Shown: positions 1 to 54,708 of the stretch, piece after piece
How positions within the stretch are numbered: position 1 is the first letter of the stretch
Layout: every line of letters starts with the position of its first letter
Virus record (IMG/VR): IMGVR_UViG_3300049489_000161
Location: 1 to 54,708 of that record
From: a virus
Taxonomy: Duplodnaviria > Caudoviricetes
Strand: one strand, 5' to 3'
Length of the DNA stretch: 54,708 nucleotides
Notes under the pieces: model-generated
Database searches by the model: none
What the model saw: only the letters and a program-made list of their open reading frames with translations
Told to the model about the DNA's origin: nothing
Made by a program: the position numbers and the translations under genes

Positions 1-44
1 CGCTGTGGTGGGTGGGCCGCCCTTTCCTATGAAGGAGGAAAGCA

Positions 45-764
45 ATGCCCAAGCCTGAGATGTTCTCAGCATCCCGTGCCGAACGGCACATGTCCTGTCA
101 TGCCAGTGCCAACCTGGAACTGGCGATCCCAAACTGGACACCACCGGTGGTGGATCCAGATGCGGACAACGCTGCGAACCGCGGCTCGCACATGCACGAG
201 TTGTTCGCCGGGGTCATGGCCCTACCGCTGAGAGACGCAGAAAATTTCTCGCGTGCTCTCGAGTTCGTCAACAACATCCGGCGTCGCCGGCGTTTCAAGT
301 TGCTGATCGAGCAACAGGTCACGGTCGAGTGGCTGGCTACCAAGCCGAACACGACGGCAGACCTGGTGATGTACGTCTCGGACGAGATGCACATCGTCGA
401 TCTGAAGACAGGGAAGATCCCTGTCGAGGTGATCGACAACCGGCAGATGCTGTACTACGCCGCCAGTTATGGGCACCTCGCGCCGAAAGCAAAGGGTGTC
501 TGGCTGCACATCGTTCAGCCCTGGGCCAACGTCACGGAGTCATGGTTCGCAGACACCAGGACGCTGGCGCAGTTCATGAACGAGGCCTCTGCTACAGAGG
601 CAGCGATCCAAGCAGGCAGTACACAGTTCTCACCTGGGCATCACTGCCAGTTCTGTCCTGCAAATCCTCATGGTCGTGGACTCAAGGGCCAGCCCTTGTG
701 CCCGACCATGCTGGATCTGCTGTACCCCCGTCTGATCGACGAGGACGAGATTCTCAATGGCTGA
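45..764 (+). CDS. Cas4-like / DUF2800-type PD-(D/E)XK exonuclease
   Basis: TADL...IVDLKTG, QMLYYA, N-terminal Cys plus CQFC...C (Fe-S pattern); AGGAGG RBS. Confidence 0.85.
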   Translation: MPKPEMFSASRAERHMSCHASANLELAIPNWTPPVVDPDADNAANRGSHMHELFAGVMALPLRDAENFSRALEFVNNIRRRRRFKLLIEQQVTVEWLATKPNTTADLVMYVSDEMHIVDLKTGKIPVEVIDNRQMLYYAASYGHLAPKAKGVWLHIVQPWANVTESWFADTRTLAQFMNEASATEAAIQAGSTQFSPGHHCQFCPANPHGRGLKGQPLCPTMLDLLYPRLIDEDEILNG

Positions 765-803
765 GGATCTTCGCATCACTGACTACTGAAAGAGGAATAC
801 CTG

Positions 804-2903
804 ATGCAAAGAGTCATCGGTCTCGACTTCGAGACGTATGCAGTCACGGATCTACCCACCAATGGGCTGGACAACTACGTGAACTGTGAGTTCTTCACAC
901 CGCTGATCGCAGCAGTGAAGTACGTGAACAACAGGGGTGTCACAGTGCGCGAAGTCTTCGACTTCGTGCGGGATCCAGAGGCTGCACGCGGCGGGCTCTG
1001 GTATCTGGTGAGAGATCCCGAGGTCCGCATCGCTGCGCACAACGCAGGCTTCGAGCAAGCAGTGCTGAGTCGGATGGGCATGCCGGTACCATCTGAGAAG
1101 TTCATCGACACTGCGGTGCTGGCCCGCGCTGCCGGTGCTGCCGGCAAGCTCGAGGCTGCGGCACCACAGTTGCTGGGCCTGGACAAGGTGGAGACAGGGT
1201 TCAACCTGATCAAGCTGTTCTCCATCCCGGGCAAGTACCAGGCCACGTCCGGTCTCGGCGACTTCGATCCTCAGATCGTGGTCGACCATCCGCAGGAGTG
1301 GCAGGAGTTCAGCCGCTACTGCCAGGTCGATGCCGACCTGAGCTACGACCTGGCGATGCTGTTGCTGCCACTGATGTCGGACAAGGAGCTGGCGAACACA
1401 GCAGTGACGATGGACATGAACAACGTGGGCTGGTTCGTGGACATGCCACTGGTCGAGGAGATGCAACGGCGTTACCTCGACAATGTGGACCGAGCGATCG
1501 AGAACTTCCGCGATCTGTGCGATGCCCCGGATCTGAACATGTCCTCGTTTCCACAGCTGCAAGCGTGGTGCAAGGAACGGGGAGTTCGGGCGTCGTCCTT
1601 CGACGAGACTTCGGTGCAGAAAATGCGCACGTCACTGACCAAACGCCTGGAAGCGATGGGCATTGATGAGCCCAAGCGTTCAGGGTTCGAGGAGGTTCTC
1701 GAACTGTTGCACACAAAGCAGGTGATGGGCGGGTCCAGCTTGAAGAAACTGCAGACGCTGATCGATCGTGTCGGGCCTGGCTCCCGGCTGCGGGACTCAT
1801 ACCTGCACATCGGTGCCGGCGCCACGTACCGCACCTCAGGACGTGGTGTGCAGATGCAGAACCTCAAGCGGCTCAACGGCCAGGGCGATGACGTCGAGTT
1901 GCTGTACGACCCGAACGTGTCATGGCCCAACGACCAACTCGCCTCGAACCTGAGGCAGGTGTTCAGAGCCAGCCATCCCAACGGCCGGCTGATCGTCGGA
2001 GACTTCAGCAGTGTGGAGTCCCGCGGGCTGGCATGGCAGGCCGGGGAGACCTGGAAGCTGCAGGCCTACGCCAGAGGCGAAGGCATCTACGAGCACCAGG
2101 CGGCGAAGATCTTCAACGTCGCATACGAGGCTGTCACCAAGCAGCAGCGTCAGACCGGCAAGGTCGGCGAGCTGTCCTGTGGTTACGGTGCTGGGCCCGA
2201 GGCAGTGCAGACCTTTGCAGCCAAGATGGGTGTGGAGCTGTCACTGCAAGAAGCCACGCTGCTGGTGAAGGACTGGCGTGACGCCAACGGCGACATCGTC
2301 AGGTACTGGTACGAGCTCGACGCTGCACTCAAAGCAGCGGTCGGGGGCATCCGGAGCACAGTCAAGATCCCACATGGCTGGGTGCAGATCCTCCCGGTGC
2401 CGGCGCCGGAGTCATTGCGCGAGCAGACGCACGACCAAGACCTGGTCTCACTGCGTGTGTCCATGATCCTCACCACAGGTGAGACAGTGCTGACCCGTGT
2501 GATCCACGGTGCGCATCTGAAGGGGCGCAACATCGGATACTGGAAGCCGAGCGAGCGTAAGACCGGTGCCCTCTGGGTCGACAGGTTCATGAACCCGAAG
2601 ACCAAAAGGGTGCAGATGTACAGCATGTACGGCGGCAAACTGTCGGGGATCCTGACACAGTCGCTGTGCCGTGAGCTGTTCTTCGACAGCCTTCGGAGCG
2701 TTCACGACTGGACACGGATGTTCTCCAACACGCTGCTCATCGGGCAGTTCCACGACGAGATCGTGGTGGAGTGGTGGCCCGAGGCAGGCATGCCTGACCT
2801 AGGCGTCACCATGCAGGCGATGGAGATGCGTATGAGATCAACAGTCCTACCGGGGTTCCCGCTCGACGCGGAGATCAAGTCGGACTTCAGGTACACGAAA
2901 TGA
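804..2903 (+). CDS. polA: Family A DNA polymerase with 3'-5' exonuclease
   Basis: Exo motifs DFET, HNAGFE, YCQVD; motif A GDFSSVESR; motif B RQTGKVGELSCGYG; motif C FHDEIV. Confidence 0.96.
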   Translation: MQRVIGLDFETYAVTDLPTNGLDNYVNCEFFTPLIAAVKYVNNRGVTVREVFDFVRDPEAARGGLWYLVRDPEVRIAAHNAGFEQAVLSRMGMPVPSEKFIDTAVLARAAGAAGKLEAAAPQLLGLDKVETGFNLIKLFSIPGKYQATSGLGDFDPQIVVDHPQEWQEFSRYCQVDADLSYDLAMLLLPLMSDKELANTAVTMDMNNVGWFVDMPLVEEMQRRYLDNVDRAIENFRDLCDAPDLNMSSFPQLQAWCKERGVRASSFDETSVQKMRTSLTKRLEAMGIDEPKRSGFEEVLELLHTKQVMGGSSLKKLQTLIDRVGPGSRLRDSYLHIGAGATYRTSGRGVQMQNLKRLNGQGDDVELLYDPNVSWPNDQLASNLRQVFRASHPNGRLIVGDFSSVESRGLAWQAGETWKLQAYARGEGIYEHQAAKIFNVAYEAVTKQQRQTGKVGELSCGYGAGPEAVQTFAAKMGVELSLQEATLLVKDWRDANGDIVRYWYELDAALKAAVGGIRSTVKIPHGWVQILPVPAPESLREQTHDQDLVSLRVSMILTTGETVLTRVIHGAHLKGRNIGYWKPSERKTGALWVDRFMNPKTKRVQMYSMYGGKLSGILTQSLCRELFFDSLRSVHDWTRMFSNTLLIGQFHDEIVVEWWPEAGMPDLGVTMQAMEMRMRSTVLPGFPLDAEIKSDFRYTK

Positions 2904-2905
2904 GA

Positions 2906-2946
2906 GAACCGGAGCGCCAGGTTGCACAAGCCTGGTGCTCCGGTTC
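2906..2946 (+). terminator. GC-rich intergenic hairpin without a U tract (terminator or processing site)
   Basis: gaaccggagcgccagg / cctggtgctccggttc, 16-bp stem with one G-U pair on the + strand. Confidence 0.55.
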
Positions 2947-2967
2947 ATTCCCAAGAAGGAGGTAGCA

Positions 2968-3462
2968 ATGCTAAGTATCGCACACGTCATAGGGGTGGAC
3001 CCAGGTTTGGTTCATACCGGGTGTGTCTCGCTGAGGTTCGACGAGACGCACCGCACTGTCACAGTGCAGCACCTGGTAGTCCGGGGCCCTGACGTGGACA
3101 AAGTCAAACAATGGATCAAGTCCATCGAGGAGAAGGGGCCGCGGCCTCACGTCTTCGTGGAGAAGTACGCACCGAGGCAGCGGCTCAACGCCGACGAGCG
3201 GATGGTCAAGGCGGACGCCGCGTTCCAGTCGGGACTGCGTGGCTGCACGATGGTCCGTAACATGGGCTCCAAGCAAATCGTCAAGCCGCAGCTGATGCAG
3301 ATGCTGGGGGTGTGGCAGTTCGGCACGCCGACACACCACCAAGACCTGCGAGCCGCAGCCAGGATCGCGCTGTTCGGCATGATGAAAGACCCGCCGCTCA
3401 ATGCGTGGCTGTCCGATGTGGTCAGAGATACCCTCGACGGAAATCCGTGGGAGGTTCGATGA
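2968..3462 (+). CDS. RuvC-like Holliday junction resolvase
   Basis: VIGVDPGLVHTG, FVE, C-terminal HHQDLRAA; AAGGAGG RBS before ATG 2968. Confidence 0.8.
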   Translation: MLSIAHVIGVDPGLVHTGCVSLRFDETHRTVTVQHLVVRGPDVDKVKQWIKSIEEKGPRPHVFVEKYAPRQRLNADERMVKADAAFQSGLRGCTMVRNMGSKQIVKPQLMQMLGVWQFGTPTHHQDLRAAARIALFGMMKDPPLNAWLSDVVRDTLDGNPWEVR

Positions 3463-4634
3463 GCACCGAGCTGGAGGTCAAGGCTGGAGTCACGCTGTTC
3501 GACTACCAGCAGGAGTTCCTGGATGTGGCGGCGGCCAACCCGATCAGGCTGCGCGCCTGCCTGTACTACAAGACAGGCGCCGGCAAGAGCCTGACTTCGT
3601 TGGCAGCCGTGGCCCTGCTCGGATACACCGAGTGTCTAGTGGTGGCACCACCGTCCACGCACCGCCAATGGTGGGAGCTAGGGCGCAAGCTCGGGGTGAA
3701 CATCACCCCGATGTCACACGCGAAGTTCCGGCAGAACACCACAAAGTTGTCACGCACCATGCCTGTGATCGCCGACGAGTTCCACCTGTTCGGCGGACAG
3801 AAGGGCAAAGGCTGGCGCAAGCTGGACAAGCTGGCTCTGCACCTGGATGCGCCGTTGATCCTGTGTTCGGCAACCCCGAACTACAACGACGCGGAACGCT
3901 GCTACTGCGTGCAGCACATCCTCCACCCTGGCAACACCAAGGGTGGGTACCTGCAGTTCATCTACCAGCACTGCACTACGGAACAAAACCCGTTCGGGAT
4001 GGAGCCGGTTGTCACCGGATTCCACAACTACCCGGATGCGGCGGCGTTCCTGGCTGCCATGCCAGGAGTCTATTACCTGCCGGACGATGCGAAGTACACC
4101 ATCCAAGACGAGATGTACCTAGTGCGTCTGGATCCTGCGCTGGAATCCCACGGCTATGACCGGCGCAAGCATCGGCTGGTGGCGAGCCAGATCGAACGCA
4201 TGCACACCGTGCGGTACCAGGGTCTGGTAGATGAAGACGGTTGGCTGCACGCTCCGGTGATGAGTCACCTGCAGCGGCTGATCGCAGACAGCCCGACAAT
4301 GATCTTCACAGTTCATTCGTCGATAGCGGAGGCAGTGTCCCGATCATTTGAGACGCTCGGGATCAAGCACTCAACAGTCACAGGCAAGACGCCCAAGCCA
4401 GAGAAAGAGCAGATCATCCGCTCGTTTCTGTCCGGCTATGTCGATGTCCTGATCGGGACTGCAACGCTGGCCACCGGCACGGACGGGATGGACAGGGTGT
4501 GCGACACCCTGATCATCCTGGACGACACCGACGATGACGCTCTGCGTCGTCAGTTGATAGGCAGGATTCTGCCGCGAGGAGCTTCAACCTCCATCGCGCA
4601 GAAAAAAATCTTCCGCATGGTTCCGGTCTTCTGA
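3459..4634 (+). CDS. SF2 DNA helicase
   Basis: KTGAGKS Walker A, IADEFH, SAT, QLIGRILPR; ATGA overlap with the upstream stop. Confidence 0.9.
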   Translation: MSTELEVKAGVTLFDYQQEFLDVAAANPIRLRACLYYKTGAGKSLTSLAAVALLGYTECLVVAPPSTHRQWWELGRKLGVNITPMSHAKFRQNTTKLSRTMPVIADEFHLFGGQKGKGWRKLDKLALHLDAPLILCSATPNYNDAERCYCVQHILHPGNTKGGYLQFIYQHCTTEQNPFGMEPVVTGFHNYPDAAAFLAAMPGVYYLPDDAKYTIQDEMYLVRLDPALESHGYDRRKHRLVASQIERMHTVRYQGLVDEDGWLHAPVMSHLQRLIADSPTMIFTVHSSIAEAVSRSFETLGIKHSTVTGKTPKPEKEQIIRSFLSGYVDVLIGTATLATGTDGMDRVCDTLIILDDTDDDALRRQLIGRILPRGASTSIAQKKIFRMVPVF

Positions 4635-4682
4635 TGCACCCGGGGTGGGGTCGGCAATGGCCGACGCTACGAAGGAGGATCA

Positions 4683-4799
4683 ATGGAATCCACGGAAGCA
4701 GCAGTTGCCAAGCTCAGAGCAATGCTCGCAAAGAATCCGCTCATGCCTGAAGACGAGTACCGCAAGGTGCTCCAGCGCATATATGAGCTGGGCGGCTGA
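4683..4799 (+). CDS. 38-aa hypothetical protein (MESTEAAVAKLRAMLAKNPLMPEDEYRKVLQRIYELGG), not in ORF track
   Basis: GAAGGAGG RBS upstream; fills the intergenic gap; translated by hand. Confidence 0.65.
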   Translation: MESTEAAVAKLRAMLAKNPLMPEDEYRKVLQRIYELGG

Positions 4800-4804
4800 C
4801 TGAT

Positions 4805-4838
4805 AGGGGCGGGTTGTCATGGCCGACAACCCGCCCCT
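4805..4838 (+). terminator. Perfect 14-bp intergenic hairpin
   Basis: aggggcgggttgtc-atggcc-gacaacccgcccct. Confidence 0.55.
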
Positions 4839-4882
4839 GCTGGATTTAGCACACTCACAACCCAAGGAGAAGGAGGGCAGAG

Positions 4883-6274
4883 ATGCCACCAAGTACAAAG
4901 AATCAACGGGAGCGAGATGACCTCGCACCAGTGATAGCCAGCAGTTACCAGATCGTGAGTTACAAGGGGGTGCTGTACATCCCCGCGGACTTCGAGACGT
5001 TGGAGCGGCACGTCACACCTGCGCCTGACCGCAAGGTGTGGCTACCGTTCACACACAAGATGATCCGCATGACAGCCCGGCACCACGATCTGTCCTTCCG
5101 GGACGATCGTGAGCTCAACTCGTTTCGCTACCAGATGGAAGCGGAGGCGATCGAGGTGACCTCGGAGGTGTCGGAGCTGTTGATTCGCACGGACGAAGGG
5201 CTGCGAATGCTGACAAGCGAAGGTGTGTTGGTTGATCCCACAGGATCGTTCATACCCAACTACCTGCCTGTCAAACTCAACGCCGATGAGGGGGTGAAAG
5301 AGCGGGTCATGGATTTGCTCACCGAGTGGGTCGATGATGACGAGGAAGCCTTGTCGCTGCTGCGTCACCTGTCAACAACTCTGGCTCCGCACTGGTCGGC
5401 AGTGAAGTACGTGCTGCTGATCGGTGAGGGGCGCAACGGCAAGTCGCTGCTGATGGAGATGATCGAGCGGATCTTCGGTGAGGAGAACTGCTCGCATGTC
5501 ACCAGGCAGCAGATCAGCGAGAGCAACCCTGTCGTCACCGAGGTGATGGGCAAGCTAGTCAACATCGTGAAGGACGGGCCTGCCTCGTACCTGAAGGACT
5601 CGGGCAACGAGAAGTCTCTGATCGCAGGTGAGGAGATCCCGATCCGCCGGCTGTATCAGAACCAGCCCACGATGGCCAGCACCAACGGGCTGTTCATCGA
5701 GGGACTGAACCGTGAACCGAAGTCGAGAGACAAGTCCTCGGCGTTGCAGTCTCGGCTAGCACGGTTCGAGTTCCCGAACGTGTATCAGGAAGACCGCATG
5801 TTCTACCGCTGGGCCACCTCACCCGAGGTGACCGGCGCGTTGCTATCTCTGATGGTGGACAACTACGTCCGTGAACAAGAAGTACAGATCATGCTGGCGC
5901 CGACCGCGCGCAGCATCGAGCTGAAGCTGGATCACATGATCTCGAACTCACAGGAGTTGCAGTTCCTGATGTGGCTCGAGGACAGCGGTGGTCCGACAGG
6001 TGCCGACGAACTGATCGGCAAGGACATGCGCACAGCCGTGCAAAGGTTCAAGTCCTGGCGGGTGCTGCTCGGCGACATCGGGGTCTACTCCGATGACGAC
6101 GTGGCACGCAACCTGCGCACCGTGCTGCAGGTCGGGCCTCGTAGGTCCGTCCGACAGGGAAACAAGATCACCAAGGTCAGGACTGTGGAGGGCTACAAAC
6201 CCGACGCGGGACGTGTCCTGGCACACCACCGCACAGAGGAGGTGCTCAACGATGAAACCGTGGTGGATGACTGA
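4883..6274 (+). CDS. SF3 (D5/P4-like) replicative helicase
   Basis: LLIGEGRNGKS Walker A, GKLVNIVKD, KSLIAGEEI; adjacent to PrimPol. Confidence 0.85.
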   Translation: MPPSTKNQRERDDLAPVIASSYQIVSYKGVLYIPADFETLERHVTPAPDRKVWLPFTHKMIRMTARHHDLSFRDDRELNSFRYQMEAEAIEVTSEVSELLIRTDEGLRMLTSEGVLVDPTGSFIPNYLPVKLNADEGVKERVMDLLTEWVDDDEEALSLLRHLSTTLAPHWSAVKYVLLIGEGRNGKSLLMEMIERIFGEENCSHVTRQQISESNPVVTEVMGKLVNIVKDGPASYLKDSGNEKSLIAGEEIPIRRLYQNQPTMASTNGLFIEGLNREPKSRDKSSALQSRLARFEFPNVYQEDRMFYRWATSPEVTGALLSLMVDNYVREQEVQIMLAPTARSIELKLDHMISNSQELQFLMWLEDSGGPTGADELIGKDMRTAVQRFKSWRVLLGDIGVYSDDDVARNLRTVLQVGPRRSVRQGNKITKVRTVEGYKPDAGRVLAHHRTEEVLNDETVVDD

Positions 6275-7082
6275 GGAATACGACAAGGACTGGGCTGTCC
6301 CATCCGAGCTGGTCACGTACTCCGGTCCCAAAGGTGTGGCAATCGTCCGCGCCTGGCAAGACGGAAAGACCAGCCCGGGATGGGGGGAGTCCACATTCAT
6401 GGACCTGTACATGAAGGGCAGGTTCAGTGGCCGAGCGGTGATCCCAGGCTACGAGCAGGGGCGTTGGTCGCTGGCGTACGTCATGCGATCGACGCGCCTG
6501 GTGTGCCTGGACATCGACGGCAAGAACGGCGGATTCGACGGGGTGAAGCAGTTGGGCATGTTGCCCTACACACTGGCCGAGACGTCCAAGAGCGGTAACG
6601 GGTATCACCTGTTCTACTCGATCCCGAACGACACCTGGGATCTGGACAGGGGCTATGCCCAGCTGCCGGACAGGATCGGTCTGCAGCAAGGCGTGGATCT
6701 GCGATCGGTGGGGTGCGTCTATCACTACGCACAACAGCGGTGGAACGGCCGGCCGGTCACCACCCTGCCGACGTACATGCACCAGCAGATGCTCGCACGC
6801 AAGGCGTCTACCGCAGCCGCGGTCGACGAAATCATCAAGCTCCTGAATGCAGGAGACCCGATGGAGGTAGCAATGAAGCACGACGAATTGATCACGGATC
6901 TGAACAAGCCGATCCCTGCTGGCAAGCGCAACACCACGCTGTTCGCCATCGGCTCCCAGATGCATCTGGCACAAGTGCCCAACTGGGCCAACCTGGTCCA
7001 CGACCGGGCCCTGGCCGTCGGCCTGGACCACCTTGAGGCGGACAAGCTGATCGCCAACATCACGCGGTACGGAGACAGCTGA
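6252..7082 (+). CDS. Bifunctional primase/polymerase (PrimPol) with PriCT-like C-terminus
   Basis: CLDIDGKNG, ETSKSGNGYHLFY, GVDLR, GKRNTTLF; GAGGAGG RBS before ATG 6252. Confidence 0.88.
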   Translation: MKPWWMTEEYDKDWAVPSELVTYSGPKGVAIVRAWQDGKTSPGWGESTFMDLYMKGRFSGRAVIPGYEQGRWSLAYVMRSTRLVCLDIDGKNGGFDGVKQLGMLPYTLAETSKSGNGYHLFYSIPNDTWDLDRGYAQLPDRIGLQQGVDLRSVGCVYHYAQQRWNGRPVTTLPTYMHQQMLARKASTAAAVDEIIKLLNAGDPMEVAMKHDELITDLNKPIPAGKRNTTLFAIGSQMHLAQVPNWANLVHDRALAVGLDHLEADKLIANITRYGDS

Positions 7083-7486
7083 TGTCTGACGTCTCGATTG
7101 AAGAGCTGGAAGAGTTGCTCGAGAGCAACAGCGATCCAGACGGACAGTGGCGCGGCGCCGACGTGTGTGATGCCCTGACTCGTTTGATCGACGAGAAGCA
7201 GCAAGAAGCTGAATGGGGCTCTCCCATCCGACAGGAGGTTCTCGAAGAAGCAATCGGTCTCACCTGTGGTGACCGCAACCAGGACTACGGTGACCCTCGT
7301 CCCAACTTCGAGGACACCGCAGCGATGTGGTCGGCGTACAAGGGAGTGACGTTCGAGGCTCACGATGTGGCCGCCATGATGATTCTGCTAAAGGTGGCCC
7401 GTCTGAAGACGAGCCCTGGCAAGCGGGACAACTGGACGGATGCCGCGGGCTATGCGGGGTTGGGTGCTGAGGTCTCAGCAGAGTAG
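7082..7486 (+). CDS. DUF6378-like phage protein
   Basis: DRNQDYGDP..NF..TAAMWSAY...MMILLKVARL...DNWTDAAGYA pattern. Confidence 0.75.
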   Translation: MSDVSIEELEELLESNSDPDGQWRGADVCDALTRLIDEKQQEAEWGSPIRQEVLEEAIGLTCGDRNQDYGDPRPNFEDTAAMWSAYKGVTFEAHDVAAMMILLKVARLKTSPGKRDNWTDAAGYAGLGAEVSAE

Positions 7487-7492
7487 TGAGAG

Positions 7493-7535
7493 AAGAGAGG
7501 TTCCGGTGCATGCGCATCGGAACCTCTCTTTTTTT
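7493..7535 (+). terminator. Rho-independent terminator
   Basis: agagaggttccggtgc / gcatcggaacctctct stem followed by a T run. Confidence 0.85.
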
Positions 7536-7544
7536 CAGGGGGGT

Positions 7545-7550
7545 TATGCT
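7545..7550 (+). promoter_or_regulatory. Putative -10 element (TATGCT) for a leaderless transcript
   Basis: TANNNT hexamer 6 nt before ATG 7557; no SD sequence; lies just after a terminator. Confidence 0.5.
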
Positions 7551-7556
7551 GCTGAC

Positions 7557-8114
7557 ATGTCAGACACTTCACAGTCCTTCCTGTCAGCAGCTGAGGTAGA
7601 GCTTAAGAGAAGGTTCAGAAAAGAAGAGGCTGATTTGCGGGTGCTGCCTTCTGATGCAGCACCCGCGCGGGAGTCGGCCCGCATCGACCAGCTTGTGCTG
7701 CCGGACGATATGCGGGCGAAGATGCCCGTGACGAAGGACAAGTTCCTGGTCAAGGAGAACCCTCACATCGTGGCCTGGGAGCGCGAGGTCCGCAAGTTCC
7801 TGCGGAACCTGTCGCCCGAACACGGCCACCGCGTGTCGGCCGCCATGATCTACGAGTGGGCCACCGGGATCAGGGTCGTGGACGTGATGAACACCCCGCC
7901 CGATCGCCAGGGCCCGCACGACTCGTGGCGTAGCGATCTCCGCAAGATCAACAAGATCATGACCTACTACTTCGGCAAGCCGTACTCCACCTACATCTGC
8001 GGCAAGAAGGTGCCCAAGGCGTACCGGGTGCGGCCCGGGTACTACATCCGCCGGCACCGCCCGATGACGCTCACGTTGTGGGCGGAGTATTCCGAGGGCG
8101 TGCTGTACCCGTGA
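7557..8114 (+). CDS. Hypothetical basic protein, possibly DNA-binding
   Basis: Phage-like codon usage; start at MSDTSQ after the terminator. Confidence 0.75.
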   Translation: MSDTSQSFLSAAEVELKRRFRKEEADLRVLPSDAAPARESARIDQLVLPDDMRAKMPVTKDKFLVKENPHIVAWEREVRKFLRNLSPEHGHRVSAAMIYEWATGIRVVDVMNTPPDRQGPHDSWRSDLRKINKIMTYYFGKPYSTYICGKKVPKAYRVRPGYYIRRHRPMTLTLWAEYSEGVLYP

Positions 8115-8461
8115 CCGATCGTGGTCCGATCAAGATCCTCGAGGACGGGACGAGGATCTACTCGAACTACGCCCGGTACACACCGATGCCCGACGAGCAG
8201 CGCACCAACACGATCCGCAAGCCGGCGGACCCAGGTGCGCTGCGGTTCCACGCGCAGTGGTTCCTACCGCTGGACCTGCTGCCCGACGATCTTCGGCTGA
8301 TGCCGCAGACCCGCCCGGACACCGACGCCTACGACCACATGGCCAAGCCGCGCAAGTGCATGTGCGTACCCTGTCAGCGCCCGGAGGCCGTGGCGTGGCA
8401 GGAGAAGTGGCGCAAGGACCACGGGCTCATACGCGCAAGGCCTCGTCGTCGGAGTCGATGA
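8111..8461 (+). CDS. Hypothetical protein with CxCxxC
   Basis: GTGA overlap with the upstream stop; KCMCVPC; overlaps the convergent gene by 35 nt. Confidence 0.7.
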   Translation: MTDRGPIKILEDGTRIYSNYARYTPMPDEQRTNTIRKPADPGALRFHAQWFLPLDLLPDDLRLMPQTRPDTDAYDHMAKPRKCMCVPCQRPEAVAWQEKWRKDHGLIRARPRRRSR

Positions 8462-8714
8462 ACTCCTTGTCGAACATGGCGCCGCCCTCCAGCCGCTGGA
8501 ACAACTGCTGGATGGAATCCAGGTCTCGGCTGATGATCGCCTGCAGAATCAACGTGGCCGCGGTCTTGTCGAGCAGATCCGGGGATTCCTTGTAGACCAT
8601 CTGCACCGTGCCGAACCGCTGATGCCACAACCACAGGACACGGGTGTCCAGCGTGGTGCGGTGGGCTTCGGGCACGCGGGTGCGCCACCGATGCACGGCC
8701 ACGAGATCACTCAT
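8427..8714 (-). CDS. Hypothetical protein
   Basis: ATGA-coupled last gene of the - strand operon. Confidence 0.75.
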   Translation of the reverse strand: MSDLVAVHRWRTRVPEAHRTTLDTRVLWLWHQRFGTVQMVYKESPDLLDKTAATLILQAIISRDLDSIQQLFQRLEGGAMFDKEFIDSDDEALRV

Positions 8715-9010
8715 GATCCCAGCTCCCCTCCGGTCAGGTCGGCGAACTCGATGTTGAGTTTGCGCTTGGTAGCCGGGTGGCTGCCGGGCCGACGGCGGCC
8801 CACCATCCGGTTGAAGATCATGCCGCGGGCGGCGTTGGCTCTGGCAGCCGCGCCTCGCTCGGTGGAGTTCGCGTTGTTGGCGATCTCGAACAGCGTGCGC
8901 ACCACCAGCTCGTGCGCCGGCAGGCTGATCAGATCGTCAGTGGTGATCTCCGGGTTGTCCGCCACCATCTGCATCGCCTGTCGGATAGTGACCATGCGCT
9001 TCAGGCCCAT
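8711..9010 (-). CDS. Hypothetical helical protein (start uncertain)
   Basis: Overlaps the TerL stop; GAGGAGG upstream. Confidence 0.7.
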   Translation of the reverse strand: MGLKRMVTIRQAMQMVADNPEITTDDLISLPAHELVVRTLFEIANNANSTERGAAARANAARGMIFNRMVGRRRPGSHPATKRKLNIEFADLTGGELGS

Positions 9011-10461
9011 ACTGCGCTCCAATCCTCCTCGTAGTTCACCGAGGCTGTGCGTTGCCCGGAGTGATCAAAAAATTTCCCGTTGAAGAAGTCCAGCTCCTTC
9101 ACCGCCTGCACCGCGTAGCGCAGAGCGTCCATCATGTGGCTGTACTTGTCGTGCATCGGCTGCTGGGTCCACATCTGCAGCCGGGTGTTGAACTCGTACT
9201 TGTAGTTCTCCAGGCACTCCAGCAGCCACTGGCAGTTCCCCTCGTGGACGATCGTGTTGTACAGCATCATCCGGGTCTGTTGGATGTCGGTGACAAGTGT
9301 GTAGTCGCCACTGCGAGAGCCAGGAATCTTCCACACCTTGTTGGACTTGGCGAGCACCGCCACGTTCGGGAACCGCTGGCGCATCATGTCAGCAGGCGTG
9401 GTGTTGATCGCCCGTTCGTGATGCTCGCCGTCCCACGGCAGGATCAGCGCGGAGATCTTGTTGAACCACGGCTTCACCTGCAGATCGTCCACGTACTCCG
9501 GCAGTGCCTTGCCGTGACCCTCACCACAGTCGTAGAGGAACAGCCGCCCGTTCACCCACTGAAACGCGACCCAACTGGTGGCGTCCGACTGGATCCCCGA
9601 GGAGCCGATGTCGAAGGCCACGTACACCGGGTGGCCCGGGTCGAGGTTGAAGGCATGGACCCGCTTGTCGTCCACCATCTTCATGTACGCCTCGCCGTAC
9701 ACGGCGGCCGCGTCCATCTCCTCGAACGAGCAGTAGTATTCCTGCTCGAACATCCGGTCGTTGCCGAACCGCTTCAGGTAGGTGTCCCTGATCCGCTCGA
9801 GCTCATCCTCGGACAGCACGGGCGGAAGGCCTTCGCGCTTCATGATCGCGTTGATGTCGTTGATGTCGCGGGTGATGATCTGCGCTTCGGGGTTGGAGCG
9901 CATCGATTCCATCAACTGCCACAACGGGTTGCGGCGTTTCCCACGCGGAGTGCTCACGACCATCAGCCGCTTGTCCTCAGCCCGGTTCTCGAGAATCGGC
10001 ATCAGCCGCGGGATGGGATCCTCTCTGGTGAACAGCGCCAGCTCGGTGATCGTGTAGTCCTGGAACGACGTACCGACACCGGACTTGTCCTGGCCGGACT
10101 GGAAGTAGCCCTGCAACTTCAGCCGGCTGTGATTGGTGAACCGGCCTTCCATCACGGTGGCCTTCCAGTCCACGGTCTCTGCCGGCACGTTGTCCTGCAG
10201 CCCACGGATGTACTCCCCGGACCCTGGGTCGATGTAGGTCTTGTCCCAGAGGATGTCGCGGATCATCGGGTTGGACAGGCTGATGTAGACGCCGGTGGTC
10301 TTGGGCGTGCGCAGCCTGGCGTCGCACTGCTCCATCGACGCGGCAACGTCCTTCCCGGTCTGCCGGGGCAGCACGGCGATCCCGTATCGCTTGGTCCTCC
10401 ACATCTTGTGGAGTTCCTGTTGATAGGGCCGCGGCTTGTAGTAGACCGGGAAGGTCGGCAC
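9001..10461 (-). CDS. terL: Terminase large subunit
   Basis: PRPYQ, LPRQTGKD Walker A, VVSTPRG, FEQEYYCSF, nuclease motifs FDIGSSG and SHMMDALRY; GTG start after AGGAG. Confidence 0.93.
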   Translation of the reverse strand: MPTFPVYYKPRPYQQELHKMWRTKRYGIAVLPRQTGKDVAASMEQCDARLRTPKTTGVYISLSNPMIRDILWDKTYIDPGSGEYIRGLQDNVPAETVDWKATVMEGRFTNHSRLKLQGYFQSGQDKSGVGTSFQDYTITELALFTREDPIPRLMPILENRAEDKRLMVVSTPRGKRRNPLWQLMESMRSNPEAQIITRDINDINAIMKREGLPPVLSEDELERIRDTYLKRFGNDRMFEQEYYCSFEEMDAAAVYGEAYMKMVDDKRVHAFNLDPGHPVYVAFDIGSSGIQSDATSWVAFQWVNGRLFLYDCGEGHGKALPEYVDDLQVKPWFNKISALILPWDGEHHERAINTTPADMMRQRFPNVAVLAKSNKVWKIPGSRSGDYTLVTDIQQTRMMLYNTIVHEGNCQWLLECLENYKYEFNTRLQMWTQQPMHDKYSHMMDALRYAVQAVKELDFFNGKFFDHSGQRTASVNYEEDWSAVWA

Positions 10462-10469
10462 CGCGGCTC

Positions 10470-11009
10470 CTACTCGGGTGGGGTGATCAGGTTTTCGAGC
10501 TGACTGATCAGCGTCGTGCGTGGTTCGTCCTTGGCGCTCTCGGCGTCCAGCACGCTCAGCGCCCTGTCCGGATCGTCCCCGACCCACTCCATCAACTGCG
10601 CGATGGTGGCGTTGATGGTGGGCGAAGGATCGTCCTGCGGCGCGCTAGCACGGGCTGTGGTCGGGGTGTCGCGGATGTCAATGAGCAAAGCGATGAACAC
10701 ACCATCCACTCCGCCGGCGGTCTGATACTTCTTCAGCGCGTATGCCGCCCGCTCCCCGTCGCCGGGGACATCCTCGTCCACCCAGTCCGTGACGGCCGCC
10801 TTGTTCAGCCAGTCGGTCGGCAGCGCGTAGTTGCTTCCCGGAGGCGGGACATCAGCGAGCAGTGCGAACTGCTCGACGGTGGAGTCGAAGCTGCCTGCAT
10901 AGCCGTCACGCACGTCCTCCACGTACGCCTGTTGATCGGCTGCGGTCTCGGCGGGCGAACTCCACGAAGGATCGTGGTACTTCGTGCCGTCGTGCGGGGT
11001 GGTGGTCAT
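10470..11009 (-). CDS. Hypothetical protein
   Basis: In operon; acidic; C-terminal helical module (LMEWVGDDPDRA...PRTTLISQL). Confidence 0.75.
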   Translation of the reverse strand: MTTTPHDGTKYHDPSWSSPAETAADQQAYVEDVRDGYAGSFDSTVEQFALLADVPPPGSNYALPTDWLNKAAVTDWVDEDVPGDGERAAYALKKYQTAGGVDGVFIALLIDIRDTPTTARASAPQDDPSPTINATIAQLMEWVGDDPDRALSVLDAESAKDEPRTTLISQLENLITPPE

Positions 11010-11022
11010 GGCAGTGATCCCT

Positions 11023-12051
11023 TCAGATCTGCAAGTGTGGCAGTCCTATTGTGCCGAACAACGTCGAGAAATCTTCCTTCTCAGAACTGCTGCCGGCCTT
11101 GGCCGGGATACCTGCCTGCGGCGGGTCGACAGGCGTTGAACCCGCCGCAGGAGGTGCAGCGGGCCCAGGCTGTGCCTGCTGCGTAGCGGGGCCGCTCCCC
11201 GCCGTCTGTGCCCTGGCCGCCTGTTGGCTGCGCAGGTTGTCGATGATGGGCTGCACCGGGATGCTATAGCCCTGCAACTTGCCGTCCTGCCGGATCTCGT
11301 ACGGAGCCGCCAGGGTTGCGAACTCATCGGCGAGCTGCCGGTTGAACGTCTTGACGCCGGGGATCAGATCGGGGTTGTTCTTGAACAGATCGATCGACGC
11401 ATGCACGGTCTGGAGGAACTGCTGTGAGCCCTCCATCTTCGTCTGGGCCGCTTCCCTGATCTCCTGCACGAGAATGCTGCGGACAGCCTCCTGCCACTCC
11501 TTGGCGTCGTTGCTGTCCTTCAGCCGCTCCATCCCCTCCCTGCCAATGGCCGGCACCTCGGTGCCCACCAGCAGCCGGGGGTGCTTCTCGAGCGCCGCAA
11601 AGTAGTTCTCGTAGTCCTTGCGGGCCTGCTCAAACGCCTCCTGCTGGTAGCCCTGGACGATGTTCTGCTCGATCTTGGTGCTCAACTCGCCAAGTCGTGG
11701 GATGAATGTGGCGGGTTCTGCTGTCCAATCAGCGGGAAGATCTGCTGGCTGGCTGACGGCTGCAGGCTGTTGAGCACTTCCATCAGCAGCTCCTCCTGAA
11801 GTTGAAGCCGCTTGTGCTGTGGTTGCTGACTCTGCTCCAGCCGCCGCATTGCCTGGGCTACCGGCTGCAGAGCTTCCCACAGCAGCTCCCTCTGCTGGCG
11901 TAGGAGCTGGGCTTGCTGGTTGTTCAGCAGTCGCTCCATCTCCTGCAGCTGGCGTAGCCTCGCCCTCTGGCGCCAACGCATCCATGAGAGCACTGAATGC
12001 AGCATCGCCAGTGCCTTGGAGCTCCACTGCTTCACGGGTGTCCTCACTCAT
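11023..12051 (-). CDS. Putative scaffolding-like protein
   Basis: Ala/Pro/Ser-rich N-terminal linker, helical core, short C-terminal tail; function is inferred. Confidence 0.6.
   Translation of the reverse strand: MSEDTREAVELQGTGDAAFSALMDALAPEGEATPAAGDGATAEQPASPAPTPAEGAAVGSSAAGSPGNAAAGAESATTAQAASTSGGAADGSAQQPAAVSQPADLPADWTAEPATFIPRLGELSTKIEQNIVQGYQQEAFEQARKDYENYFAALEKHPRLLVGTEVPAIGREGMERLKDSNDAKEWQEAVRSILVQEIREAAQTKMEGSQQFLQTVHASIDLFKNNPDLIPGVKTFNRQLADEFATLAAPYEIRQDGKLQGYSIPVQPIIDNLRSQQAARAQTAGSGPATQQAQPGPAAPPAAGSTPVDPPQAGIPAKAGSSSEKEDFSTLFGTIGLPHLQI
11682..12005 (-). CDS. Candidate nested overlapping coiled-coil protein in an alternative frame
   Basis: This frame has G/C-ending codons (CTG/CAG/GAG) while the host frame has atypical A/T-ending codons. 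Confidence 0.45.
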   Translation of the reverse strand: MLHSVLSWMRWRQRARLRQLQEMERLLNNQQAQLLRQQRELLWEALQPVAQAMRRLEQSQQPQHKRLQLQEELLMEVLNSLQPSASQQIFPLIGQQNPPHSSHDLAS

Positions 12052-12616
12052 TGCTGTCCCAGTTCGTCTTCATCTCCTCGAGCTCGGCCCGGAGCAGTTC
12101 CTGTGCGGTCTCGGTGAACTCAAAATCGATCTGGTCGAGCAGACTGGTAAGACCCACACTGCCGAAGAACATCTTGTGGACTTCGGAGATCGCCGCCAGT
12201 TCGATGGCCGCGTCGTGCTGCTCACAGTTCCAGTCGAGTTCCCACGACAGGATCGTCTTCTGCCAGGAGATGATGACGTTGAGGTAGTGCAGGTTGTTCT
12301 GCTCCGCATCCTCCTCGGGAGTGGTGGCGCTGTCCCAGTTCTCGTCGGTGTCCAGCTCCGCCTGCAGCCCGTCCAGCAGTTCGTCAAGTTTGGCGTAGTA
12401 CAGGTCGCGGTAGTGCGGCATGTCGGCGAAACCCAGGTCGGCGTGCGTCGACACGATCCGGGTGGCCCACTGCGGAGTGATCCGCTCCTTGCGAACCGTC
12501 TTCGAGGACAGCAGGATCTCCCGCCACATCTTCAGGATCGGGCTATACGCCACGTCCTGGGTGTCGCCAAGGATGTCTTCGACGGTGAGCTCGGTGGCTT
12601 CGGTGCTGTCGGTCAC
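12044..12616 (-). CDS. Hypothetical acidic protein
   Basis: Overlaps both neighbours; phage codon usage. Confidence 0.8.
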   Translation of the reverse strand: MTDSTEATELTVEDILGDTQDVAYSPILKMWREILLSSKTVRKERITPQWATRIVSTHADLGFADMPHYRDLYYAKLDELLDGLQAELDTDENWDSATTPEEDAEQNNLHYLNVIISWQKTILSWELDWNCEQHDAAIELAAISEVHKMFFGSVGLTSLLDQIDFEFTETAQELLRAELEEMKTNWDSNE

Positions 12617-13419
12617 TGGATTTTTCCCATCAGTTGGAGTTGGCGGTGCTCGGCCTGGATCGTACGAACCACAGACCGGATGTCGTAGCAGAGGTCGTTC
12701 TCGATGTAGACCTTCTTGCAGGTCTCGGGAACCATCTCGCTGCCCCCGTAGTAGTCCTGCACGTCGAACAGGTTGAAGCCTTCCCGCCCGTTGTAGCAGT
12801 GAATCTTGAACGGAAACCGAGGATCGGTGTAAATGCCGACCTGGTAGGAGGGAAGCGTGATCTTCACTTCGGCGGGGCGTTGAGCCTGCTCCCCGGAAAC
12901 CTCGAAGGTTTCCACGTAGTCACCGTTGCGCACGGTCTGCGTGGTGACTCCGGTATCCATGTATTTCAAGACGCGCCGGCCACGGGGCTTCGGGTATGCG
13001 GGCTTTTGCACTTCCTCCTGGTGCCACTTCCGCCCCAACTCGTCAATGCGGATGACCTCATCGGGCGCTGCGGTGTTGAGCCGCTGTCCGGGCATCTCGT
13101 TGGGATCGGGCTGACTGGAGACGACGACGGTGGTCTCCTCCAGTTTCTCGACAACGGGCCCCTGAGGTGGCGCTGCCGGGGCAGGAGCAGGGTCGTCGTA
13201 GCCGAAGAACGACGCCGGGGGTGTTTGGTCGTCGTCGCCGTTCAGCGCCTGTGAGAGGCCTTCCTGGGCTTCTGGGCCGGGGTCGTCAGCCGGCACCTGC
13301 CCGTGGCTGACGAGAGTGTCCTTGAGTTCGTCCACCGACCACTGCCGGTAGTGCTTCGTGATGGGTACTCCGGCGTCCCTCAACTGTTTGTAGAGGACGC
13401 TCTTGTACTGCTGGGACAC
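12613..13419 (-). CDS. Hypothetical protein
   Basis: AGGAGG RBS before GTG; small helical N-terminal module, then a Pro-rich linker. Confidence 0.8.
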   Translation of the reverse strand: MSQQYKSVLYKQLRDAGVPITKHYRQWSVDELKDTLVSHGQVPADDPGPEAQEGLSQALNGDDDQTPPASFFGYDDPAPAPAAPPQGPVVEKLEETTVVVSSQPDPNEMPGQRLNTAAPDEVIRIDELGRKWHQEEVQKPAYPKPRGRRVLKYMDTGVTTQTVRNGDYVETFEVSGEQAQRPAEVKITLPSYQVGIYTDPRFPFKIHCYNGREGFNLFDVQDYYGGSEMVPETCKKVYIENDLCYDIRSVVRTIQAEHRQLQLMGKIQ

Positions 13420-13500
13420 AGACCCTCCTAGGTGGTCTACGAGCCTTTACAGGGCTTCTCTGCGCTTCGACCCTACCCCAGACCCCCCGACGCCGGGGGA

Positions 13501-13591
13501 TGTAGACACACGTAGACAACGAAAAAAGCTCCCTTTTCTTATATATACATCTCCTTAAAGGGGGTTTTTTCGCTGTCTACAACTGTCTACA
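13501..13591 (-). repeat. TGTAGACA-box element, copy A
   Basis: Paired (T/C)GTAGACA boxes 10 nt apart at each end in inverted orientation around an AT-rich core; matches 48444-48533. Confidence 0.9.
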
Positions 13592-16500
13592 TTCTGCTGT
13601 AGTCCCGACCGGGCTCCGGCACCCCGTTGGCGTACAGCGCCGAGTTGCCTTCCTGCACATTCCGCGCATACTCGAAGGTCTCCACACTGCCCTGCGCGTA
13701 ACCGACGTTCACACTCACCGGCGTGTAGCGGTACTGCACGGTGTTGAACTGCCCCGACGACGGCAGACCGTCCACGCTATGAGCGAAGAAGTACCACTGC
13801 TGCAGATCCCTGCGCACCAGAAGTTCGTCACTGCGCTCCCACGACAGTCCCTCATAGTCGGGGCCGCGGTCATCGGAGAATCGCTTCACCAGATTGACCG
13901 GTCCACCGTTGAGCGCCTTCGCCCGGATGCCGTACTCCATCGTGCCGACGAAATCCCCCAGCGTCAGGGAGACCTGCTGTAGATGTGCCCAGGCGTCGTG
14001 GGCCTTGTTCGCGCCCTGCGTGTTCATCTCGAAGAACCACGGGATCGGACGCTGCCCCACTTCCCGGACTGTGGGCTGTGCCGGGTCTTTGGCCGGCAGC
14101 ACGTAGTCGTCCTGCCGTGCGTCCGGGTCGAGGTAGAACAGCCCGTCCGGACGTACCACGCCGACGAACACTCGTGCCCCGTACTCGATCACCCGCAGTG
14201 ACGCGGCCTGGATCAGGAACCGTGACCACGTTCCCGACTCTCCGCCGGCCACGTCGTACACCCAGATCTCGTTACCGAGGCAGCCGTCCTCCAATTGCTC
14301 ACCCCGCGGATTCTTCACCAGGAAGTAGAGCCGGTTGTCCTGCACCGCGCTGACGATCCACTGCTTGTCCTGCAGCTGCTCCCACATGTTGGAGATGTCA
14401 TCGGACAACGTCTTGTGGTTGATGTTGTAGTTCTGCGCCGTCGACTTCAGCAGCGCCCGGTCGATGGGCCGGATCAGCGCGTTGTTGTGGACCAGCACTC
14501 CATACGGCGACATCGTTCCGGGTGTGTTCGTGGTCTCCTCAAAACCCATCACCGCCGTCGAGGACGACTGTGCCGTCAGATCGGCCGGCGCCATGTAGTA
14601 GCAGATCGAGGTGCCGTCGCTGCCCAGGCACAGGATGGTGACGGTGTCCACGGACTGCGGGTTTTGCCACAGCACCACCGAACCGGGGACATGCAGGTTG
14701 CCGGACGACAACGTCTTCACGCCGCCACCCCGGTGCGCGGTGAACTTCGTGTACTCGCCAGGGCGGTTGGTCGTCCACCGCACTGCCGCCGGTTCCTCCG
14801 CATCTCCCGCGAGGATGATCCGGTCTCCGGCCACCAGCCCTGCACGGGCCTTCGGCGGCCGCGAGTAGTTGACCCGGTTGGTCGGTGACGGCAGCGGCAT
14901 TGAGTCGATGGTGAACTTCCGGTTCGGGGTGATGTTGATCCAACCACCCTTCACGTATGGCAGCACCTCGTTGCGCATGCGTGCGGCGTCATCGGCGAAC
15001 AACTCCCGCGACCCGGCCCAGGTCGCCTCCACCGGGACTGGATCCTGATCGGACCAGGAGAACGTGTACAGGTGCCAGCGCAGCGCACCGGCTGTGACGG
15101 CATGGTCGTACACCGCCTGCGGAACCGTGGCCACCAGTTGGTCGGCACACAGGTCGGCGGTGCTGGTCACCTTCGTCGGGTCGGGCTCGTTGCTGCCGTT
15201 CGGCTGCAGCCACAGCCAGTTCGACTGCGGCCGCTTGATCCGTACCTCAGTCATCTTTGACGGCGCGGACTCGCCGAGCTCCGTCTCGAAAGTGTAGAAG
15301 AAGCCCATCTTGTACTTGTTGTCCGCGATGGCACCGTTGTTGATCAGAGCTTCCGCACCACGGCTGCCACTCGGCTCCGGGGGTGGGATCTCATCGGGGT
15401 CGACCCGCGTGATCTCGACGCTGGGGCTGAGATTCGGCGCTGCCACGTTCTCCCAGGAGTACGTGATCTTCCCCGCGCTGGGTGTTGAGCCGTCGAAGTA
15501 GGCATCCACCGTGGCAGAGTCGGACTCGATCATCCCGGCGTCCAGGGAGAACATCTGCAACGGCGTCGCGCCCTTGATCGTGATGCTGATGTCGGCCACG
15601 ACCGCGTTCGGTTTGCCGGGGGTGACGACCGCTCCGGGTCGCACCCACCCCGTACCGTCCCCGGAGGCCTTCGTGTCGGAGACGAGCGCCTCCTCCTTGC
15701 GGTCCCGGTCGTACAGCCGCAGATCCAGGGTGACGTCCTTCGGAGTTCCGATCGCTTCTTTGCGAACGTGCATGCTGCCGGCGACCGGCCCGCCCGGGAT
15801 GATCGGAACCCTGAGCGAGGTGACGGTGAGATCGGTCGGCCCCCACTCCACCGAGGGGGACTGGTTCGCCGGGCCCTGCCAGAAGAAGTCGTTGCCGGAT
15901 GCACCGCTGAAAAAGGCTGTCGACTCGTTGGCACGGCAGAACATCACCTTCTTCACCTTCGCCCAGGACAGCGTCTTCTTCGTGCTGTCGGCCCCAAGGT
16001 AGATCCGTGCGGTCACCGCGTTGTCCGGAGCTTCGATCGCCGGGCTCTCCCAGGTGCCGGAGCGCGGCTCGGGGGAGAACTTGATCGGCTCCCCGATCTC
16101 GGTGCCGTTGTTGCGGTAGAACTGCACACGGGCCCTGGCGACCGCATCCTCACTGAGGTCGTACTCGTAGGCCAGGTGGTACTTCTTGCCGGGCTCGATG
16201 TCGTCGTACTTGGCGCTGCGCGCCAGGAACACGTTCTTGCCCTTCTCGTCGGTGAGCTTCATCCAGTCACCGTCTTTGCTGAGCTTCGGGTCTCCCTTGT
16301 CCGCGGTCCATCCGTCCAGCCCGGTGGCCGAGACGTTGTGCAGCGGAGACGTGGCGAGGTTCTTGCGGCTGGGCAGCGACCACACCTGCAGCACGCTGTT
16401 GCTGCCCGCCTGTGCCGGAGAGGACGAACGGATGATCCGCCAGGCACAGTGGGCGCTCTTGTCCCAGTGGGTGAACCCCGCCTCGAACGATGGGTTGAGC

Positions 16501-17177
16501 AGCTCGTTGCGACGGGCGTCGTAGCCCCGCTTGTCGATCCATCCTCGTGAGGGGTGGACCACGGTGGGCTTGTGGTCGTCGCTCCACTCCGGCTGGGTGA
16601 CGGAGTTCATCCGCTTGGCGACCTTCTCGGTGCCCACCATGAACAGCCGCACCGAGTCGCCGGCGTCCGACAGTGCCAGGATCTTGTTGTCGATCTGCAG
16701 GTACGACACGTACTTGGTGGCCGCACTGAAGTTCAGGGTCGCCACACCCTGCGGGATGTAGAACCCCACCTTCTCGTGGTCGAGCGGGAACACGATCTGG
16801 TTCGGCTCGGAGAACAGCATCACCCGGAACCCGACGGTCTGGTCCGGCTCCCGGGTGGCGAACAGCAAAGCCCGTGATCCGTTGTTCAGGTAGAACGGCT
16901 CCATCGATCCGACCAGTGGTTGATCGAACGCGATCCCCGGCACGTCGATCGCCGTCTTGTCCATGTCGGGGGTGTCGAGGTAGGACATGTACCGCAGACC
17001 GGGACGCACGGCCAGTCCGCGGTCGCGGGTGACCATCATGTTCTCCATCAGCCGGCACGAGGTCGGGTCGGACAACCCCGGCGGGTATGCCGTGGACCAG
17101 CCGGTGAAGTTGCGCAGGTACGCCCTCGACAGTGGTCGGTCGATCGGGGGCGGTGTCTGCTTCTTCGCGCCAGCCAT
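13587..17177 (-). CDS. Tail nozzle / stabilization protein (P22 gp10/T7 gp12-like) with inserted carbohydrate-binding-like domains
   Basis: NFTGW...ENMMV...LAVRPG N-terminus, beta-rich repeats, IWVYD...WSRF; insert begins NELLNPSFEAG; follows the adaptor gene. Confidence 0.65.
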   Translation of the reverse strand: MAGAKKQTPPPIDRPLSRAYLRNFTGWSTAYPPGLSDPTSCRLMENMMVTRDRGLAVRPGLRYMSYLDTPDMDKTAIDVPGIAFDQPLVGSMEPFYLNNGSRALLFATREPDQTVGFRVMLFSEPNQIVFPLDHEKVGFYIPQGVATLNFSAATKYVSYLQIDNKILALSDAGDSVRLFMVGTEKVAKRMNSVTQPEWSDDHKPTVVHPSRGWIDKRGYDARRNELLNPSFEAGFTHWDKSAHCAWRIIRSSSPAQAGSNSVLQVWSLPSRKNLATSPLHNVSATGLDGWTADKGDPKLSKDGDWMKLTDEKGKNVFLARSAKYDDIEPGKKYHLAYEYDLSEDAVARARVQFYRNNGTEIGEPIKFSPEPRSGTWESPAIEAPDNAVTARIYLGADSTKKTLSWAKVKKVMFCRANESTAFFSGASGNDFFWQGPANQSPSVEWGPTDLTVTSLRVPIIPGGPVAGSMHVRKEAIGTPKDVTLDLRLYDRDRKEEALVSDTKASGDGTGWVRPGAVVTPGKPNAVVADISITIKGATPLQMFSLDAGMIESDSATVDAYFDGSTPSAGKITYSWENVAAPNLSPSVEITRVDPDEIPPPEPSGSRGAEALINNGAIADNKYKMGFFYTFETELGESAPSKMTEVRIKRPQSNWLWLQPNGSNEPDPTKVTSTADLCADQLVATVPQAVYDHAVTAGALRWHLYTFSWSDQDPVPVEATWAGSRELFADDAARMRNEVLPYVKGGWINITPNRKFTIDSMPLPSPTNRVNYSRPPKARAGLVAGDRIILAGDAEEPAAVRWTTNRPGEYTKFTAHRGGGVKTLSSGNLHVPGSVVLWQNPQSVDTVTILCLGSDGTSICYYMAPADLTAQSSSTAVMGFEETTNTPGTMSPYGVLVHNNALIRPIDRALLKSTAQNYNINHKTLSDDISNMWEQLQDKQWIVSAVQDNRLYFLVKNPRGEQLEDGCLGNEIWVYDVAGGESGTWSRFLIQAASLRVIEYGARVFVGVVRPDGLFYLDPDARQDDYVLPAKDPAQPTVREVGQRPIPWFFEMNTQGANKAHDAWAHLQQVSLTLGDFVGTMEYGIRAKALNGGPVNLVKRFSDDRGPDYEGLSWERSDELLVRRDLQQWYFFAHSVDGLPSSGQFNTVQYRYTPVSVNVGYAQGSVETFEYARNVQEGNSALYANGVPEPGRDYSRM

Positions 17178-17186
17178 GCTGCTCCT

Positions 17187-17939
17187 TTAGAAGTCCGAGT
17201 GGGGGTGGCGGTGTTGCGTGGTCTCCGGCACCAGCCCGCTCTCCACCGGCAGGGTGAACGAGTTCATGTACGGCATGTCGGTGTTGCGAGACTCCCGCTC
17301 GAGCACCTGGTACATGACGTCCTTGTAGTTGCCCTCCAGCGTGGGAACCCGCGGCTGCATCACCGGGTCGGTCTGCGCGTAGTAGAACGCTGCACGGGCG
17401 GTGATGACGTCCGGGTAGTCGAAGTCGATGAACTGGTTGCGGATCGACTCCGAGACATCCTCCCCGGTCTCCGGCAGCCGGAACATCCGAGGCTCCCGCA
17501 TCACCGGGATCTCGATGGTCAGCCCATCCTCGGCACGGGTCAGCGGCCGGGAGAACAGCAGCGACTGCCGGGTGATCGCGCACCACAGACCGGGCTCCCA
17601 CTCGTACTTGGGCAGAGACGCCCGTGGCAGGAACTGCGCCCACACGATCGAGCGTCCGTCCTCCACCAGACGCACCGCGTCGTCGTTGAGGATGCGGGGC
17701 CGCAGGTTCGTGGGGATCAGCACCTCGCGCATACCGACCACAGCCTTGCCGATGTCCAGCGTGGAGGCGTAGAACGCCCACTCGCTCTCCAGTGCGTTGG
17801 CTCGCAGCGCCCTGTTGAGTGCGCGGGTGACGGCGCGGTACCGGTCGAACTCCGCCTGGTAGGTCAGGTCCAGCCCGTCCAGCATGCCGAGCACTTCCGC
17901 GACACCATCGTCAAGGGTGAACCTCAGTTCAGTGTTCAT
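17187..17939 (-). CDS. Putative head-to-tail adaptor (tail tubular A-like)
   Basis: ~250 aa; ALNRALR..W.F pattern; immediately upstream of the nozzle; ATGA-coupled. Confidence 0.6.
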   Translation of the reverse strand: MNTELRFTLDDGVAEVLGMLDGLDLTYQAEFDRYRAVTRALNRALRANALESEWAFYASTLDIGKAVVGMREVLIPTNLRPRILNDDAVRLVEDGRSIVWAQFLPRASLPKYEWEPGLWCAITRQSLLFSRPLTRAEDGLTIEIPVMREPRMFRLPETGEDVSESIRNQFIDFDYPDVITARAAFYYAQTDPVMQPRVPTLEGNYKDVMYQVLERESRNTDMPYMNSFTLPVESGLVPETTQHRHPHSDF

Positions 17940-18973
17940 GCGCCCGTGTCCCATCTGCGCAGTGACGCGCCGTCCGGCTTGACAGAGGCTCCGATAACTG
18001 GCGCCGCTGCGAGGTTGGTGTTGCCCTGCCGCGCCTCAAGCTGCGCGCCAGCCGAGTAGCCGGAGATCCAGTCGGGGAGCTGCTTCTGCTTGTACGACCT
18101 CGACAGCGTTCGGGCAGCCGCAGCGGAGTCCTGCTCGATCCCCTGCTTGGCTTCCTTCTTCTTGCCCTTCTTCGGCTCGACCTCGTACGACTCGGCGACC
18201 CGGTAGTGGGCCAGCATCTGGTTGTAGGTGTTGGAGCGAGACGTAAGCGTGTCGGCGCGGGACTTGTAGTATTCCTGCCACAGCCGGTCCTTCTCCGACT
18301 CGGCACCTCGGAACGCATTCGCCATCGCGGTCTCGGTGTCCAGGGACAGATCGGTGATGCCGGCGTTCGTGCTGGCCATCGAGTCGAAGTAGGCGCGGTT
18401 GGCTTCGCCGGCGTTCGCCTGCCAGTTCCGGGCCGCCATAAGCATCGCCCGCGTCGCATCCGTCTCACCGGCTCCCTGACTCAGCAGTTGTGACATGGCC
18501 TCCTGCCGTTCCCGCACCATGTTGGACACGCCGGTCTCCGCGACCCGGGCCGTGTCGACCTCGGCGTTCTGCCCAGCGGTGAGGAAGGCGTCGTAGCGCA
18601 TCGTGGCACCCTGCTTCGCCTCGTCGAGCTGACTGAGCAGGGCTTGCTCGACGTCACGAATGTTCTGTCGGCGGGCTTTCGACAGGCCTTTTGACGACAG
18701 GGCGATCCGGAACGCTTCGAGCTGGGCCTCGAGGTCTTTGGCCTTCTGCAGCTCGGACTTGCCAGCACGAGTGTCGCGCTCCTCCTGCGCGCGCAGCTGC
18801 TTGTCAACGGGAGACTCGTTCTTCCCGCCGCCACCGCTGCTGCCACTCGACGACTTCTTGCCGAGCGTCTTGCCCTTCGACGTCGTCGGACTGTCCGCCG
18901 ACACAGGGGCGGCGAGCACGGGAGGTTTCGCGGAAGGGCGCTTTCCCTTCGGACGACCAGGTGCGGTAGCCAT
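17936..18973 (-). CDS. Putative internal virion/ejection protein
   Basis: Helical, Ala/Gln/Lys-rich; TAATG-coupled; in the structural operon. Confidence 0.6.
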   Translation of the reverse strand: MATAPGRPKGKRPSAKPPVLAAPVSADSPTTSKGKTLGKKSSSGSSGGGGKNESPVDKQLRAQEERDTRAGKSELQKAKDLEAQLEAFRIALSSKGLSKARRQNIRDVEQALLSQLDEAKQGATMRYDAFLTAGQNAEVDTARVAETGVSNMVRERQEAMSQLLSQGAGETDATRAMLMAARNWQANAGEANRAYFDSMASTNAGITDLSLDTETAMANAFRGAESEKDRLWQEYYKSRADTLTSRSNTYNQMLAHYRVAESYEVEPKKGKKKEAKQGIEQDSAAAARTLSRSYKQKQLPDWISGYSAGAQLEARQGNTNLAAAPVIGASVKPDGASLRRWDTGA

Positions 18974-20397
18974 TACTTCTCCCATCCAAGTGCTCTGCGG
19001 ATCTCCTGTGGATCACGCAAGGAAAAACCGATGTCCGTTGGTTGGCCGTACTCCAGTTGAAAACTGGTCTGCTTGTCTAGCCAGTCCCACACTTCCTGCC
19101 GTTCCTGAGGGCTGAAGTTGTCGACAGTGAACGACCTTTCCACTGCCGCCAAGACATCTTCGACCTTCTGCTCCGGGTCGTTGATGTTCAGCCACATGTC
19201 CTTGTACCACTGCTCAAGCTTCGCCTCGTTCGACTCAGGATCGATGCCCCGGTACGCAGGGTTGCTGTACCCCATTGGGATCTTGTCCGGGGTCCATTTC
19301 TCATCCTTCGAAGACAGCACGGACGGGATGTTCCATCCTGCAGTTTTCGCTGAGGACATCCGCTCTGTGATCTCGGTGTCGAGGGCGCGGACGGCGGCCG
19401 CATCCAGTGCAGCGAGGTTCGCCGTGGAACGGATCTCTTCATAGTTGTCCACCGTGGTCGTGGTGACGTCGCTGTCCCGAGGCCCCGGTGCCGACAGCGG
19501 AGTGACCGGGCCGATGCTGAACGGCAGTGTCTCGCGTTCCGTCGTCTTCTTGATCACCCCGACGACCGGATCAGAGGTGCCCACCTTGAAGTTCTTCATC
19601 TCCTCGGCAGTGATCAGTCGTTCCCCAGACAGGTACTCGTCCAGATCCTGGCCGACCGCCGTGAAGTTGATCTCCTCCAACAGCTTCAGCGTGTTGATCG
19701 CCCGGATCTCCGAGCCGCCGCCCTCACCAAAGATGGCGGTCACACGGTCGTCGTACTGCTGCTGGCGCTCAGGATCCCAGCCCTGCGTCGAACGTTTGCC
19801 GGCCAGCTTGATGTCCCGTTGCGAGGCCTTCCACAGTTGCGAGTTCCACGTCGCCGCCTGCTGCTGGTCGGGGGTCATCTTGTCCCACTGTTTCCAGGTC
19901 ACAGGGGCCAACTCGTTCTGCTCAGCCATCACCCGGATTGACGTGGCCGTGTCAGCGTCGGGCGGCTTGAATCCCGGCGTGTCGCGATACAGATCTTCAA
20001 GGTTCTTGATCTGCTGCGCGTCCAGGCCGTAGTCGAATGCCTGACCCTGCTGGATCTTCTTGTCCTGGTAGTTGAACGTGTCATCGGCTTTTGCATTGGC
20101 TGGCTTCTCTAGTCCAGGGGTCTGCCACCCCAAGTCCTGCAACACAGCCAGTTCTGCCTGACTGGGCATGTTCGTTAACGGAGCAGACACCGCGCCGGCA
20201 GCACCAACAGGCATCATCAGCTGTGTGACGAAGTCTCGTTCTGCAGTGTCCATCGAGACCGGGTTGGACGGCGGCAGCGTCTGTGAATAGGTGTTCTGCG
20301 CTTCACGCTTCTGCCGATCACCATCACGAGCTGCAGAACTCTTTGGCGCTGCGGTCGCCCCCAGCCCCAACCATTTCACGGAGGGAAGATCAGCCAT
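18973..20397 (-). CDS. Putative internal virion protein
   Basis: GAGGAG RBS before MADLPS; structural operon position. Confidence 0.6.
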   Translation of the reverse strand: MADLPSVKWLGLGATAAPKSSAARDGDRQKREAQNTYSQTLPPSNPVSMDTAERDFVTQLMMPVGAAGAVSAPLTNMPSQAELAVLQDLGWQTPGLEKPANAKADDTFNYQDKKIQQGQAFDYGLDAQQIKNLEDLYRDTPGFKPPDADTATSIRVMAEQNELAPVTWKQWDKMTPDQQQAATWNSQLWKASQRDIKLAGKRSTQGWDPERQQQYDDRVTAIFGEGGGSEIRAINTLKLLEEINFTAVGQDLDEYLSGERLITAEEMKNFKVGTSDPVVGVIKKTTERETLPFSIGPVTPLSAPGPRDSDVTTTTVDNYEEIRSTANLAALDAAAVRALDTEITERMSSAKTAGWNIPSVLSSKDEKWTPDKIPMGYSNPAYRGIDPESNEAKLEQWYKDMWLNINDPEQKVEDVLAAVERSFTVDNFSPQERQEVWDWLDKQTSFQLEYGQPTDIGFSLRDPQEIRRALGWEK

Positions 20398-20407
20398 TGT
20401 CCTCTCC

Positions 20408-21211
20408 TCACAGCTTGATGATATAGACGAGGGCGTAGTAAGGCGGCATGTTGTCGTGGGCCTGTGTCGCGTCAGCTGGGGTGTTGTTCGTGACACCGTG
20501 GTTGTGCGGAGCATTCGCTGAATCAATGGGAAGTGTCCAGCCCCACGGAACGTCCCAGGCATTGTGAATCACGTGCGAGTGATCGCCAACACCACCGGTT
20601 GCGTCAAACACTCCAGAAGCACCGCCAGTGATACGCCGGAAGAATGCTCCGTCGCCTTTCCTGATAACAGTGTCATCACCGGACAACGTGTGGTTGTGCC
20701 CCCCAGCGCCGTTCTCGCCGTGAGTGTGCATCAGAGTCCGTTGCTGAACTGTGTGTCCATGAGCGGCATCAGCGTTCTGCGTGGTGTGCCCGTGAGAAGG
20801 CACTCCGGATTGCGCAGATGTCAGCTTCACCGACTCCACTCCGCCCTGCGAACCTCTCGCTTTTCCTACGACACCCGGAGGAGTGGTCGCACCGAGAATG
20901 AACCTGTTTCGCAGATCAGGAGTACCGTTCTGCCCGTTGCAGAACGCCCAACCGGGAGGAGCAGCGTCACCGTTGTACGCCACGATCACTCCCGCAGGCA
21001 CGCCACCGATCGCCGACGGATCAAGTGGAGACCAGGTGTCCGTGGCGCTGGTGCCCAGAATCTTGCCGGCCGGCACGCCAGTCGCGGGCTTGCGCAGCAG
21101 TCCACGGTCGAGTGCCTTCAACGCGGCCTTCACCCAGTTGGTGTGCTCGAAGTGCCCGGACTGGCCCTCAACCGGATCGGCCGGCTCAGGTGTGGGCAGT
21201 AGTGACGACAT
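20408..21211 (-). CDS. Tail fibre protein with tail-collar domain
   Basis: VPAGVIVAY...PPGWAFCNGQNGTPDLRNRFILGA, HxH repeats, NMPPYYALVYIIKL. Confidence 0.88.
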   Translation of the reverse strand: MSSLLPTPEPADPVEGQSGHFEHTNWVKAALKALDRGLLRKPATGVPAGKILGTSATDTWSPLDPSAIGGVPAGVIVAYNGDAAPPGWAFCNGQNGTPDLRNRFILGATTPPGVVGKARGSQGGVESVKLTSAQSGVPSHGHTTQNADAAHGHTVQQRTLMHTHGENGAGGHNHTLSGDDTVIRKGDGAFFRRITGGASGVFDATGGVGDHSHVIHNAWDVPWGWTLPIDSANAPHNHGVTNNTPADATQAHDNMPPYYALVYIIKL

Positions 21212-21220
21212 CAGGCTCTC

Positions 21221-21736
21221 CTAGACGTACCAGATACGGATCTTCCGGGTGGCTCCTGGCCCCAGGTAGATCGAGTTGGTTGCAGGGTTCAGCATCAGTT
21301 GCGTGCTGCTCGGTGTGGACGACACATCCACCAGCGACCACACCACTGCTCCGGCTTTCAGCCCCGCCGGTGTTGCCCAGCCAGTGCCGTCAGCGGTCAT
21401 CGTCAGTTCCAAGTACAGCGGCACGCGGTTGTCCACGTACTGCTTGGTCGTGGCGTGCCCGTTGGCGGTGGGCGAGCCGACAGCCACCGGCCCAGAGATG
21501 TTCAGCCCCGTGCCCTCCACTCGAACGGTCACCTCGGTGCCGGCCAGCTCGAGTTTCAGCGGGCCGCTCATCGTGTCGCCCGATCGCTTCACAGATTCCC
21601 GGTCAAGGCGCTTCACGAACTCCTTGATCCACCGAGACCAGGCGAAGTGCCCTGGCTTGCCGGCCACAGGATCGACAGGCTCGACGCCTTGCGTCCCTCC
21701 TGGGTACGGAAACACTGGCGCACTGCTGCTACCCAT
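21221..21736 (-). CDS. Minor tail/fibre protein
   Basis: VKRSGDTMSGPL and HATTKQYVD fibre motifs. Confidence 0.75.
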   Translation of the reverse strand: MGSSSAPVFPYPGGTQGVEPVDPVAGKPGHFAWSRWIKEFVKRLDRESVKRSGDTMSGPLKLELAGTEVTVRVEGTGLNISGPVAVGSPTANGHATTKQYVDNRVPLYLELTMTADGTGWATPAGLKAGAVVWSLVDVSSTPSSTQLMLNPATNSIYLGPGATRKIRIWYV

Positions 21737-21932
21737 TGACGAGCTCCTCTCCTCCGGTGGGCGGCGCGGGCTGCACAGACCATTTGTCGCGCCAGCCGTC
21801 CTCCCAATAGACCGGGACTCCCTCGTCCCAGATGTCGATCCACGGGTCCGGCCAGACGCAGACCGTGCCGCAGTAGATGGCAAGGATCTCCTTGCCACCA
21901 CTTACGGCGCGGCCCACGTTGGTCAGGTCCAT
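21729..21932 (-). CDS. 67-aa Trp-rich hypothetical (possibly minor tail) protein
   Basis: TGATG-coupled; AIYCGTVCVWP motif. Confidence 0.65.
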   Translation of the reverse strand: MDLTNVGRAVSGGKEILAIYCGTVCVWPDPWIDIWDEGVPVYWEDGWRDKWSVQPAPPTGGEELVNG

Positions 21933-22144
21933 CAGCTGCTCCGGTACGCCACCGCAGCGTTGCACCACATCATCGACTCCTGCAGCGCGGTAAGCGCCTG
22001 TGCCCGTTCGCGGCTCTCAGGAATAGCCCCTTCGATCCACCGGGCCAGATCGAGATGCATCTCCCGCACCGCCTCATGATGGTCCTTCTTGTCCTGCGTA
22101 TCCGCAGGGTGGTACTCAAACCTTTGTGTAACTTCGCGGCTCAT
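21932..22144 (-). CDS. Acb2/Tad1-like helical-hairpin protein
   Basis: RFEYH...SRERAQALTALQESMMWCNAAVA pattern; ATGA-coupled to the endolysin. Confidence 0.7.
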   Translation of the reverse strand: MSREVTQRFEYHPADTQDKKDHHEAVREMHLDLARWIEGAIPESRERAQALTALQESMMWCNAAVAYRSS

Positions 22145-22785
22145 TCGGCCACCACTTTCACTTTAGGATTCGGCTCGAAGAAGTGCTTGGCCTGCTTGTT
22201 GTTTAGTACCCCGGTCTCCCGGTAGCCCTTCTTCTTCTGCCACTTCTTCACCGCCCGCTCGACAGCCGGGGTGTACTTATTGCCAGGGCGCTCCTCGCTC
22301 AGCGGGGCCTGCACCTTCAGGAAGCCACGGCGGATCAGCCTGTAGCGCAACTGCTTCACGCTGTCGCTGTCGTCCACACCGGGCTTGAGCCGGTTCACGT
22401 AAACCGTGATGGTGGTGTCAAAGTCGATGTCCTTGCCGCCAAGATCCTCGCTCCAGCCCTCGTACTGGTAGCCCCAGGCGCGCTGGAACCACTCGATCGA
22501 GACCGTCGCCATCTTGCCGCGGCCACCTGCATCGGTAGAACGCACCATCCCATCACCGACGTACAGAACGACATGGCCGTACTCCCCGCCCGAGTAGTAG
22601 ATCGGCGCACCGATCGGGATGTTCTTCTTCGAGGTGTGCTTCTTCTTGGCGTTGTGCCACTGGCTGATCGCCGACGGATACCAGTGGTTTGTCGGGTAGA
22701 TCTCCTGACACTCCCACAGGCACATGTTGACCTTGTTGGTCTGCTTGCGCTTGAAGGCCTTCGCCGCTTCACGACCGTTCTTCAT
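22141..22785 (-). CDS. Endolysin: CHAP/NlpC-P60-like peptidase plus peptidoglycan-binding domain
   Basis: NMCLWEC (Cys), YGHVVLYVG (His), STD; C-terminal YTPAVERAVKKWQKKKG..TGV. Confidence 0.85.
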   Translation of the reverse strand: MKNGREAAKAFKRKQTNKVNMCLWECQEIYPTNHWYPSAISQWHNAKKKHTSKKNIPIGAPIYYSGGEYGHVVLYVGDGMVRSTDAGGRGKMATVSIEWFQRAWGYQYEGWSEDLGGKDIDFDTTITVYVNRLKPGVDDSDSVKQLRYRLIRRGFLKVQAPLSEERPGNKYTPAVERAVKKWQKKKGYRETGVLNNKQAKHFFEPNPKVKVVAE

Positions 22786-22961
22786 GCGTGCGCCCCTTCC
22801 ACGAAGCCAGGGTTCTGATCCTCCACGTCGTCATCAGGCGCCGGCACATCTGTGCTCGGCTCGACGTAGCCGTACTCCTCGGCCGTCTCGACCTCGGCAT
22901 CCTCCGCATTGAGGTCGGCATCGACCTGGTCCTCATCGCCAAACTCATTCATTACTGTCAT
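22782..22961 (-). CDS. 59-aa highly acidic protein, not in ORF track
   Basis: AAGGAG RBS; MTVMNEFGDEDQVDADLNAEDAEVETAEEY...GAHA; stop overlaps the endolysin ATG (ATGA). Confidence 0.75.
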   Translation of the reverse strand: MTVMNEFGDEDQVDADLNAEDAEVETAEEYGYVEPSTDVPAPDDDVEDQNPGFVEGAHA

Positions 22962-23247
22962 CGTGCTTCTCCTTGTCGTCGTGCCTGCCGAAGTGGTTCG
23001 TCACCGCTCCGGCCAGTGCGCCCATGCCCACTGCGGCCAGTGTCCCAAACTCTTGGGCCGTGGTGTCGTCAGCCACACCCAGCCCGAACAGAGCGATGAG
23101 GGTGAGGATCGCAAGGGTGGTGACCATCAGGGTCGGAGCCGGGTATCGTGCGGCCCGCAGGATCGCCCAGGTCAACGCCCACGCCACACCCAGGATGATG
23201 ACAACGGCAGCCGCGACGGCTATCGGTGTCGGTTCAGCGGGGTTCAT
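22945..23247 (-). CDS. Holin-like membrane protein
   Basis: Three hydrophobic segments, charged C-terminus, upstream of the endolysin. Confidence 0.75.
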   Translation of the reverse strand: MNPAEPTPIAVAAAVVIILGVAWALTWAILRAARYPAPTLMVTTLAILTLIALFGLGVADDTTAQEFGTLAAVGMGALAGAVTNHFGRHDDKEKHDDSNE

Positions 23248-23262
23248 CTCGAGCTCTCTCTG

Positions 23263-25332
23263 CTAGTAGGCAACGGCTGTGTACTGGACGGTGACTGCTT
23301 TGCTGACCTGCGGGCCTTTCGCGGGATCAGAGGCGTTGGCGAACCCCAACGTCACAGAGGACGCAGATGACGTGACGACCCGCACATGGGGGAGTCCGTT
23401 CAGCATGGAGACGTCGAGCGGGCCTGGCGTGGCGGTGACCGCCCACTTTCCTGTGGGAGACGTGGGCAGCGTCACCACCAGTTGGCCGTTGGCGTCCGTG
23501 GTCCCCGAGGCCACGCCACCGATGCACCGGGCCTCCATCTGCTGCTTCTGCACAGCGTCAGTGGCGCCGGTCGCCGCCGGGATCTGCACACCGTTCGGGC
23601 GCACCTCAAACACTGGGGCCCCGGCATCCGCGTTGGCAACAGAGGTATAGCAAGCCAGCAGTGTGTACGCCCCGACCGCGCCCTCACGCACGATCTGGGT
23701 ACTGCCCAGCTGCGTCATGCGGTATCCGCTGGAACCCCAGTTGCTACGCAGCGTCCCGTCCCACAGCACCTCGAACTTTGACGTCCCATCACCGAGAGCT
23801 ACCTTGAACAATGACACGGTGGGGAACTGGTCAAAGGACCGCAGTTCAGCAGGGATCTGGTTGGCGGCTTTGGCGCGGGTGTACAGCCGGTTCGTCTCGA
23901 CCAGGCCGGTAGCCCAGTTGATGTTGATTGGGCTGTCCACATACGCCCCAGCAGCGTCATACCGCTGCACAGACCAAGTGCCGCCAGCTGCGGTTGGGTT
24001 CACACCATTGGCCCAACGGGTGTAGGTGTTCCCCGCCCCGTCGTCGATCCGGTAGCGGATCTCCTTGTTCTGGGTGTCGATGCCCAGCAGATCCATGAAG
24101 GACGCTGCCCCGTCAACGACTGTGCCCGTAGTGTTGCCGACCCGGTAGACGCTGTTCAGCGGGTTGGGCGCAACGATCCACGAATTCGAGATCTTGCAGG
24201 ACACCGCGTCCTCAAGCCAGATCGAGTAGTACGGGCTGATCAGGCCAGCACCTGTACCGCTGTCATCGGCCTCACCCCACGTCACGTTCGACTGGATGTA
24301 GACGTTGGAGACGCCCTTGAGTTTGATGCCCGCCTTCTGCACGCCGGCACTCTGATCGCCGCCGCCGTCGCGGGCGAACTTGCAGTCCGAGACGGTGATG
24401 CCGTAGGTGTACATCCCGATCGCCGTGTTGCCCAGGATGACCAGACCCTCGCCGGAATTCGCGTCCGTGCTGCACTGCACCAGGTCGCAGTTCAGCGCCT
24501 TCTGCATCCGGATGCCCGGAGCGTCCGAATCACGGTTCACCGACGGGTCACCCGGCGTTGAGCCGGAACGCTCGAACCGACTGGAGTGGATCGACACCAT
24601 GCCGTTGCTGCGGGTCGTCGAGTCGAGGCACAGCCCGCCGTGCAGGTTGAAGTAGAACTGGCAGCCGATGATCCGTACGTCGGTCAGAGACAGGTCGTCG
24701 GTCACCCGCAGCCCATAACCGTTGCGGGCGACATGGCAGTCGCGCATGTCGAACACATGCAACCGGCCTGTCACGCCGTAGTTGGAGAAGCCGTGGATCG
24801 TGCAGTTCGCCAACTTCCACGACCGCTCCCACGAGTGGTTGCCGAGGTGGACGCCGTCCAGCGCCACGGGTGCTTCGTCACCTTGGCCGAGCAGACAGAG
24901 CTGCTCGATCAGCACGCCGTTGATCGTGGCCGCCCGCTCGATCAGCGACCGGCCGGTGAACGAGGGAGCCGCGATGATCGCGCACGTCGAGTCGGGGTCA
25001 TCATCGTGCCGGTACTTCGGGCTGTGCTCGCCACGCCAGATCTGACCGTGCAGCGGCCACAGAGTCCGCGACACCTTGTACTTGCCTCGGGGGAAGTAGA
25101 CCAGGCCGCCGACTCCGGCCGCCATGTACGCAGCCTCCACCGCATCCGTGTCATCAGCGATGCCGTCTCCGACCGCGCCATACCGCTGCGGGATGAACTC
25201 CAGCGAGTCACCCTTGTCACCCTTGGGGCCGCGATCACCCTTGTCACCCTTGTCGCCCTTGGGCCCGCGAGGACCAGGTGCGACCGGACGCCAGACCTTC
25301 GTCACAGGGTCGCGGTACATCAGGACAGCCAT
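23263..25332 (-). CDS. Tail spike with collagen repeat and pectate-lyase-like beta-helix
   Basis: GPKGDKGDKG; YGAVGDGIADDT...VYFPRGKY; beta-helix repeats; GAAGGAG RBS. Confidence 0.88.
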   Translation of the reverse strand: MAVLMYRDPVTKVWRPVAPGPRGPKGDKGDKGDRGPKGDKGDSLEFIPQRYGAVGDGIADDTDAVEAAYMAAGVGGLVYFPRGKYKVSRTLWPLHGQIWRGEHSPKYRHDDDPDSTCAIIAAPSFTGRSLIERAATINGVLIEQLCLLGQGDEAPVALDGVHLGNHSWERSWKLANCTIHGFSNYGVTGRLHVFDMRDCHVARNGYGLRVTDDLSLTDVRIIGCQFYFNLHGGLCLDSTTRSNGMVSIHSSRFERSGSTPGDPSVNRDSDAPGIRMQKALNCDLVQCSTDANSGEGLVILGNTAIGMYTYGITVSDCKFARDGGGDQSAGVQKAGIKLKGVSNVYIQSNVTWGEADDSGTGAGLISPYYSIWLEDAVSCKISNSWIVAPNPLNSVYRVGNTTGTVVDGAASFMDLLGIDTQNKEIRYRIDDGAGNTYTRWANGVNPTAAGGTWSVQRYDAAGAYVDSPININWATGLVETNRLYTRAKAANQIPAELRSFDQFPTVSLFKVALGDGTSKFEVLWDGTLRSNWGSSGYRMTQLGSTQIVREGAVGAYTLLACYTSVANADAGAPVFEVRPNGVQIPAATGATDAVQKQQMEARCIGGVASGTTDANGQLVVTLPTSPTGKWAVTATPGPLDVSMLNGLPHVRVVTSSASSVTLGFANASDPAKGPQVSKAVTVQYTAVAY

Positions 25333-25342
25333 GTCGTCTCCT

Positions 25343-27976
25343 TCACTCCGCAACTCCCGGAAGGACGGAAGGTATTGCTTCGTTGGTCAGCCATGAGATT
25401 GTTCCGCTCATCACCGCTGCGTTGTTGTTGCGGTACTGCACTTTGCCGTCGGCGCTGGCAATGCTGACCACAGTGTTCTGCGAAGCGCTTGCCGCCGCTA
25501 CGGGATAGATCGATATTGACTGGTCAGCATTCGGGCGAAATCCCACAGGCAGCGAAGCCAGCAACTCGTGTGTCACCGACGTTCCCGTGTTGGCAAGCTT
25601 GAGAGTCAAGTAAACGACCGGCCCTACCCGGCGCAGTTGAACACTGGTGTATGACGCCGTGGCATTCGCCGTCACACTGCCAATCATGTTGCGTGCCCCA
25701 GAGTCGTAGCCAGAAGGAGTGGCCGCGACCAGCGATGGTATCTGCTGCTTCTGCACAGCATCGCTGGGATTGACCGCTGGGCCAATCTTCACTGCGCCAC
25801 TCGCGTACACCTCGAACACCGACACGTCAGCGTCCGCATTTGCTGTCGAGGTGTAAACCCCTAGCATCGTCTGAGTGCCGCTCGCGCCTTGTCTGACGAT
25901 CTGCGTACAGCCAAGTTTCACCGTGCCGAAACCGGCATTCCCATAGTTCGCCTTGACATCGCCCTTCCAGTCGATGTCGAACTTGATCGTTCCATCGCTG
26001 AGCGCCACACGAAACAGCGAAGTCGCCGGAGACGTGGTGGCAGCACGGACTTCAAGCGCGATCTTGTTGTTGTTGACGGAGAACACGCCCAGCTGGTTCG
26101 TCCACGTCGATCCGTCATCAGCATCGACATAGAACGGAGAGTCTAAGTACGCACCTGTTACCTTGTCGTGCCGACGAAGACTGAGGTCCCCGCCTTCACT
26201 GTCACGGGCGAGACCCCACTCGAACCGTGTCACGTCCGCGGACTTCATGCGGAACGCCTTGTAGTCCTCAGCGAGACCTTCCACCGTCCACGTCATGAAC
26301 GGGCCGGTCAGCCCTCCACCGCCACCACCCGTGTCGATCGTGGTGTTGTCGACGATCAGACCGATCGTCTCCAGCGCGACAAGCAGTTCGGACAGCACCG
26401 GGTCCACCGTCCCGCCGATGACAGGCCGGATGTCGTTGGAGATGTACAGGTGGTTGATCGCGCTGATCGAACCGTCCCGCATCCACACGTCCGACATCGA
26501 CACGGTTCCGGTATCCCGGTTGACGTCCAGGGCGTTCTGAACGAACACCCCGTCGTCGTCGTAGCGGGCGATGACAAACGCCGAGCCGCTACCGAGAATC
26601 AGCGGGTCTTCGGTGTTCGGGTTGGCACCGACCGCCCAACGATTCACCCCATCGGTCTGGAACACGACGTAGCGTTCCGTGCCCTGCTCGTTGCTGACGA
26701 ACAGTTTCTTCGGCGAGCCCTCCGAAGCGGGAAGCCCATCACGCAGCGCAGCGATCAGAGAGTTCGCACTCACCTTGGACGACCAGTCATCACGGATGAA
26801 CCCGAACATCTGCTCCCGGTCGGACTGGTCGGTGCCACGGTCCCTGCCGGAGAACAGCATGAGCGGGCCGGTCCAGTCCCAGTTCTGCGCCTGGATCAGA
26901 GCCTCGGTGAAGATCGCAGCCTGCAACGGTTCGGAGACAGCCGTGGGATCAGTGCCGGTGGGAGCGCCGTACTCGGTCAGCCAGATCTTCTTGTCGGCGT
27001 CACCGCCAGCCACCATCGCAGCCCGGACTAGGGGAAGCCGTTGGAACGTGTTCCATGCGATCGTCGTGGCATCGGTAGGCAGCGCCGGGTAGCAGTACGG
27101 ATGCACCGACCAGGCATCGAAGTAGCCCTGGATGCCCGCGGCGTAGCAGCCGATGGTGAAGTCTGCCGGTGCGATCGATCCGCCAGGAGTCGTGACGGCC
27201 GGAGACAGCGCCCCGGCGATGACCGTGGCATTCGGCGCAATCGCCTTGAGCACCGGATAGGCAGCCTTCACCATTTCGGTGTAGACCACCGGGTCGGGCG
27301 ACGGTTTCCAGAACGGAACGTGGTTCGCCTCGTTCCAGATCTCCCACGCCTCAACCTGGGGGAAGTGGGTGGCGGCGGCCGCACAGAAGTCAGCGAAGAA
27401 CGCCATGTCCGTGGGAGGCGACTTGTCTTCGCCAGGAATGGTGGCGGCCCAGTCAGGGGAGTAGCCGAGAATCCCCAGCACCTGCATCCCGTGGGCCTTG
27501 GCCGCGGCCACGACACGATCCTGCACGGACCAGTCAAACACCCCGCGCACCTTCTCGATGGCGGACCAGTCGAAGTCGAGACGCAGCCAGCGAATCCCGA
27601 TCGACCGGTAAATGCCCAGCTCGTGATCGAGGTCTGCGTCAGGTTGCGCAATGAGGCCGTAGCCGCCGGCGATGCCCAGCTCGTAGACCGCCGAGGGCGT
27701 CCAGCCGGAACTGGTGTCCGCTTCTGCGTCTTCGTCAACCCACAGCCAGGTGTCCGCAGGAGGCGCGGCGTCAATAGCCGGCGGATCGTCTGAGATCCAC
27801 ACACCTCCTGGCGGCCCCAGCGGGCCCTTGTCGCCCTTGTCGCCCTTGTCGCCCTTGTCGCCCTTGTCGCCCTTGTCACCGGGGCGACCCTTCGGCCCGG
27901 GCGGGCCGTTGACATCCACCTCGATGGTGATCTGAGGTGGCGGCGTGACAGTGATCTCAACGTCGGGATTCATCAT
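25343..27976 (-). CDS. Tail fibre with collagen repeat and clan GH-A (GH5/GH39-like) glycoside hydrolase
   Basis: (GDK)6; WLRLDFDW, WEIWNEAN (acid/base), SVHPY, IWLTEYG (nucleophile); C-terminal LRRVG...LPVGFRP. Confidence 0.88.
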   Translation of the reverse strand: MMNPDVEITVTPPPQITIEVDVNGPPGPKGRPGDKGDKGDKGDKGDKGDKGPLGPPGGVWISDDPPAIDAAPPADTWLWVDEDAEADTSSGWTPSAVYELGIAGGYGLIAQPDADLDHELGIYRSIGIRWLRLDFDWSAIEKVRGVFDWSVQDRVVAAAKAHGMQVLGILGYSPDWAATIPGEDKSPPTDMAFFADFCAAAATHFPQVEAWEIWNEANHVPFWKPSPDPVVYTEMVKAAYPVLKAIAPNATVIAGALSPAVTTPGGSIAPADFTIGCYAAGIQGYFDAWSVHPYCYPALPTDATTIAWNTFQRLPLVRAAMVAGGDADKKIWLTEYGAPTGTDPTAVSEPLQAAIFTEALIQAQNWDWTGPLMLFSGRDRGTDQSDREQMFGFIRDDWSSKVSANSLIAALRDGLPASEGSPKKLFVSNEQGTERYVVFQTDGVNRWAVGANPNTEDPLILGSGSAFVIARYDDDGVFVQNALDVNRDTGTVSMSDVWMRDGSISAINHLYISNDIRPVIGGTVDPVLSELLVALETIGLIVDNTTIDTGGGGGGLTGPFMTWTVEGLAEDYKAFRMKSADVTRFEWGLARDSEGGDLSLRRHDKVTGAYLDSPFYVDADDGSTWTNQLGVFSVNNNKIALEVRAATTSPATSLFRVALSDGTIKFDIDWKGDVKANYGNAGFGTVKLGCTQIVRQGASGTQTMLGVYTSTANADADVSVFEVYASGAVKIGPAVNPSDAVQKQQIPSLVAATPSGYDSGARNMIGSVTANATASYTSVQLRRVGPVVYLTLKLANTGTSVTHELLASLPVGFRPNADQSISIYPVAAASASQNTVVSIASADGKVQYRNNNAAVMSGTISWLTNEAIPSVLPGVAE
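27824..27877. repeat. 9-bp tandem repeat (GCCCTTGTC) x6, collagen-coding
   Basis: Read directly; encodes GDK repeats on the - strand. Confidence 0.95.
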
Positions 27977-28326
27977 GAGGATGTCCTCGTTACGTCCGTG
28001 TGAACGGTGATCTTGCCATACGCCAGCGTGGTGACGGGATCCAGACCGTTCGCCTCCGCCAGCTGCACATCCCAGTACCCGGTGTACTTGCCACGCTTGG
28101 CGAGCTTCTCACAGTCCGGGCTTTCCAGCACGACGTCCGCGCCCGTGGCGTTCTCGTAGATGTAGAACTCCGCGTCTACGCGCTGGCTTTCCGGACGGGA
28201 CCGGACTTGTGCCTTCCAGGTTCTGCCGGCCACCACTGCGGAGTCCACCTTCACATGCAGTGTGAGCGTGTCCCCGGCGTAGTGGTCGATGTTGATGACC
28301 TGGGGGCGTGAGTCAAGATCAGGCAC
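27973..28326 (-). CDS. Minor tail protein (Ig/BppU-N-like)
   Basis: GDTLTL...WKAQVR...GYWDVQL...GKITV pattern. Confidence 0.6.
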   Translation of the reverse strand: MPDLDSRPQVINIDHYAGDTLTLHVKVDSAVVAGRTWKAQVRSRPESQRVDAEFYIYENATGADVVLESPDCEKLAKRGKYTGYWDVQLAEANGLDPVTTLAYGKITVHTDVTRTSS

Positions 28327-28334
28327 GATGCTCC

Positions 28335-29030
28335 TCAGGCGATGATCAGGTACAGGACGTTGGGGTCTTTGGTGGCGAGAGCGTCGTACTGGGCCTGCGT
28401 TCCTTTCCAGAACGGGAAGCCGACGGACTCGAACCAGCCCCGCAACTCGGCTGCGTGATACGCGGCCAGGTCTGCGGAGGCTGAGGCGTTGGCGGCCAGA
28501 CCGTTCATGGTGGCGAGGGCTGCCGCGAGTTCATCACGGAAGTCCTTGATGACCTCGGTGATCAGCATGAACAGACCGTCGACCCGTTCGATCGTCACCT
28601 CGACGACATCCCGATCCTCCAGCAGGACGATCAGGTCCGTACCGGTGCTGACCCCGGAACTGTAGATGTTGCTGGTGTCCTGATCGGTGTTCGACCCGAT
28701 CTCGAGCTGACCCTTGAGCACCGGGGTTGAGTACCCGGACGGTGGGATCAACGTGACGTCGTAGGAGTACGAGCCGGCGGTGAGCGCCAGGTCGTCAGCC
28801 TGGAACTCGAAGTACATCATGTTCGGGTTGTTGACGTCCGAGGCGGCGTTCACGGAGAGCACTTCGCGTCCACCGCGCTGGCCCTGTTCCGCGGCGACGA
28901 ATCGCAGCGTGCTGCCCGCGAGATCGATCGGTGTTCCGTCGGCCGCCTTGAACCACACGCCGAAGGCGAACGACTTGTTCGCTTCGACGGAGATGTTCGT
29001 TTCCCGACGCGGGGTGTTGCCGAGTGCCAT
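28335..29030 (-). CDS. Minor tail protein
   Basis: PIDLAG...GSYSYDV beta domain; C-terminal WKGTQAQYDALATKDPNVLYLI motif. Confidence 0.65.
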   Translation of the reverse strand: MALGNTPRRETNISVEANKSFAFGVWFKAADGTPIDLAGSTLRFVAAEQGQRGGREVLSVNAASDVNNPNMMYFEFQADDLALTAGSYSYDVTLIPPSGYSTPVLKGQLEIGSNTDQDTSNIYSSGVSTGTDLIVLLEDRDVVEVTIERVDGLFMLITEVIKDFRDELAAALATMNGLAANASASADLAAYHAAELRGWFESVGFPFWKGTQAQYDALATKDPNVLYLIIA

Positions 29031-29046
29031 GCGATGCCTCTCTCCA

Positions 29047-29084
29047 GTTGAGGGCAGGTGCCCAAGTGGACACCCGCCCTCAAC
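29047..29084 (-). terminator. Hairpin downstream of the capsid genes
   Basis: 17-bp stem whose two mismatches become G-U pairs only on the - strand. Confidence 0.65.
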
Positions 29085-29090
29085 GGTCGG

Positions 29091-29300
29091 TTACTTGCCG
29101 GGGGGCATCTTTTCCTCGGGAGGCGGTCCGCCTTCGGGTCCGCCTTCGGGTCCGCCCTTCTCAGGACCACCAGGCCCACCCTCAGGTGGCGGACCTTCGC
29201 CGCCCGGCTTGCCGCCGCCTTCGCCCGCACCTTCCAGTGCGTCGATGGCAACGCCGGCCAGCTCCTGGATCTGCTTCAGCAGTTCGATCAATTGCTCCAT
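29091..29300 (-). CDS. 69-aa protein with Gly/Pro/Glu-rich tail
   Basis: MEQLIELLKQIQELAG helix followed by GGPEGGP repeats; follows the capsid gene. Confidence 0.65.
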   Translation of the reverse strand: MEQLIELLKQIQELAGVAIDALEGAGEGGGKPGGEGPPPEGGPGGPEKGGPEGGPEGGPPPEEKMPPGK

Positions 29301-29309
29301 GATCTGAAC

Positions 29310-30674
29310 CTATCGCTTGGTCGTGGCGACATCGCCTGCCGACTGAACCGGCAGGCCGGTGTCGAGGTTGTTGGTCGCGTTGTACGGCGAGTGGAACCAC
29401 TCGGGAGTGGACTTGAGCGGGTCCGGGCCGGACAACGGGTAGGTCTCGGGGGAGACGCCCTTCTGCGCACGGGCCGCAGCGACCTGAGCAGCGACGAAGG
29501 TGAACGAATCGCCCACGACCTTGAGGTTGGTCACGGTGTCGGGGAGGAACAACGGCACCACGCCTTCCGAAAGCTGGTCGATGACCCACACGTCGTAGGA
29601 GAAGTCCTGCACGTACTCAGTGCCCTTGAACCGGGTGCCGCCGTCCTGCTCGCGCTTCTCGCTGAAGTGCTCGTAGGTCTGGATCGCGTTCTTGTACGCG
29701 GCCAGCGCGACGACCTGGCGCAGCGTGCGACCAGCGGTGGCGCTGGATGCCACCGGGTCCACGACCAGGTTCGAGTCGGTGTACACCTTCGGCAGGAACT
29801 CGGGGTGGATCTTCACGAGCTTCCAGGAACCCTTCAGGGTGCCGAGGTAGCCGGAAGCATTCGCCCCGGAGATGTCGCCGTCCTTGTACAGCTTGAACGC
29901 CGACTCGGTGCCGGCACCCTTCTCGATGAGCGCGTTGATGTACACGAGCTCGAGGGCGCTGGTGACAAGCAGGAACCGCTCGTTGTTGCCGAAGTTGCTG
30001 TCGAACCAGTTGTCGCTGAACAGCAGGGTCAGCGCATCCAGCGTCGACATCGGGTTCGCGTCATCGAGGAACATGCCCTTGATGGTGGCGAACGACGGCT
30101 GGATCTGGTTGTCGCTGTCCTCACCAGGCTCGGCCACCCACTTGTAGTCCGCGGCGTTGCCGGTGCAGGCGATGCGGTGGGCATCGGTGGTGACCGGAGG
30201 CGGCGTCTCGGTCGAGAGACGCGGGACCATCTTGCCGGTCATGTGGCCCTGGATCGCAGCGAGCAGGCAGTATTTGTCGTGGTCGCGCAGCACGGTGGTC
30301 TGCATCTTGCGGCCGGTGTACTCCTGCACGATGTTCTTGATCGGGCTGAAGCGCAGCTGCTCGTCGAACACGGTGAAGCCAAAGGAACGGTGCCGGCTCA
30401 TCGAGTAGGTGCGCCACTCGATCGGGGGGATGCCGTTCTTCCACTCGGCGGTGTACTCACTGCCCGAGTAGTGGTCGGCCCCGATCCGGCTGATGTCGGC
30501 GTCGACGATGTAGTCGTCCACGCGGATGTCGGGAACCCGGATGCTGCGAGCGTTCGGGTTCGGCTTGATCTCCGAGCCGGTGAACATTCCGGCGACCGGG
30601 CTGGTGATGCGAAGGTACGTGGCCAGCGCGACCTGGTAGTCGGTGAGGCTGTCCTTCTGGACTGGTGCGACCAT
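29310..30674 (-). CDS. Major capsid protein
   Basis: SIRVPDI, RSFGFTV.D, RFLLVT, GYLGTLKG patterns typical of HK97-fold MCPs; directly after the portal; strong codon bias. Confidence 0.8.
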   Translation of the reverse strand: MVAPVQKDSLTDYQVALATYLRITSPVAGMFTGSEIKPNPNARSIRVPDIRVDDYIVDADISRIGADHYSGSEYTAEWKNGIPPIEWRTYSMSRHRSFGFTVFDEQLRFSPIKNIVQEYTGRKMQTTVLRDHDKYCLLAAIQGHMTGKMVPRLSTETPPPVTTDAHRIACTGNAADYKWVAEPGEDSDNQIQPSFATIKGMFLDDANPMSTLDALTLLFSDNWFDSNFGNNERFLLVTSALELVYINALIEKGAGTESAFKLYKDGDISGANASGYLGTLKGSWKLVKIHPEFLPKVYTDSNLVVDPVASSATAGRTLRQVVALAAYKNAIQTYEHFSEKREQDGGTRFKGTEYVQDFSYDVWVIDQLSEGVVPLFLPDTVTNLKVVGDSFTFVAAQVAAARAQKGVSPETYPLSGPDPLKSTPEWFHSPYNATNNLDTGLPVQSAGDVATTKR

Positions 30675-30706
30675 GTCGCGTTCTCCCTTGTGTCTCGACG
30701 CCTGGT

Positions 30707-32692
30707 TTAGGCGGGTGCTCTCATCACGTTAGAGGGTTGAGTAGAGGTAGTCGAATACCCCTGTTCCATTTCAGGATTCGTTCCAGTAGATGCAGGAGTT
30801 TGCATACCTAGCTGCTGCATGATGACTTCCTGGGTCTGCCGCAGCATGGTCATCTGTTCCTGCAACATGGTCAGGGCCGTCTCTGTCATCGCCACCATGT
30901 CGTCTGTACCGGCGACGTTGGCGTTCAAGTTCTCCTCGAGAACAGCAATGCGCTGATCCCGCTCGTCTACTGCTTCAACATTGCCACCCCACATCAGCCC
31001 GATGTCCTTGGCAGAGGCCGAGCCGGACAGTTCGATCTGCTTGCTGATGATGTACTGCATGGCCTTGGCCGCCTGCGAGAGCATCTGCTGATCCTGTGAG
31101 GACGCCATAGCCGGCATCGCCTGGGACAGCGGGACGAACAGTTCGTTGAGGATGCGCAGCTGCTTCTCGTCTTCCATCTCCACCAGAGAGCCGGGCACCA
31201 CGCGCACCCAGTATTCGGTGGCGAGGTCGGCAAAATCGATCTCGATGGTGCCGTCCTCTTCGATGTACTCCGTACCGAGCCCGGCCTTCAGCAATCTCAG
31301 CCGGGCCTCCGCCGACGGCTTGATGCGCTTCACGGCCTGCAACTCGGCGAAGTACACCGTCAGTGCGTACGAGCAGTAGTGGCTGAAGAACGACTCGATC
31401 GCCTTCTGGTAGTTGTTCGTGGTGATGTCCACCATCGCCTGCTGCGCCTCGACACCCTGTGGTGTGGCCGACATCCCGCTTCCGGCCTGTGTCGCCATCT
31501 GCTGGTCGGCAGACCCGATCAGGTTCACCATGCTGCCGAGGTTCTGCTGACTGATCGTGCCGTACTGCATCAGCGTCTGGGTGTTCACCTCGAACGCCTC
31601 GATGCGGGCGTTCGGGTTGGAGACCTCGGTGTACTTGCCGGGGCTGAGGTTTGGCAGCGCGTTGACCGCGCCGAAGCCCAGGATGCTCGGGTTGATGTTG
31701 CGGTACCAGAGCTTCATCGCGCCGTTCAGCATCAAGTCCTGGAAGTCCTGCCGGCCGATCAGCAGTTCCACCTGAGACTTGCCCAGCGGCTGCTGGCTGT
31801 CCTTCTCCAGCACCAGGAAGTGGACCGGGTGCTGCTTGAGCGGGTGCTTGTTCTTCTCGATCCGCAGCAGATGTTTGGTGTGAGGGGAGAAGGTGAGGAA
31901 CGGCTCGCCACTGGAGGAGTACCAGGTGATGATCTCGTAGCCCTCGGGGACCATGCCGAACTTCCGGGTCTGGTAGTCCACCGAATCCCTGGACCGGCCA
32001 TACGGCGCCTGCTGCAGCATCGACTTCAAAGCCGCGATGTCCCAGCCGATGGTCTGGTCCCGGATCAGCGCATGCACTTCCGCCCTGGTCAGATACCTAC
32101 GGACGAACACGTTCTGCGCCTGGCGGATGTCCCGCACCCCTGGATCGGGAAACACATCCCGGTAGTGGATGGCGTCGTACTTCATGTACCAGCCGCCGGC
32201 GGCGTCCTGCAACAGCGTGGGGATCACCACGTCAAACCCGAGGGTCAGCGCGGTCTTCACCGACGCGAACAGGTTCTGCTGCATGTCGTTGCTGTACTCG
32301 TCAGACCCGATGATCTTCGTGGTCAGGATGTGCTTGGCGAAGATCCCTGGCATCGAGTCGTCATCGAACTCAGAGATCACCTCCACGTTCGGAGTGTTCT
32401 GCACCAGATTGCGCGCTATGCGGCGAATGAGTCCGGCTGTCTCACCCGAGGAGATGTTTGGCAAATCAGGCTTCGGGCTGATGACAGACCCGTCCGCCAA
32501 CTTCTCCAGTTTGTCGTAGGTCGCCACCCGGCGATCCATCTCCGACTTGTATCTCATGTAGGTCGAGTACATGCCAGAGCCGTAGGCACCAATGCCTCGA
32601 ACGTCGAGACTCCCGTCTCGGGGATCCAGCCGGTACTCGTCGTACCAATCCTCGAAGGAAGTGATGGGTTGCATCCCCAGATCTACTGCCAC
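30707..32692 (-). CDS. Portal protein (podovirus-like)
   Basis: 661 aa; ALTLGF, DVFPDP, PLGKSQVELL..Q, C-terminal coiled coil; precedes the capsid gene. Confidence 0.75.
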   Translation of the reverse strand: MAVDLGMQPITSFEDWYDEYRLDPRDGSLDVRGIGAYGSGMYSTYMRYKSEMDRRVATYDKLEKLADGSVISPKPDLPNISSGETAGLIRRIARNLVQNTPNVEVISEFDDDSMPGIFAKHILTTKIIGSDEYSNDMQQNLFASVKTALTLGFDVVIPTLLQDAAGGWYMKYDAIHYRDVFPDPGVRDIRQAQNVFVRRYLTRAEVHALIRDQTIGWDIAALKSMLQQAPYGRSRDSVDYQTRKFGMVPEGYEIITWYSSSGEPFLTFSPHTKHLLRIEKNKHPLKQHPVHFLVLEKDSQQPLGKSQVELLIGRQDFQDLMLNGAMKLWYRNINPSILGFGAVNALPNLSPGKYTEVSNPNARIEAFEVNTQTLMQYGTISQQNLGSMVNLIGSADQQMATQAGSGMSATPQGVEAQQAMVDITTNNYQKAIESFFSHYCSYALTVYFAELQAVKRIKPSAEARLRLLKAGLGTEYIEEDGTIEIDFADLATEYWVRVVPGSLVEMEDEKQLRILNELFVPLSQAMPAMASSQDQQMLSQAAKAMQYIISKQIELSGSASAKDIGLMWGGNVEAVDERDQRIAVLEENLNANVAGTDDMVAMTETALTMLQEQMTMLRQTQEVIMQQLGMQTPASTGTNPEMEQGYSTTSTQPSNVMRAPA

Positions 32693-35600
32693 TGCTTCAG
32701 CCTTCCTCGTTCGGATGAGACACGTTCTCGCCTGACGTCTGCCCGGCGAATCAACGGAGAGTTGGTGTTGATCATCGACACCGAATCGATCTGTGCGGCA
32801 CTCATCCCGGTGAAGAAGCTCATCCGCGTGATGTACGAGTTGGGTGTGAAGCCACCACCACCACCGCCGCCATAACCGCCACCACCCCTACGACTGTAGC
32901 CACCGTAGCTGCGGTATCCGCTAAACCGACCTCCACCGCTGATGGTGTCCTTGGGCGTGTAGGTCTTTTTCTTGATCTGTTCCAGGATCGAGTCGTTCGG
33001 AGTCACCTGGCCAGTCACCTGCGTCGGCTCCAACGAGGCGCGACCGGTGTTGAGGTTCTTCACATCGTCGACCGCGTTGCCGCGTTCATCGAGGCTCATC
33101 CCGTTGGCCGGCTTGATCATCCCGGCAGGGACCGGAAGCCCCAGCGCCTGGGCGATGGACTGACGTGGGAACGGCGTGGCCCACGGCCTACCGTCCGGCC
33201 CGATCACATACGTGGCGTTCAACTGGTTGTACTCCGCAGAAGGTTGCGAGGGGATCTGGTTGGAGTACAGGATCTCCCGCAGCCCTGGTGAACTCGGGTC
33301 AGTGCTGTCACCGAAGTAGTACCTGTTGGCCCGGAACTTGGCCGCGGTCTCCGTCATGCCACGGTTCACGCCGTCCTGCACGATCCGATCCAGGATGCGG
33401 GCCTGCAGCAGATCCCGCTGTTCCTGCGAGGCGTAGAACCCCTGGAACCCTGGATCGTCAAGCGTGACCAGTCCGGCCATGAGCGACTTGACCATCGCCT
33501 CCTGGCCTTCGATCGACAGCTCCTCCCGGCCATTCCTCGAGATCGAGGTGCCCATCATCATCGCGTCAGCCATCGCATCGGCTTCCGCTTCCAGCGATTC
33601 AGGAGAGGAGGAGACGCCAGCCGCGATGTCCCGCTGCTCCAACTGCGGGATCAGCGCGGCCTTCAGCCTGTCGAACTGTTGCAGCTGCTCCTTGTACAAC
33701 TTGCCTGACTGCGCATCGATGTCGCCCTGGTTCCACCAGACATCCGCGGCTTCCGCCTGCGTCTTCAGGATCGACCCGATGTCGTCCTGGGACAGCAGTC
33801 CCGAGCCTCCGGCACCGAAGAACCTGGCGTAGACCAGTGCCTCCAGCGTCGCGTTGTCCACCGCTTCGGTCGGGACGTTCTGCGTCTTGACGACCATGTT
33901 CTCCCGGGCGAAGGAGCTGGGCCCCGTGATCTGCCCGGTGAACAGCGACAGCAGCACGGCAGCCGTGGCGTTGTTCTCCGCGTACTGGTGCAGGTAGGCG
34001 TCCCCGCCGCTGCGGGTCATGTACGCCAGCCCGCTGACCGGCTCCATGACCGGCTTCCCGTCAGCCCCGATCACCGGCTCGCCGTTGTCGTCCAGCACCG
34101 GAACTTCCTTCTGGTACTGCTGCAGCGCGTCGGTCTGCTGGGGCAGGCTCGACCCCTGCTGCAGGTCCAGCGTTCCGCCGTCCTTCGGGTTGGTCATCGC
34201 CACCAGCCACGGGTTGCGGTCATACTTGTCGAACGCACTGCGAATGCCGTTGACGAACTGGTTCTCGATCAGCGCCTTCTCGTACATCCCGACAATGGAG
34301 ATACCCAGCAGTGTGGTGGTGCTCAATCGTTCAGGGGATTCCACCCGGGCATCCGCCTCCGCGGACTCCTGCAGCAGTTTCGCTGTGAGATCCGCATCGC
34401 GGTACAGACTGAGCACCGAGTTCGGGATCGCGGAGACCCCATCGAGGAACCCTTGCGAGATCAGTCGGATGTCGCCGGTCTCGAAGAACCGCACCACCCC
34501 CATCAGTGGGGAGGTGAACTGACGCAGCACCCAGTGCGGGACGATCGCGGCGCGGCCACTCTCGTCCTTCTTGAACAGCGTGCCGAGCATCGGGATGTCA
34601 TCCAAGAAGATGGCGTCCTGGTAGCGGAAGTCGTTGGCCGCCTTCTGCGGGTCGTAGACCAGCGGGATGTTGAGGTAGGTGGCCTGCCGGCGGCGGCGCT
34701 TCTCCTCCTCGTCCTCCCCACCGAAGCCCAGGATCTCGGCGCCCATCATGCCGAACGCGAACAGCCCGGCCTGCGTCACCATGCCGCGCACGAACAGCCG
34801 GGACAGATCCAGTGTCTCGATGACGTCGTTGAAGTCCATCGGCTTGAACTCCAGTGACGGGTCTTTGCTGCGGTTGCGCACAATCCACGACCGCCACGGG
34901 TTCTCGCGTCCAGACAACGTCATCGCCACCATCTGATCGACACCGGTCATGCCGGTCAGGTAGGTCAGTGCGTTGACGTTGAAGCGCGTGAACAGGAACG
35001 GGATCTTCAGCGCGTGCCCGATCCATGTGCCGAAGCCCTCCTGCGCACACAGCGTCTCGATCGGGCGCATGAACAGCTTGGCGGCCACCGTGTTCTTCTG
35101 CGAACGGATGTTGCCCACCGCGTTGATGCCCATCTGATGTGGGTTGGCCTTCTTGGTACTGAACTTCTTCTTCAGCCACAGCGGGTCTTTCTTCATCTCC
35201 GCGACCAAGGTCTCCACGCTGACCACGTTGTTCGGGGCCAGTTCGAGGTACTCGATAGCGGCGGCCAGGTAGCGAATCGCCACCGACTTCTGCGACTGCC
35301 CGATCGTCGGATCGCTCATCACGCGAGAGACGGTCGTAGCCGTACGCTCCAGTGTTCGGCTGACCTTCCCGCCACTTGGCACAGTCTGTCCCTCAGCGTT
35401 GACCGTGCCACCAGGCTCGAGCAGCCCGGACTTGTAGGTCATCTCACCGAAGATCTCCCCGATGAACTCGGTCGAGTCCCCGAGGATCGTCGCCAACTGG
35501 TCGAGCATCTTCAGCTGCTCCATCGAGAACTTCGGCTCGACCCCCAGCTTCGATCCAATCGCGGCCGTCGTCTTCCCGCCCCGGCCCAGGTTGTTGCCCG

Positions 35601-38600
35601 ACAAGATGTTGGTGACGTTCTCGATCTGGTTACGGAAGAACGACTCCCCCAACGCCGACACCCACAGCGCAGGGTTGAACAGCCGGGTCGTGAGCGACAG
35701 ATGCACCGCGCCGCGCAGGAACAGCGACGAGTCTCGCAGCGACTCCTGGTACTGCGCACCGTTCTTGGCGTAGTCCTTCACGGACTTCTTCTTCTGGGGG
35801 CGGGCCTTGTTGTTCTTCAGCCACGCCTTCTGGTACGCGATCCGGTCGCTCATCTCCGTGATCTTGATGCTGCGCAACTGGTTCGCCATGTACTCATCAC
35901 TCGGAAGCCCGGCCAGCAGGCTGTGGGTGATGCTCATCGACTCCAGGATCGCGGGGTCTTGCATCAGAACCCGTGCATCAGGATCGACCGACAGGTACGG
36001 ACGGTTGCCGTCGGCATCCATCATCTTCGCCACGATCTCCTGCTTCACGCTCAGGCTCATCGTGTTGAAGTTGGGGTTCGATCCCTGGTACGTCACCCAG
36101 AACCCGTCCAGCGGGGACAGGAACATCGCCATGAACTCTTGATGGGACTCCAGCATCTGCCCCATCAGGGTCTCCACCCAGGAGCCCCAGTCGTTCTCGA
36201 CATCCTCGAACTTGCCGCGCTTGATCTGCTTGGTGGGCGACCACACACCGGCCTCGAACACCTTCCGCCAGAACACCACATGCTCCAACGGCACCATCGC
36301 ACCGTGCAACGGGTGCAGCCGGTGCGGGCCGGTGATGTTCTGACGCATCGCGGACACGGCCTCGATGTACATCTTCGCCGTGACCTGCTCGGTGTAGTCC
36401 GTTTGATCGGTGCGAGGGCCCGGAGTGCCGTACCACTGGCGCACCAGGAAGTCGATCTCCGCCCACTCCCCGTGCGTCAGCCCCAGGTCATCCAGCAGCT
36501 TGTTCCGGAGAACGACGGCCTTCTGCCATTCCTGCCGTTCCTTCTCCGTGTCTCCGCGCTGGATGACGTGCAAGTACGACGTCATGTCCTTCGTCGTGGA
36601 ATCCAGCCGGACATGCTCCAACGGGGTCAGATGCTTGAACGGGGAGAAGGACGGGTCTTCCGGCATGATCCGGGACACCATGCGCCACACCGTGTCCGCG
36701 TCATCCTCGAAGAGACTGATGGTGTTCTCTCCGTCGATGATCTCCTGCTGAGTGGGGAGCACCCTACGTGCGCCCTTCTTGCCGACCTCCTGCTGCTTGA
36801 CCAGCACCCGGCCGCCGACCGCTCCGGCGGTGATCCGGGAGTTGAACGGGGAAACGTCACTCTCACGGGAGAACGACGAATACGCCGCCCCGATCGGGTT
36901 CTTGTCAGACGCCACCACGTTGTTCAGTTGCAGCGACATCGGCCGCAGCATCGTCTTCGGTTTCTGCGGAGCGCCGTTCTTGTCCGGCAGCTCCTGGTAC
37001 ATGCGGACCCAGAAGGTCAGGTCTCCGTCAAAGTAGTGCTCCGGGACCACACGACCGTCGGGAAGCGTGATCTGGGGGAAAACCGCGTTCGCCTTGTCGA
37101 GGAGGTACTGGCGCATCTCCGGCCGACGCGGGTCGTTCAGCAACTGCGACAGGATCGCCGGCATGAACCCGACCATCGCCTCCCGGTTCGAGTCCGGCAC
37201 CGTCAGGAACCCCGGCAGCGACAACACCATGTCCGGGGTGACCCCCGGTGCGGCCAGTGCCGCCAGGACCGCGACGGCGATGTTGTCGATCGCGGAACTG
37301 CGGTTCGTGTCCAAGGCGATGCCGAGGGGCTGTACCGCGCCCGGCATCACCGACGCGAACAACTCGTTCAGTTCAGCGGCGAACGTCGTGAGCAGCCGTT
37401 CCTGATCCATCAACTGCAGGATCTGTGAACTGGTCAGCCCGTGGTTCATCTTGGACCAGCCATCGAGAAGCATCCGGAGCAGTTCTCTGCGCTCCGCGTC
37501 CGTACCCACCACGCCGGCAGGGACCAGGACATCCAGCAACTCGTTCTCGATGTCCCACCCGGTGACGGCGAACATGTTGCGGAACGTGTGGGATACGCCC
37601 CGGACACTGCCCTTGCTGGCGATGCCCTCCGTCGACGTGTACGACGCGATTCCGCGCGTGTTGCCTGCGATCGTCGACAGGTTGGACGTATAGCCCGTCT
37701 TCGGGTCCATGAACGAGATCGTGGTCTTGTTGCCAGTGCCCTCGGCGTGCAGCTTCAACGCCGCATCCTCGGTGACCAGGCCCACCAGTTCAAGCTTGCG
37801 GCGGTCCCGATCGACCTCCTCCACCTCCAACGGGGGTGGCACGGTCCAGTTCGCCTCCACATCCGCGGGACCGAACGCGACCCGCAGTTTCGGGAACGGC
37901 GTACCGTCAACGTCCTCCTGGTCCTGCCACTGCTGACGCAGGTTCTTGATGTGCTCCTCTTTCTCAGGGAGCTTGAACCCGATCCGCTGCAGCAGCACGT
38001 TGCCGTCACCGGCCACGCGGATGTACAGGTCACCAGCCATCACGGTGCTGCCCGGCTCGAAGACCTCCTTGCCCAGTTTCAGTGCGTCGAAGAAGTCCTT
38101 CAGCGCCTGCTCCGGCGGTTTCACCCCAACCTTGGTGGTGCCGTCAGGGTTCTGCTTGAAGAACGGGATCGAGTCCTTGTACTCGTTCCCGTACTTCTTG
38201 TCAGTCATCTGCCTCAGCAGCTGCTTGAAGCCGGGGCTGTTCGGATCTCCGTCGTCCGTCATGGCGAGCAGTTGCTTGGCGATCCGGTTGAACTGCGCCG
38301 TCTCACCCGTGCCCTTCTGGGGCGGGCCAAACAGCAGCAGATCGTTGGTGCCCGGCACAGAGACCGAGTAGTTCTTCGGCACCAGCAGCATGCTGAACCG
38401 GCGCCACTCCTTGGCCCGTGCCGGATCGATGACGCGGTTGCCCTCGGTGAGTTCGGAGAGCCAGTCCACCCATGCGTTCAGCTCGAAGTTGTCAGCGCGC
38501 TGCGGAGAGGTCTCCACCAGCGTCGACTCAAGCGCCTGCACCGTCTCGTTGACGTAGTCCTCGTCCTCGGTAGACGGCACGAAGAACTGCCCGGCATTGC

Positions 38601-41600
38601 CGAGATCCTTGTACCCGAGACCGCCCTCGAGCATCGCGCGGCTCAAGGACTGGCGCAGCAGCGTCGTCTTCGTGTTGCTGGCGAGCACGACGATCACACC
38701 TCGACGGGCGTACTCCTCCACCACCTTGGTGCCGACCTCGACCGCCTTGGTGTGCATCCCCCCGGCGTAATTGAGCAGCGACTGCAGATCGATGACCACA
38801 CCATCGCCGTAGGTCGGCGGGAACTTCATCCCGCTGAACCCGTCCTCCACCTGCTTGGCGGCCACCAGATGCCCGACGTTGCTGGTCTTCGACGCGGCCT
38901 GCTCATGCACAAACAGGATCCCCGAGCCGGCCATCAGCTTCTCCAGCGACTTCGCGTAGTGCGAGTTCAACAGATCGTTGACGACGTCCTGCGTCATGGT
39001 CTCCGGCAGCCCGAGGTACTTCAGCTTGCCGCCCAACTGCTCGGCCTGCACCATGTTCAGCAGCTGCTTCTTGTTGTCCTCGTTCTGGTCGTTGATCGCG
39101 CGCCGGCTCTCAAACCGGCGTTCGTCCTGCGCGGCCTGCTGACCCTGCCACTCCTGCAACCGCAGTTGCCGCAGTGTACGGATGTCCGTGCGCTCATCGG
39201 AGGCGATCAGGCGTGCCTTGGAAACGGGGGCCACCTTGCCGAGCACGGTGTTCCCCAGTTCCTCCAGCGTCACTTCCTCGCCAAGATCCCCCAGACCCAG
39301 CCGCTCCAGCCGTTCCTGGCTGTACTGCGGGGTGCTGTACATCTCAATGATGTCCACGTACGTCTTGTCCGTGCCGTACCCGGCCCGGCCCAGAATCCTC
39401 TGGGTGACTTTTTCGCTGTTCGCCACGAACTTCGGCGGGTCGCCAGCTTTGTCCAGACTCTCCAGGGGCATCGTGCCGCCCTGGGATTCGTACGCGATCC
39501 ACTTCTCCGCCGGCCAGACCTCCTTGAGACCTGTCGACGGGTTCCGCCCCATTACGACGTGGCGGGACTTGACGTACTTGTAGAGCGCGGTCAGGTCGTC
39601 CACCTGCAACCGGCCATGCGGGAACATCGCGGTGGCGAGCGCCATCGTCTTGCGTTCCAACATCTCCGTGAGCGTGGCCGAGTTCTCCTCGAAGTCCTTC
39701 GTGCGTCGCAACGCGCTGGTCCGGAACGCCCGGAACGACTGGCCCTGCTTCGTGATCGCGTCCAGCGGGATCTGCAACCCCGTGCCGAACACACCGCTGA
39801 CCGCGTACAGCATCGATGCGATCAGGCCGACCTCGCTGCGTCCTGCCGACGCCCGGCCCACGCCGTCGAAGTACACGTTGTTCGCGTACTCCGGGCCCGG
39901 CGGCTTCTTGTTGACGTCCACATAGGTGATCGAGATCGTGGCACCGGTGGCCGGGATCAGCTGCGGGTTCTTCGTCAGGTACTTGAGCAGCACGTCCAGG
40001 TTCAGCGACTTCAGAGGGGACGAGCGCGTGTTCTCGTCGAGCATGATCGTGTCGCCCACAATGTCGCGCAGTGGCACGGGCACGCCCGTGTCCGCCGGAG
40101 TGATGTTCACCTCCCACACCGCGTGGTTGTGGATGCGCAGGTACGCCTCTCGATCCAGGTAGTCCTGCAGATCAAGCGAGGTGTTCGGGTCCAGCACAAA
40201 CTCACGGGTGGTGGTGTGCGCCGCCAGGTCCACATCCTCCGAGGTGGCGAACCCTGTGGCGATCCACACATCCATCTCGTCGTTCGTGACGCCCTCCATC
40301 TGCACGGCCGCCTCCACCGAGGCCCCGTCCAGCAGCTTCCGCGCCTTCGCCAGGTGCATCGGGATGCGGTCGTGCCACTGCCCGAGCCTGTTCTGGGGGT
40401 ACAACTCGGTGAGGATCTGCTCCGCGGCCTCGTCCATGCGAGTCATGCGGGGGTCGAGCGTCGTGGCAGCGATCGCTTCGACGGCATCCAGCACCCGCGG
40501 GTGGAACAGCGGGTCGGACAGCGACGCCCAGGACGTGTCGTACAGCTTCCGCACGTCGTCGACGTTCTTGCCGAGGATGATCGGCAGCACCCGGGTGTCG
40601 TCGGACGACCGGACAGACCGTTCACTGATCGTCAACGTGGCACAGAACTCCCCGAGCTGATCCCACTGCTCGGGAGTCAGCACGTCCGCCGTCTGCTCGC
40701 TGAACACACGCGAGTCGTTGTTCGTCCACACCAACTCCCGGAACTTCGCCAGCAGCTGGTAGATGTTCTGCTCGGTGCCGGGGGTCGTATCGATCTTCGC
40801 CTTGTAGCCGGCGAACTTGTTGATCCGCTCCTGCGTACCGAGGAACTGGACGATCGCCGTCTTCTTCACGAAGTCGAACTTCTTGTCGTCGGCGGAACGA
40901 CCGTGGCTGAGTTGGAACGTCTTTAGGACGGAGGCGTACTCCATGCGGGACCGGAACGCCAGCAGATCCGACAGGTCAGCATTCTTCGCGTGGTCGATCC
41001 CGTCCTGCGCCTCCTGCATCCGGCGTTCCAGCTCCGCCCGCACCACCGGATCGGTGGCCGACTTCAACTGGATCCGGGCTTCCTCGAACCGGTCAACGGC
41101 GGCCAGGCCCATGAGGTCGCGCACCGTGTCCTCGTGGAGCTGCTTCTCCGCGTCCGACATCGGAGCGATGTACTCGAGGTACGCCGTGTCGTCGCCCCAG
41201 AACCGCTTCTGCAGTTCCGCTGAGATCAACTGCTGCAAGTCTGGCAGAGAGGCCTTCTGCACGTTCGCCAACGACTTCAGTACTCGGTAGACGCCGATCA
41301 CCAGCTTGTCCCGCACCTGCTGGAGACTCTGCTCGGTGACACTCTCGGCGGTCGTGTAGGCCACGATGAACGAGTCAATCATGTTGGAGATCGGGAAGAA
41401 CCCGTCCTCCCACGCCTCAGCGGTGCCCTCCTCCACGGCGGCGTTGCGGATGAACGCCTCGACCATGCTGATGTAGCGGTACGCCCGGCGCAGCTCCGGC
41501 TCGTCCGCTGTCGGGTTGAACAGCGAGGCGAACGAGGTGTCCTGCAGCAGATGTCCGATGTTGGAGGTCTGCACACCGTTCGAGTAGGTCTGCACCGTAC

Positions 41601-44600
41601 CCACCGGGTTCACGTCCCGCATCGTCGGGAACAGCACCAGCTTGGCGAACTCCTGCGTGCGAGGATCATGCAGCATCTGCAGCGCCGTCTCCTCGTCGGA
41701 CATGTCCAACTCGACCAGGCGGCCATTCTCCAACTGGATGCGCACCGGGCCCTTCGCCAGCTTCGACAGGTTCGTCGCCACCTGATCCCAGGACAGCGTC
41801 GTCAGCGCCGCGGACTCCGCCCGCAACGCATTGCCGAACCCCCACATGTCGGCCATCGTGATCGCCTCACCCATCGGGCGGGTCAGATCAGGCGGCAGCC
41901 CCTTGTCGTGGGCACGGAAGAACATGTCGTACATCGCCGTGTACAACTGCTGCATCGCGTTCGGGCCGACACCATCAGGGAACGCCTGGGCATTGCGGAT
42001 TGCCCGGCGCAGGAACCCCAGCATCTCGGCGGAGTTCGTGTCCTTGCCGGTGTTCTGCACCTCGGCGCGGATCTCCTCCACCGTCTGCCGCTGACTCACC
42101 GGCTTCTTGTTGTTCTCCGCGATACGTGCGGCGATCTCGTCTTTCTGCCACGCCAGCTCCTCCTGCATCGCTGTCGTGATCCGGGCGTTCGAGTCGCTGT
42201 CCGCCTTGCGCTGCACAAGAGCCTTCGACATCGGCTCGGCCATCTGGGAGAAGTCGGCGATCGCATCCAGCACCTGCTGCTGGCTGTTCCCCGCGCCCCA
42301 CTGGTTGCGGGCATTCACCTCGTAACCGGCTTTGTCGTCATCGAACGGCAGCAGTTCCGGGCGTCCGGCCAGCCACACCGGGTTGGCGTTGATCTGCGTG
42401 TACAACTCCTCGATGCTCTGCGCCCTGGCGACCGCCTCCCAGAACAACTGCCGCTGCCGGCCGCCGTCCTCGAGCGTGTTCAGGATGTACGCCGTCTGCA
42501 GGAACCGGGACTGGATCTGATCCCAGCGCACCACCCCCTCGACACCGTCCTCCAGCTTGTCCTTCGTCGGAGTGTTCGCCATCACGTTCCACTCGGCGAT
42601 CAACGTGTTGACGTGCCAGATCAGCGCAGCCTTCTTCGGATCGGTCTCGGTGAGCGCCTGCTCCACCCAGTCCCGCATGTGGACCTCGCCGCCCACCACC
42701 TCGACGACGCCCAGGGCGGCGCCGTTCGGGATCATCGCGGCGATCTTGCGGGCAACCCGCTCGTCCCCGGTGCGCAGCATGTCGTTCAGCACGGCCCGGC
42801 GGTCGGAGGCATCCAGCGACGGATACAGCATGGCCCAGGCGTCGATCATCTCCGACAGATCCTTCAGCCCGTTCTCGAACTGGCGCCGGGCCTTGTCGGA
42901 ACGGTCCTGCCGCTTCTTCTGCTCCGCCGATGTGCTGGTACCCAGCGCGTCGATCAGCATCGTGTAGGAGTTCATCTGCAGCGCGCCGTCCGGCCCGGTC
43001 TGCGTCAGCACGTCCGCGCCCCACGGAGGGTTGCCGATCCCATGTTTCTTCGAGTAGTCGGCCGCCCGCCTCAACATCGCCATGAACGCGGCGCGGTCCT
43101 TCTCGTTCTTCGACAGGGACAGCTCCATCAACTGCCGCAGCGTCACATGCGGGCCGATGTACATCGAGGCCTTGCCCAGCAGCTCGTACAGCGACGTGTC
43201 GGAGAACACCTCCATCATCGCCAGCGCCGCCGTGTTCGAGTTGCCGCCCTGCTTGGCGTTGTTGCGGGTCAGCGGGCGCAGCGTCTGGATCTTCTTCATG
43301 ATCGGAGAGTCCGGATCGGCACCCTCCTGCATCTCGAGCTCGACGTCGAGGCTCTTGCCGAGCAGCATCTGCAGCATCGACACCTGCTCGCCCGGCACGA
43401 TGCCGAACACCCCGCCGTCCTTCACCACCGCCGGCACCCGCATGTTGGCGACGTACAGCAGCAGCTCCGTCTCCGACAGGTTCGGGAACTTGCCGGCGAT
43501 CCCCTCCGAGGCGATGATCTGCTTCAGCCAGTAGACCGTGCGCTCCTGGATCCGGTCGCGGCCCAGCATGCCCTCGCTGTCCGACTGCGTCTTGCCGGCA
43601 CCCAGCTTCGCGTACAGCTCCACCAGCTTCGCCTGGCCTGCGACCGCGTCCGCCATCTGATCGGCGTCCATCGCGCCCAGCACGGTCGCCGAGTTGTACA
43701 GCGCCGAGTAGTGGAGGAACTGCTCGGGGCGGGTCTGCGCCGCCGATCCCAGCATCATCAACGCATCACCATGCGTCTTCGCCATCCACCGTGCCACTCG
43801 CTTCAGCACCGAACTGGGTGCAGGAACCGCGGGCTTCAGCGGGTTCACGATGACGTCCTCACGGTTGACGTCGCGCCAGTAGGCGAACTCCTGCTGGATC
43901 GCGTCGAACTCCACCGAGATCATGTTCCAGATCTGCAGCGCCTCCGGGCGGCCCGTGCTGTCACCCATCGCCAGCAGCGCCTCCCCGCCAAGGTCGTACA
44001 TCCCCTTCACCAAGATCGTGCGGGCGTCCGTGACATTTGCCAGGACGTTCGCCTGGAACTGCTTGAGCAGCGCCCGGAACTCCTTGGCCGGCTGCAGCAC
44101 CCTGCCGTACCGCTGCTCCAGCCGGGCGCTCAACCGCAGCAGTCCCAGCACCACCTTGTCGTGCAGGTCGGAAGGGTTCAGCGGATCGGAGAACGCCTCA
44201 ATGTAGATGGCCTCCGCATCCGGCACCCCGATGTTGATCTCCCACCCGGTGTCCGATCCCACCACGGTGCCCTGGTCATCCACCCAGGTCGTGTTCCGCT
44301 GTGCGTACTGGTTGCCGCGCCGGATGTTCGCCAGCTGCTCCGGCGGCTCGTAGGTACTGGCGATCTCCACCGCGTTGTCACCGTCGTGATCGCCGTTCAA
44401 CGTCTTCAGCACGGACTCGTCGAAGCTCATCGTGCCGTGGATGTCGGCCGCCGACATCACCAGCGACACCTGCGGCACGAACACCGCGAACGATCCCTGC
44501 CCAGTCAACGGGTTGCGGACCATCTTCAGCTCGACGACCTTGCGCATCGCCTCCGCCATCGAGTCCGTCACCGGCACCAGGTTGCCCGTCGCCGGGTCTT

Positions 44601-47337
44601 TCACCTTGAACTTCTTCTCGAACACCCAGTTCAGCTTCTCGTTGAACACCCGGGTCGCCTCGGTCTTGGCGGCCGTATCGTCGAACGAGATCTGGACGTA
44701 CTTCAAGTACAGGTCGTACAGCAGCCCCGGCTTCTGCCGGGTGCCCACCAGCATCTCGGCGGCCTGTACCGTCTCCGCCAGATCCGCGATCGTGTCGTTC
44801 GCCACCCGGATGTTGTCCTGCGCCTGCGCCGCAGCATCCGTATCCCCGGCGGCCTGCGCCGCGGCCAGCTCCTGGGTGTACGTGTCGAGCAACTGCTGCG
44901 CACGTTCGCGCTGTGTCTGCAGACCATCGACGTTGGTCAGCAGGTTCTCCATCACGGATTCCATCGACATCACCGCAGCGTTCACCGCGAACTCGTTGCC
45001 GTCGACACGACCGTCCTCGAGCACCACCCGTGAGGAGGACCGGCCTGTCAGCAGCGAAGACTTGCCACCGATCGAGTCCTTCTTGCGGGTGTCCGCCGCC
45101 ACCGCGTTCTGCCGCAGCAGATCCTGGATCTCACGCGCCACCGGGGAGTCGAACGAGGCCATCTTCTGGCCCTCGTTCAGCATGTTCATCAACGCCCGGA
45201 CCTCGGCGTCCTCCTTCGGGGTGGCGATCGCCAGCTTCTCGATCTCCGACTTCGTCATCCCCGAGGTGATCTGCTTCCACTCCTGCTCGGTCGGGGGATT
45301 CCCGGACATCCGCATCGCGTACAGCAACCGGGCCCGGTTGTTCACCACCTGATCGGAGGTGGCCCGCTTGTTCAGCGTGCCCAGCCCCATGCCCATGCCG
45401 CCGGCGAACCCGTACGCTGCGGCCCACGCCATCTGCGCCGGATCGAGATCCTCGCTCAGACTCATCGGCTCGAACGCCGCCTGGATGAACTCCTCACCAC
45501 CTTCGGCATACCCGGTGATCAGCGCGTCCCGGAACCGGGAACCCTGCCGAGTCATCCCAACCGCCGCGTTGTAGTAGTCGTCCATGAACGAAGCCGTGCC
45601 GTCATCCAGCATCCGGGCCTGCCGCGCCAGATAACTAGTCGGCACCATCCGCAGGAACTCGCTCGGCGCGGCCAACTGCAACGTCGGGGAGATCTTCACG
45701 ATGTTGCCGTCAGCATCCCGGCGGAACCGCATCCCGTTCAACACCTCGTCGTCGGCACGGGAGGCCAGCCAATCCCTGGTACGAGTCGGCAGCACGGCGT
45801 CCGCCACCTTGGTGGTGACCCTCTCCTGCACGTCCCGCAACGTGGTGTACTGCAACGGCTTGTCCGTCACTTTCCCGAGGATCTTCGGGGCGGCAGCCGT
45901 GGCCAGGTCATCCGCGCTCTGCCCCGGCGTGGTTCTCGCGGTGGCGGTCGCGGCACTGGCCCGGGACGCCTGCGCCGCCCGTCCGATCGCGCCGGCCATT
46001 CCCACCTGCAGCGCATCGATCGTCGTCTTGCCGATCGCGCCGACCCACTCCTGACGGGTCGTGTAGGGGTCGAAATCCCCGCGGGCCTCGTTCCATCCCT
46101 CACCGACGACCAGCTGACCCACCCCGCCGATCGTCATCGCACTCATCGTGCCCATGTACATCGCACGGCCCGCCGGGTTGGAGAACTGCATCACGCCATC
46201 GGCCAGCGCCGCCCCGACATCCAGCACCTGGACCCAGCCCGGAGCCTTGCGCGACCCATCCGGGTTGGTGTCGTAGAACGCCACCGTGTTGTCACCGATG
46301 TCGCCGAACCCCACCTCCGACATACCGTGGCTCAGGTTCTGCGTCACGTTCATCAACTTCGTGCCGACCTGCGCATACTGTTGCAGCCACGTCCCGGCGC
46401 CGCCGAACAACTGGTCCGTACCCTCATACCGGGCATTCGCGCGACTGGCGATCACACTGGCACGGGCCGCCGTCTCCACCAGCTCGTCCTGGTTCAAGTA
46501 CCCGGCCACCGTGCCCAGGCCGAACCCGATCACACCACCGATCGCCGCTCCGACCGGGCCGCCGATACTGCCGAACGCGGCACCCTGCGCCGCTGTGGTG
46601 AGACCGGCACCGGCGATCAGCGCATTGTTCTGCCACCCCTCGAACCGATTCTCCGTCGCCTCGAGATCGTCCTTGTACTGCTCGGCCTGTGGCGCGTACA
46701 ACGCCTGCTCCGACCGCTCGCTGCGTTTCGCGTTCACCGCCAGGGACAACGCCTCAGGGTTCGAGCGCAACGCCTCGAACTCCCGGCCCTTCTCCTCCCG
46801 GGTCATCACGAAGTCCGACATCATCGTGTCGGCCGTCTTCGCGTCGAACGTGTCGTAGACGTTCCCCTGCTTCTGGCCGTTGACGAAGATGTCCCCGAAC
46901 CGCAGATCCTTCTTCTCGTCGTCCCACGTCACGACACCCGTGGCCTTGTAGCCCTCGGTGTCGGCGCCCGGATCGAACTGGGAGAAGAACACACTGGCCC
47001 GATCCTCATCGAACGCCTTCTGCTGCCAGACGTTCGACTGCTTGATCATCTGGTTGTAGAAGTCGGTGTTCCACCCGTTCTCCGTGCCACCGGCATTCGC
47101 CCCCGTGTACCACTGCGGGGCGACCTCCATCATCGAATCCTGAGGAGCCCACGGCTGAAGACCCTTCCGGCCCTGGTCGATCCACAGATCCTGGTCGCGG
47201 GCGAACCGCTCGGACGCCTGCGCCATCCCCAACGGCGCGGCAGGACTGTCAGCCTGCTTCTTGAACTGGGACTGACCACCCTTGAAATCGACCACGACGT
47301 GACGCCCCTTCGATGACCGCTGCTCTTGGGCCACCAT
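32683..47337 (-). CDS. 4884-aa giant virion protein, predicted single-chain two-barrel RNA polymerase / ejection protein
   Basis: Uninterrupted ORF; VRNP...NGDHDGD (aa 940-987), GSTVMAGDLYIRV (~3100), LKLHAEGTGNKTTIS (3194-3208); Gly-rich hydrophobic segments. Confidence 0.75.
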   Translation of the reverse strand: MVAQEQRSSKGRHVVVDFKGGQSQFKKQADSPAAPLGMAQASERFARDQDLWIDQGRKGLQPWAPQDSMMEVAPQWYTGANAGGTENGWNTDFYNQMIKQSNVWQQKAFDEDRASVFFSQFDPGADTEGYKATGVVTWDDEKKDLRFGDIFVNGQKQGNVYDTFDAKTADTMMSDFVMTREEKGREFEALRSNPEALSLAVNAKRSERSEQALYAPQAEQYKDDLEATENRFEGWQNNALIAGAGLTTAAQGAAFGSIGGPVGAAIGGVIGFGLGTVAGYLNQDELVETAARASVIASRANARYEGTDQLFGGAGTWLQQYAQVGTKLMNVTQNLSHGMSEVGFGDIGDNTVAFYDTNPDGSRKAPGWVQVLDVGAALADGVMQFSNPAGRAMYMGTMSAMTIGGVGQLVVGEGWNEARGDFDPYTTRQEWVGAIGKTTIDALQVGMAGAIGRAAQASRASAATATARTTPGQSADDLATAAAPKILGKVTDKPLQYTTLRDVQERVTTKVADAVLPTRTRDWLASRADDEVLNGMRFRRDADGNIVKISPTLQLAAPSEFLRMVPTSYLARQARMLDDGTASFMDDYYNAAVGMTRQGSRFRDALITGYAEGGEEFIQAAFEPMSLSEDLDPAQMAWAAAYGFAGGMGMGLGTLNKRATSDQVVNNRARLLYAMRMSGNPPTEQEWKQITSGMTKSEIEKLAIATPKEDAEVRALMNMLNEGQKMASFDSPVAREIQDLLRQNAVAADTRKKDSIGGKSSLLTGRSSSRVVLEDGRVDGNEFAVNAAVMSMESVMENLLTNVDGLQTQRERAQQLLDTYTQELAAAQAAGDTDAAAQAQDNIRVANDTIADLAETVQAAEMLVGTRQKPGLLYDLYLKYVQISFDDTAAKTEATRVFNEKLNWVFEKKFKVKDPATGNLVPVTDSMAEAMRKVVELKMVRNPLTGQGSFAVFVPQVSLVMSAADIHGTMSFDESVLKTLNGDHDGDNAVEIASTYEPPEQLANIRRGNQYAQRNTTWVDDQGTVVGSDTGWEINIGVPDAEAIYIEAFSDPLNPSDLHDKVVLGLLRLSARLEQRYGRVLQPAKEFRALLKQFQANVLANVTDARTILVKGMYDLGGEALLAMGDSTGRPEALQIWNMISVEFDAIQQEFAYWRDVNREDVIVNPLKPAVPAPSSVLKRVARWMAKTHGDALMMLGSAAQTRPEQFLHYSALYNSATVLGAMDADQMADAVAGQAKLVELYAKLGAGKTQSDSEGMLGRDRIQERTVYWLKQIIASEGIAGKFPNLSETELLLYVANMRVPAVVKDGGVFGIVPGEQVSMLQMLLGKSLDVELEMQEGADPDSPIMKKIQTLRPLTRNNAKQGGNSNTAALAMMEVFSDTSLYELLGKASMYIGPHVTLRQLMELSLSKNEKDRAAFMAMLRRAADYSKKHGIGNPPWGADVLTQTGPDGALQMNSYTMLIDALGTSTSAEQKKRQDRSDKARRQFENGLKDLSEMIDAWAMLYPSLDASDRRAVLNDMLRTGDERVARKIAAMIPNGAALGVVEVVGGEVHMRDWVEQALTETDPKKAALIWHVNTLIAEWNVMANTPTKDKLEDGVEGVVRWDQIQSRFLQTAYILNTLEDGGRQRQLFWEAVARAQSIEELYTQINANPVWLAGRPELLPFDDDKAGYEVNARNQWGAGNSQQQVLDAIADFSQMAEPMSKALVQRKADSDSNARITTAMQEELAWQKDEIAARIAENNKKPVSQRQTVEEIRAEVQNTGKDTNSAEMLGFLRRAIRNAQAFPDGVGPNAMQQLYTAMYDMFFRAHDKGLPPDLTRPMGEAITMADMWGFGNALRAESAALTTLSWDQVATNLSKLAKGPVRIQLENGRLVELDMSDEETALQMLHDPRTQEFAKLVLFPTMRDVNPVGTVQTYSNGVQTSNIGHLLQDTSFASLFNPTADEPELRRAYRYISMVEAFIRNAAVEEGTAEAWEDGFFPISNMIDSFIVAYTTAESVTEQSLQQVRDKLVIGVYRVLKSLANVQKASLPDLQQLISAELQKRFWGDDTAYLEYIAPMSDAEKQLHEDTVRDLMGLAAVDRFEEARIQLKSATDPVVRAELERRMQEAQDGIDHAKNADLSDLLAFRSRMEYASVLKTFQLSHGRSADDKKFDFVKKTAIVQFLGTQERINKFAGYKAKIDTTPGTEQNIYQLLAKFRELVWTNNDSRVFSEQTADVLTPEQWDQLGEFCATLTISERSVRSSDDTRVLPIILGKNVDDVRKLYDTSWASLSDPLFHPRVLDAVEAIAATTLDPRMTRMDEAAEQILTELYPQNRLGQWHDRIPMHLAKARKLLDGASVEAAVQMEGVTNDEMDVWIATGFATSEDVDLAAHTTTREFVLDPNTSLDLQDYLDREAYLRIHNHAVWEVNITPADTGVPVPLRDIVGDTIMLDENTRSSPLKSLNLDVLLKYLTKNPQLIPATGATISITYVDVNKKPPGPEYANNVYFDGVGRASAGRSEVGLIASMLYAVSGVFGTGLQIPLDAITKQGQSFRAFRTSALRRTKDFEENSATLTEMLERKTMALATAMFPHGRLQVDDLTALYKYVKSRHVVMGRNPSTGLKEVWPAEKWIAYESQGGTMPLESLDKAGDPPKFVANSEKVTQRILGRAGYGTDKTYVDIIEMYSTPQYSQERLERLGLGDLGEEVTLEELGNTVLGKVAPVSKARLIASDERTDIRTLRQLRLQEWQGQQAAQDERRFESRRAINDQNEDNKKQLLNMVQAEQLGGKLKYLGLPETMTQDVVNDLLNSHYAKSLEKLMAGSGILFVHEQAASKTSNVGHLVAAKQVEDGFSGMKFPPTYGDGVVIDLQSLLNYAGGMHTKAVEVGTKVVEEYARRGVIVVLASNTKTTLLRQSLSRAMLEGGLGYKDLGNAGQFFVPSTEDEDYVNETVQALESTLVETSPQRADNFELNAWVDWLSELTEGNRVIDPARAKEWRRFSMLLVPKNYSVSVPGTNDLLLFGPPQKGTGETAQFNRIAKQLLAMTDDGDPNSPGFKQLLRQMTDKKYGNEYKDSIPFFKQNPDGTTKVGVKPPEQALKDFFDALKLGKEVFEPGSTVMAGDLYIRVAGDGNVLLQRIGFKLPEKEEHIKNLRQQWQDQEDVDGTPFPKLRVAFGPADVEANWTVPPPLEVEEVDRDRRKLELVGLVTEDAALKLHAEGTGNKTTISFMDPKTGYTSNLSTIAGNTRGIASYTSTEGIASKGSVRGVSHTFRNMFAVTGWDIENELLDVLVPAGVVGTDAERRELLRMLLDGWSKMNHGLTSSQILQLMDQERLLTTFAAELNELFASVMPGAVQPLGIALDTNRSSAIDNIAVAVLAALAAPGVTPDMVLSLPGFLTVPDSNREAMVGFMPAILSQLLNDPRRPEMRQYLLDKANAVFPQITLPDGRVVPEHYFDGDLTFWVRMYQELPDKNGAPQKPKTMLRPMSLQLNNVVASDKNPIGAAYSSFSRESDVSPFNSRITAGAVGGRVLVKQQEVGKKGARRVLPTQQEIIDGENTISLFEDDADTVWRMVSRIMPEDPSFSPFKHLTPLEHVRLDSTTKDMTSYLHVIQRGDTEKERQEWQKAVVLRNKLLDDLGLTHGEWAEIDFLVRQWYGTPGPRTDQTDYTEQVTAKMYIEAVSAMRQNITGPHRLHPLHGAMVPLEHVVFWRKVFEAGVWSPTKQIKRGKFEDVENDWGSWVETLMGQMLESHQEFMAMFLSPLDGFWVTYQGSNPNFNTMSLSVKQEIVAKMMDADGNRPYLSVDPDARVLMQDPAILESMSITHSLLAGLPSDEYMANQLRSIKITEMSDRIAYQKAWLKNNKARPQKKKSVKDYAKNGAQYQESLRDSSLFLRGAVHLSLTTRLFNPALWVSALGESFFRNQIENVTNILSGNNLGRGGKTTAAIGSKLGVEPKFSMEQLKMLDQLATILGDSTEFIGEIFGEMTYKSGLLEPGGTVNAEGQTVPSGGKVSRTLERTATTVSRVMSDPTIGQSQKSVAIRYLAAAIEYLELAPNNVVSVETLVAEMKKDPLWLKKKFSTKKANPHQMGINAVGNIRSQKNTVAAKLFMRPIETLCAQEGFGTWIGHALKIPFLFTRFNVNALTYLTGMTGVDQMVAMTLSGRENPWRSWIVRNRSKDPSLEFKPMDFNDVIETLDLSRLFVRGMVTQAGLFAFGMMGAEILGFGGEDEEEKRRRRQATYLNIPLVYDPQKAANDFRYQDAIFLDDIPMLGTLFKKDESGRAAIVPHWVLRQFTSPLMGVVRFFETGDIRLISQGFLDGVSAIPNSVLSLYRDADLTAKLLQESAEADARVESPERLSTTTLLGISIVGMYEKALIENQFVNGIRSAFDKYDRNPWLVAMTNPKDGGTLDLQQGSSLPQQTDALQQYQKEVPVLDDNGEPVIGADGKPVMEPVSGLAYMTRSGGDAYLHQYAENNATAAVLLSLFTGQITGPSSFARENMVVKTQNVPTEAVDNATLEALVYARFFGAGGSGLLSQDDIGSILKTQAEAADVWWNQGDIDAQSGKLYKEQLQQFDRLKAALIPQLEQRDIAAGVSSSPESLEAEADAMADAMMMGTSISRNGREELSIEGQEAMVKSLMAGLVTLDDPGFQGFYASQEQRDLLQARILDRIVQDGVNRGMTETAAKFRANRYYFGDSTDPSSPGLREILYSNQIPSQPSAEYNQLNATYVIGPDGRPWATPFPRQSIAQALGLPVPAGMIKPANGMSLDERGNAVDDVKNLNTGRASLEPTQVTGQVTPNDSILEQIKKKTYTPKDTISGGGRFSGYRSYGGYSRRGGGGYGGGGGGGFTPNSYITRMSFFTGMSAAQIDSVSMINTNSPLIRRADVRRERVSSERGRLKQWQ

Positions 47338-47590
47338 ATCGGACGCCGCGGCGGAAGATCGGGTCTGACGCGAACCCCCACACCCATCCCTGGGTATCCC
47401 ACATGCGGCCGGGTTGTCTCACGAAACGTCTCAGCATGGGTTCAGATCAGAGCGAACCCATCACCCGGACGCCAACAACAGGAAACACCCACAGCAACTG
47501 TAGGGACGGGATACCCACAGAGGGCTTTTCAGGGGTTTCGTTGGGTGCGGTTAGGTGTCAAGGGTGAAAAATGGAAACTTTTGTGTGAAG

Positions 47591-47720
47591 TACCAAAACA
47601 AACAATAGAAACAAATAACACAACACTATACCCCCTATACATATTGATATGTATGGATATGGGTATTACTGAAATCCATTTCAGGTGTTGTGGTTGATTA
47701 GGTTGTGTCTGGTTTTGGTA
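47591..47720. promoter_or_regulatory. AT-rich branched inverted repeat between the divergent arms
   Basis: taccaaaac/gttttggta, cacaacac/gtgttgtg, ataccc/gggtat, atacatat/atatgtat, ctgaaat/atttcag. Confidence 0.6.
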
Positions 47721-47747
47721 ATGATGCCAATGAAAGGACTGTCTCAC

Positions 47748-48047
47748 ATGTCTGAGAATCCACTGCAAAGTCTGCTCGGTGCTGCTTCAGCTGCTGCAAT
47801 CGCTAACATCTCTCGTACTCCGGAACAGCGTGCCGCTGATTCAGCCGGTGTTGACTTGCTGTCCGCACAGGTCCTCGGTGTTCTCATCGAACAACGAAAG
47901 GAGCTGGCGGGTCAGCACAAGATTGAGCGTGAAGACGCGAAGGCCAACAACATGGCTGTCGGCTCTGCCGAATGGAAAGAGATGGTCGATGGACAAAAGC
48001 GAGCAATCGCTGCCATCGATGCAATGATCGCACGCCGCGGTCGTTAA
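47748..48047 (+). CDS. Hypothetical early protein (99 aa)
   Basis: AAAGGA RBS before MSENPL; followed by a terminator. Confidence 0.8.
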   Translation: MSENPLQSLLGAASAAAIANISRTPEQRAADSAGVDLLSAQVLGVLIEQRKELAGQHKIEREDAKANNMAVGSAEWKEMVDGQKRAIAAIDAMIARRGR

Positions 48048-48053
48048 GAGTGT

Positions 48054-48085
48054 GAGATCCCTTCGGGGATCTCCTCTCTTATTTT
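48054..48085 (+). terminator. Rho-independent terminator with cUUCGg loop
   Basis: gagatccc-ttcg-gggatctc followed by a pyrimidine/T run. Confidence 0.8.
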
Positions 48086-48242
48086 CTATCCCGCTTTTTT
48101 TCACACGCTCACACGTTGACGTCTTCAATAACGTCAAACAGAAACTTCCTCGCCTAGTCGCGTGACGTTTGCACTCAGGCTACTGAGTGACCGGCTCCAT
48201 CTTGGCGAGGTGTGTGTGAGTGTGTGATTGTTTGCGGGATAG
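48086..48242 (+). ncRNA. Candidate structured ncRNA (or ssDNA structure)
   Basis: Nested stems ctatcccgc/gcgggatag, tcacacgctcacac/gtgtgagtgtgtga, ttgacgt/acgtcaa, cctcgcc/ggcgagg, cactcag/ctgagtg. Confidence 0.5.
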
Positions 48243-48327
48243 GTACTTCACATACGCTACGCGGCGTAGCTCAAATCACTCGACACCGTTGATGATCATC
48301 AAGGTTGTCCGGTGATCAGCCTCAAAA

Positions 48328-48533
48328 TGTAGACACCCCTCACTGTCTACAGGGTGTCTACATCCGGCACCGAGGTGTCTACATTCAGCCCAGATGCCTG
48401 GTTTTCTCGCACGTTAGTACGAAAACCCGGCCCTTTGGTGGTATGTAGACACATGTAGACAACGAAAAAAACCCCTTTAAGGAAAGTGTATATATATAAA
48501 GGGGGTCAACTTTTTGTGACTACGGTGTCTACA
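48328..48533 (+). repeat. TGTAGACA-box cluster including element copy B (48444-48533)
   Basis: Boxes at 48328, 48344, 48355, 48376, 48444, 48454 and 48526, plus a degenerate one at 48517. Confidence 0.9.
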
Positions 48534-48626
48534 CCCCAGTCCCAGCGCCCCAGCGTCGGGTGACACTCCTGATTCCGGGCGACGACATGGCTCCACTTCA
48601 GTGCGGATCTCACTCCTAATCACCTC

Positions 48627-48657
48627 TCGGTTGCGACCTCGTATCGGTTGCGACCTC
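48627..48657. repeat. 14-bp direct repeat TCGGTTGCGACCTC x2
   Basis: 48627-48640 and 48644-48657; degenerate third copy near 48663. Confidence 0.85.
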
Positions 48658-48811
48658 CCTTCGTTTGCGAACTCAGACACCATGCGTGGTGTCACATACC
48701 AAAAAACTGGTTTTGGTTGGAAAAGGAAAGAGAGAGATAAGGAGAAAGAGTCAAGAGTCACACCAGATGGGACATCCATAGTGACCAAGACTCTCTCGGA
48801 AAGGAGCTCAA

Positions 48812-49096
48812 ATGAGCGTTCCCACATTCATCGGCTATCTCCTGCTGGCTTTCACCGCAGGACTGGTGTTGCACCCAGTGTTCGCCTCCGTCTCACGAAA
48901 GATCAGCGATCGCCTGTGGAACCGCAGGGTGAACGCAGTCGTAAACAGTCTTCGGGCTGACGGCTGGACAGTCTTGGAGCCGGACCACACCGTTCCGACG
49001 CAAGCCACCTCCACTCGCCCTACCGTCCCTGACGACTGGGACTCCTGGGGCGTGGTGGAGACAGGCCTTGGCTCCACTGCCCGGGGTCAGGTGTGA
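48812..49096 (+). CDS. Membrane-anchored hypothetical protein
   Basis: AAGGAG RBS; N-terminal TM segment. Confidence 0.75.
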   Translation: MSVPTFIGYLLLAFTAGLVLHPVFASVSRKISDRLWNRRVNAVVNSLRADGWTVLEPDHTVPTQATSTRPTVPDDWDSWGVVETGLGSTARGQV

Positions 49097-49410
49097 AGGC
49101 AATGACGGCAGTGGTGCTTCTCAGCATCACTGCCGTCACTGCCGGTTGCACCTCCGCTACGACTCCCGAACCCATCAGCACTACACCGCTGCGGTTCTCC
49201 GACAACAGCCATGATGATCGTGACCTCAACAACGAGGCCTTCGATCTGATCTGGTGGGAGATGACACACAACTCGCCCGGCGCGGCTACTGCCCTGTGCA
49301 TCTCAGCACAGGTGCAGACCGCCGCGTCGTGGCAGACGTTCGACAACAACACCGGGCATGTCTTCCCGCGCACCGCATGGTTGCGTGGAATCTACCGTCA
49401 CTGCCCGTGA
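49093..49410 (+). CDS. Putative lipoprotein
   Basis: MKAMTAVVLLSITAVTAGC signal with lipobox-like TAGC; GTGA overlap. Confidence 0.65.
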   Translation: MKAMTAVVLLSITAVTAGCTSATTPEPISTTPLRFSDNSHDDRDLNNEAFDLIWWEMTHNSPGAATALCISAQVQTAASWQTFDNNTGHVFPRTAWLRGIYRHCP

Positions 49411-49413
49411 CCT

Positions 49414-49803
49414 CAACGACCTGAGCATGTCGTGAAACTGCTCCCTCACTACGGCCGAGGCACCCGGCTAGTGGGTAGAACAGAGTGCCTGGGCTGCGGT
49501 CCAACGGAGGTACCTCGTAAGAGCGTGAGCAGCACCGCAGTGCGTGGCTCACACACAAGTTTCCCTGGGTAGCTCCCGGGGATGGCGTGGCTGAATAACT
49601 CCTGTGGTTCCGGGAGTAAAGCAGCGCATGGGTCACGACAAGCGGGATCTCGGGCAGAGATCCTGCGCTGTGGAGGCACAGCTCAGTGACTGTCTTACCG
49701 GACAACATGTGAGTCAACGGCGACATCCGACAACCAAGGAGCCCGCTGTTGTATGAGAGTGGTACCTCATCGCCAACGTCCTGAGCATGACGTGAAACTG
49801 CTC
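49414..49803 (+). ncRNA. Candidate structured ncRNA locus bracketed by two 30-nt pseudoknot repeats
   Basis: Repeats at 49414-49443 and 49774-49803 with a compensatory base change; many internal hairpins. Confidence 0.55.
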
Positions 49804-49875
49804 ACCTCAGACGTGGCCCCGCTGCTGCTGCTCCCCCGCCAGCAGCGGGGTCACCTTCCACAAGGAGAATCAGCA

Positions 49876-50130
49876 ATGCCAAGCGCCGATCCACCTGTCC
49901 ACGCGGTCAAGATCACGCTGACGACAGGCGACATCGAGGCACAGTTCATCTGCTCCAAAGGGGCATGCGGACTGTGCCGGGAGTTCCAGTCGTACGCCAA
50001 GTACGAACCCTGGACCTACTACGACGGGCCCGTGAAGCACTCGCTGCACAACGGGGTCATCACCCTGCGTCATGCACCAGACTCCGTCGTCTGGTCATAC
50101 GGCGCGAAGTTCACAGACAACCCTCGCTGA
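49876..50130 (+). CDS. Hypothetical Cys-containing protein (84 aa)
   Basis: AAGGAG RBS; CSKGACGLC. Confidence 0.7.
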   Translation: MPSADPPVHAVKITLTTGDIEAQFICSKGACGLCREFQSYAKYEPWTYYDGPVKHSLHNGVITLRHAPDSVVWSYGAKFTDNPR

Positions 50131-50225
50131 ATCACAAGCCCTGAACGAGCGAGGGTCGGTGGACCCAGGCAACCGGACACAACCGTGTCCACCTGGGTCC
50201 ACCACCTACCCACAAAGGAGGGGCA

Positions 50226-50573
50226 ATGAGCCCACGTAGTACCGCAATGGAGCGCATCGCCAAGCTGCAGGAGCAGCTCGCCCAGGAAACGCAGAAGCTG
50301 CGTACCAAGGCGATCAAGGCTGCGCAGTCTGCAGTCGAGAAGGCCACCACCAAGGTGGAGTCCAAGAGCAAGCGAGTCGTGCGTCTCACCGAGTCGCAGG
50401 CCCGGGGTGCCGAGCTGCTCGACACTGCCAAGGCCGAGCTCGCTGAAGCCCAGGCTGAACTGGCCGCAGCGAAGGACGAGTACGAAGCTTTGCTCGACGG
50501 CAACGACTTCATCGAGCTCGAGCTGGATGTCGTGAGTGACAACAATGACGCTGACGCCGGCATCGACGCCTGA
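50226..50573 (+). CDS. Coiled-coil hypothetical protein
   Basis: AAGGAGG RBS; heptad-like Ala/Glu/Lys pattern. Confidence 0.8.
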   Translation: MSPRSTAMERIAKLQEQLAQETQKLRTKAIKAAQSAVEKATTKVESKSKRVVRLTESQARGAELLDTAKAELAEAQAELAAAKDEYEALLDGNDFIELELDVVSDNNDADAGIDA

Positions 50574-51345
50574 TCAAGCGATCACTCGTCTGCGCGGGCA
50601 GCTGCACGGGAGTCCGGTGTTCATCGCCGGCTCCTGTGTGGCTGCCAGTGCGCACGGACACTCGGCGTTCCACGACATCGACGTGTTCGTACCGTCTCAA
50701 GGTGTGCTGTTCACCACGATTCAGAAGCTGCTCGACCAGGGCTACTACCTGGACGACCGCTTCGATCGTGTGTGGTTCCGCTGGCAGAAGTACGGCCTCA
50801 AAGGGTGGCACACCAACTCGATGCGCATGTTCAGCCTGGACAACATCGAGACCAACATCGTGTACAAACTGGTCGACGGGCATCCGACAACCTCGTTGTC
50901 GCAGGTGCTGGAGTCATTCGACTTCGGCTTGCTCGGGGTGGGGTATGACCTGGAGCAGGATGTGTACCGAGATCTGCGTCCGTACCTGTTCCCGGGTTTC
51001 GACCCGAAGGTCGGAGGCCCGTTGCCGATGATGCCCAACAAGCGGGGCAACTGGCGCCGCGGATTCATCTCCCGGTACAACGGGTTGCGCGAAGCCGCTC
51101 GCCTGGCGAAGTACCACGGCTACGGCTACGACATGTCGTCTGTGATGGACGACATGGTGCTCGGCTACCGCATGGCTGCGGTGTACCACGGCGATCACTT
51201 CGACGCGGACAAGCAGCTGCTCGGTGAGATCTACACAGTCCTCGCCGACCGCATCGAGGCTGAGGAGTTCGACGAGCTGGCCACGGCCTACGCCACGTTG
51301 GACTTCAACGATGATCTCGATGTCATCATGGACAAACTCGAGTAG
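50536..51345 (+). CDS. Pol-beta superfamily nucleotidyltransferase (start may be ATG 50545)
   Basis: VFIAGSCV...HDIDVF (GS + DxD), later SFDFGLLGVGY. Confidence 0.8.
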   Translation: MTTMTLTPASTPDQAITRLRGQLHGSPVFIAGSCVAASAHGHSAFHDIDVFVPSQGVLFTTIQKLLDQGYYLDDRFDRVWFRWQKYGLKGWHTNSMRMFSLDNIETNIVYKLVDGHPTTSLSQVLESFDFGLLGVGYDLEQDVYRDLRPYLFPGFDPKVGGPLPMMPNKRGNWRRGFISRYNGLREAARLAKYHGYGYDMSSVMDDMVLGYRMAAVYHGDHFDADKQLLGEIYTVLADRIEAEEFDELATAYATLDFNDDLDVIMDKLE

Positions 51346-51353
51346 GTGAGTTC

Positions 51354-51539
51354 ATGAATGACGATTCACGATCGAGACACTCGTCAAGTCTGGGCTCACG
51401 CTCAGACGACGACACCGTCCTGGACCTGGTGGAACAGGACAACCAGCAGCACCAGAAGCAGCGTCAACTGAGCCTCGCTCAGCTGTACCGCAAGGCCAAG
51501 GAGCGCGGCCTGGTGCTGCCGCACACGCAGTACCGGTAA
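51354..51539 (+). CDS. Small hypothetical protein
   Basis: In operon; LSLAQLYRKAKERGL helix. Confidence 0.6.
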   Translation: MNDDSRSRHSSSLGSRSDDDTVLDLVEQDNQQHQKQRQLSLAQLYRKAKERGLVLPHTQYR

Positions 51540-51638
51540 GACCACGACACCACTGTCAGAAACAGTTGTGTCACACCCCTCATTCACACTCGTGATGAGG
51601 GATAATCGAAGGGCACACAGCCCGGAAAGTAGGTAGCA

Positions 51639-52025
51639 ATGCTGGAGATCACCAAGACCCTGGACGGCCGCACGTTCGTCGAGGGCACAGACACGAAGGG
51701 GAACTCCGGTTCCTGTGTTCTGCAGTCGGACGCCTGGGACGCCGTCCTCGCCATGCGAGCTCAGCACGCAGCGATGATGGAGTTCGATGCCACTGTTGAC
51801 ACCTTCTTCGCCCCTCTCGTGGAGGCTGCGGAGAAGTTCAACACCACTCTCACGGGTGCCAACAACCCGTGGGCCGAGGTCGTCCTCGGAGAGGACATCG
51901 AGGGTCAGCGAGCGCAGGCCATTCACCTCGACACCGAAGGTGTCCTGCTCCGTCTGCTCGACGAGACCGATGGTTCGATGCTTCGCTGGATCAACGGCGG
52001 CACCGAACTGATCGCCGTCGTCTAG
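51639..52025 (+). CDS. Hypothetical protein
   Basis: AGGTAGCAATG start context; phage codon usage. Confidence 0.8.
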   Translation: MLEITKTLDGRTFVEGTDTKGNSGSCVLQSDAWDAVLAMRAQHAAMMEFDATVDTFFAPLVEAAEKFNTTLTGANNPWAEVVLGEDIEGQRAQAIHLDTEGVLLRLLDETDGSMLRWINGGTELIAVV

Positions 52026-52101
52026 TCACCAAGATCTCACCGCCGCTCCCTGTCTCCCCCGTCGGGGAGCGGCGGTGCTTTGGTGTCTGCGGAGTTCGCT
52101 G

Positions 52102-53019
52102 ATGATTGAACAACTGATGTGTCTGTACACCATGAGCATGGCGTACGACGTCCGCTCTCCGATGCCACACATTGTGGGGCCTCCGGGATGCGGTAAGTCC
52201 ACCAGCGTTGAACAGTTGGCTGACCTGTTGGGTGTGAACTTGCACATCATCAACGTCAGCCGGCTGTCCCCGTTGGAGATCGAAGGGGTGCAAATGCCCC
52301 ACGGAACTGATGACGAGATGCGCCTGCGCATGCTGCCGGCCACGTTCTGGACTCAGTTGAAAGAGGGAGACATCCTTCTGTTCGACGAGTTCTTACGTGG
52401 GTTTCCGGAGGTGTACAACGGTCTGCTCGACATCTTCACCAGCCGCAGGGCTGGCGCGTTCCATCTGCCGAAGGTCTTCATCATCGGGGCGTCCAACTCT
52501 GTGATCGCTTACGATCCAGCGCTGGACGACAGGCTTCTACACCTGCCTGTTCGTGACCCGAGGAAGTCTCGGACCGAGCGCAACAACCTGGCGAAGATCA
52601 TGGTCGACGCACTGGGGTTGCTGCCCGACATGGCCACGGATGTGGACATGGAGGAGCTGCTCAACACCACGGTGCTGCCCATGTACGACATCCTCGATTC
52701 GTTCACGAAGAAGGGGGTGAAGGTCGGTGGCAAGCAGGGCGACGGTCAGTCGCTGCGCAAGCTGATCGGTCAAACTCAACTACGCATGGTCAAGACCTCA
52801 GCACTGAGGTCGATGATCGAGCGCAACAACCAACTGTCGATGGCAGCGAACAAACCTCAGTTCGTTCTGCTGATAGATGGCAAGAACCCGCCGGCCAACT
52901 ACATCAAGGCGGCCGAAGCACTGGTGGGTAATCCACGACTGACACCTGTTCAGGCTCTGAACCTGAGCATGAACCTAGAGCTGATCGCACTTGCGGCAGC
53001 GGAAAGTGAGGAAGCATGA
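52102..53019 (+). CDS. MoxR-like AAA+ ATPase
   Basis: GPPGCGKS, LLFDEFLR, IIGASN, DPALDDR. Confidence 0.88.
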   Translation: MIEQLMCLYTMSMAYDVRSPMPHIVGPPGCGKSTSVEQLADLLGVNLHIINVSRLSPLEIEGVQMPHGTDDEMRLRMLPATFWTQLKEGDILLFDEFLRGFPEVYNGLLDIFTSRRAGAFHLPKVFIIGASNSVIAYDPALDDRLLHLPVRDPRKSRTERNNLAKIMVDALGLLPDMATDVDMEELLNTTVLPMYDILDSFTKKGVKVGGKQGDGQSLRKLIGQTQLRMVKTSALRSMIERNNQLSMAANKPQFVLLIDGKNPPANYIKAAEALVGNPRLTPVQALNLSMNLELIALAAAESEEA

Positions 53020-53945
53020 AGCACGACATGACCATCATCCGTTTCAGCAACGACCTGGCATTCCCGACCGGGATGCTCAAAGCGATGCTGCCTGACATAG
53101 AGACCGCACTGTTCTTCGCTCAGCTGTACCAGCTGAACGCGCAAGACCTGGGTGTCCTGGTTCACACGCTGTTCAAGTCCCCGGTGGTCGAGGCACTGAC
53201 CGCTGAAGGCGGGCTGCACTCCGACCTGCTGCAGGACTACCTGGTCGAGGTCGTCCCTGATGTGGTGCGCCACGGCGACATCATCTTCGGAGAGGTCAAG
53301 CCGAAGGGCGAGATCCTGCCCGAGCTGTGGGCCTCCGCCAGGGTGGAGATCGCAGCCTCGATCCAGAAGGTGGCCGAAAAGTTGAAGGACGTGGTCACCG
53401 CACTGCCCGGCAAGAAGGGCGAGATGGTGTTCAAGTCCATGCTGGTCATGAACTCCAAGCGCCCGACGATCGGGGACCACAGAGCACAGGTGTTCCACGC
53501 TCCGCAGGAACCCAACCTCGTGGTGCTGGATGTGTCCGGCTCGATGTCGGAGTCCACGGTGGAGGCAATCGTGGGCGATGTGGTGGCGTTGAGCTGGGAA
53601 GCGGACGCTCACCTGGCCATCGTGTCCAACACCACGACCCACTGGGCACCGGGTGAGTACACGGTGGAGGCTGTGCTCAACGCCGCGGAGTACGGCGGCA
53701 CGCACTACGAGACGCTGGCTCCGCTGTTCGAGGACCAGACCTGGGGTGCGGTCATCACGATCGCTGACTACGACAGCAGTCGTGATGCCAAGAGCGCCAT
53801 CAAAGCGTGCAACGGTTCCATCGACACCGTGCTGGACATCAGCCTGGTGTCACGGCCCACGTTCCTCGCCGAGGTTGTGGGCCAATTGGCTGGAGAGGTC
53901 AAGCCGCTGATGATGGCGGCTGACAACTACAGCCTGCGTTACTGA
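53016..53945 (+). CDS. VWA-domain protein
   Basis: MIDAS motif VLDVSGSM, GGT, ITIADY; ATGA-coupled to the AAA gene. Confidence 0.85.
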   Translation: MKHDMTIIRFSNDLAFPTGMLKAMLPDIETALFFAQLYQLNAQDLGVLVHTLFKSPVVEALTAEGGLHSDLLQDYLVEVVPDVVRHGDIIFGEVKPKGEILPELWASARVEIAASIQKVAEKLKDVVTALPGKKGEMVFKSMLVMNSKRPTIGDHRAQVFHAPQEPNLVVLDVSGSMSESTVEAIVGDVVALSWEADAHLAIVSNTTTHWAPGEYTVEAVLNAAEYGGTHYETLAPLFEDQTWGAVITIADYDSSRDAKSAIKACNGSIDTVLDISLVSRPTFLAEVVGQLAGEVKPLMMAADNYSLRY

Positions 53946-54015
53946 AGTTCCTTGCAGTACACCCCCGGGCCACACGGGTCCGGGGGTTCACACCGATTCT
54001 CCAAGGAGGAGAGTT

Positions 54016-54687
54016 ATGTCCAAAGATCCGAAGAACGTCACGTTCTACGGTCGTCTGTCCTACCCGACGTTCACCGCACAAGAGGCGTACGACCGCAGCC
54101 TGAAGGGGAGCTACCCGGCCAAGGATGTGGGGTCTGCCGCACCTGACTTCCTGCTGCTGGTCAACGACACGCAGTTCAAGAAGGTGCTCGACCACTGCGT
54201 GGGAGTGTTCCTGCCCTACTGCCAGGCTCAGCACGAGGCGGGCGAGAAGCGCGATGCGCTCGACCCGAAGGAAGTCAAGCAGCTGATCGAGTCGATCCAG
54301 GGTGACCTGGCGGATCAGGTGTTCAACTCCCCGTTCAAGCTGGTGTCCGACAAGACGGCGGAGCTGGCGCCCGAGGCAGTGGCAGCGGTGAAGATCATCG
54401 GTCCCAAGGGCGGTGACTTCGAGCTGAAGGCGATCGTGAACGACGAGTCGGAACTGGCAGTGCCAGACCCCGACCTGCTGTCATTCCCGGTGCTGAAGCC
54501 GCTGGGCTCCACGACCCACGAGATCTACCCGGGTTGCGTGGTCGCAGTCACGGCGAACCTGTACGCCTACAAGAACGGCAAGCTGCCAGGCTTCAGTGCA
54601 GGAGCGAACGTGGCGGTGTTCCGTGCGGACGCCGACCGCTTCGGAGGTGGCGCCGGCATTGACACCGACGAGATCTTCCTCGACTGA
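54016..54687 (+). CDS. DUF2815/gp2.5-like single-stranded DNA-binding protein
   Basis: GRLSYP, EIYPGC, LYAYKNG..GFSAG, DRFGGG, acidic-aromatic tail DTDEIFLD. Confidence 0.8.
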   Translation: MSKDPKNVTFYGRLSYPTFTAQEAYDRSLKGSYPAKDVGSAAPDFLLLVNDTQFKKVLDHCVGVFLPYCQAQHEAGEKRDALDPKEVKQLIESIQGDLADQVFNSPFKLVSDKTAELAPEAVAAVKIIGPKGGDFELKAIVNDESELAVPDPDLLSFPVLKPLGSTTHEIYPGCVVAVTANLYAYKNGKLPGFSAGANVAVFRADADRFGGGAGIDTDEIFLD

Positions 54688-54708
54688 AGGTCTCGTTGAA
54701 GTGGCGGC

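What the first reader, a model, noticed from the sequence alone, without database searches (positions are those of the whole stretch)
32683..47337. The 4884-aa giant protein looks like a single-chain, virion-packaged two-barrel RNA polymerase
Seen: at nt 44377-44520 the protein reads MVRNPLTGQGSFAVFVPQV...TMSFDESVLKTLNGDHDGDNAV (R941; D983/D985/D987). By eye this aligns with the bacterial beta' catalytic barrel LNRAPTLHRLGIQAFEPVL...[22 protein letters not shown]. About 2,100 aa later it has FEPGSTVMAGDLYIRV (nt ~38014-38063), resembling the beta flap GAEV..GDILVGKV. About 90 aa after that comes LKLHAEGTGNKTTIS (K3195/K3204, nt ~37714-37758), resembling beta GDKMAGRHGNKGVIS. Established: a DxDGD Mg-binding motif plus two Lys on a second barrel define two-barrel RNAPs, and crAss-like phi14:2 gp66 and Thermus P23-45 gp96 are virion-delivered examples. 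Inference: this gene heads the virion operon of a podovirus lacking any other RNAP, so it is probably ejected to transcribe early genes. To my recollection the giant proteins of similar actinophages have no assigned function.
Basis: partly seen in the sequence, partly recalled or inferred. Interest (0 to 1): 0.95.

Follow-up and report, generated by a model that had tools for sequence, protein, structure and literature searches.

The report
Giant phage protein with RNA-polymerase catalytic motif
The 4,884-residue protein encoded next to the portal gene of this actinophage-like podovirus carries an invariant magnesium-binding motif that matches the catalytic barrel of cellular and jumbo-phage RNA polymerases, so the largest, so far function-less gene of these phages probably encodes a polymerase carried in the virus particle, though its second catalytic barrel could not be confirmed.

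Summary

**Supported.** The first motif block, R941-x-P943 then D983-x-D-G-D987 42 residues later, is invariant in 84 of 84 full-length relatives, some only about 22% identical. An 85-column profile of this block, searched against all PDB sequences, returns mostly RNA polymerase catalytic subunits. The top hit is the phiKZ gp55 beta'-like subunit at E = 3e-5. hhalign against a beta' barrel profile gives 81-90% probability, with 0 of 150 column shuffles reaching the observed score.

**Not confirmed.** The proposed second barrel (K3195/K3204) is conserved but matches no beta-type profile. The same method also fails on the proven second barrels of gp66 and gp64, so this is inconclusive.

**Context.**
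- No other RNA polymerase or sigma factor was found in this genome or four related records.
- Cultured relatives (Microbacterium phages Araxxi and Akoni) are full-length family members. A giant band in virions of Burro, another tblastn relative, was attributed to its giant protein, function unknown.

The parts
32683..47337 (-). Giant ORF, 4884 aa (P0001). It is the first gene of the - strand structural block.
   Evidence: The family comprises 96 clusters at E<=1e-3, nearly all 4400-4900 aa.
44302..44556 (-). aa 928-1012: DPBB-A-like catalytic block. It has no gaps or insertions across the family.
   Evidence: Conservation profile. PDB profile search: top hit phiKZ gp55, E = 3e-5. hhalign against a beta' profile: Prob 81-90%.
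44509..44517 (-). R941-N-P943, the counterpart of NRAP in beta', RNP in phiKZ gp55 and P23-45 gp96, and RIP in gp66.
   Evidence: R and P conserved in 84/84. Aligned to the R-x-P of beta', gp64, gp96 and phiKZ gp55.
44377..44391 (-). D983-H-D985-G-D987, the putative Mg-binding aspartate triad.
   Evidence: D, D, G and D each 84/84. The second position is H in 31, Y in 26 and F in 24 of 84. Aligned to DFDGD of beta' and phiKZ gp55.
37534..38064 (-). aa 3092-3268: conserved block holding G3102, R3118/G3120, K3195, K3204 and K3242. Unverified.
   Evidence: Conservation. No significant match to beta, gp66, gp64 or phiKZ subunits. Weak colinear hhalign hits to beta 863-893 and 1057-1128, each not significant.
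46498..46641 (-). aa 233-280: Gly/Ala-rich hydrophobic, membrane-type segment.
   Evidence: PHROG matches of unknown function at 218-279. hhalign aligns 242-270 to P22 ejection protein gp7 191-222, P = 8.5e-4. It is the only hydrophobic segment found at a similar N-terminal position in 6 of 6 members examined.
32686..32949 (-). aa 4797-4884: Gly/Arg/Tyr-rich stretch followed by an invariant Arg-rich C-terminal tail ending in W-Q.
   Evidence: Translation. R4864, R4865 and R4872 are 84/84; W4883 is 83/84.
30707..32692 (-). Portal gene. Its ORF start overlaps the giant gene's end by 10 nt.
   Evidence: 58% identical to the annotated portal gp28 of Microbacterium phage Araxxi. Araxxi gp27/gp28 have the same 10-nt overlap.
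47338..47748 (.). Intergenic region upstream of the giant gene. AT-rich at about 47560-47700. Divergent from a small + strand gene at 47749-48047.
   Evidence: Sequence read. No sigma-70-like site was found there.

Best explanation
The gene encodes a giant internal virion protein that is ejected into the host.

**Catalytic part.** Residues about 930-1010 form the Mg-binding (beta'-type, DPBB-A) barrel of a two-barrel nucleotide polymerase. Most probably this is a DNA-dependent RNA polymerase that starts phage transcription without host polymerase.

**What is shown.**
- An invariant R-x-P ... DxDGD block.
- Profile-level similarity of that block to RNA polymerase catalytic subunits, closest to the jumbo-phage beta'-like subunits.
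- A family of about 100 sequence clusters of giant proteins.
- A position directly upstream of, and overlapping, the portal gene.
- No other recognisable RNA polymerase or sigma factor in the genome.

**What is inferred.**
- The block folds as a double-psi barrel.
- A second barrel exists. The best candidate is aa 3090-3265, with R3118, K3195, K3204 and K3242 as the basic residues facing the active site.
- The protein is packaged in the capsid near the portal.
- Its N-terminal Gly-rich hydrophobic segment inserts into the membrane on ejection.
- The polymerase part then transcribes the first genes to enter.
For: 1. **Conservation.** R941, P943, D983, D985, G986 and D987 are each 84/84. The R-to-D spacing is 42 in 81/84. 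That is close to the 35-40 I counted by eye in beta', gp64, gp66 and gp96 from the contexts printed.
2. **PDB-wide profile search with A6**. Top hit 7ogp_A, phiKZ gp55: E = 3e-5, 27 bits. The alignment covers both R-N-P-T-x-x-x-G-S and DFDGD. Next come 7s01_d/7s00_d at E = 1.3e-3. 86 sequences matched at E<=10. Of the 60 shown, 56 are named RNA polymerase and 2 are P23-45-type tape-measure chains matched at the gp96 catalytic site.
3. **hhalign, targeted.** Family aa 900-1060 against a beta' barrel profile of 80 sequences: Prob 80.7%, E = 1.3e-5. Core only: Prob 85.9-89.9%. 0 of 150 column shuffles reached the score: 33.9 against mean 10.2, max 24.4.
4. **hhalign, unbiased.** In scans of the whole 4884-column family profile, the top hit is 935-1006 for beta' (barrel profile, full-length profile and single sequence), the gp64 family and gp96. 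The gp66 single sequence and gp66 core profile did not find it.
5. **Calibration against proven enzymes.** The proven polymerases gp66 and gp64 score worse against the same beta' profile, P = 0.02 and 5.8e-4.
6. **Pfam.** PF00623 is hit by 4 of 84 core fragments, best E = 1.2e-4, and by 1 of 10 diverse full-length members, E = 0.0097.
7. **No other polymerase.** PF00623, PF00562, PF00940 and PF04542: 0 of 5 records (this genome and 4 related virus records, 4 of the 5 rated at least 90% complete).
8. **Cultured relatives.** Akoni gp31 and Araxxi gp27 are full-length family members (2138 and 4389 bits) with the same block. In Burro virions a band of about 250 kDa was attributed to its giant protein gp27 (PMC7302621, passages read).
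9. **Historical parallel.** crAss-like gp66 was first recognised from just such a motif plus virion packaging, and then proven (bioRxiv 10.1101/2020.03.07.982082, passages read).
Against: - **The signal is carried largely by about ten residues.** With the DxDGD columns cut off, the upstream part alone is not significant against beta' (P = 0.29). Against the gp64 family it is weak, P = 0.069, though at the right place.
- **P0001 itself has no Pfam hit** at E<=1. 80 of 84 core fragments do not hit PF00623.
- **The gp66 family aligns only weakly.** The targeted comparison put it at the right place with P = 0.043. The whole-protein scans did not find it.
- **No second barrel, bridge helix or trigger loop was detected by any method.**
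  - Region B against beta: Prob 1%, and 25/150 shuffles reached its score.
  - PDB profile search: 3 unrelated hits.
  - 0 of 84 members hit a beta Pfam family.
  - phiKZ gp71, gp73, gp74, gp123, gp80, gp149 and gp68: nothing.
- **The putative barrel order (A then B, about 2,200 aa apart) is the reverse of the order in the single-chain enzymes compared in the P23-45 paper**.
- **The fold was not predicted**.
- **Virion presence is known only for Burro**, a relative of 24-25% identity in the tested region.
Confidence: 0.6

Rival explanations
1. The protein is a purely structural ejection or tail-extension ('tape-measure-like') protein. The DxDGD loop binds a structural metal such as Ca2+, and the likeness to polymerases is motif convergence.
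For: - The similarity disappears when the DxDGD columns are removed.
- No second barrel or other polymerase element was detected.
- RefSeq labels the Araxxi and Arete homologues 'tail length tape measure protein'.
- There is a P22 gp7-like Gly-rich membrane segment.
- Most of the 4884 residues match nothing.
Against: - The profile search of the whole PDB returns polymerase catalytic subunits and almost nothing else. The best alignments also cover the R-x-P-x-x-x-x-G-S stretch 42 residues upstream.
- The R-x-P spacing is fixed in the family and close to that of known enzymes (my count from the contexts).
- The hydrophobic strand pattern between the motifs aligns as well.
- Ejection function and polymerase function are not exclusive: P23-45 gp96 combines a tape measure with a polymerase (abstract, passages).
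Confidence: 0.2
2. It is a two-barrel polymerase, but not a transcriptase of early genes. It might be a primer-making or RNA-dependent enzyme, or a DNA polymerase of the PolD kind used at genome entry or replication.
For: The two-barrel superfamily includes QDE-1 (RNA- and DNA-dependent) and archaeal PolD (passages of PMC10770324). Nothing here tells template or product.
Against: - The best matches are DNA-dependent RNA polymerase subunits.
- The genome already encodes a family A DNA polymerase, a primase-polymerase and a DUF5906-type protein.
- It has no recognisable transcription enzyme of its own.
Confidence: 0.1
3. It is a decayed polymerase remnant kept only as a structural module. The activity is lost and the host polymerase transcribes all genes.
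For: - gp66 of phi14:2 shows an altered motif (DFDID) in a conformation incompatible with catalysis in the crystal.
- Position 2 of the motif here is often H rather than F or Y.
Against: All three Asp, the Gly and the upstream R and P are invariant in 84 of 84 sequences that otherwise diverge to about 22% identity. That argues for selection on chemistry.
Confidence: 0.05

Closest known systems
Giant virion-associated proteins of Microbacterium phages: Burro gp27 and Araxxi gp27 (Burrovirus), and cluster EK (Akoni gp31)
   Same: - True homologues. Araxxi gp27 scores 4389 bits and Akoni gp31 2138 bits against the family HMM over nearly the full length, with the same R-x-P...DxDGD block.
- Burro also matched by tblastn.
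- Araxxi and Akoni have the same position before the portal gene.
- The genome size, about 54 kb, is the same.
   Different: - Only 24-25% identical in aa 892-1499, although the portal is 58% identical.
- This protein is about 390 residues longer.
- In print their role is 'unclear' or 'unknown'.
phiKZ non-virion RNA polymerase subunit gp55 (PDB 7ogp_A), and split phage beta' chains 7s00_d/7s01_d. I recall the latter as Bacillus phage AR9; that name comes from no call.
   Same: Best database-wide matches of the catalytic block. They share R-N-P-T-x-x-x-G-S and (N/G)-(A/G)-D-(F/Y)-D-G-D at the same spacing.
   Different: - Those are subunits of multisubunit enzymes in jumbo phages.
- No similarity was found to the other phiKZ subunits tested.
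- Here everything lies in one 4884-aa chain of a 55-kb podovirus.
Thermus phage P23-45 gp96 (a tape-measure protein fused to a virion RNA polymerase) and gp64
   Same: - A giant virion protein (5002 aa) with a two-barrel polymerase part.
- gp96 reads RNPVMGHGG where this protein reads RNPLTGQGS.
- hhalign places the family block on gp96 739-801 and gp64 283-333.
   Different: - gp96 is the tape measure of a siphovirus with a very long tail.
- Its barrels are in the order B then A, with a connector of about 67 residues (613-679) between them.
- That phage has a second polymerase, gp64; none was found here.
crAss-like phage phi14:2 gp66 (virion RNA polymerase, PDB 6VR4)
   Same: - A large virion-packaged single chain in a podovirus, lying beside structural genes.
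- It was first recognised only by a DFDxD motif and a limited likeness to one barrel.
   Different: - The gp66 family aligns only weakly with this family (P = 0.043).
- Its motif is DFDID.
- It has 2180 aa, with the barrels in the order B then A joined by a connector of about 140 aa.
Coliphage N4 virion RNA polymerase (about 3500 aa)
   Same: A functional analogue: a giant polymerase packed in a podovirus capsid and ejected with ejection proteins (abstracts listed).
   Different: As I recall it, N4's enzyme is of the T7-like single-subunit kind, not two-barrel. Jacobs-Sera et al. found no similarity between the Microbacterium giants and it. PF00940 found nothing here.

Membership tests
Two-barrel (double-psi beta-barrel) RNA polymerase superfamily | Aspartate triad DxDGD/DxDxD in the beta'-type barrel | tested here: met
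   DHDGD at 983-987. D, D, G and D are each 84/84. Aligned to DFDGD of beta', phiKZ gp55, gp64 and gp96.
Two-barrel (double-psi beta-barrel) RNA polymerase superfamily | R-x-P strand motif 35-42 residues before the triad | tested here: met
   R941 and P943 are 84/84. The spacing is 42 in 81/84. The reference spacings of 35-40 are my count by eye from the contexts printed.
Two-barrel (double-psi beta-barrel) RNA polymerase superfamily | Significant sequence-profile similarity of the barrel to known members | tested here: met
   PDB profile search: E = 3e-5 and 1.3e-3 to phage beta' subunits. hhalign: Prob 81-90%, with 0/150 shuffles reaching the score. The signal depends on the motif columns.
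Two-barrel (double-psi beta-barrel) RNA polymerase superfamily | Double-psi beta-barrel fold of that block | not testable with these tools
Two-barrel (double-psi beta-barrel) RNA polymerase superfamily | Second (beta-type) barrel with conserved basic residues facing the active site | tested here: inconclusive
   A candidate exists: K3195 84/84, K3204 83/84, K3242 82/84, R3118 83/84. It has no significant match. The same test also fails for the proven second barrels of gp66 and gp64.
Two-barrel (double-psi beta-barrel) RNA polymerase superfamily | Bridge helix and trigger loop after the A barrel | tested here: inconclusive
   There were no hits to full-length beta' beyond 420-481 or to phiKZ gp74. 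I did not run a positive control to show that such elements can be found by sequence between families.
Pfam PF00623 RNA_pol_Rpb1_2 | Score above the curated cut-off (25.3 bits) | tested here: not met
   P0001 has 0 families at E<=1. The six-frame search found no candidate. Only 4 of 84 fragments matched at E<=10, best E = 1.2e-4.
Virion-packaged phage RNA polymerases (N4 gp50, phi14:2 gp66, P23-45 gp96, phiKZ virion enzyme) | Protein present in the virion | not testable with these tools
   The only evidence is in print: a band of about 250 kDa in Burro virions attributed to gp27 (PMC7302621, passages). Burro matched this protein by tblastn at 25% identity.
Virion-packaged phage RNA polymerases (N4 gp50, phi14:2 gp66, P23-45 gp96, phiKZ virion enzyme) | Gene lies within the structural module | tested here: met
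   It is the first gene of the - strand block and overlaps the portal gene by 10 nt. Tail-spike, minor-tail and terminase genes lie downstream.
Virion-packaged phage RNA polymerases (N4 gp50, phi14:2 gp66, P23-45 gp96, phiKZ virion enzyme) | Early transcription independent of host polymerase (rifampicin-resistant) | not testable with these tools
   This needs an experiment. The only support here is the absence of another polymerase or sigma gene.
Podovirus ejection proteins (P22 gp7 type) | Sequence match to the family | tested here: inconclusive
   1 of 10 diverse members hits PF25688 at E = 2.1e-4. hhalign aligns 242-270 to gp7 191-222 with P = 8.5e-4. The stretch is Gly-rich and hydrophobic, so composition may drive the match.

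The most novel reading that the evidence does not exclude
A new family of two-barrel RNA polymerases. The enzyme is built into a single polypeptide of about 4,400-4,900 residues that is also the phage's ejection apparatus. Its barrels are in a permuted order: the catalytic A barrel at about residue 980 and the B barrel about 2,200 residues later. Its A barrel is nearer to jumbo-phage and cellular beta' than to the other single-chain phage enzymes. The family is spread over about 100 sequence clusters of podoviruses related to Microbacterium phages, which would then need no host polymerase to start infection.
Probability: 0.3. Interest if true: 0.85.

Novelty: new variant of a known kind. Interest (0 to 1): 0.72.

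Why it matters
The 13-kb gene takes up a quarter of the genome of cluster EK and Burro-type Microbacterium phages. Since 2020 it has been described as one of the largest viral genes, virion-associated, with unknown role.

A polymerase assignment would have four consequences:
- It gives the gene a testable function in phages that are in culture collections and grow on a harmless laboratory host.
- It adds a further lineage of two-barrel polymerases. Its catalytic block is closer to beta' than that of gp66 or gp64, which bears on how phage and cellular polymerases are related.
- It would be a third independent fusion of polymerase and genome-delivery functions, after N4 and P23-45.
- If the barrel order is really permuted, it shows that the two barrels can be joined either way.

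I found no paper linking these proteins to RNA polymerase in four full-text searches. However, I could not see the final Nature paper on gp66, Iyer and Aravind 2012, or the supplementary alignments of 23 polymerase families (supplements closed).

Tried and rejected
**Direct searches with the whole protein led nowhere.**
- Pfam: 0 families.
- PHROGs: only two families of unknown function.
- phmmer against the PDB: noise.
- Full-length profiles A1, A3 and A4 against the PDB: noise, with phiKZ gp55 only at E = 0.69-1.
- megablast against phages: none.

**Searches for relatives.**
- Six-frame Pfam polymerase models on the genome and four relatives: no candidates.
- Prokaryote genomes hold no relative.
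- Metagenome contigs gave only 4 loci.

**The second barrel was pursued in seven ways. None was significant.**
- hhalign of aa 3060-3280 against a beta window, gp64, gp66 and gp96.
- Whole-profile scans. Weak top or listed hits did fall in 3054-3263 for beta, gp66 core, gp64 and phiKZ gp123, each with P >= 0.13.
- A shuffle test.
- A PDB profile search.
- A Pfam per-member scan.

An N-terminal alternative for the second barrel (aa 530-660; E612/E615/E616 invariant) has only a weak hit to beta 1093-1132 and no conserved basic residue. I rank it lower.

The 'flap-like' G-x-x-V-x-x-G-D match may be a generic barrel-sandwich signature. That is my recollection, not a test.

I looked for early promoters and found only unexplained repeats. 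Rfam found nothing.


Full report
**What is there.** The window is a complete virus record of 54,708 bases, rated 100% complete by CheckV, with 57-66% G+C. One ORF on the - strand, 32683-47337, encodes 4884 residues.

The rest of the genome is that of a phage:
- Family A DNA polymerase, helicase, a DUF5906 protein, primase-polymerase, PD-(D/E)XK nuclease and an AAA ATPase on the + strand.
- Large terminase, a beta-helix tail spike and a collagen-repeat minor tail protein on the - strand.
- The ORF just downstream of the giant gene (30707-32692) is 58% identical to the annotated portal of Microbacterium phage Araxxi. It overlaps the giant gene by 10 nt, as in Araxxi.

**Relatives.**
- tblastn of aa 700-1500 against 50,697 phage records finds 10 records, all Microbacterium phages (Araxxi, Burro, Arete, DoTi and others). 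Identity is 24-25%, and each match lies inside a 13.5-kb gene.
- A word-based search found 9 further proteins of 4578-4891 aa.
- The exhaustive representative search with aa 851-1450 found 96 clusters at E<=1e-3, 73 at E<=1e-10 and 26 at E<=1e-30. Nearly all are 4400-4900 aa.
- IMG/VR gave 7 loci and metagenome contigs gave 4. 185,579 prokaryote genomes gave none.
- Scored with the family HMM, Araxxi gp27 (4389 bits) and Akoni gp31 of cluster EK2 (2138 bits) are members over nearly their whole length.

**In print.** Jacobs-Sera et al. 2020 (PMC7302621; passages read) call this gene the most striking feature of cluster EK and Burro. They find no similarity to N4's polymerase. They report a band of about 250 kDa in Burro virions that they attribute to gp27, and they say its role is not known. 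Fakhre et al. 2021 (PMC8281081; whole text) say 'unknown function'.

**The catalytic block.**
- *Conservation.* In my alignment of 84 full-length members, R941, P943, D983, D985, G986 and D987 are each conserved in 84 of 84. Of all 104 family proteins held, 99 have DxDGD at this site, and the 5 without are fragments that begin downstream. The stretch 940-1000 has no gap or insertion in any member.
- *PDB profile search.* An 85-column alignment of aa 928-1012 from the 84 members (A6) was searched as a profile against all 177,635 distinct PDB sequences. The best hit is the phiKZ gp55 chain 7ogp_A, at E = 3e-5 and 27 bits. Its alignment runs from R-N-P-T-L-Q-R-G-S to N-A-D-F-D-G-D. Next are the split phage beta' chains 7s01_d and 7s00_d at E = 1.3e-3. 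Then come bacterial beta', Pol I and Pol III largest subunits and cyanobacterial gamma at E = 0.1-0.6. Of the 60 rows shown (86 matched), 56 are named RNA polymerase. Two are 'tape tail measure protein' chains matched at 772-801 and 454-484; the first range fits the DFDGD of P23-45 gp96 at 779. Two are unrelated.
- *hhalign, targeted.* In my script box, the family block against a beta' barrel profile built from 80 bacterial rpoC loci gives Prob 80.7%, E = 1.3e-5. R-x-P lies on NRAP, the hydrophobic strands lie on those of beta', and DxDGD lies on DFDGD. Trimmed cores give 85.9% and 89.9%. None of 150 column shuffles reached the observed score: 33.9 against mean 10.2, sd 2.4, max 24.4.
- *hhalign, unbiased.* When the whole 4884-column family profile is scanned, residues 935-1006 are the top hit for the beta' barrel profile, full-length beta', E. 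coli beta' alone, gp64 alone, the gp64 family and the N-terminal 1200 aa of gp96. The gp66 single sequence and gp66 core profile did not find it. In the targeted comparison the gp66 family aligned at the right place with P = 0.043.
- *Pfam.* Four of the 84 core fragments hit PF00623 on their own, best E = 1.2e-4. One of 10 diverse full-length members does so at E = 0.0097.

**Calibration and caveats.**
- The proven polymerases do worse with the same beta' profile: gp66 family P = 0.02, gp64 family P = 5.8e-4. This family's block is therefore nearer to beta' than theirs.
- Against this, the signal rests mainly on the motif columns. Without DxDGD, the upstream half is not significant against beta' (P = 0.29). 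Against the gp64 family it is only weakly placed, though correctly (P = 0.069).
- P0001 itself passes no Pfam threshold.
- The fold could not be predicted.

**The second barrel.**
- In the full beta scan, two weak colinear alignments appear. One puts 3084-3114 on beta 863-893. The other puts 3187-3263 on beta 1057-1128, pairing K3195, K3204 and K3242 with K1065, K1073 and R1106. Their P values are 0.43 and 0.57.
- The targeted test is no better than shuffles: 12.0 against mean 10.3, with 25 of 150 reaching it.
- The 84-member profile of aa 3092-3268 (A7) finds no polymerase in the PDB, only 3 unrelated hits at E >= 0.34. None of 84 members hits a beta Pfam family.
- The phiKZ subunits gp68, gp71, gp73, gp74, gp80, gp123 and gp149 give nothing.
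- The same approach also cannot find the proven second barrels of gp66 or gp64 against beta or against each other. The negative result is therefore uninformative.
- The enzymes compared in the P23-45 paper have the order B, connector, A (PMC10770324, passages; gp66 preprint). The order proposed here is reversed, with about 2,200 residues between the barrels.

**Other parts of the protein.**
- A Gly/Ala-rich hydrophobic segment at 233-280 matches two PHROGs of unknown function and the C-terminal hydrophobic part of P22 ejection protein gp7 (P = 8.5e-4; PF25688 in 1 of 10 members). It is the only hydrophobic segment found at a similar N-terminal position in 6 of 6 members examined.
- The last 1,000 residues are the most conserved. 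They end in a Gly/Arg/Tyr-rich stretch and an invariant Arg-rich tail.
- No other domain was recognised.

**Genome logic.**
- No cellular-type polymerase subunit (PF00623, PF00562), T7-type polymerase (PF00940; this search had no positive control) or sigma-70 region 2 (PF04542) was found in this genome or in 4 related virus records.
- 20 large ORFs scanned with Pfam show none either.

**Most likely mechanism.**
- *Shown:* a giant protein encoded with the portal, homologous to virion-associated giants, with an invariant polymerase-type metal site.
- *Inferred:* a few copies are packed in the capsid near the portal. On infection the protein is ejected through the short tail. The N-terminal hydrophobic segment enters the membrane. 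The polymerase part reaches the cytoplasm and transcribes the first genes to enter, as in N4, crAss-like phages and P23-45.
- I put this at about 0.6. The rivals are a structural protein with a metal-binding loop (0.2), a two-barrel polymerase with another task (0.1) and an inactive remnant (0.05).

**Novelty.** Four full-text searches found no paper that links actinophage giant proteins to RNA polymerase. The 2026 announcements on EK phages contain no occurrence of 'RNA polymerase' (search listing only). I could not see the final gp66 paper, Iyer and Aravind 2012 or any supplements. The list of 23 known two-barrel families may bear on this claim.

If true, it is a new variant of a known kind: virion-carried two-barrel polymerases. 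The unusual features are its size, its fusion with ejection functions, possibly a permuted barrel order, and a host range in Actinobacteria-type podoviruses.

Noticed in passing
window 48074-48812: A non-coding stretch of about 740 nt. It holds 5 of the window's 6 copies of GTGTCTACA, in both orientations (0.14 expected). It also holds three tandem 17-mers at 48627-48677 and several inverted repeats. It looks like iterons, operators or promoters.
   Followed up: partly
window 13501-13509 (-): The sixth GTGTCTACA copy. It lies in the gap between the - strand ORFs 13587-17177 and 12613-13419.
   Followed up: no
window 49414-49443 and 49774-49803: Two near-identical 30-mers, 360 nt apart (0 expected by chance). 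They flank a stretch without an obvious ORF and are followed by a hairpin at 49813-49854. No Rfam family matches.
   Followed up: partly
window 13587-17177 (-): The second-largest ORF (1196 aa) has no Pfam or PHROG match.
   Followed up: no
window 30707-32692 vs 32683-47337: The portal is 58% identical to that of Araxxi, while the adjacent giant protein is only about 24% identical. The giant gene therefore evolves much faster than its neighbour.
   Followed up: partly
window 48813-49410 (+): Read by eye, two small + strand genes with good ribosome-binding sites lie here. The second begins with a lipoprotein-like signal (…ITAVTAGC…). The mechanical ORF list shows - strand ORFs here instead.
   Followed up: no
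P0001 aa 530-660 (window 45358-45750, -): A strongly conserved block with invariant P558-S559-E560 (E560 82/84), E612, E615, E616, Q619 and G643/G647/G649-M650. It matches nothing known. It could be a second catalytic or metal-binding site.
   Followed up: partly
L098 7923-9185 and 10576-10761 (phiKZ): The PDB chain that best matches the family (7ogp_A) is named PHIKZ055 plus PHIKZ056.1. In the genome record the two are separated by an HNH endonuclease gene, and annotated gp55 ends right at the R of the R-N-P motif.
   Followed up: no

Follow-up and report, generated by a model that had tools for sequence, protein, structure and literature searches.

Two 30-nt repeats in a complete 54.7-kb virus record from IMG/VR (54,708 nt; hereafter the window, meaning the whole stretch analysed) are probably paralogous copies of a single H-type RNA pseudoknot, one conserved almost base for base in phages that infect Actinobacteria, Cyanobacteria, Proteobacteria, Firmicutes and Bacteroidota. 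The same fold is found in bacterial chromosomes of many phyla, yet it is absent from Rfam, placing it among the most widespread unassigned RNA elements. The element is a self-contained knot of about 27-30 nt that acts as sense-strand RNA, transcribed together with the flanking genes. We tentatively favour, at somewhat short of even confidence, the reading that it is a self-contained roadblock or punctuation element in polycistronic RNA, by analogy with a viral element discussed below. Should it prove to be a barrier, it would give the viral exonuclease-resistant RNAs their first prokaryotic counterpart, and would explain how phages set the boundaries and lifetimes of segments in long transcripts; if it is cut, or cuts itself, it would represent a new processing principle. 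Either way it would provide a compact, portable insulator part for synthetic operons, and annotating it would tidy many intergenic regions that are now blank. The two copies and their parts are as follows.

49414-49443, plus strand: pseudoknot copy 1, CAACGACCTGAGCATGTCGTGAAACTGCTC (49.4 bits against the family model R1)
49416-49420 with 49429-49433, plus strand: stem 1 of copy 1
49421-49422, plus strand: loop 1 of copy 1 (CU)
49423-49427 with 49439-49443, plus strand: stem 2 of copy 1
49428, plus strand: single nucleotide between the stems of copy 1
49434-49438, plus strand: loop 3 of copy 1 (GAAAC)
49774-49803, plus strand: pseudoknot copy 2, CAACGTCCTGAGCATGACGTGAAACTGCTC (49.6 bits against R1)
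49776-49780 with 49789-49793, plus strand: stem 1 of copy 2
49783-49787 with 49799-49803, plus strand: stem 2 of copy 2

A repeat search of the window finds the copies to be 93% identical and 360 nt apart from start to start, in agreement with the coordinates and spacing given in the initial annotation. They differ at two sites only (A at 49419 against T at 49779, and T at 49430 against A at 49790), and both positions are partners in one stem-1 pair, so that A-U in copy 1 becomes U-A in copy 2 (ACGAC/GUCGU and ACGUC/GACGU, respectively); comparison of the copies thus confirms the compensatory swap described earlier. Stem 2 is GAGCA/UGCUC in both, and in copy 2 there is a possible extra pair between U49782 and A49804. 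When the 24-nt core is sought with up to three mismatches, the 54,708-nt record contains two sites, both on the plus strand, and there are none in 100 shuffles. Since the stem-1 letters that the copies have in common vary freely across the family, the two are probably within-phage duplicates separated by one compensated change.

Nested folding, which cannot represent a pseudoknot, forms the hairpin of one stem or of the other, with an energy of about -5 kcal/mol (z about -0.9, not significant alone). Energy by itself fails to single the motif out; the fold is supported instead by the way its relatives covary. Across 84 distinct aligned sequences the stem-1 pairs 7-22, 8-21 and 9-20 show 43, 42 and 32 double changes, the stem-1 covariation score is reached by none of 500 shuffles, and the proportion of paired cells falls from 87% to 22-39% in controls with slid partners. 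The closing pair is C-G in 81 of the 84, and the outer fifth pair is unpaired in 61 of them; stem 1 therefore normally has 4 bp, one fewer than the 5 bp of this window, and this usual length had escaped the initial annotation. Because the first search patterns fixed stem 2, we rescanned 241 sources (1.89 Mb) with stem 2 left free and obtained 204 distinct matches in which stem 1 is paired, 169 of them with GAGCA/UGCUC as stem 2. Stem 2 is fully paired in 23 of the 35 non-consensus instances, whereas 1000 partner shuffles give 11.1 on average and never more than 16. Among these variants with intact pairing are AAGCA/UGCUU (four instances), GGGCG/CGCCC, GAGUA/UACUC and GGGCA/UGCCC (two each), GGACA/UGUCC, UAGCA/UGCUA and GGCCA/UGGCC, and compensation is therefore seen at all five stem-2 pairs. 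The compensated variants bear out the earlier assignment of GAGCA and TGCTC to stem 2, and the broader proposal of a selected H-type pseudoknot is supported by hundreds of homologous loci that covary in both helices. G-U wobbles exceed A-C mismatches by 35 to 23, in line with action as sense-strand RNA.

Family members share a stem 1 of 4-5 bp with free sequence and an almost invariant C-G closing pair, an 8-nt loop (CUGAGCAN), a loop 3 of the form NN-AAAC, a stem 2 of 5-6 bp, usually (U)GAGCA with UGCUC(A), and a G-poor 3' tail; the AAA and CU letters were fixed in every search pattern and model of the family. The base between the stems is most often U (101 of 183, with A in 57, C in 20 and G in 5), and the base ahead of AAAC is variable. 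Position +1 behind the knot is A in 89 of 183 instances, which would lengthen stem 2 by a U-A pair, and G is scarce from +1 to +8, each of these positions having it in 7-23 of 183 instances. There is no enclosing helix between the 5' and 3' flanks (a mean of 4.25 bp compared with 4.19 for shuffled partners), and a following hairpin is not enriched, starting within 4 nt behind the knot in 34 of 185 instances compared with 64 of 173 control windows.

At least 119 loci in IMG/VR match the core when the loop and tail are fixed and the 3' arm of stem 1 is free, and in nearly all of the matches listed the upstream bases are complementary to the free stem-1 positions. A covariance model, as suggested in the initial annotation, returns 146 matches in 100 sources. 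The family is huge and crosses phyla, which the initial annotation had not noticed. A scan of one genome per prokaryote species gives at least 118 further loci matching the core; the bacterial matches listed span Saccharibacteria, Aminicenantes, Lachnospiraceae, cyanobacteria, Bacteroidota, Actinomycetes and others, and among the matches listed the three inner stem-1 pairs are all formed in 76 of 121, with two of the three formed in 38. Named phages identified by BLAST and the model are Mycobacterium phage Labelle, Paracoccus phage ParKuw1, Synechococcus phage S-EIVl and Erwinia phage Berlingot; Mycobacterium phage PegLeg has a variant form of the knot, and Vibrio phage D456 has a weaker match that is antisense to annotated genes. 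The Rfam search also proposed earlier places no Rfam 15 family on either knot: there is no gathering-level match in the window, matches at E values up to 10 over 49350-49900 are confined to manA and two chance miRNA models away from the knots, and nothing falls on the knots in 49 further loci. The knot is not described in Rfam 15 or in the literature searched, where supplementary motif lists might contain it. The available text of PMC10690425 and of two 2026 preprints describes no such element, and the 8,495 IMG/VR candidates of the former and the HRIMA list of PMC10085705 may include it. Small triplex-type H-type pseudoknots are already known (coremin and the luteoviral frameshifters), and it is the occurrence in phages and bacteria that is new.

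The phages that carry the knot have different RNA polymerases; one belongs to the Autographiviridae, and the siphovirus carriers presumably rely on the host polymerase. This spread across polymerases and phyla fits an element that needs no lineage-specific partner. It also bears on whether the repeat acts as DNA, for example as a phage RNA-polymerase promoter (an N4-type hairpin or a T7-type promoter), a recombination site or a mobile repeat. Such a role would be in keeping with a short, conserved, intergenic and multi-copy sequence (there are six copies in contig L078 and six to seven in L064, and the leader cassettes are themselves repeated in L078), but we consider it very improbable, as a promoter would not be expected to covary in two interleaved helices, and the carriers range from the Autographiviridae phage and siphoviruses to bacterial chromosomes. 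In addition, a T7-like promoter sequence, recognized by eye, lies about 50 nt upstream of the knot in locus L008, placing the knot inside the transcript, and no terminal repeats or target duplications were seen.

Long ORFs that flank the knot are mostly oriented with it (230 compared with 55). Of 131 instances in viral loci, 108 are preceded by the stop codon of a long ORF at no more than 150 nt and 103 are followed by an ORF start at no more than 120 nt, with median distances of 14 nt and 27 nt in those that have both. The genes behind the knot include those for an endonuclease, a Mom-like protein, a primase-helicase, thymidylate synthase, DUF932 proteins and many unknowns, and since they are functionally unrelated the role of the knot is likely to be general. 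The next unit need not be a gene for a protein. One example is the tRNA that lies 3-9 nt downstream of the knot in five loci; a tRNA begins 7 nt behind the knot in L197, and in PegLeg the knot fills the gap from a CDS stop to tRNA-Arg. No locus has a tRNA less than 249 nt upstream of the knot, and at most loci there is no tRNA close to it, so that adjacency to tRNAs is no rule. A second example is provided by the DUF2800 RNAs (RF02960, 153-156 bits), which start 1 nt behind the knot in L173 (5432-5592) and L198 (5051-5208). Placement beside ORFs, tRNAs and non-coding RNAs indicates that the knot marks boundaries of units, usually on the 5' side of the next one. In its length of 30 nt, its H-type layout, its A-rich loop 3 and its conserved bases at the junction, the knot would suit a small riboswitch aptamer of the preQ1-I size class, although unrelated genes, tRNAs and other non-coding RNAs follow it, there are several copies per genome, the Shine-Dalgarno sequence or ribosome-binding site lies outside the fold, and no Rfam riboswitch matches; we give this reading hardly any credence. 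The diversity of downstream genes, together with carriers that use host or phage polymerases, argues against a riboswitch and a phage promoter alike.

Two recurrent arrangements near the knot were observed in AT-rich viral contigs. In L078 and L064, which are AT-rich phage contigs, the knot and a leader of about 34 nt that lacks a Shine-Dalgarno sequence form a cassette that is repeated ahead of several small genes, including those for DUF932 proteins. Others (L003, L006, L017, L023, L058, L073, L095, L115, L033 and L077) have, immediately before the knot and upstream of an endonuclease gene (phrog_452), a conserved GC-rich element of about 65 nt (GCACCCCGUCACUGGGGAGUCGCAG) that forms a hairpin; this element has no Rfam match in L033 and L077, the two loci scanned.

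In the window the order is a lipoprotein-like gene, the first knot, 120 nt and a manA-like RNA, the second knot, a hairpin and the next gene, with the following features.

49093-49410, plus strand: upstream ORF of 105 aa with a lipoprotein-like N-terminus (TGA stop at 49408-49410)
49445-49475, plus strand: predicted hairpin 1 nt behind copy 1, from a fold of 49414-49482
49563-49780, plus strand: manA-like structured RNA (Rfam RF01745, model positions 1-192 of 192)
49813-49854, plus strand: strong GC-rich hairpin 9 nt behind copy 2, an inverted repeat with no U-run
49876-50130, plus strand: downstream ORF of 84 aa, whose leader contains copy 2 and the GC-rich hairpin

Stem 1 of copy 1 begins 6 nt past the TGA stop of the upstream ORF, and neither this ORF nor the downstream one has a PHROG or Pfam match. 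The hairpin at 49445-49475 is specific to the window and is not a feature of the family. The fold of 49774-49860, which takes in copy 2 and the GC-rich hairpin, has a z score of -5.1; this hairpin is not called as terminator-like, and it precedes a Shine-Dalgarno sequence (AAGGAG, 49862-49867) and an ATG at 49876. No promoter or terminator consensus was found close to either copy, and ARAGORN reports no tRNA or tmRNA in the window.

The manA-like RNA lies within the 330 nt separating the copies and was not recognized in the initial annotation. The match is full-length, but it scores 50.7 bits (E 4.3e-12) against a gathering cut-off of 55.2 for RF01745, so we refer to it as manA-like and do not file it as a member. 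It starts about 120 nt behind copy 1 and the 3' end of the match runs into copy 2. Near-identical contigs from RNA runs in three studies (156, 198 and 203 nt) cover only 49573-49784; they begin at 49573-49587, and those of two studies end within the 5' portion of copy 2, at 49775 and 49784. The runs yielded contigs only, which give no reading of RNA ends, strand or level, and stretches they do not cover are uninformative; these contigs fit a discrete, abundant manA-like RNA with its 3' end near the start of copy 2, although contigs cannot prove ends. The association is not general, as none of 89 distinct manA-core sites in IMG/VR has a knot within 600 nt. In the available text of PMC2864571, manA RNAs are reported from marine phages and bacteria as possible cis-regulators, and a 2026 preprint (10.64898/2026.07.01.735769), as far as its available text goes, describes them forming decamers and 60-mer cages. 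The genome that contains the manA-like RNA of the window has a high GC content, comes from freshwater sediment and appears to be actinophage-like, a setting remote from the marine cyanophages for which manA was described. We also note that related gut-metagenome DNA keeps the copy-1 and copy-2 modules with a different insert of 189 nt in place of 49556-49779, and that in a 73-nt contig 49546 is joined to 49800; the stretch from knot to knot thus behaves like a module that can be exchanged.

The distances to neighbouring genes raise two further readings. The knot could be a translation element acting on a terminating or initiating ribosome, either as an insulator against re-initiation or as a standby site or enhancer. 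Stem 1 follows the stop codon at the distance seen for recoding stimulators, and the knot often precedes a start codon by 5-35 nt, sometimes without a Shine-Dalgarno sequence. The UGA of the knot itself is the stop of a conserved 20-codon ORF in about 25 bacterial loci, and coremin, in the available accounts of it, blocks ribosomes and drives frameshifting. We nonetheless regard a role in translation as improbable, because the same knot precedes tRNAs, DUF2800 RNA, hammerheads and non-coding stretches, there is no three-base periodicity in the distance from the stop codon, and the loop U-R-R may be UGA, UAA, UAG or UGG with compensating changes in the partners.

Alternatively, the knot could cap a 3' end, blocking 3'-to-5' exonucleases and stabilizing the upstream message or non-coding RNA after a cut a few nucleotides downstream by RNase P at a tRNA, by a hammerhead, or by an endonuclease acting in the tail, which is poor in G as described above. 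CCU most often comes 8-14 nt after the upstream stop codon, there are known cut sites 3-9 nt behind the knot (tRNA 5' ends and the hammerhead site of L148), and the two copies of the window come after a gene and after the manA-like RNA, respectively. Where spacers are long, however, the knot is near the downstream start in 16 of 31 cases (8 of the 16 being close relatives) and near the stop in 7 of 31; about 25 bacterial loci already have an intrinsic terminator behind the knot; and the manA-like RNA contigs end ahead of most of copy 2, which counts weakly. A cap is quite unlikely on this evidence.

Hammerhead ribozymes flank the knot in two loci at the following positions.

L148, 7271-7325: hammerhead
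L148, 7541-7595: hammerhead
L144, 7395-7432: hammerhead

One of the hammerheads near knots starts at a knot's last bases and one is about 200 nt upstream. In L148 a type III hammerhead starts at the last two bases of the knot and scores 41.2 bits against a cut-off of 48.5 (E 5e-08); the L144 match is weaker. These neighbours bear on a reading in which the knot is a processing signal that is itself cut, either by a universal nuclease that reads shape (of the RNase P type, with the knot as a stacked helix resembling a tRNA acceptor) or by self-cleavage. Like small ribozymes, the knot combines a conserved core with one helix that covaries freely, and it occupies the intergenic slots of phage ribozymes and adjoins hammerheads in both loci. 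It is spread across phyla and precedes tRNAs like another tRNA-sized unit, and the ends of the RNA-run contigs of two studies at 49775 and 49784, within copy 2, provide a weak hint of cutting. Phage small ribozymes such as the hammerhead, twister, pistol and hatchet are alike in having a conserved core beside covarying helices, but the knot is far smaller than any of these. It has 30 nt with nearly all bases paired, and no natural self-cleaving class as small as 30 nt is known. With a hammerhead directly behind there would also be no need for a second cutter, the bases that follow the knot are not ACCA (with A at +1 in only 89 of 183), and there is no T-loop-like part. Overall we judge it rather unlikely that the knot is itself cut, self-cleavage making up a minor and doubtful share of this reading. 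A knot that is catalytic, as a ribozyme of about 30 nt and the smallest natural class, or that serves as a universal structure-read cut mark from Actinobacteria to Saccharibacteria, is a long shot; if true, it would punctuate polycistronic RNA as tRNAs do in mitochondria. Punctuation of polycistronic RNA by tRNAs and the pseudoknotted tRNA-like acceptor arms of the TYMV type are the comparison systems here. They resemble the knot in placing a stacked helix of about 10-11 bp between units, and the knot sits directly ahead of tRNAs in an array-like manner, whereas it has neither a T-loop nor a conserved ACCA tail.

The roadblock reading that we tentatively prefer would work as follows. The knot, transcribed with the flanking genes, would stand at unit boundaries inside polycistronic RNA, where loop-3 adenines in the groove of stem 1 probably stabilise the compact fold through putative base triples. 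It would then act as a mechanical roadblock or insulator, as coremin does, with a presumed polarity such that travellers moving 5' to 3' (RNase J, scanning RNase E, ribosomes and Rho) would be stopped, and the segment of RNA behind the knot would be delimited and shielded. This fits the placement ahead of mRNAs, tRNAs and non-coding RNAs and the spread across phyla. Several observations do not sit easily with it. The second hairpin on which Xrn1 stalling by coremin depends is generally absent here, and the coremin loop rule is not followed. Hosts of the Erwinia group are not known to have RNase J, and since the knot is present in an Erwinia phage no one exonuclease can be the universal target. 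The stem-2 consensus, kept in 169 of 204 matches, is conserved beyond what a simple roadblock obviously requires; a sequence-specific partner or catalysis would be in keeping with such constancy. A cut by a hammerhead or RNase P 3-9 nt behind the knot would part it from the RNA that it should shield, and the manA-like RNA contigs begin at 49573-49587 and not at copy 1, which as contig evidence weighs little.

Coremin (xrRNA-C), found in beny-, cucumo- and other RNA viruses, is the closest published relative of the knot, and the following comparison is drawn from the available text of PMC6546385, PMC10520033 and PMC10321173. Its first hairpin has 3-4 bp and requires a pyrimidine-purine closing pair (PMC6546385). 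The loop follows the rule YGAD, or YGNNAD for six-base loops, with hepta- and octaloops able to function without a defined rule, and in the spacer UU-AAA-CUAC the two U's are tolerant of change and AAA and CUA are unchangeable (PMC6546385, PMC10520033, PMC10321173). According to the same sources coremin stalls Xrn1 only with a second hairpin, blocks scanning ribosomes and stimulates frameshifting, and a selected variant, xrRNA-WCC, has a true antiparallel stem 2 of 3 bp and a 1-nt loop 1 and frameshifts without the second hairpin. Coremin and the phage knot are alike, so far as these accounts go, in the short first stem, the C-G closing pair, the pyrimidine as first loop base, the tandem copies and the untranslated or intergenic location. 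Both read NN-AAA-CU, although these letters were fixed in the family search patterns and their conservation there is not independent. After this shared part the phage knot continues with GCUC and coremin with AC. The phage knot departs from the published loop rule, with an 8-nt loop in which the first base is C and the second is U rather than G, and its stem 2 is of 5-6 Watson-Crick pairs compared with a non-canonical or 3-bp contact in coremin. The downstream hairpin described for coremin is generally absent from phage knots, although both window copies do have one, 1 and 9 nt behind, and the carriers are bacteria and phages, in which Xrn1 is absent. As the loop rule is not followed, the second hairpin is absent and the Watson-Crick stem 2 is much longer, the knot is not a member of the coremin family; plausibly it works like coremin, as a compact fold that would be hard for travelling enzymes to open. 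The luteoviral frameshifting pseudoknots of BWYV and PLRV, in the available text of PMC10321173, are similar in size, H-type layout, a loop 1 of 1-2 nt and an A-rich loop 3, which in the luteoviral case lies in the stem-1 groove; the phage knot differs in having no slippery heptamer ahead, a longer stem 2, and a position after stop codons or in non-coding RNA.

Four other identities were considered and rejected. First, an HDV-like or theta ribozyme would not fit into 30 nt holding two helices only, as there is no P3/L3 hairpin and no Rfam match; the HDV family has a nested double pseudoknot with P1, P1.1, P2 and P3. Second, UGCUC with a U-rich tail has some likeness to boxA, but UGCUC is a covarying arm of stem 2, it reads UGGCC in PegLeg, and those tails that are GC-rich speak against boxA. 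Third, the loop UGA is not a general stop signal, as UAA, UAG or UGG stands in its place in some instances, with compensating changes, and its position is unrelated to the frame of the upstream stop. Finally, the knot reads CUGAGCA and is not a hammerhead, for all the likeness of its CUGA and GAAAC to the hammerhead boxes: there is a C in the place of G8, the G, A, G, C and A of the supposed box form covarying pairs with UGCUC, and no Rfam model of a hammerhead or other ribozyme matches the knot. According to the available text of PMC10085705, classic and permuted hammerheads keep unpaired CUGANGA and GAAA boxes joining three stems.

About 25 bacterial loci from several phyla (including L127, L131, L155, L160, L169, L177, L179, L186, L187, L200, L206, L207, L222, L233 and L242) contain a conserved 20-codon ORF, M-[KT]-[KR]-[FY]-x-[IV]-P-R-x-A-H-C-x-x-G-C-x-x-x-S, whose stop is the UGA inside the knot loop; an intrinsic terminator usually comes next. 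Changes at third codon positions indicate that the ORF is translated, and no NCBIfam or Rfam model matches the peptide or its ORF. In 7 of 16 loci examined it adjoins, convergently, a gene for the RfaE-II heptose-1-phosphate adenylyltransferase, and others are beside MerA or ArsR genes.

The phage in the window represents a new lineage, and a megablast search with 49000-50300 gives no match to named phages. It encodes DNA polymerase, primase, helicase and terminase. Beside the structural genes there is a leftward ORF of 4,884 aa (32683-47337, minus strand) with no Pfam or PHROG match. Between this giant ORF and the rightward small genes is a segment of about 1.5 kb (47338-48811) that has no convincing gene and a lower G+C content (0.57), and that includes a tandem 21-nt repeat (48353-48394), a palindrome (48275-48316) and long inverted repeats (48375-48452 and 48086-48242); this segment may be an origin or control region.
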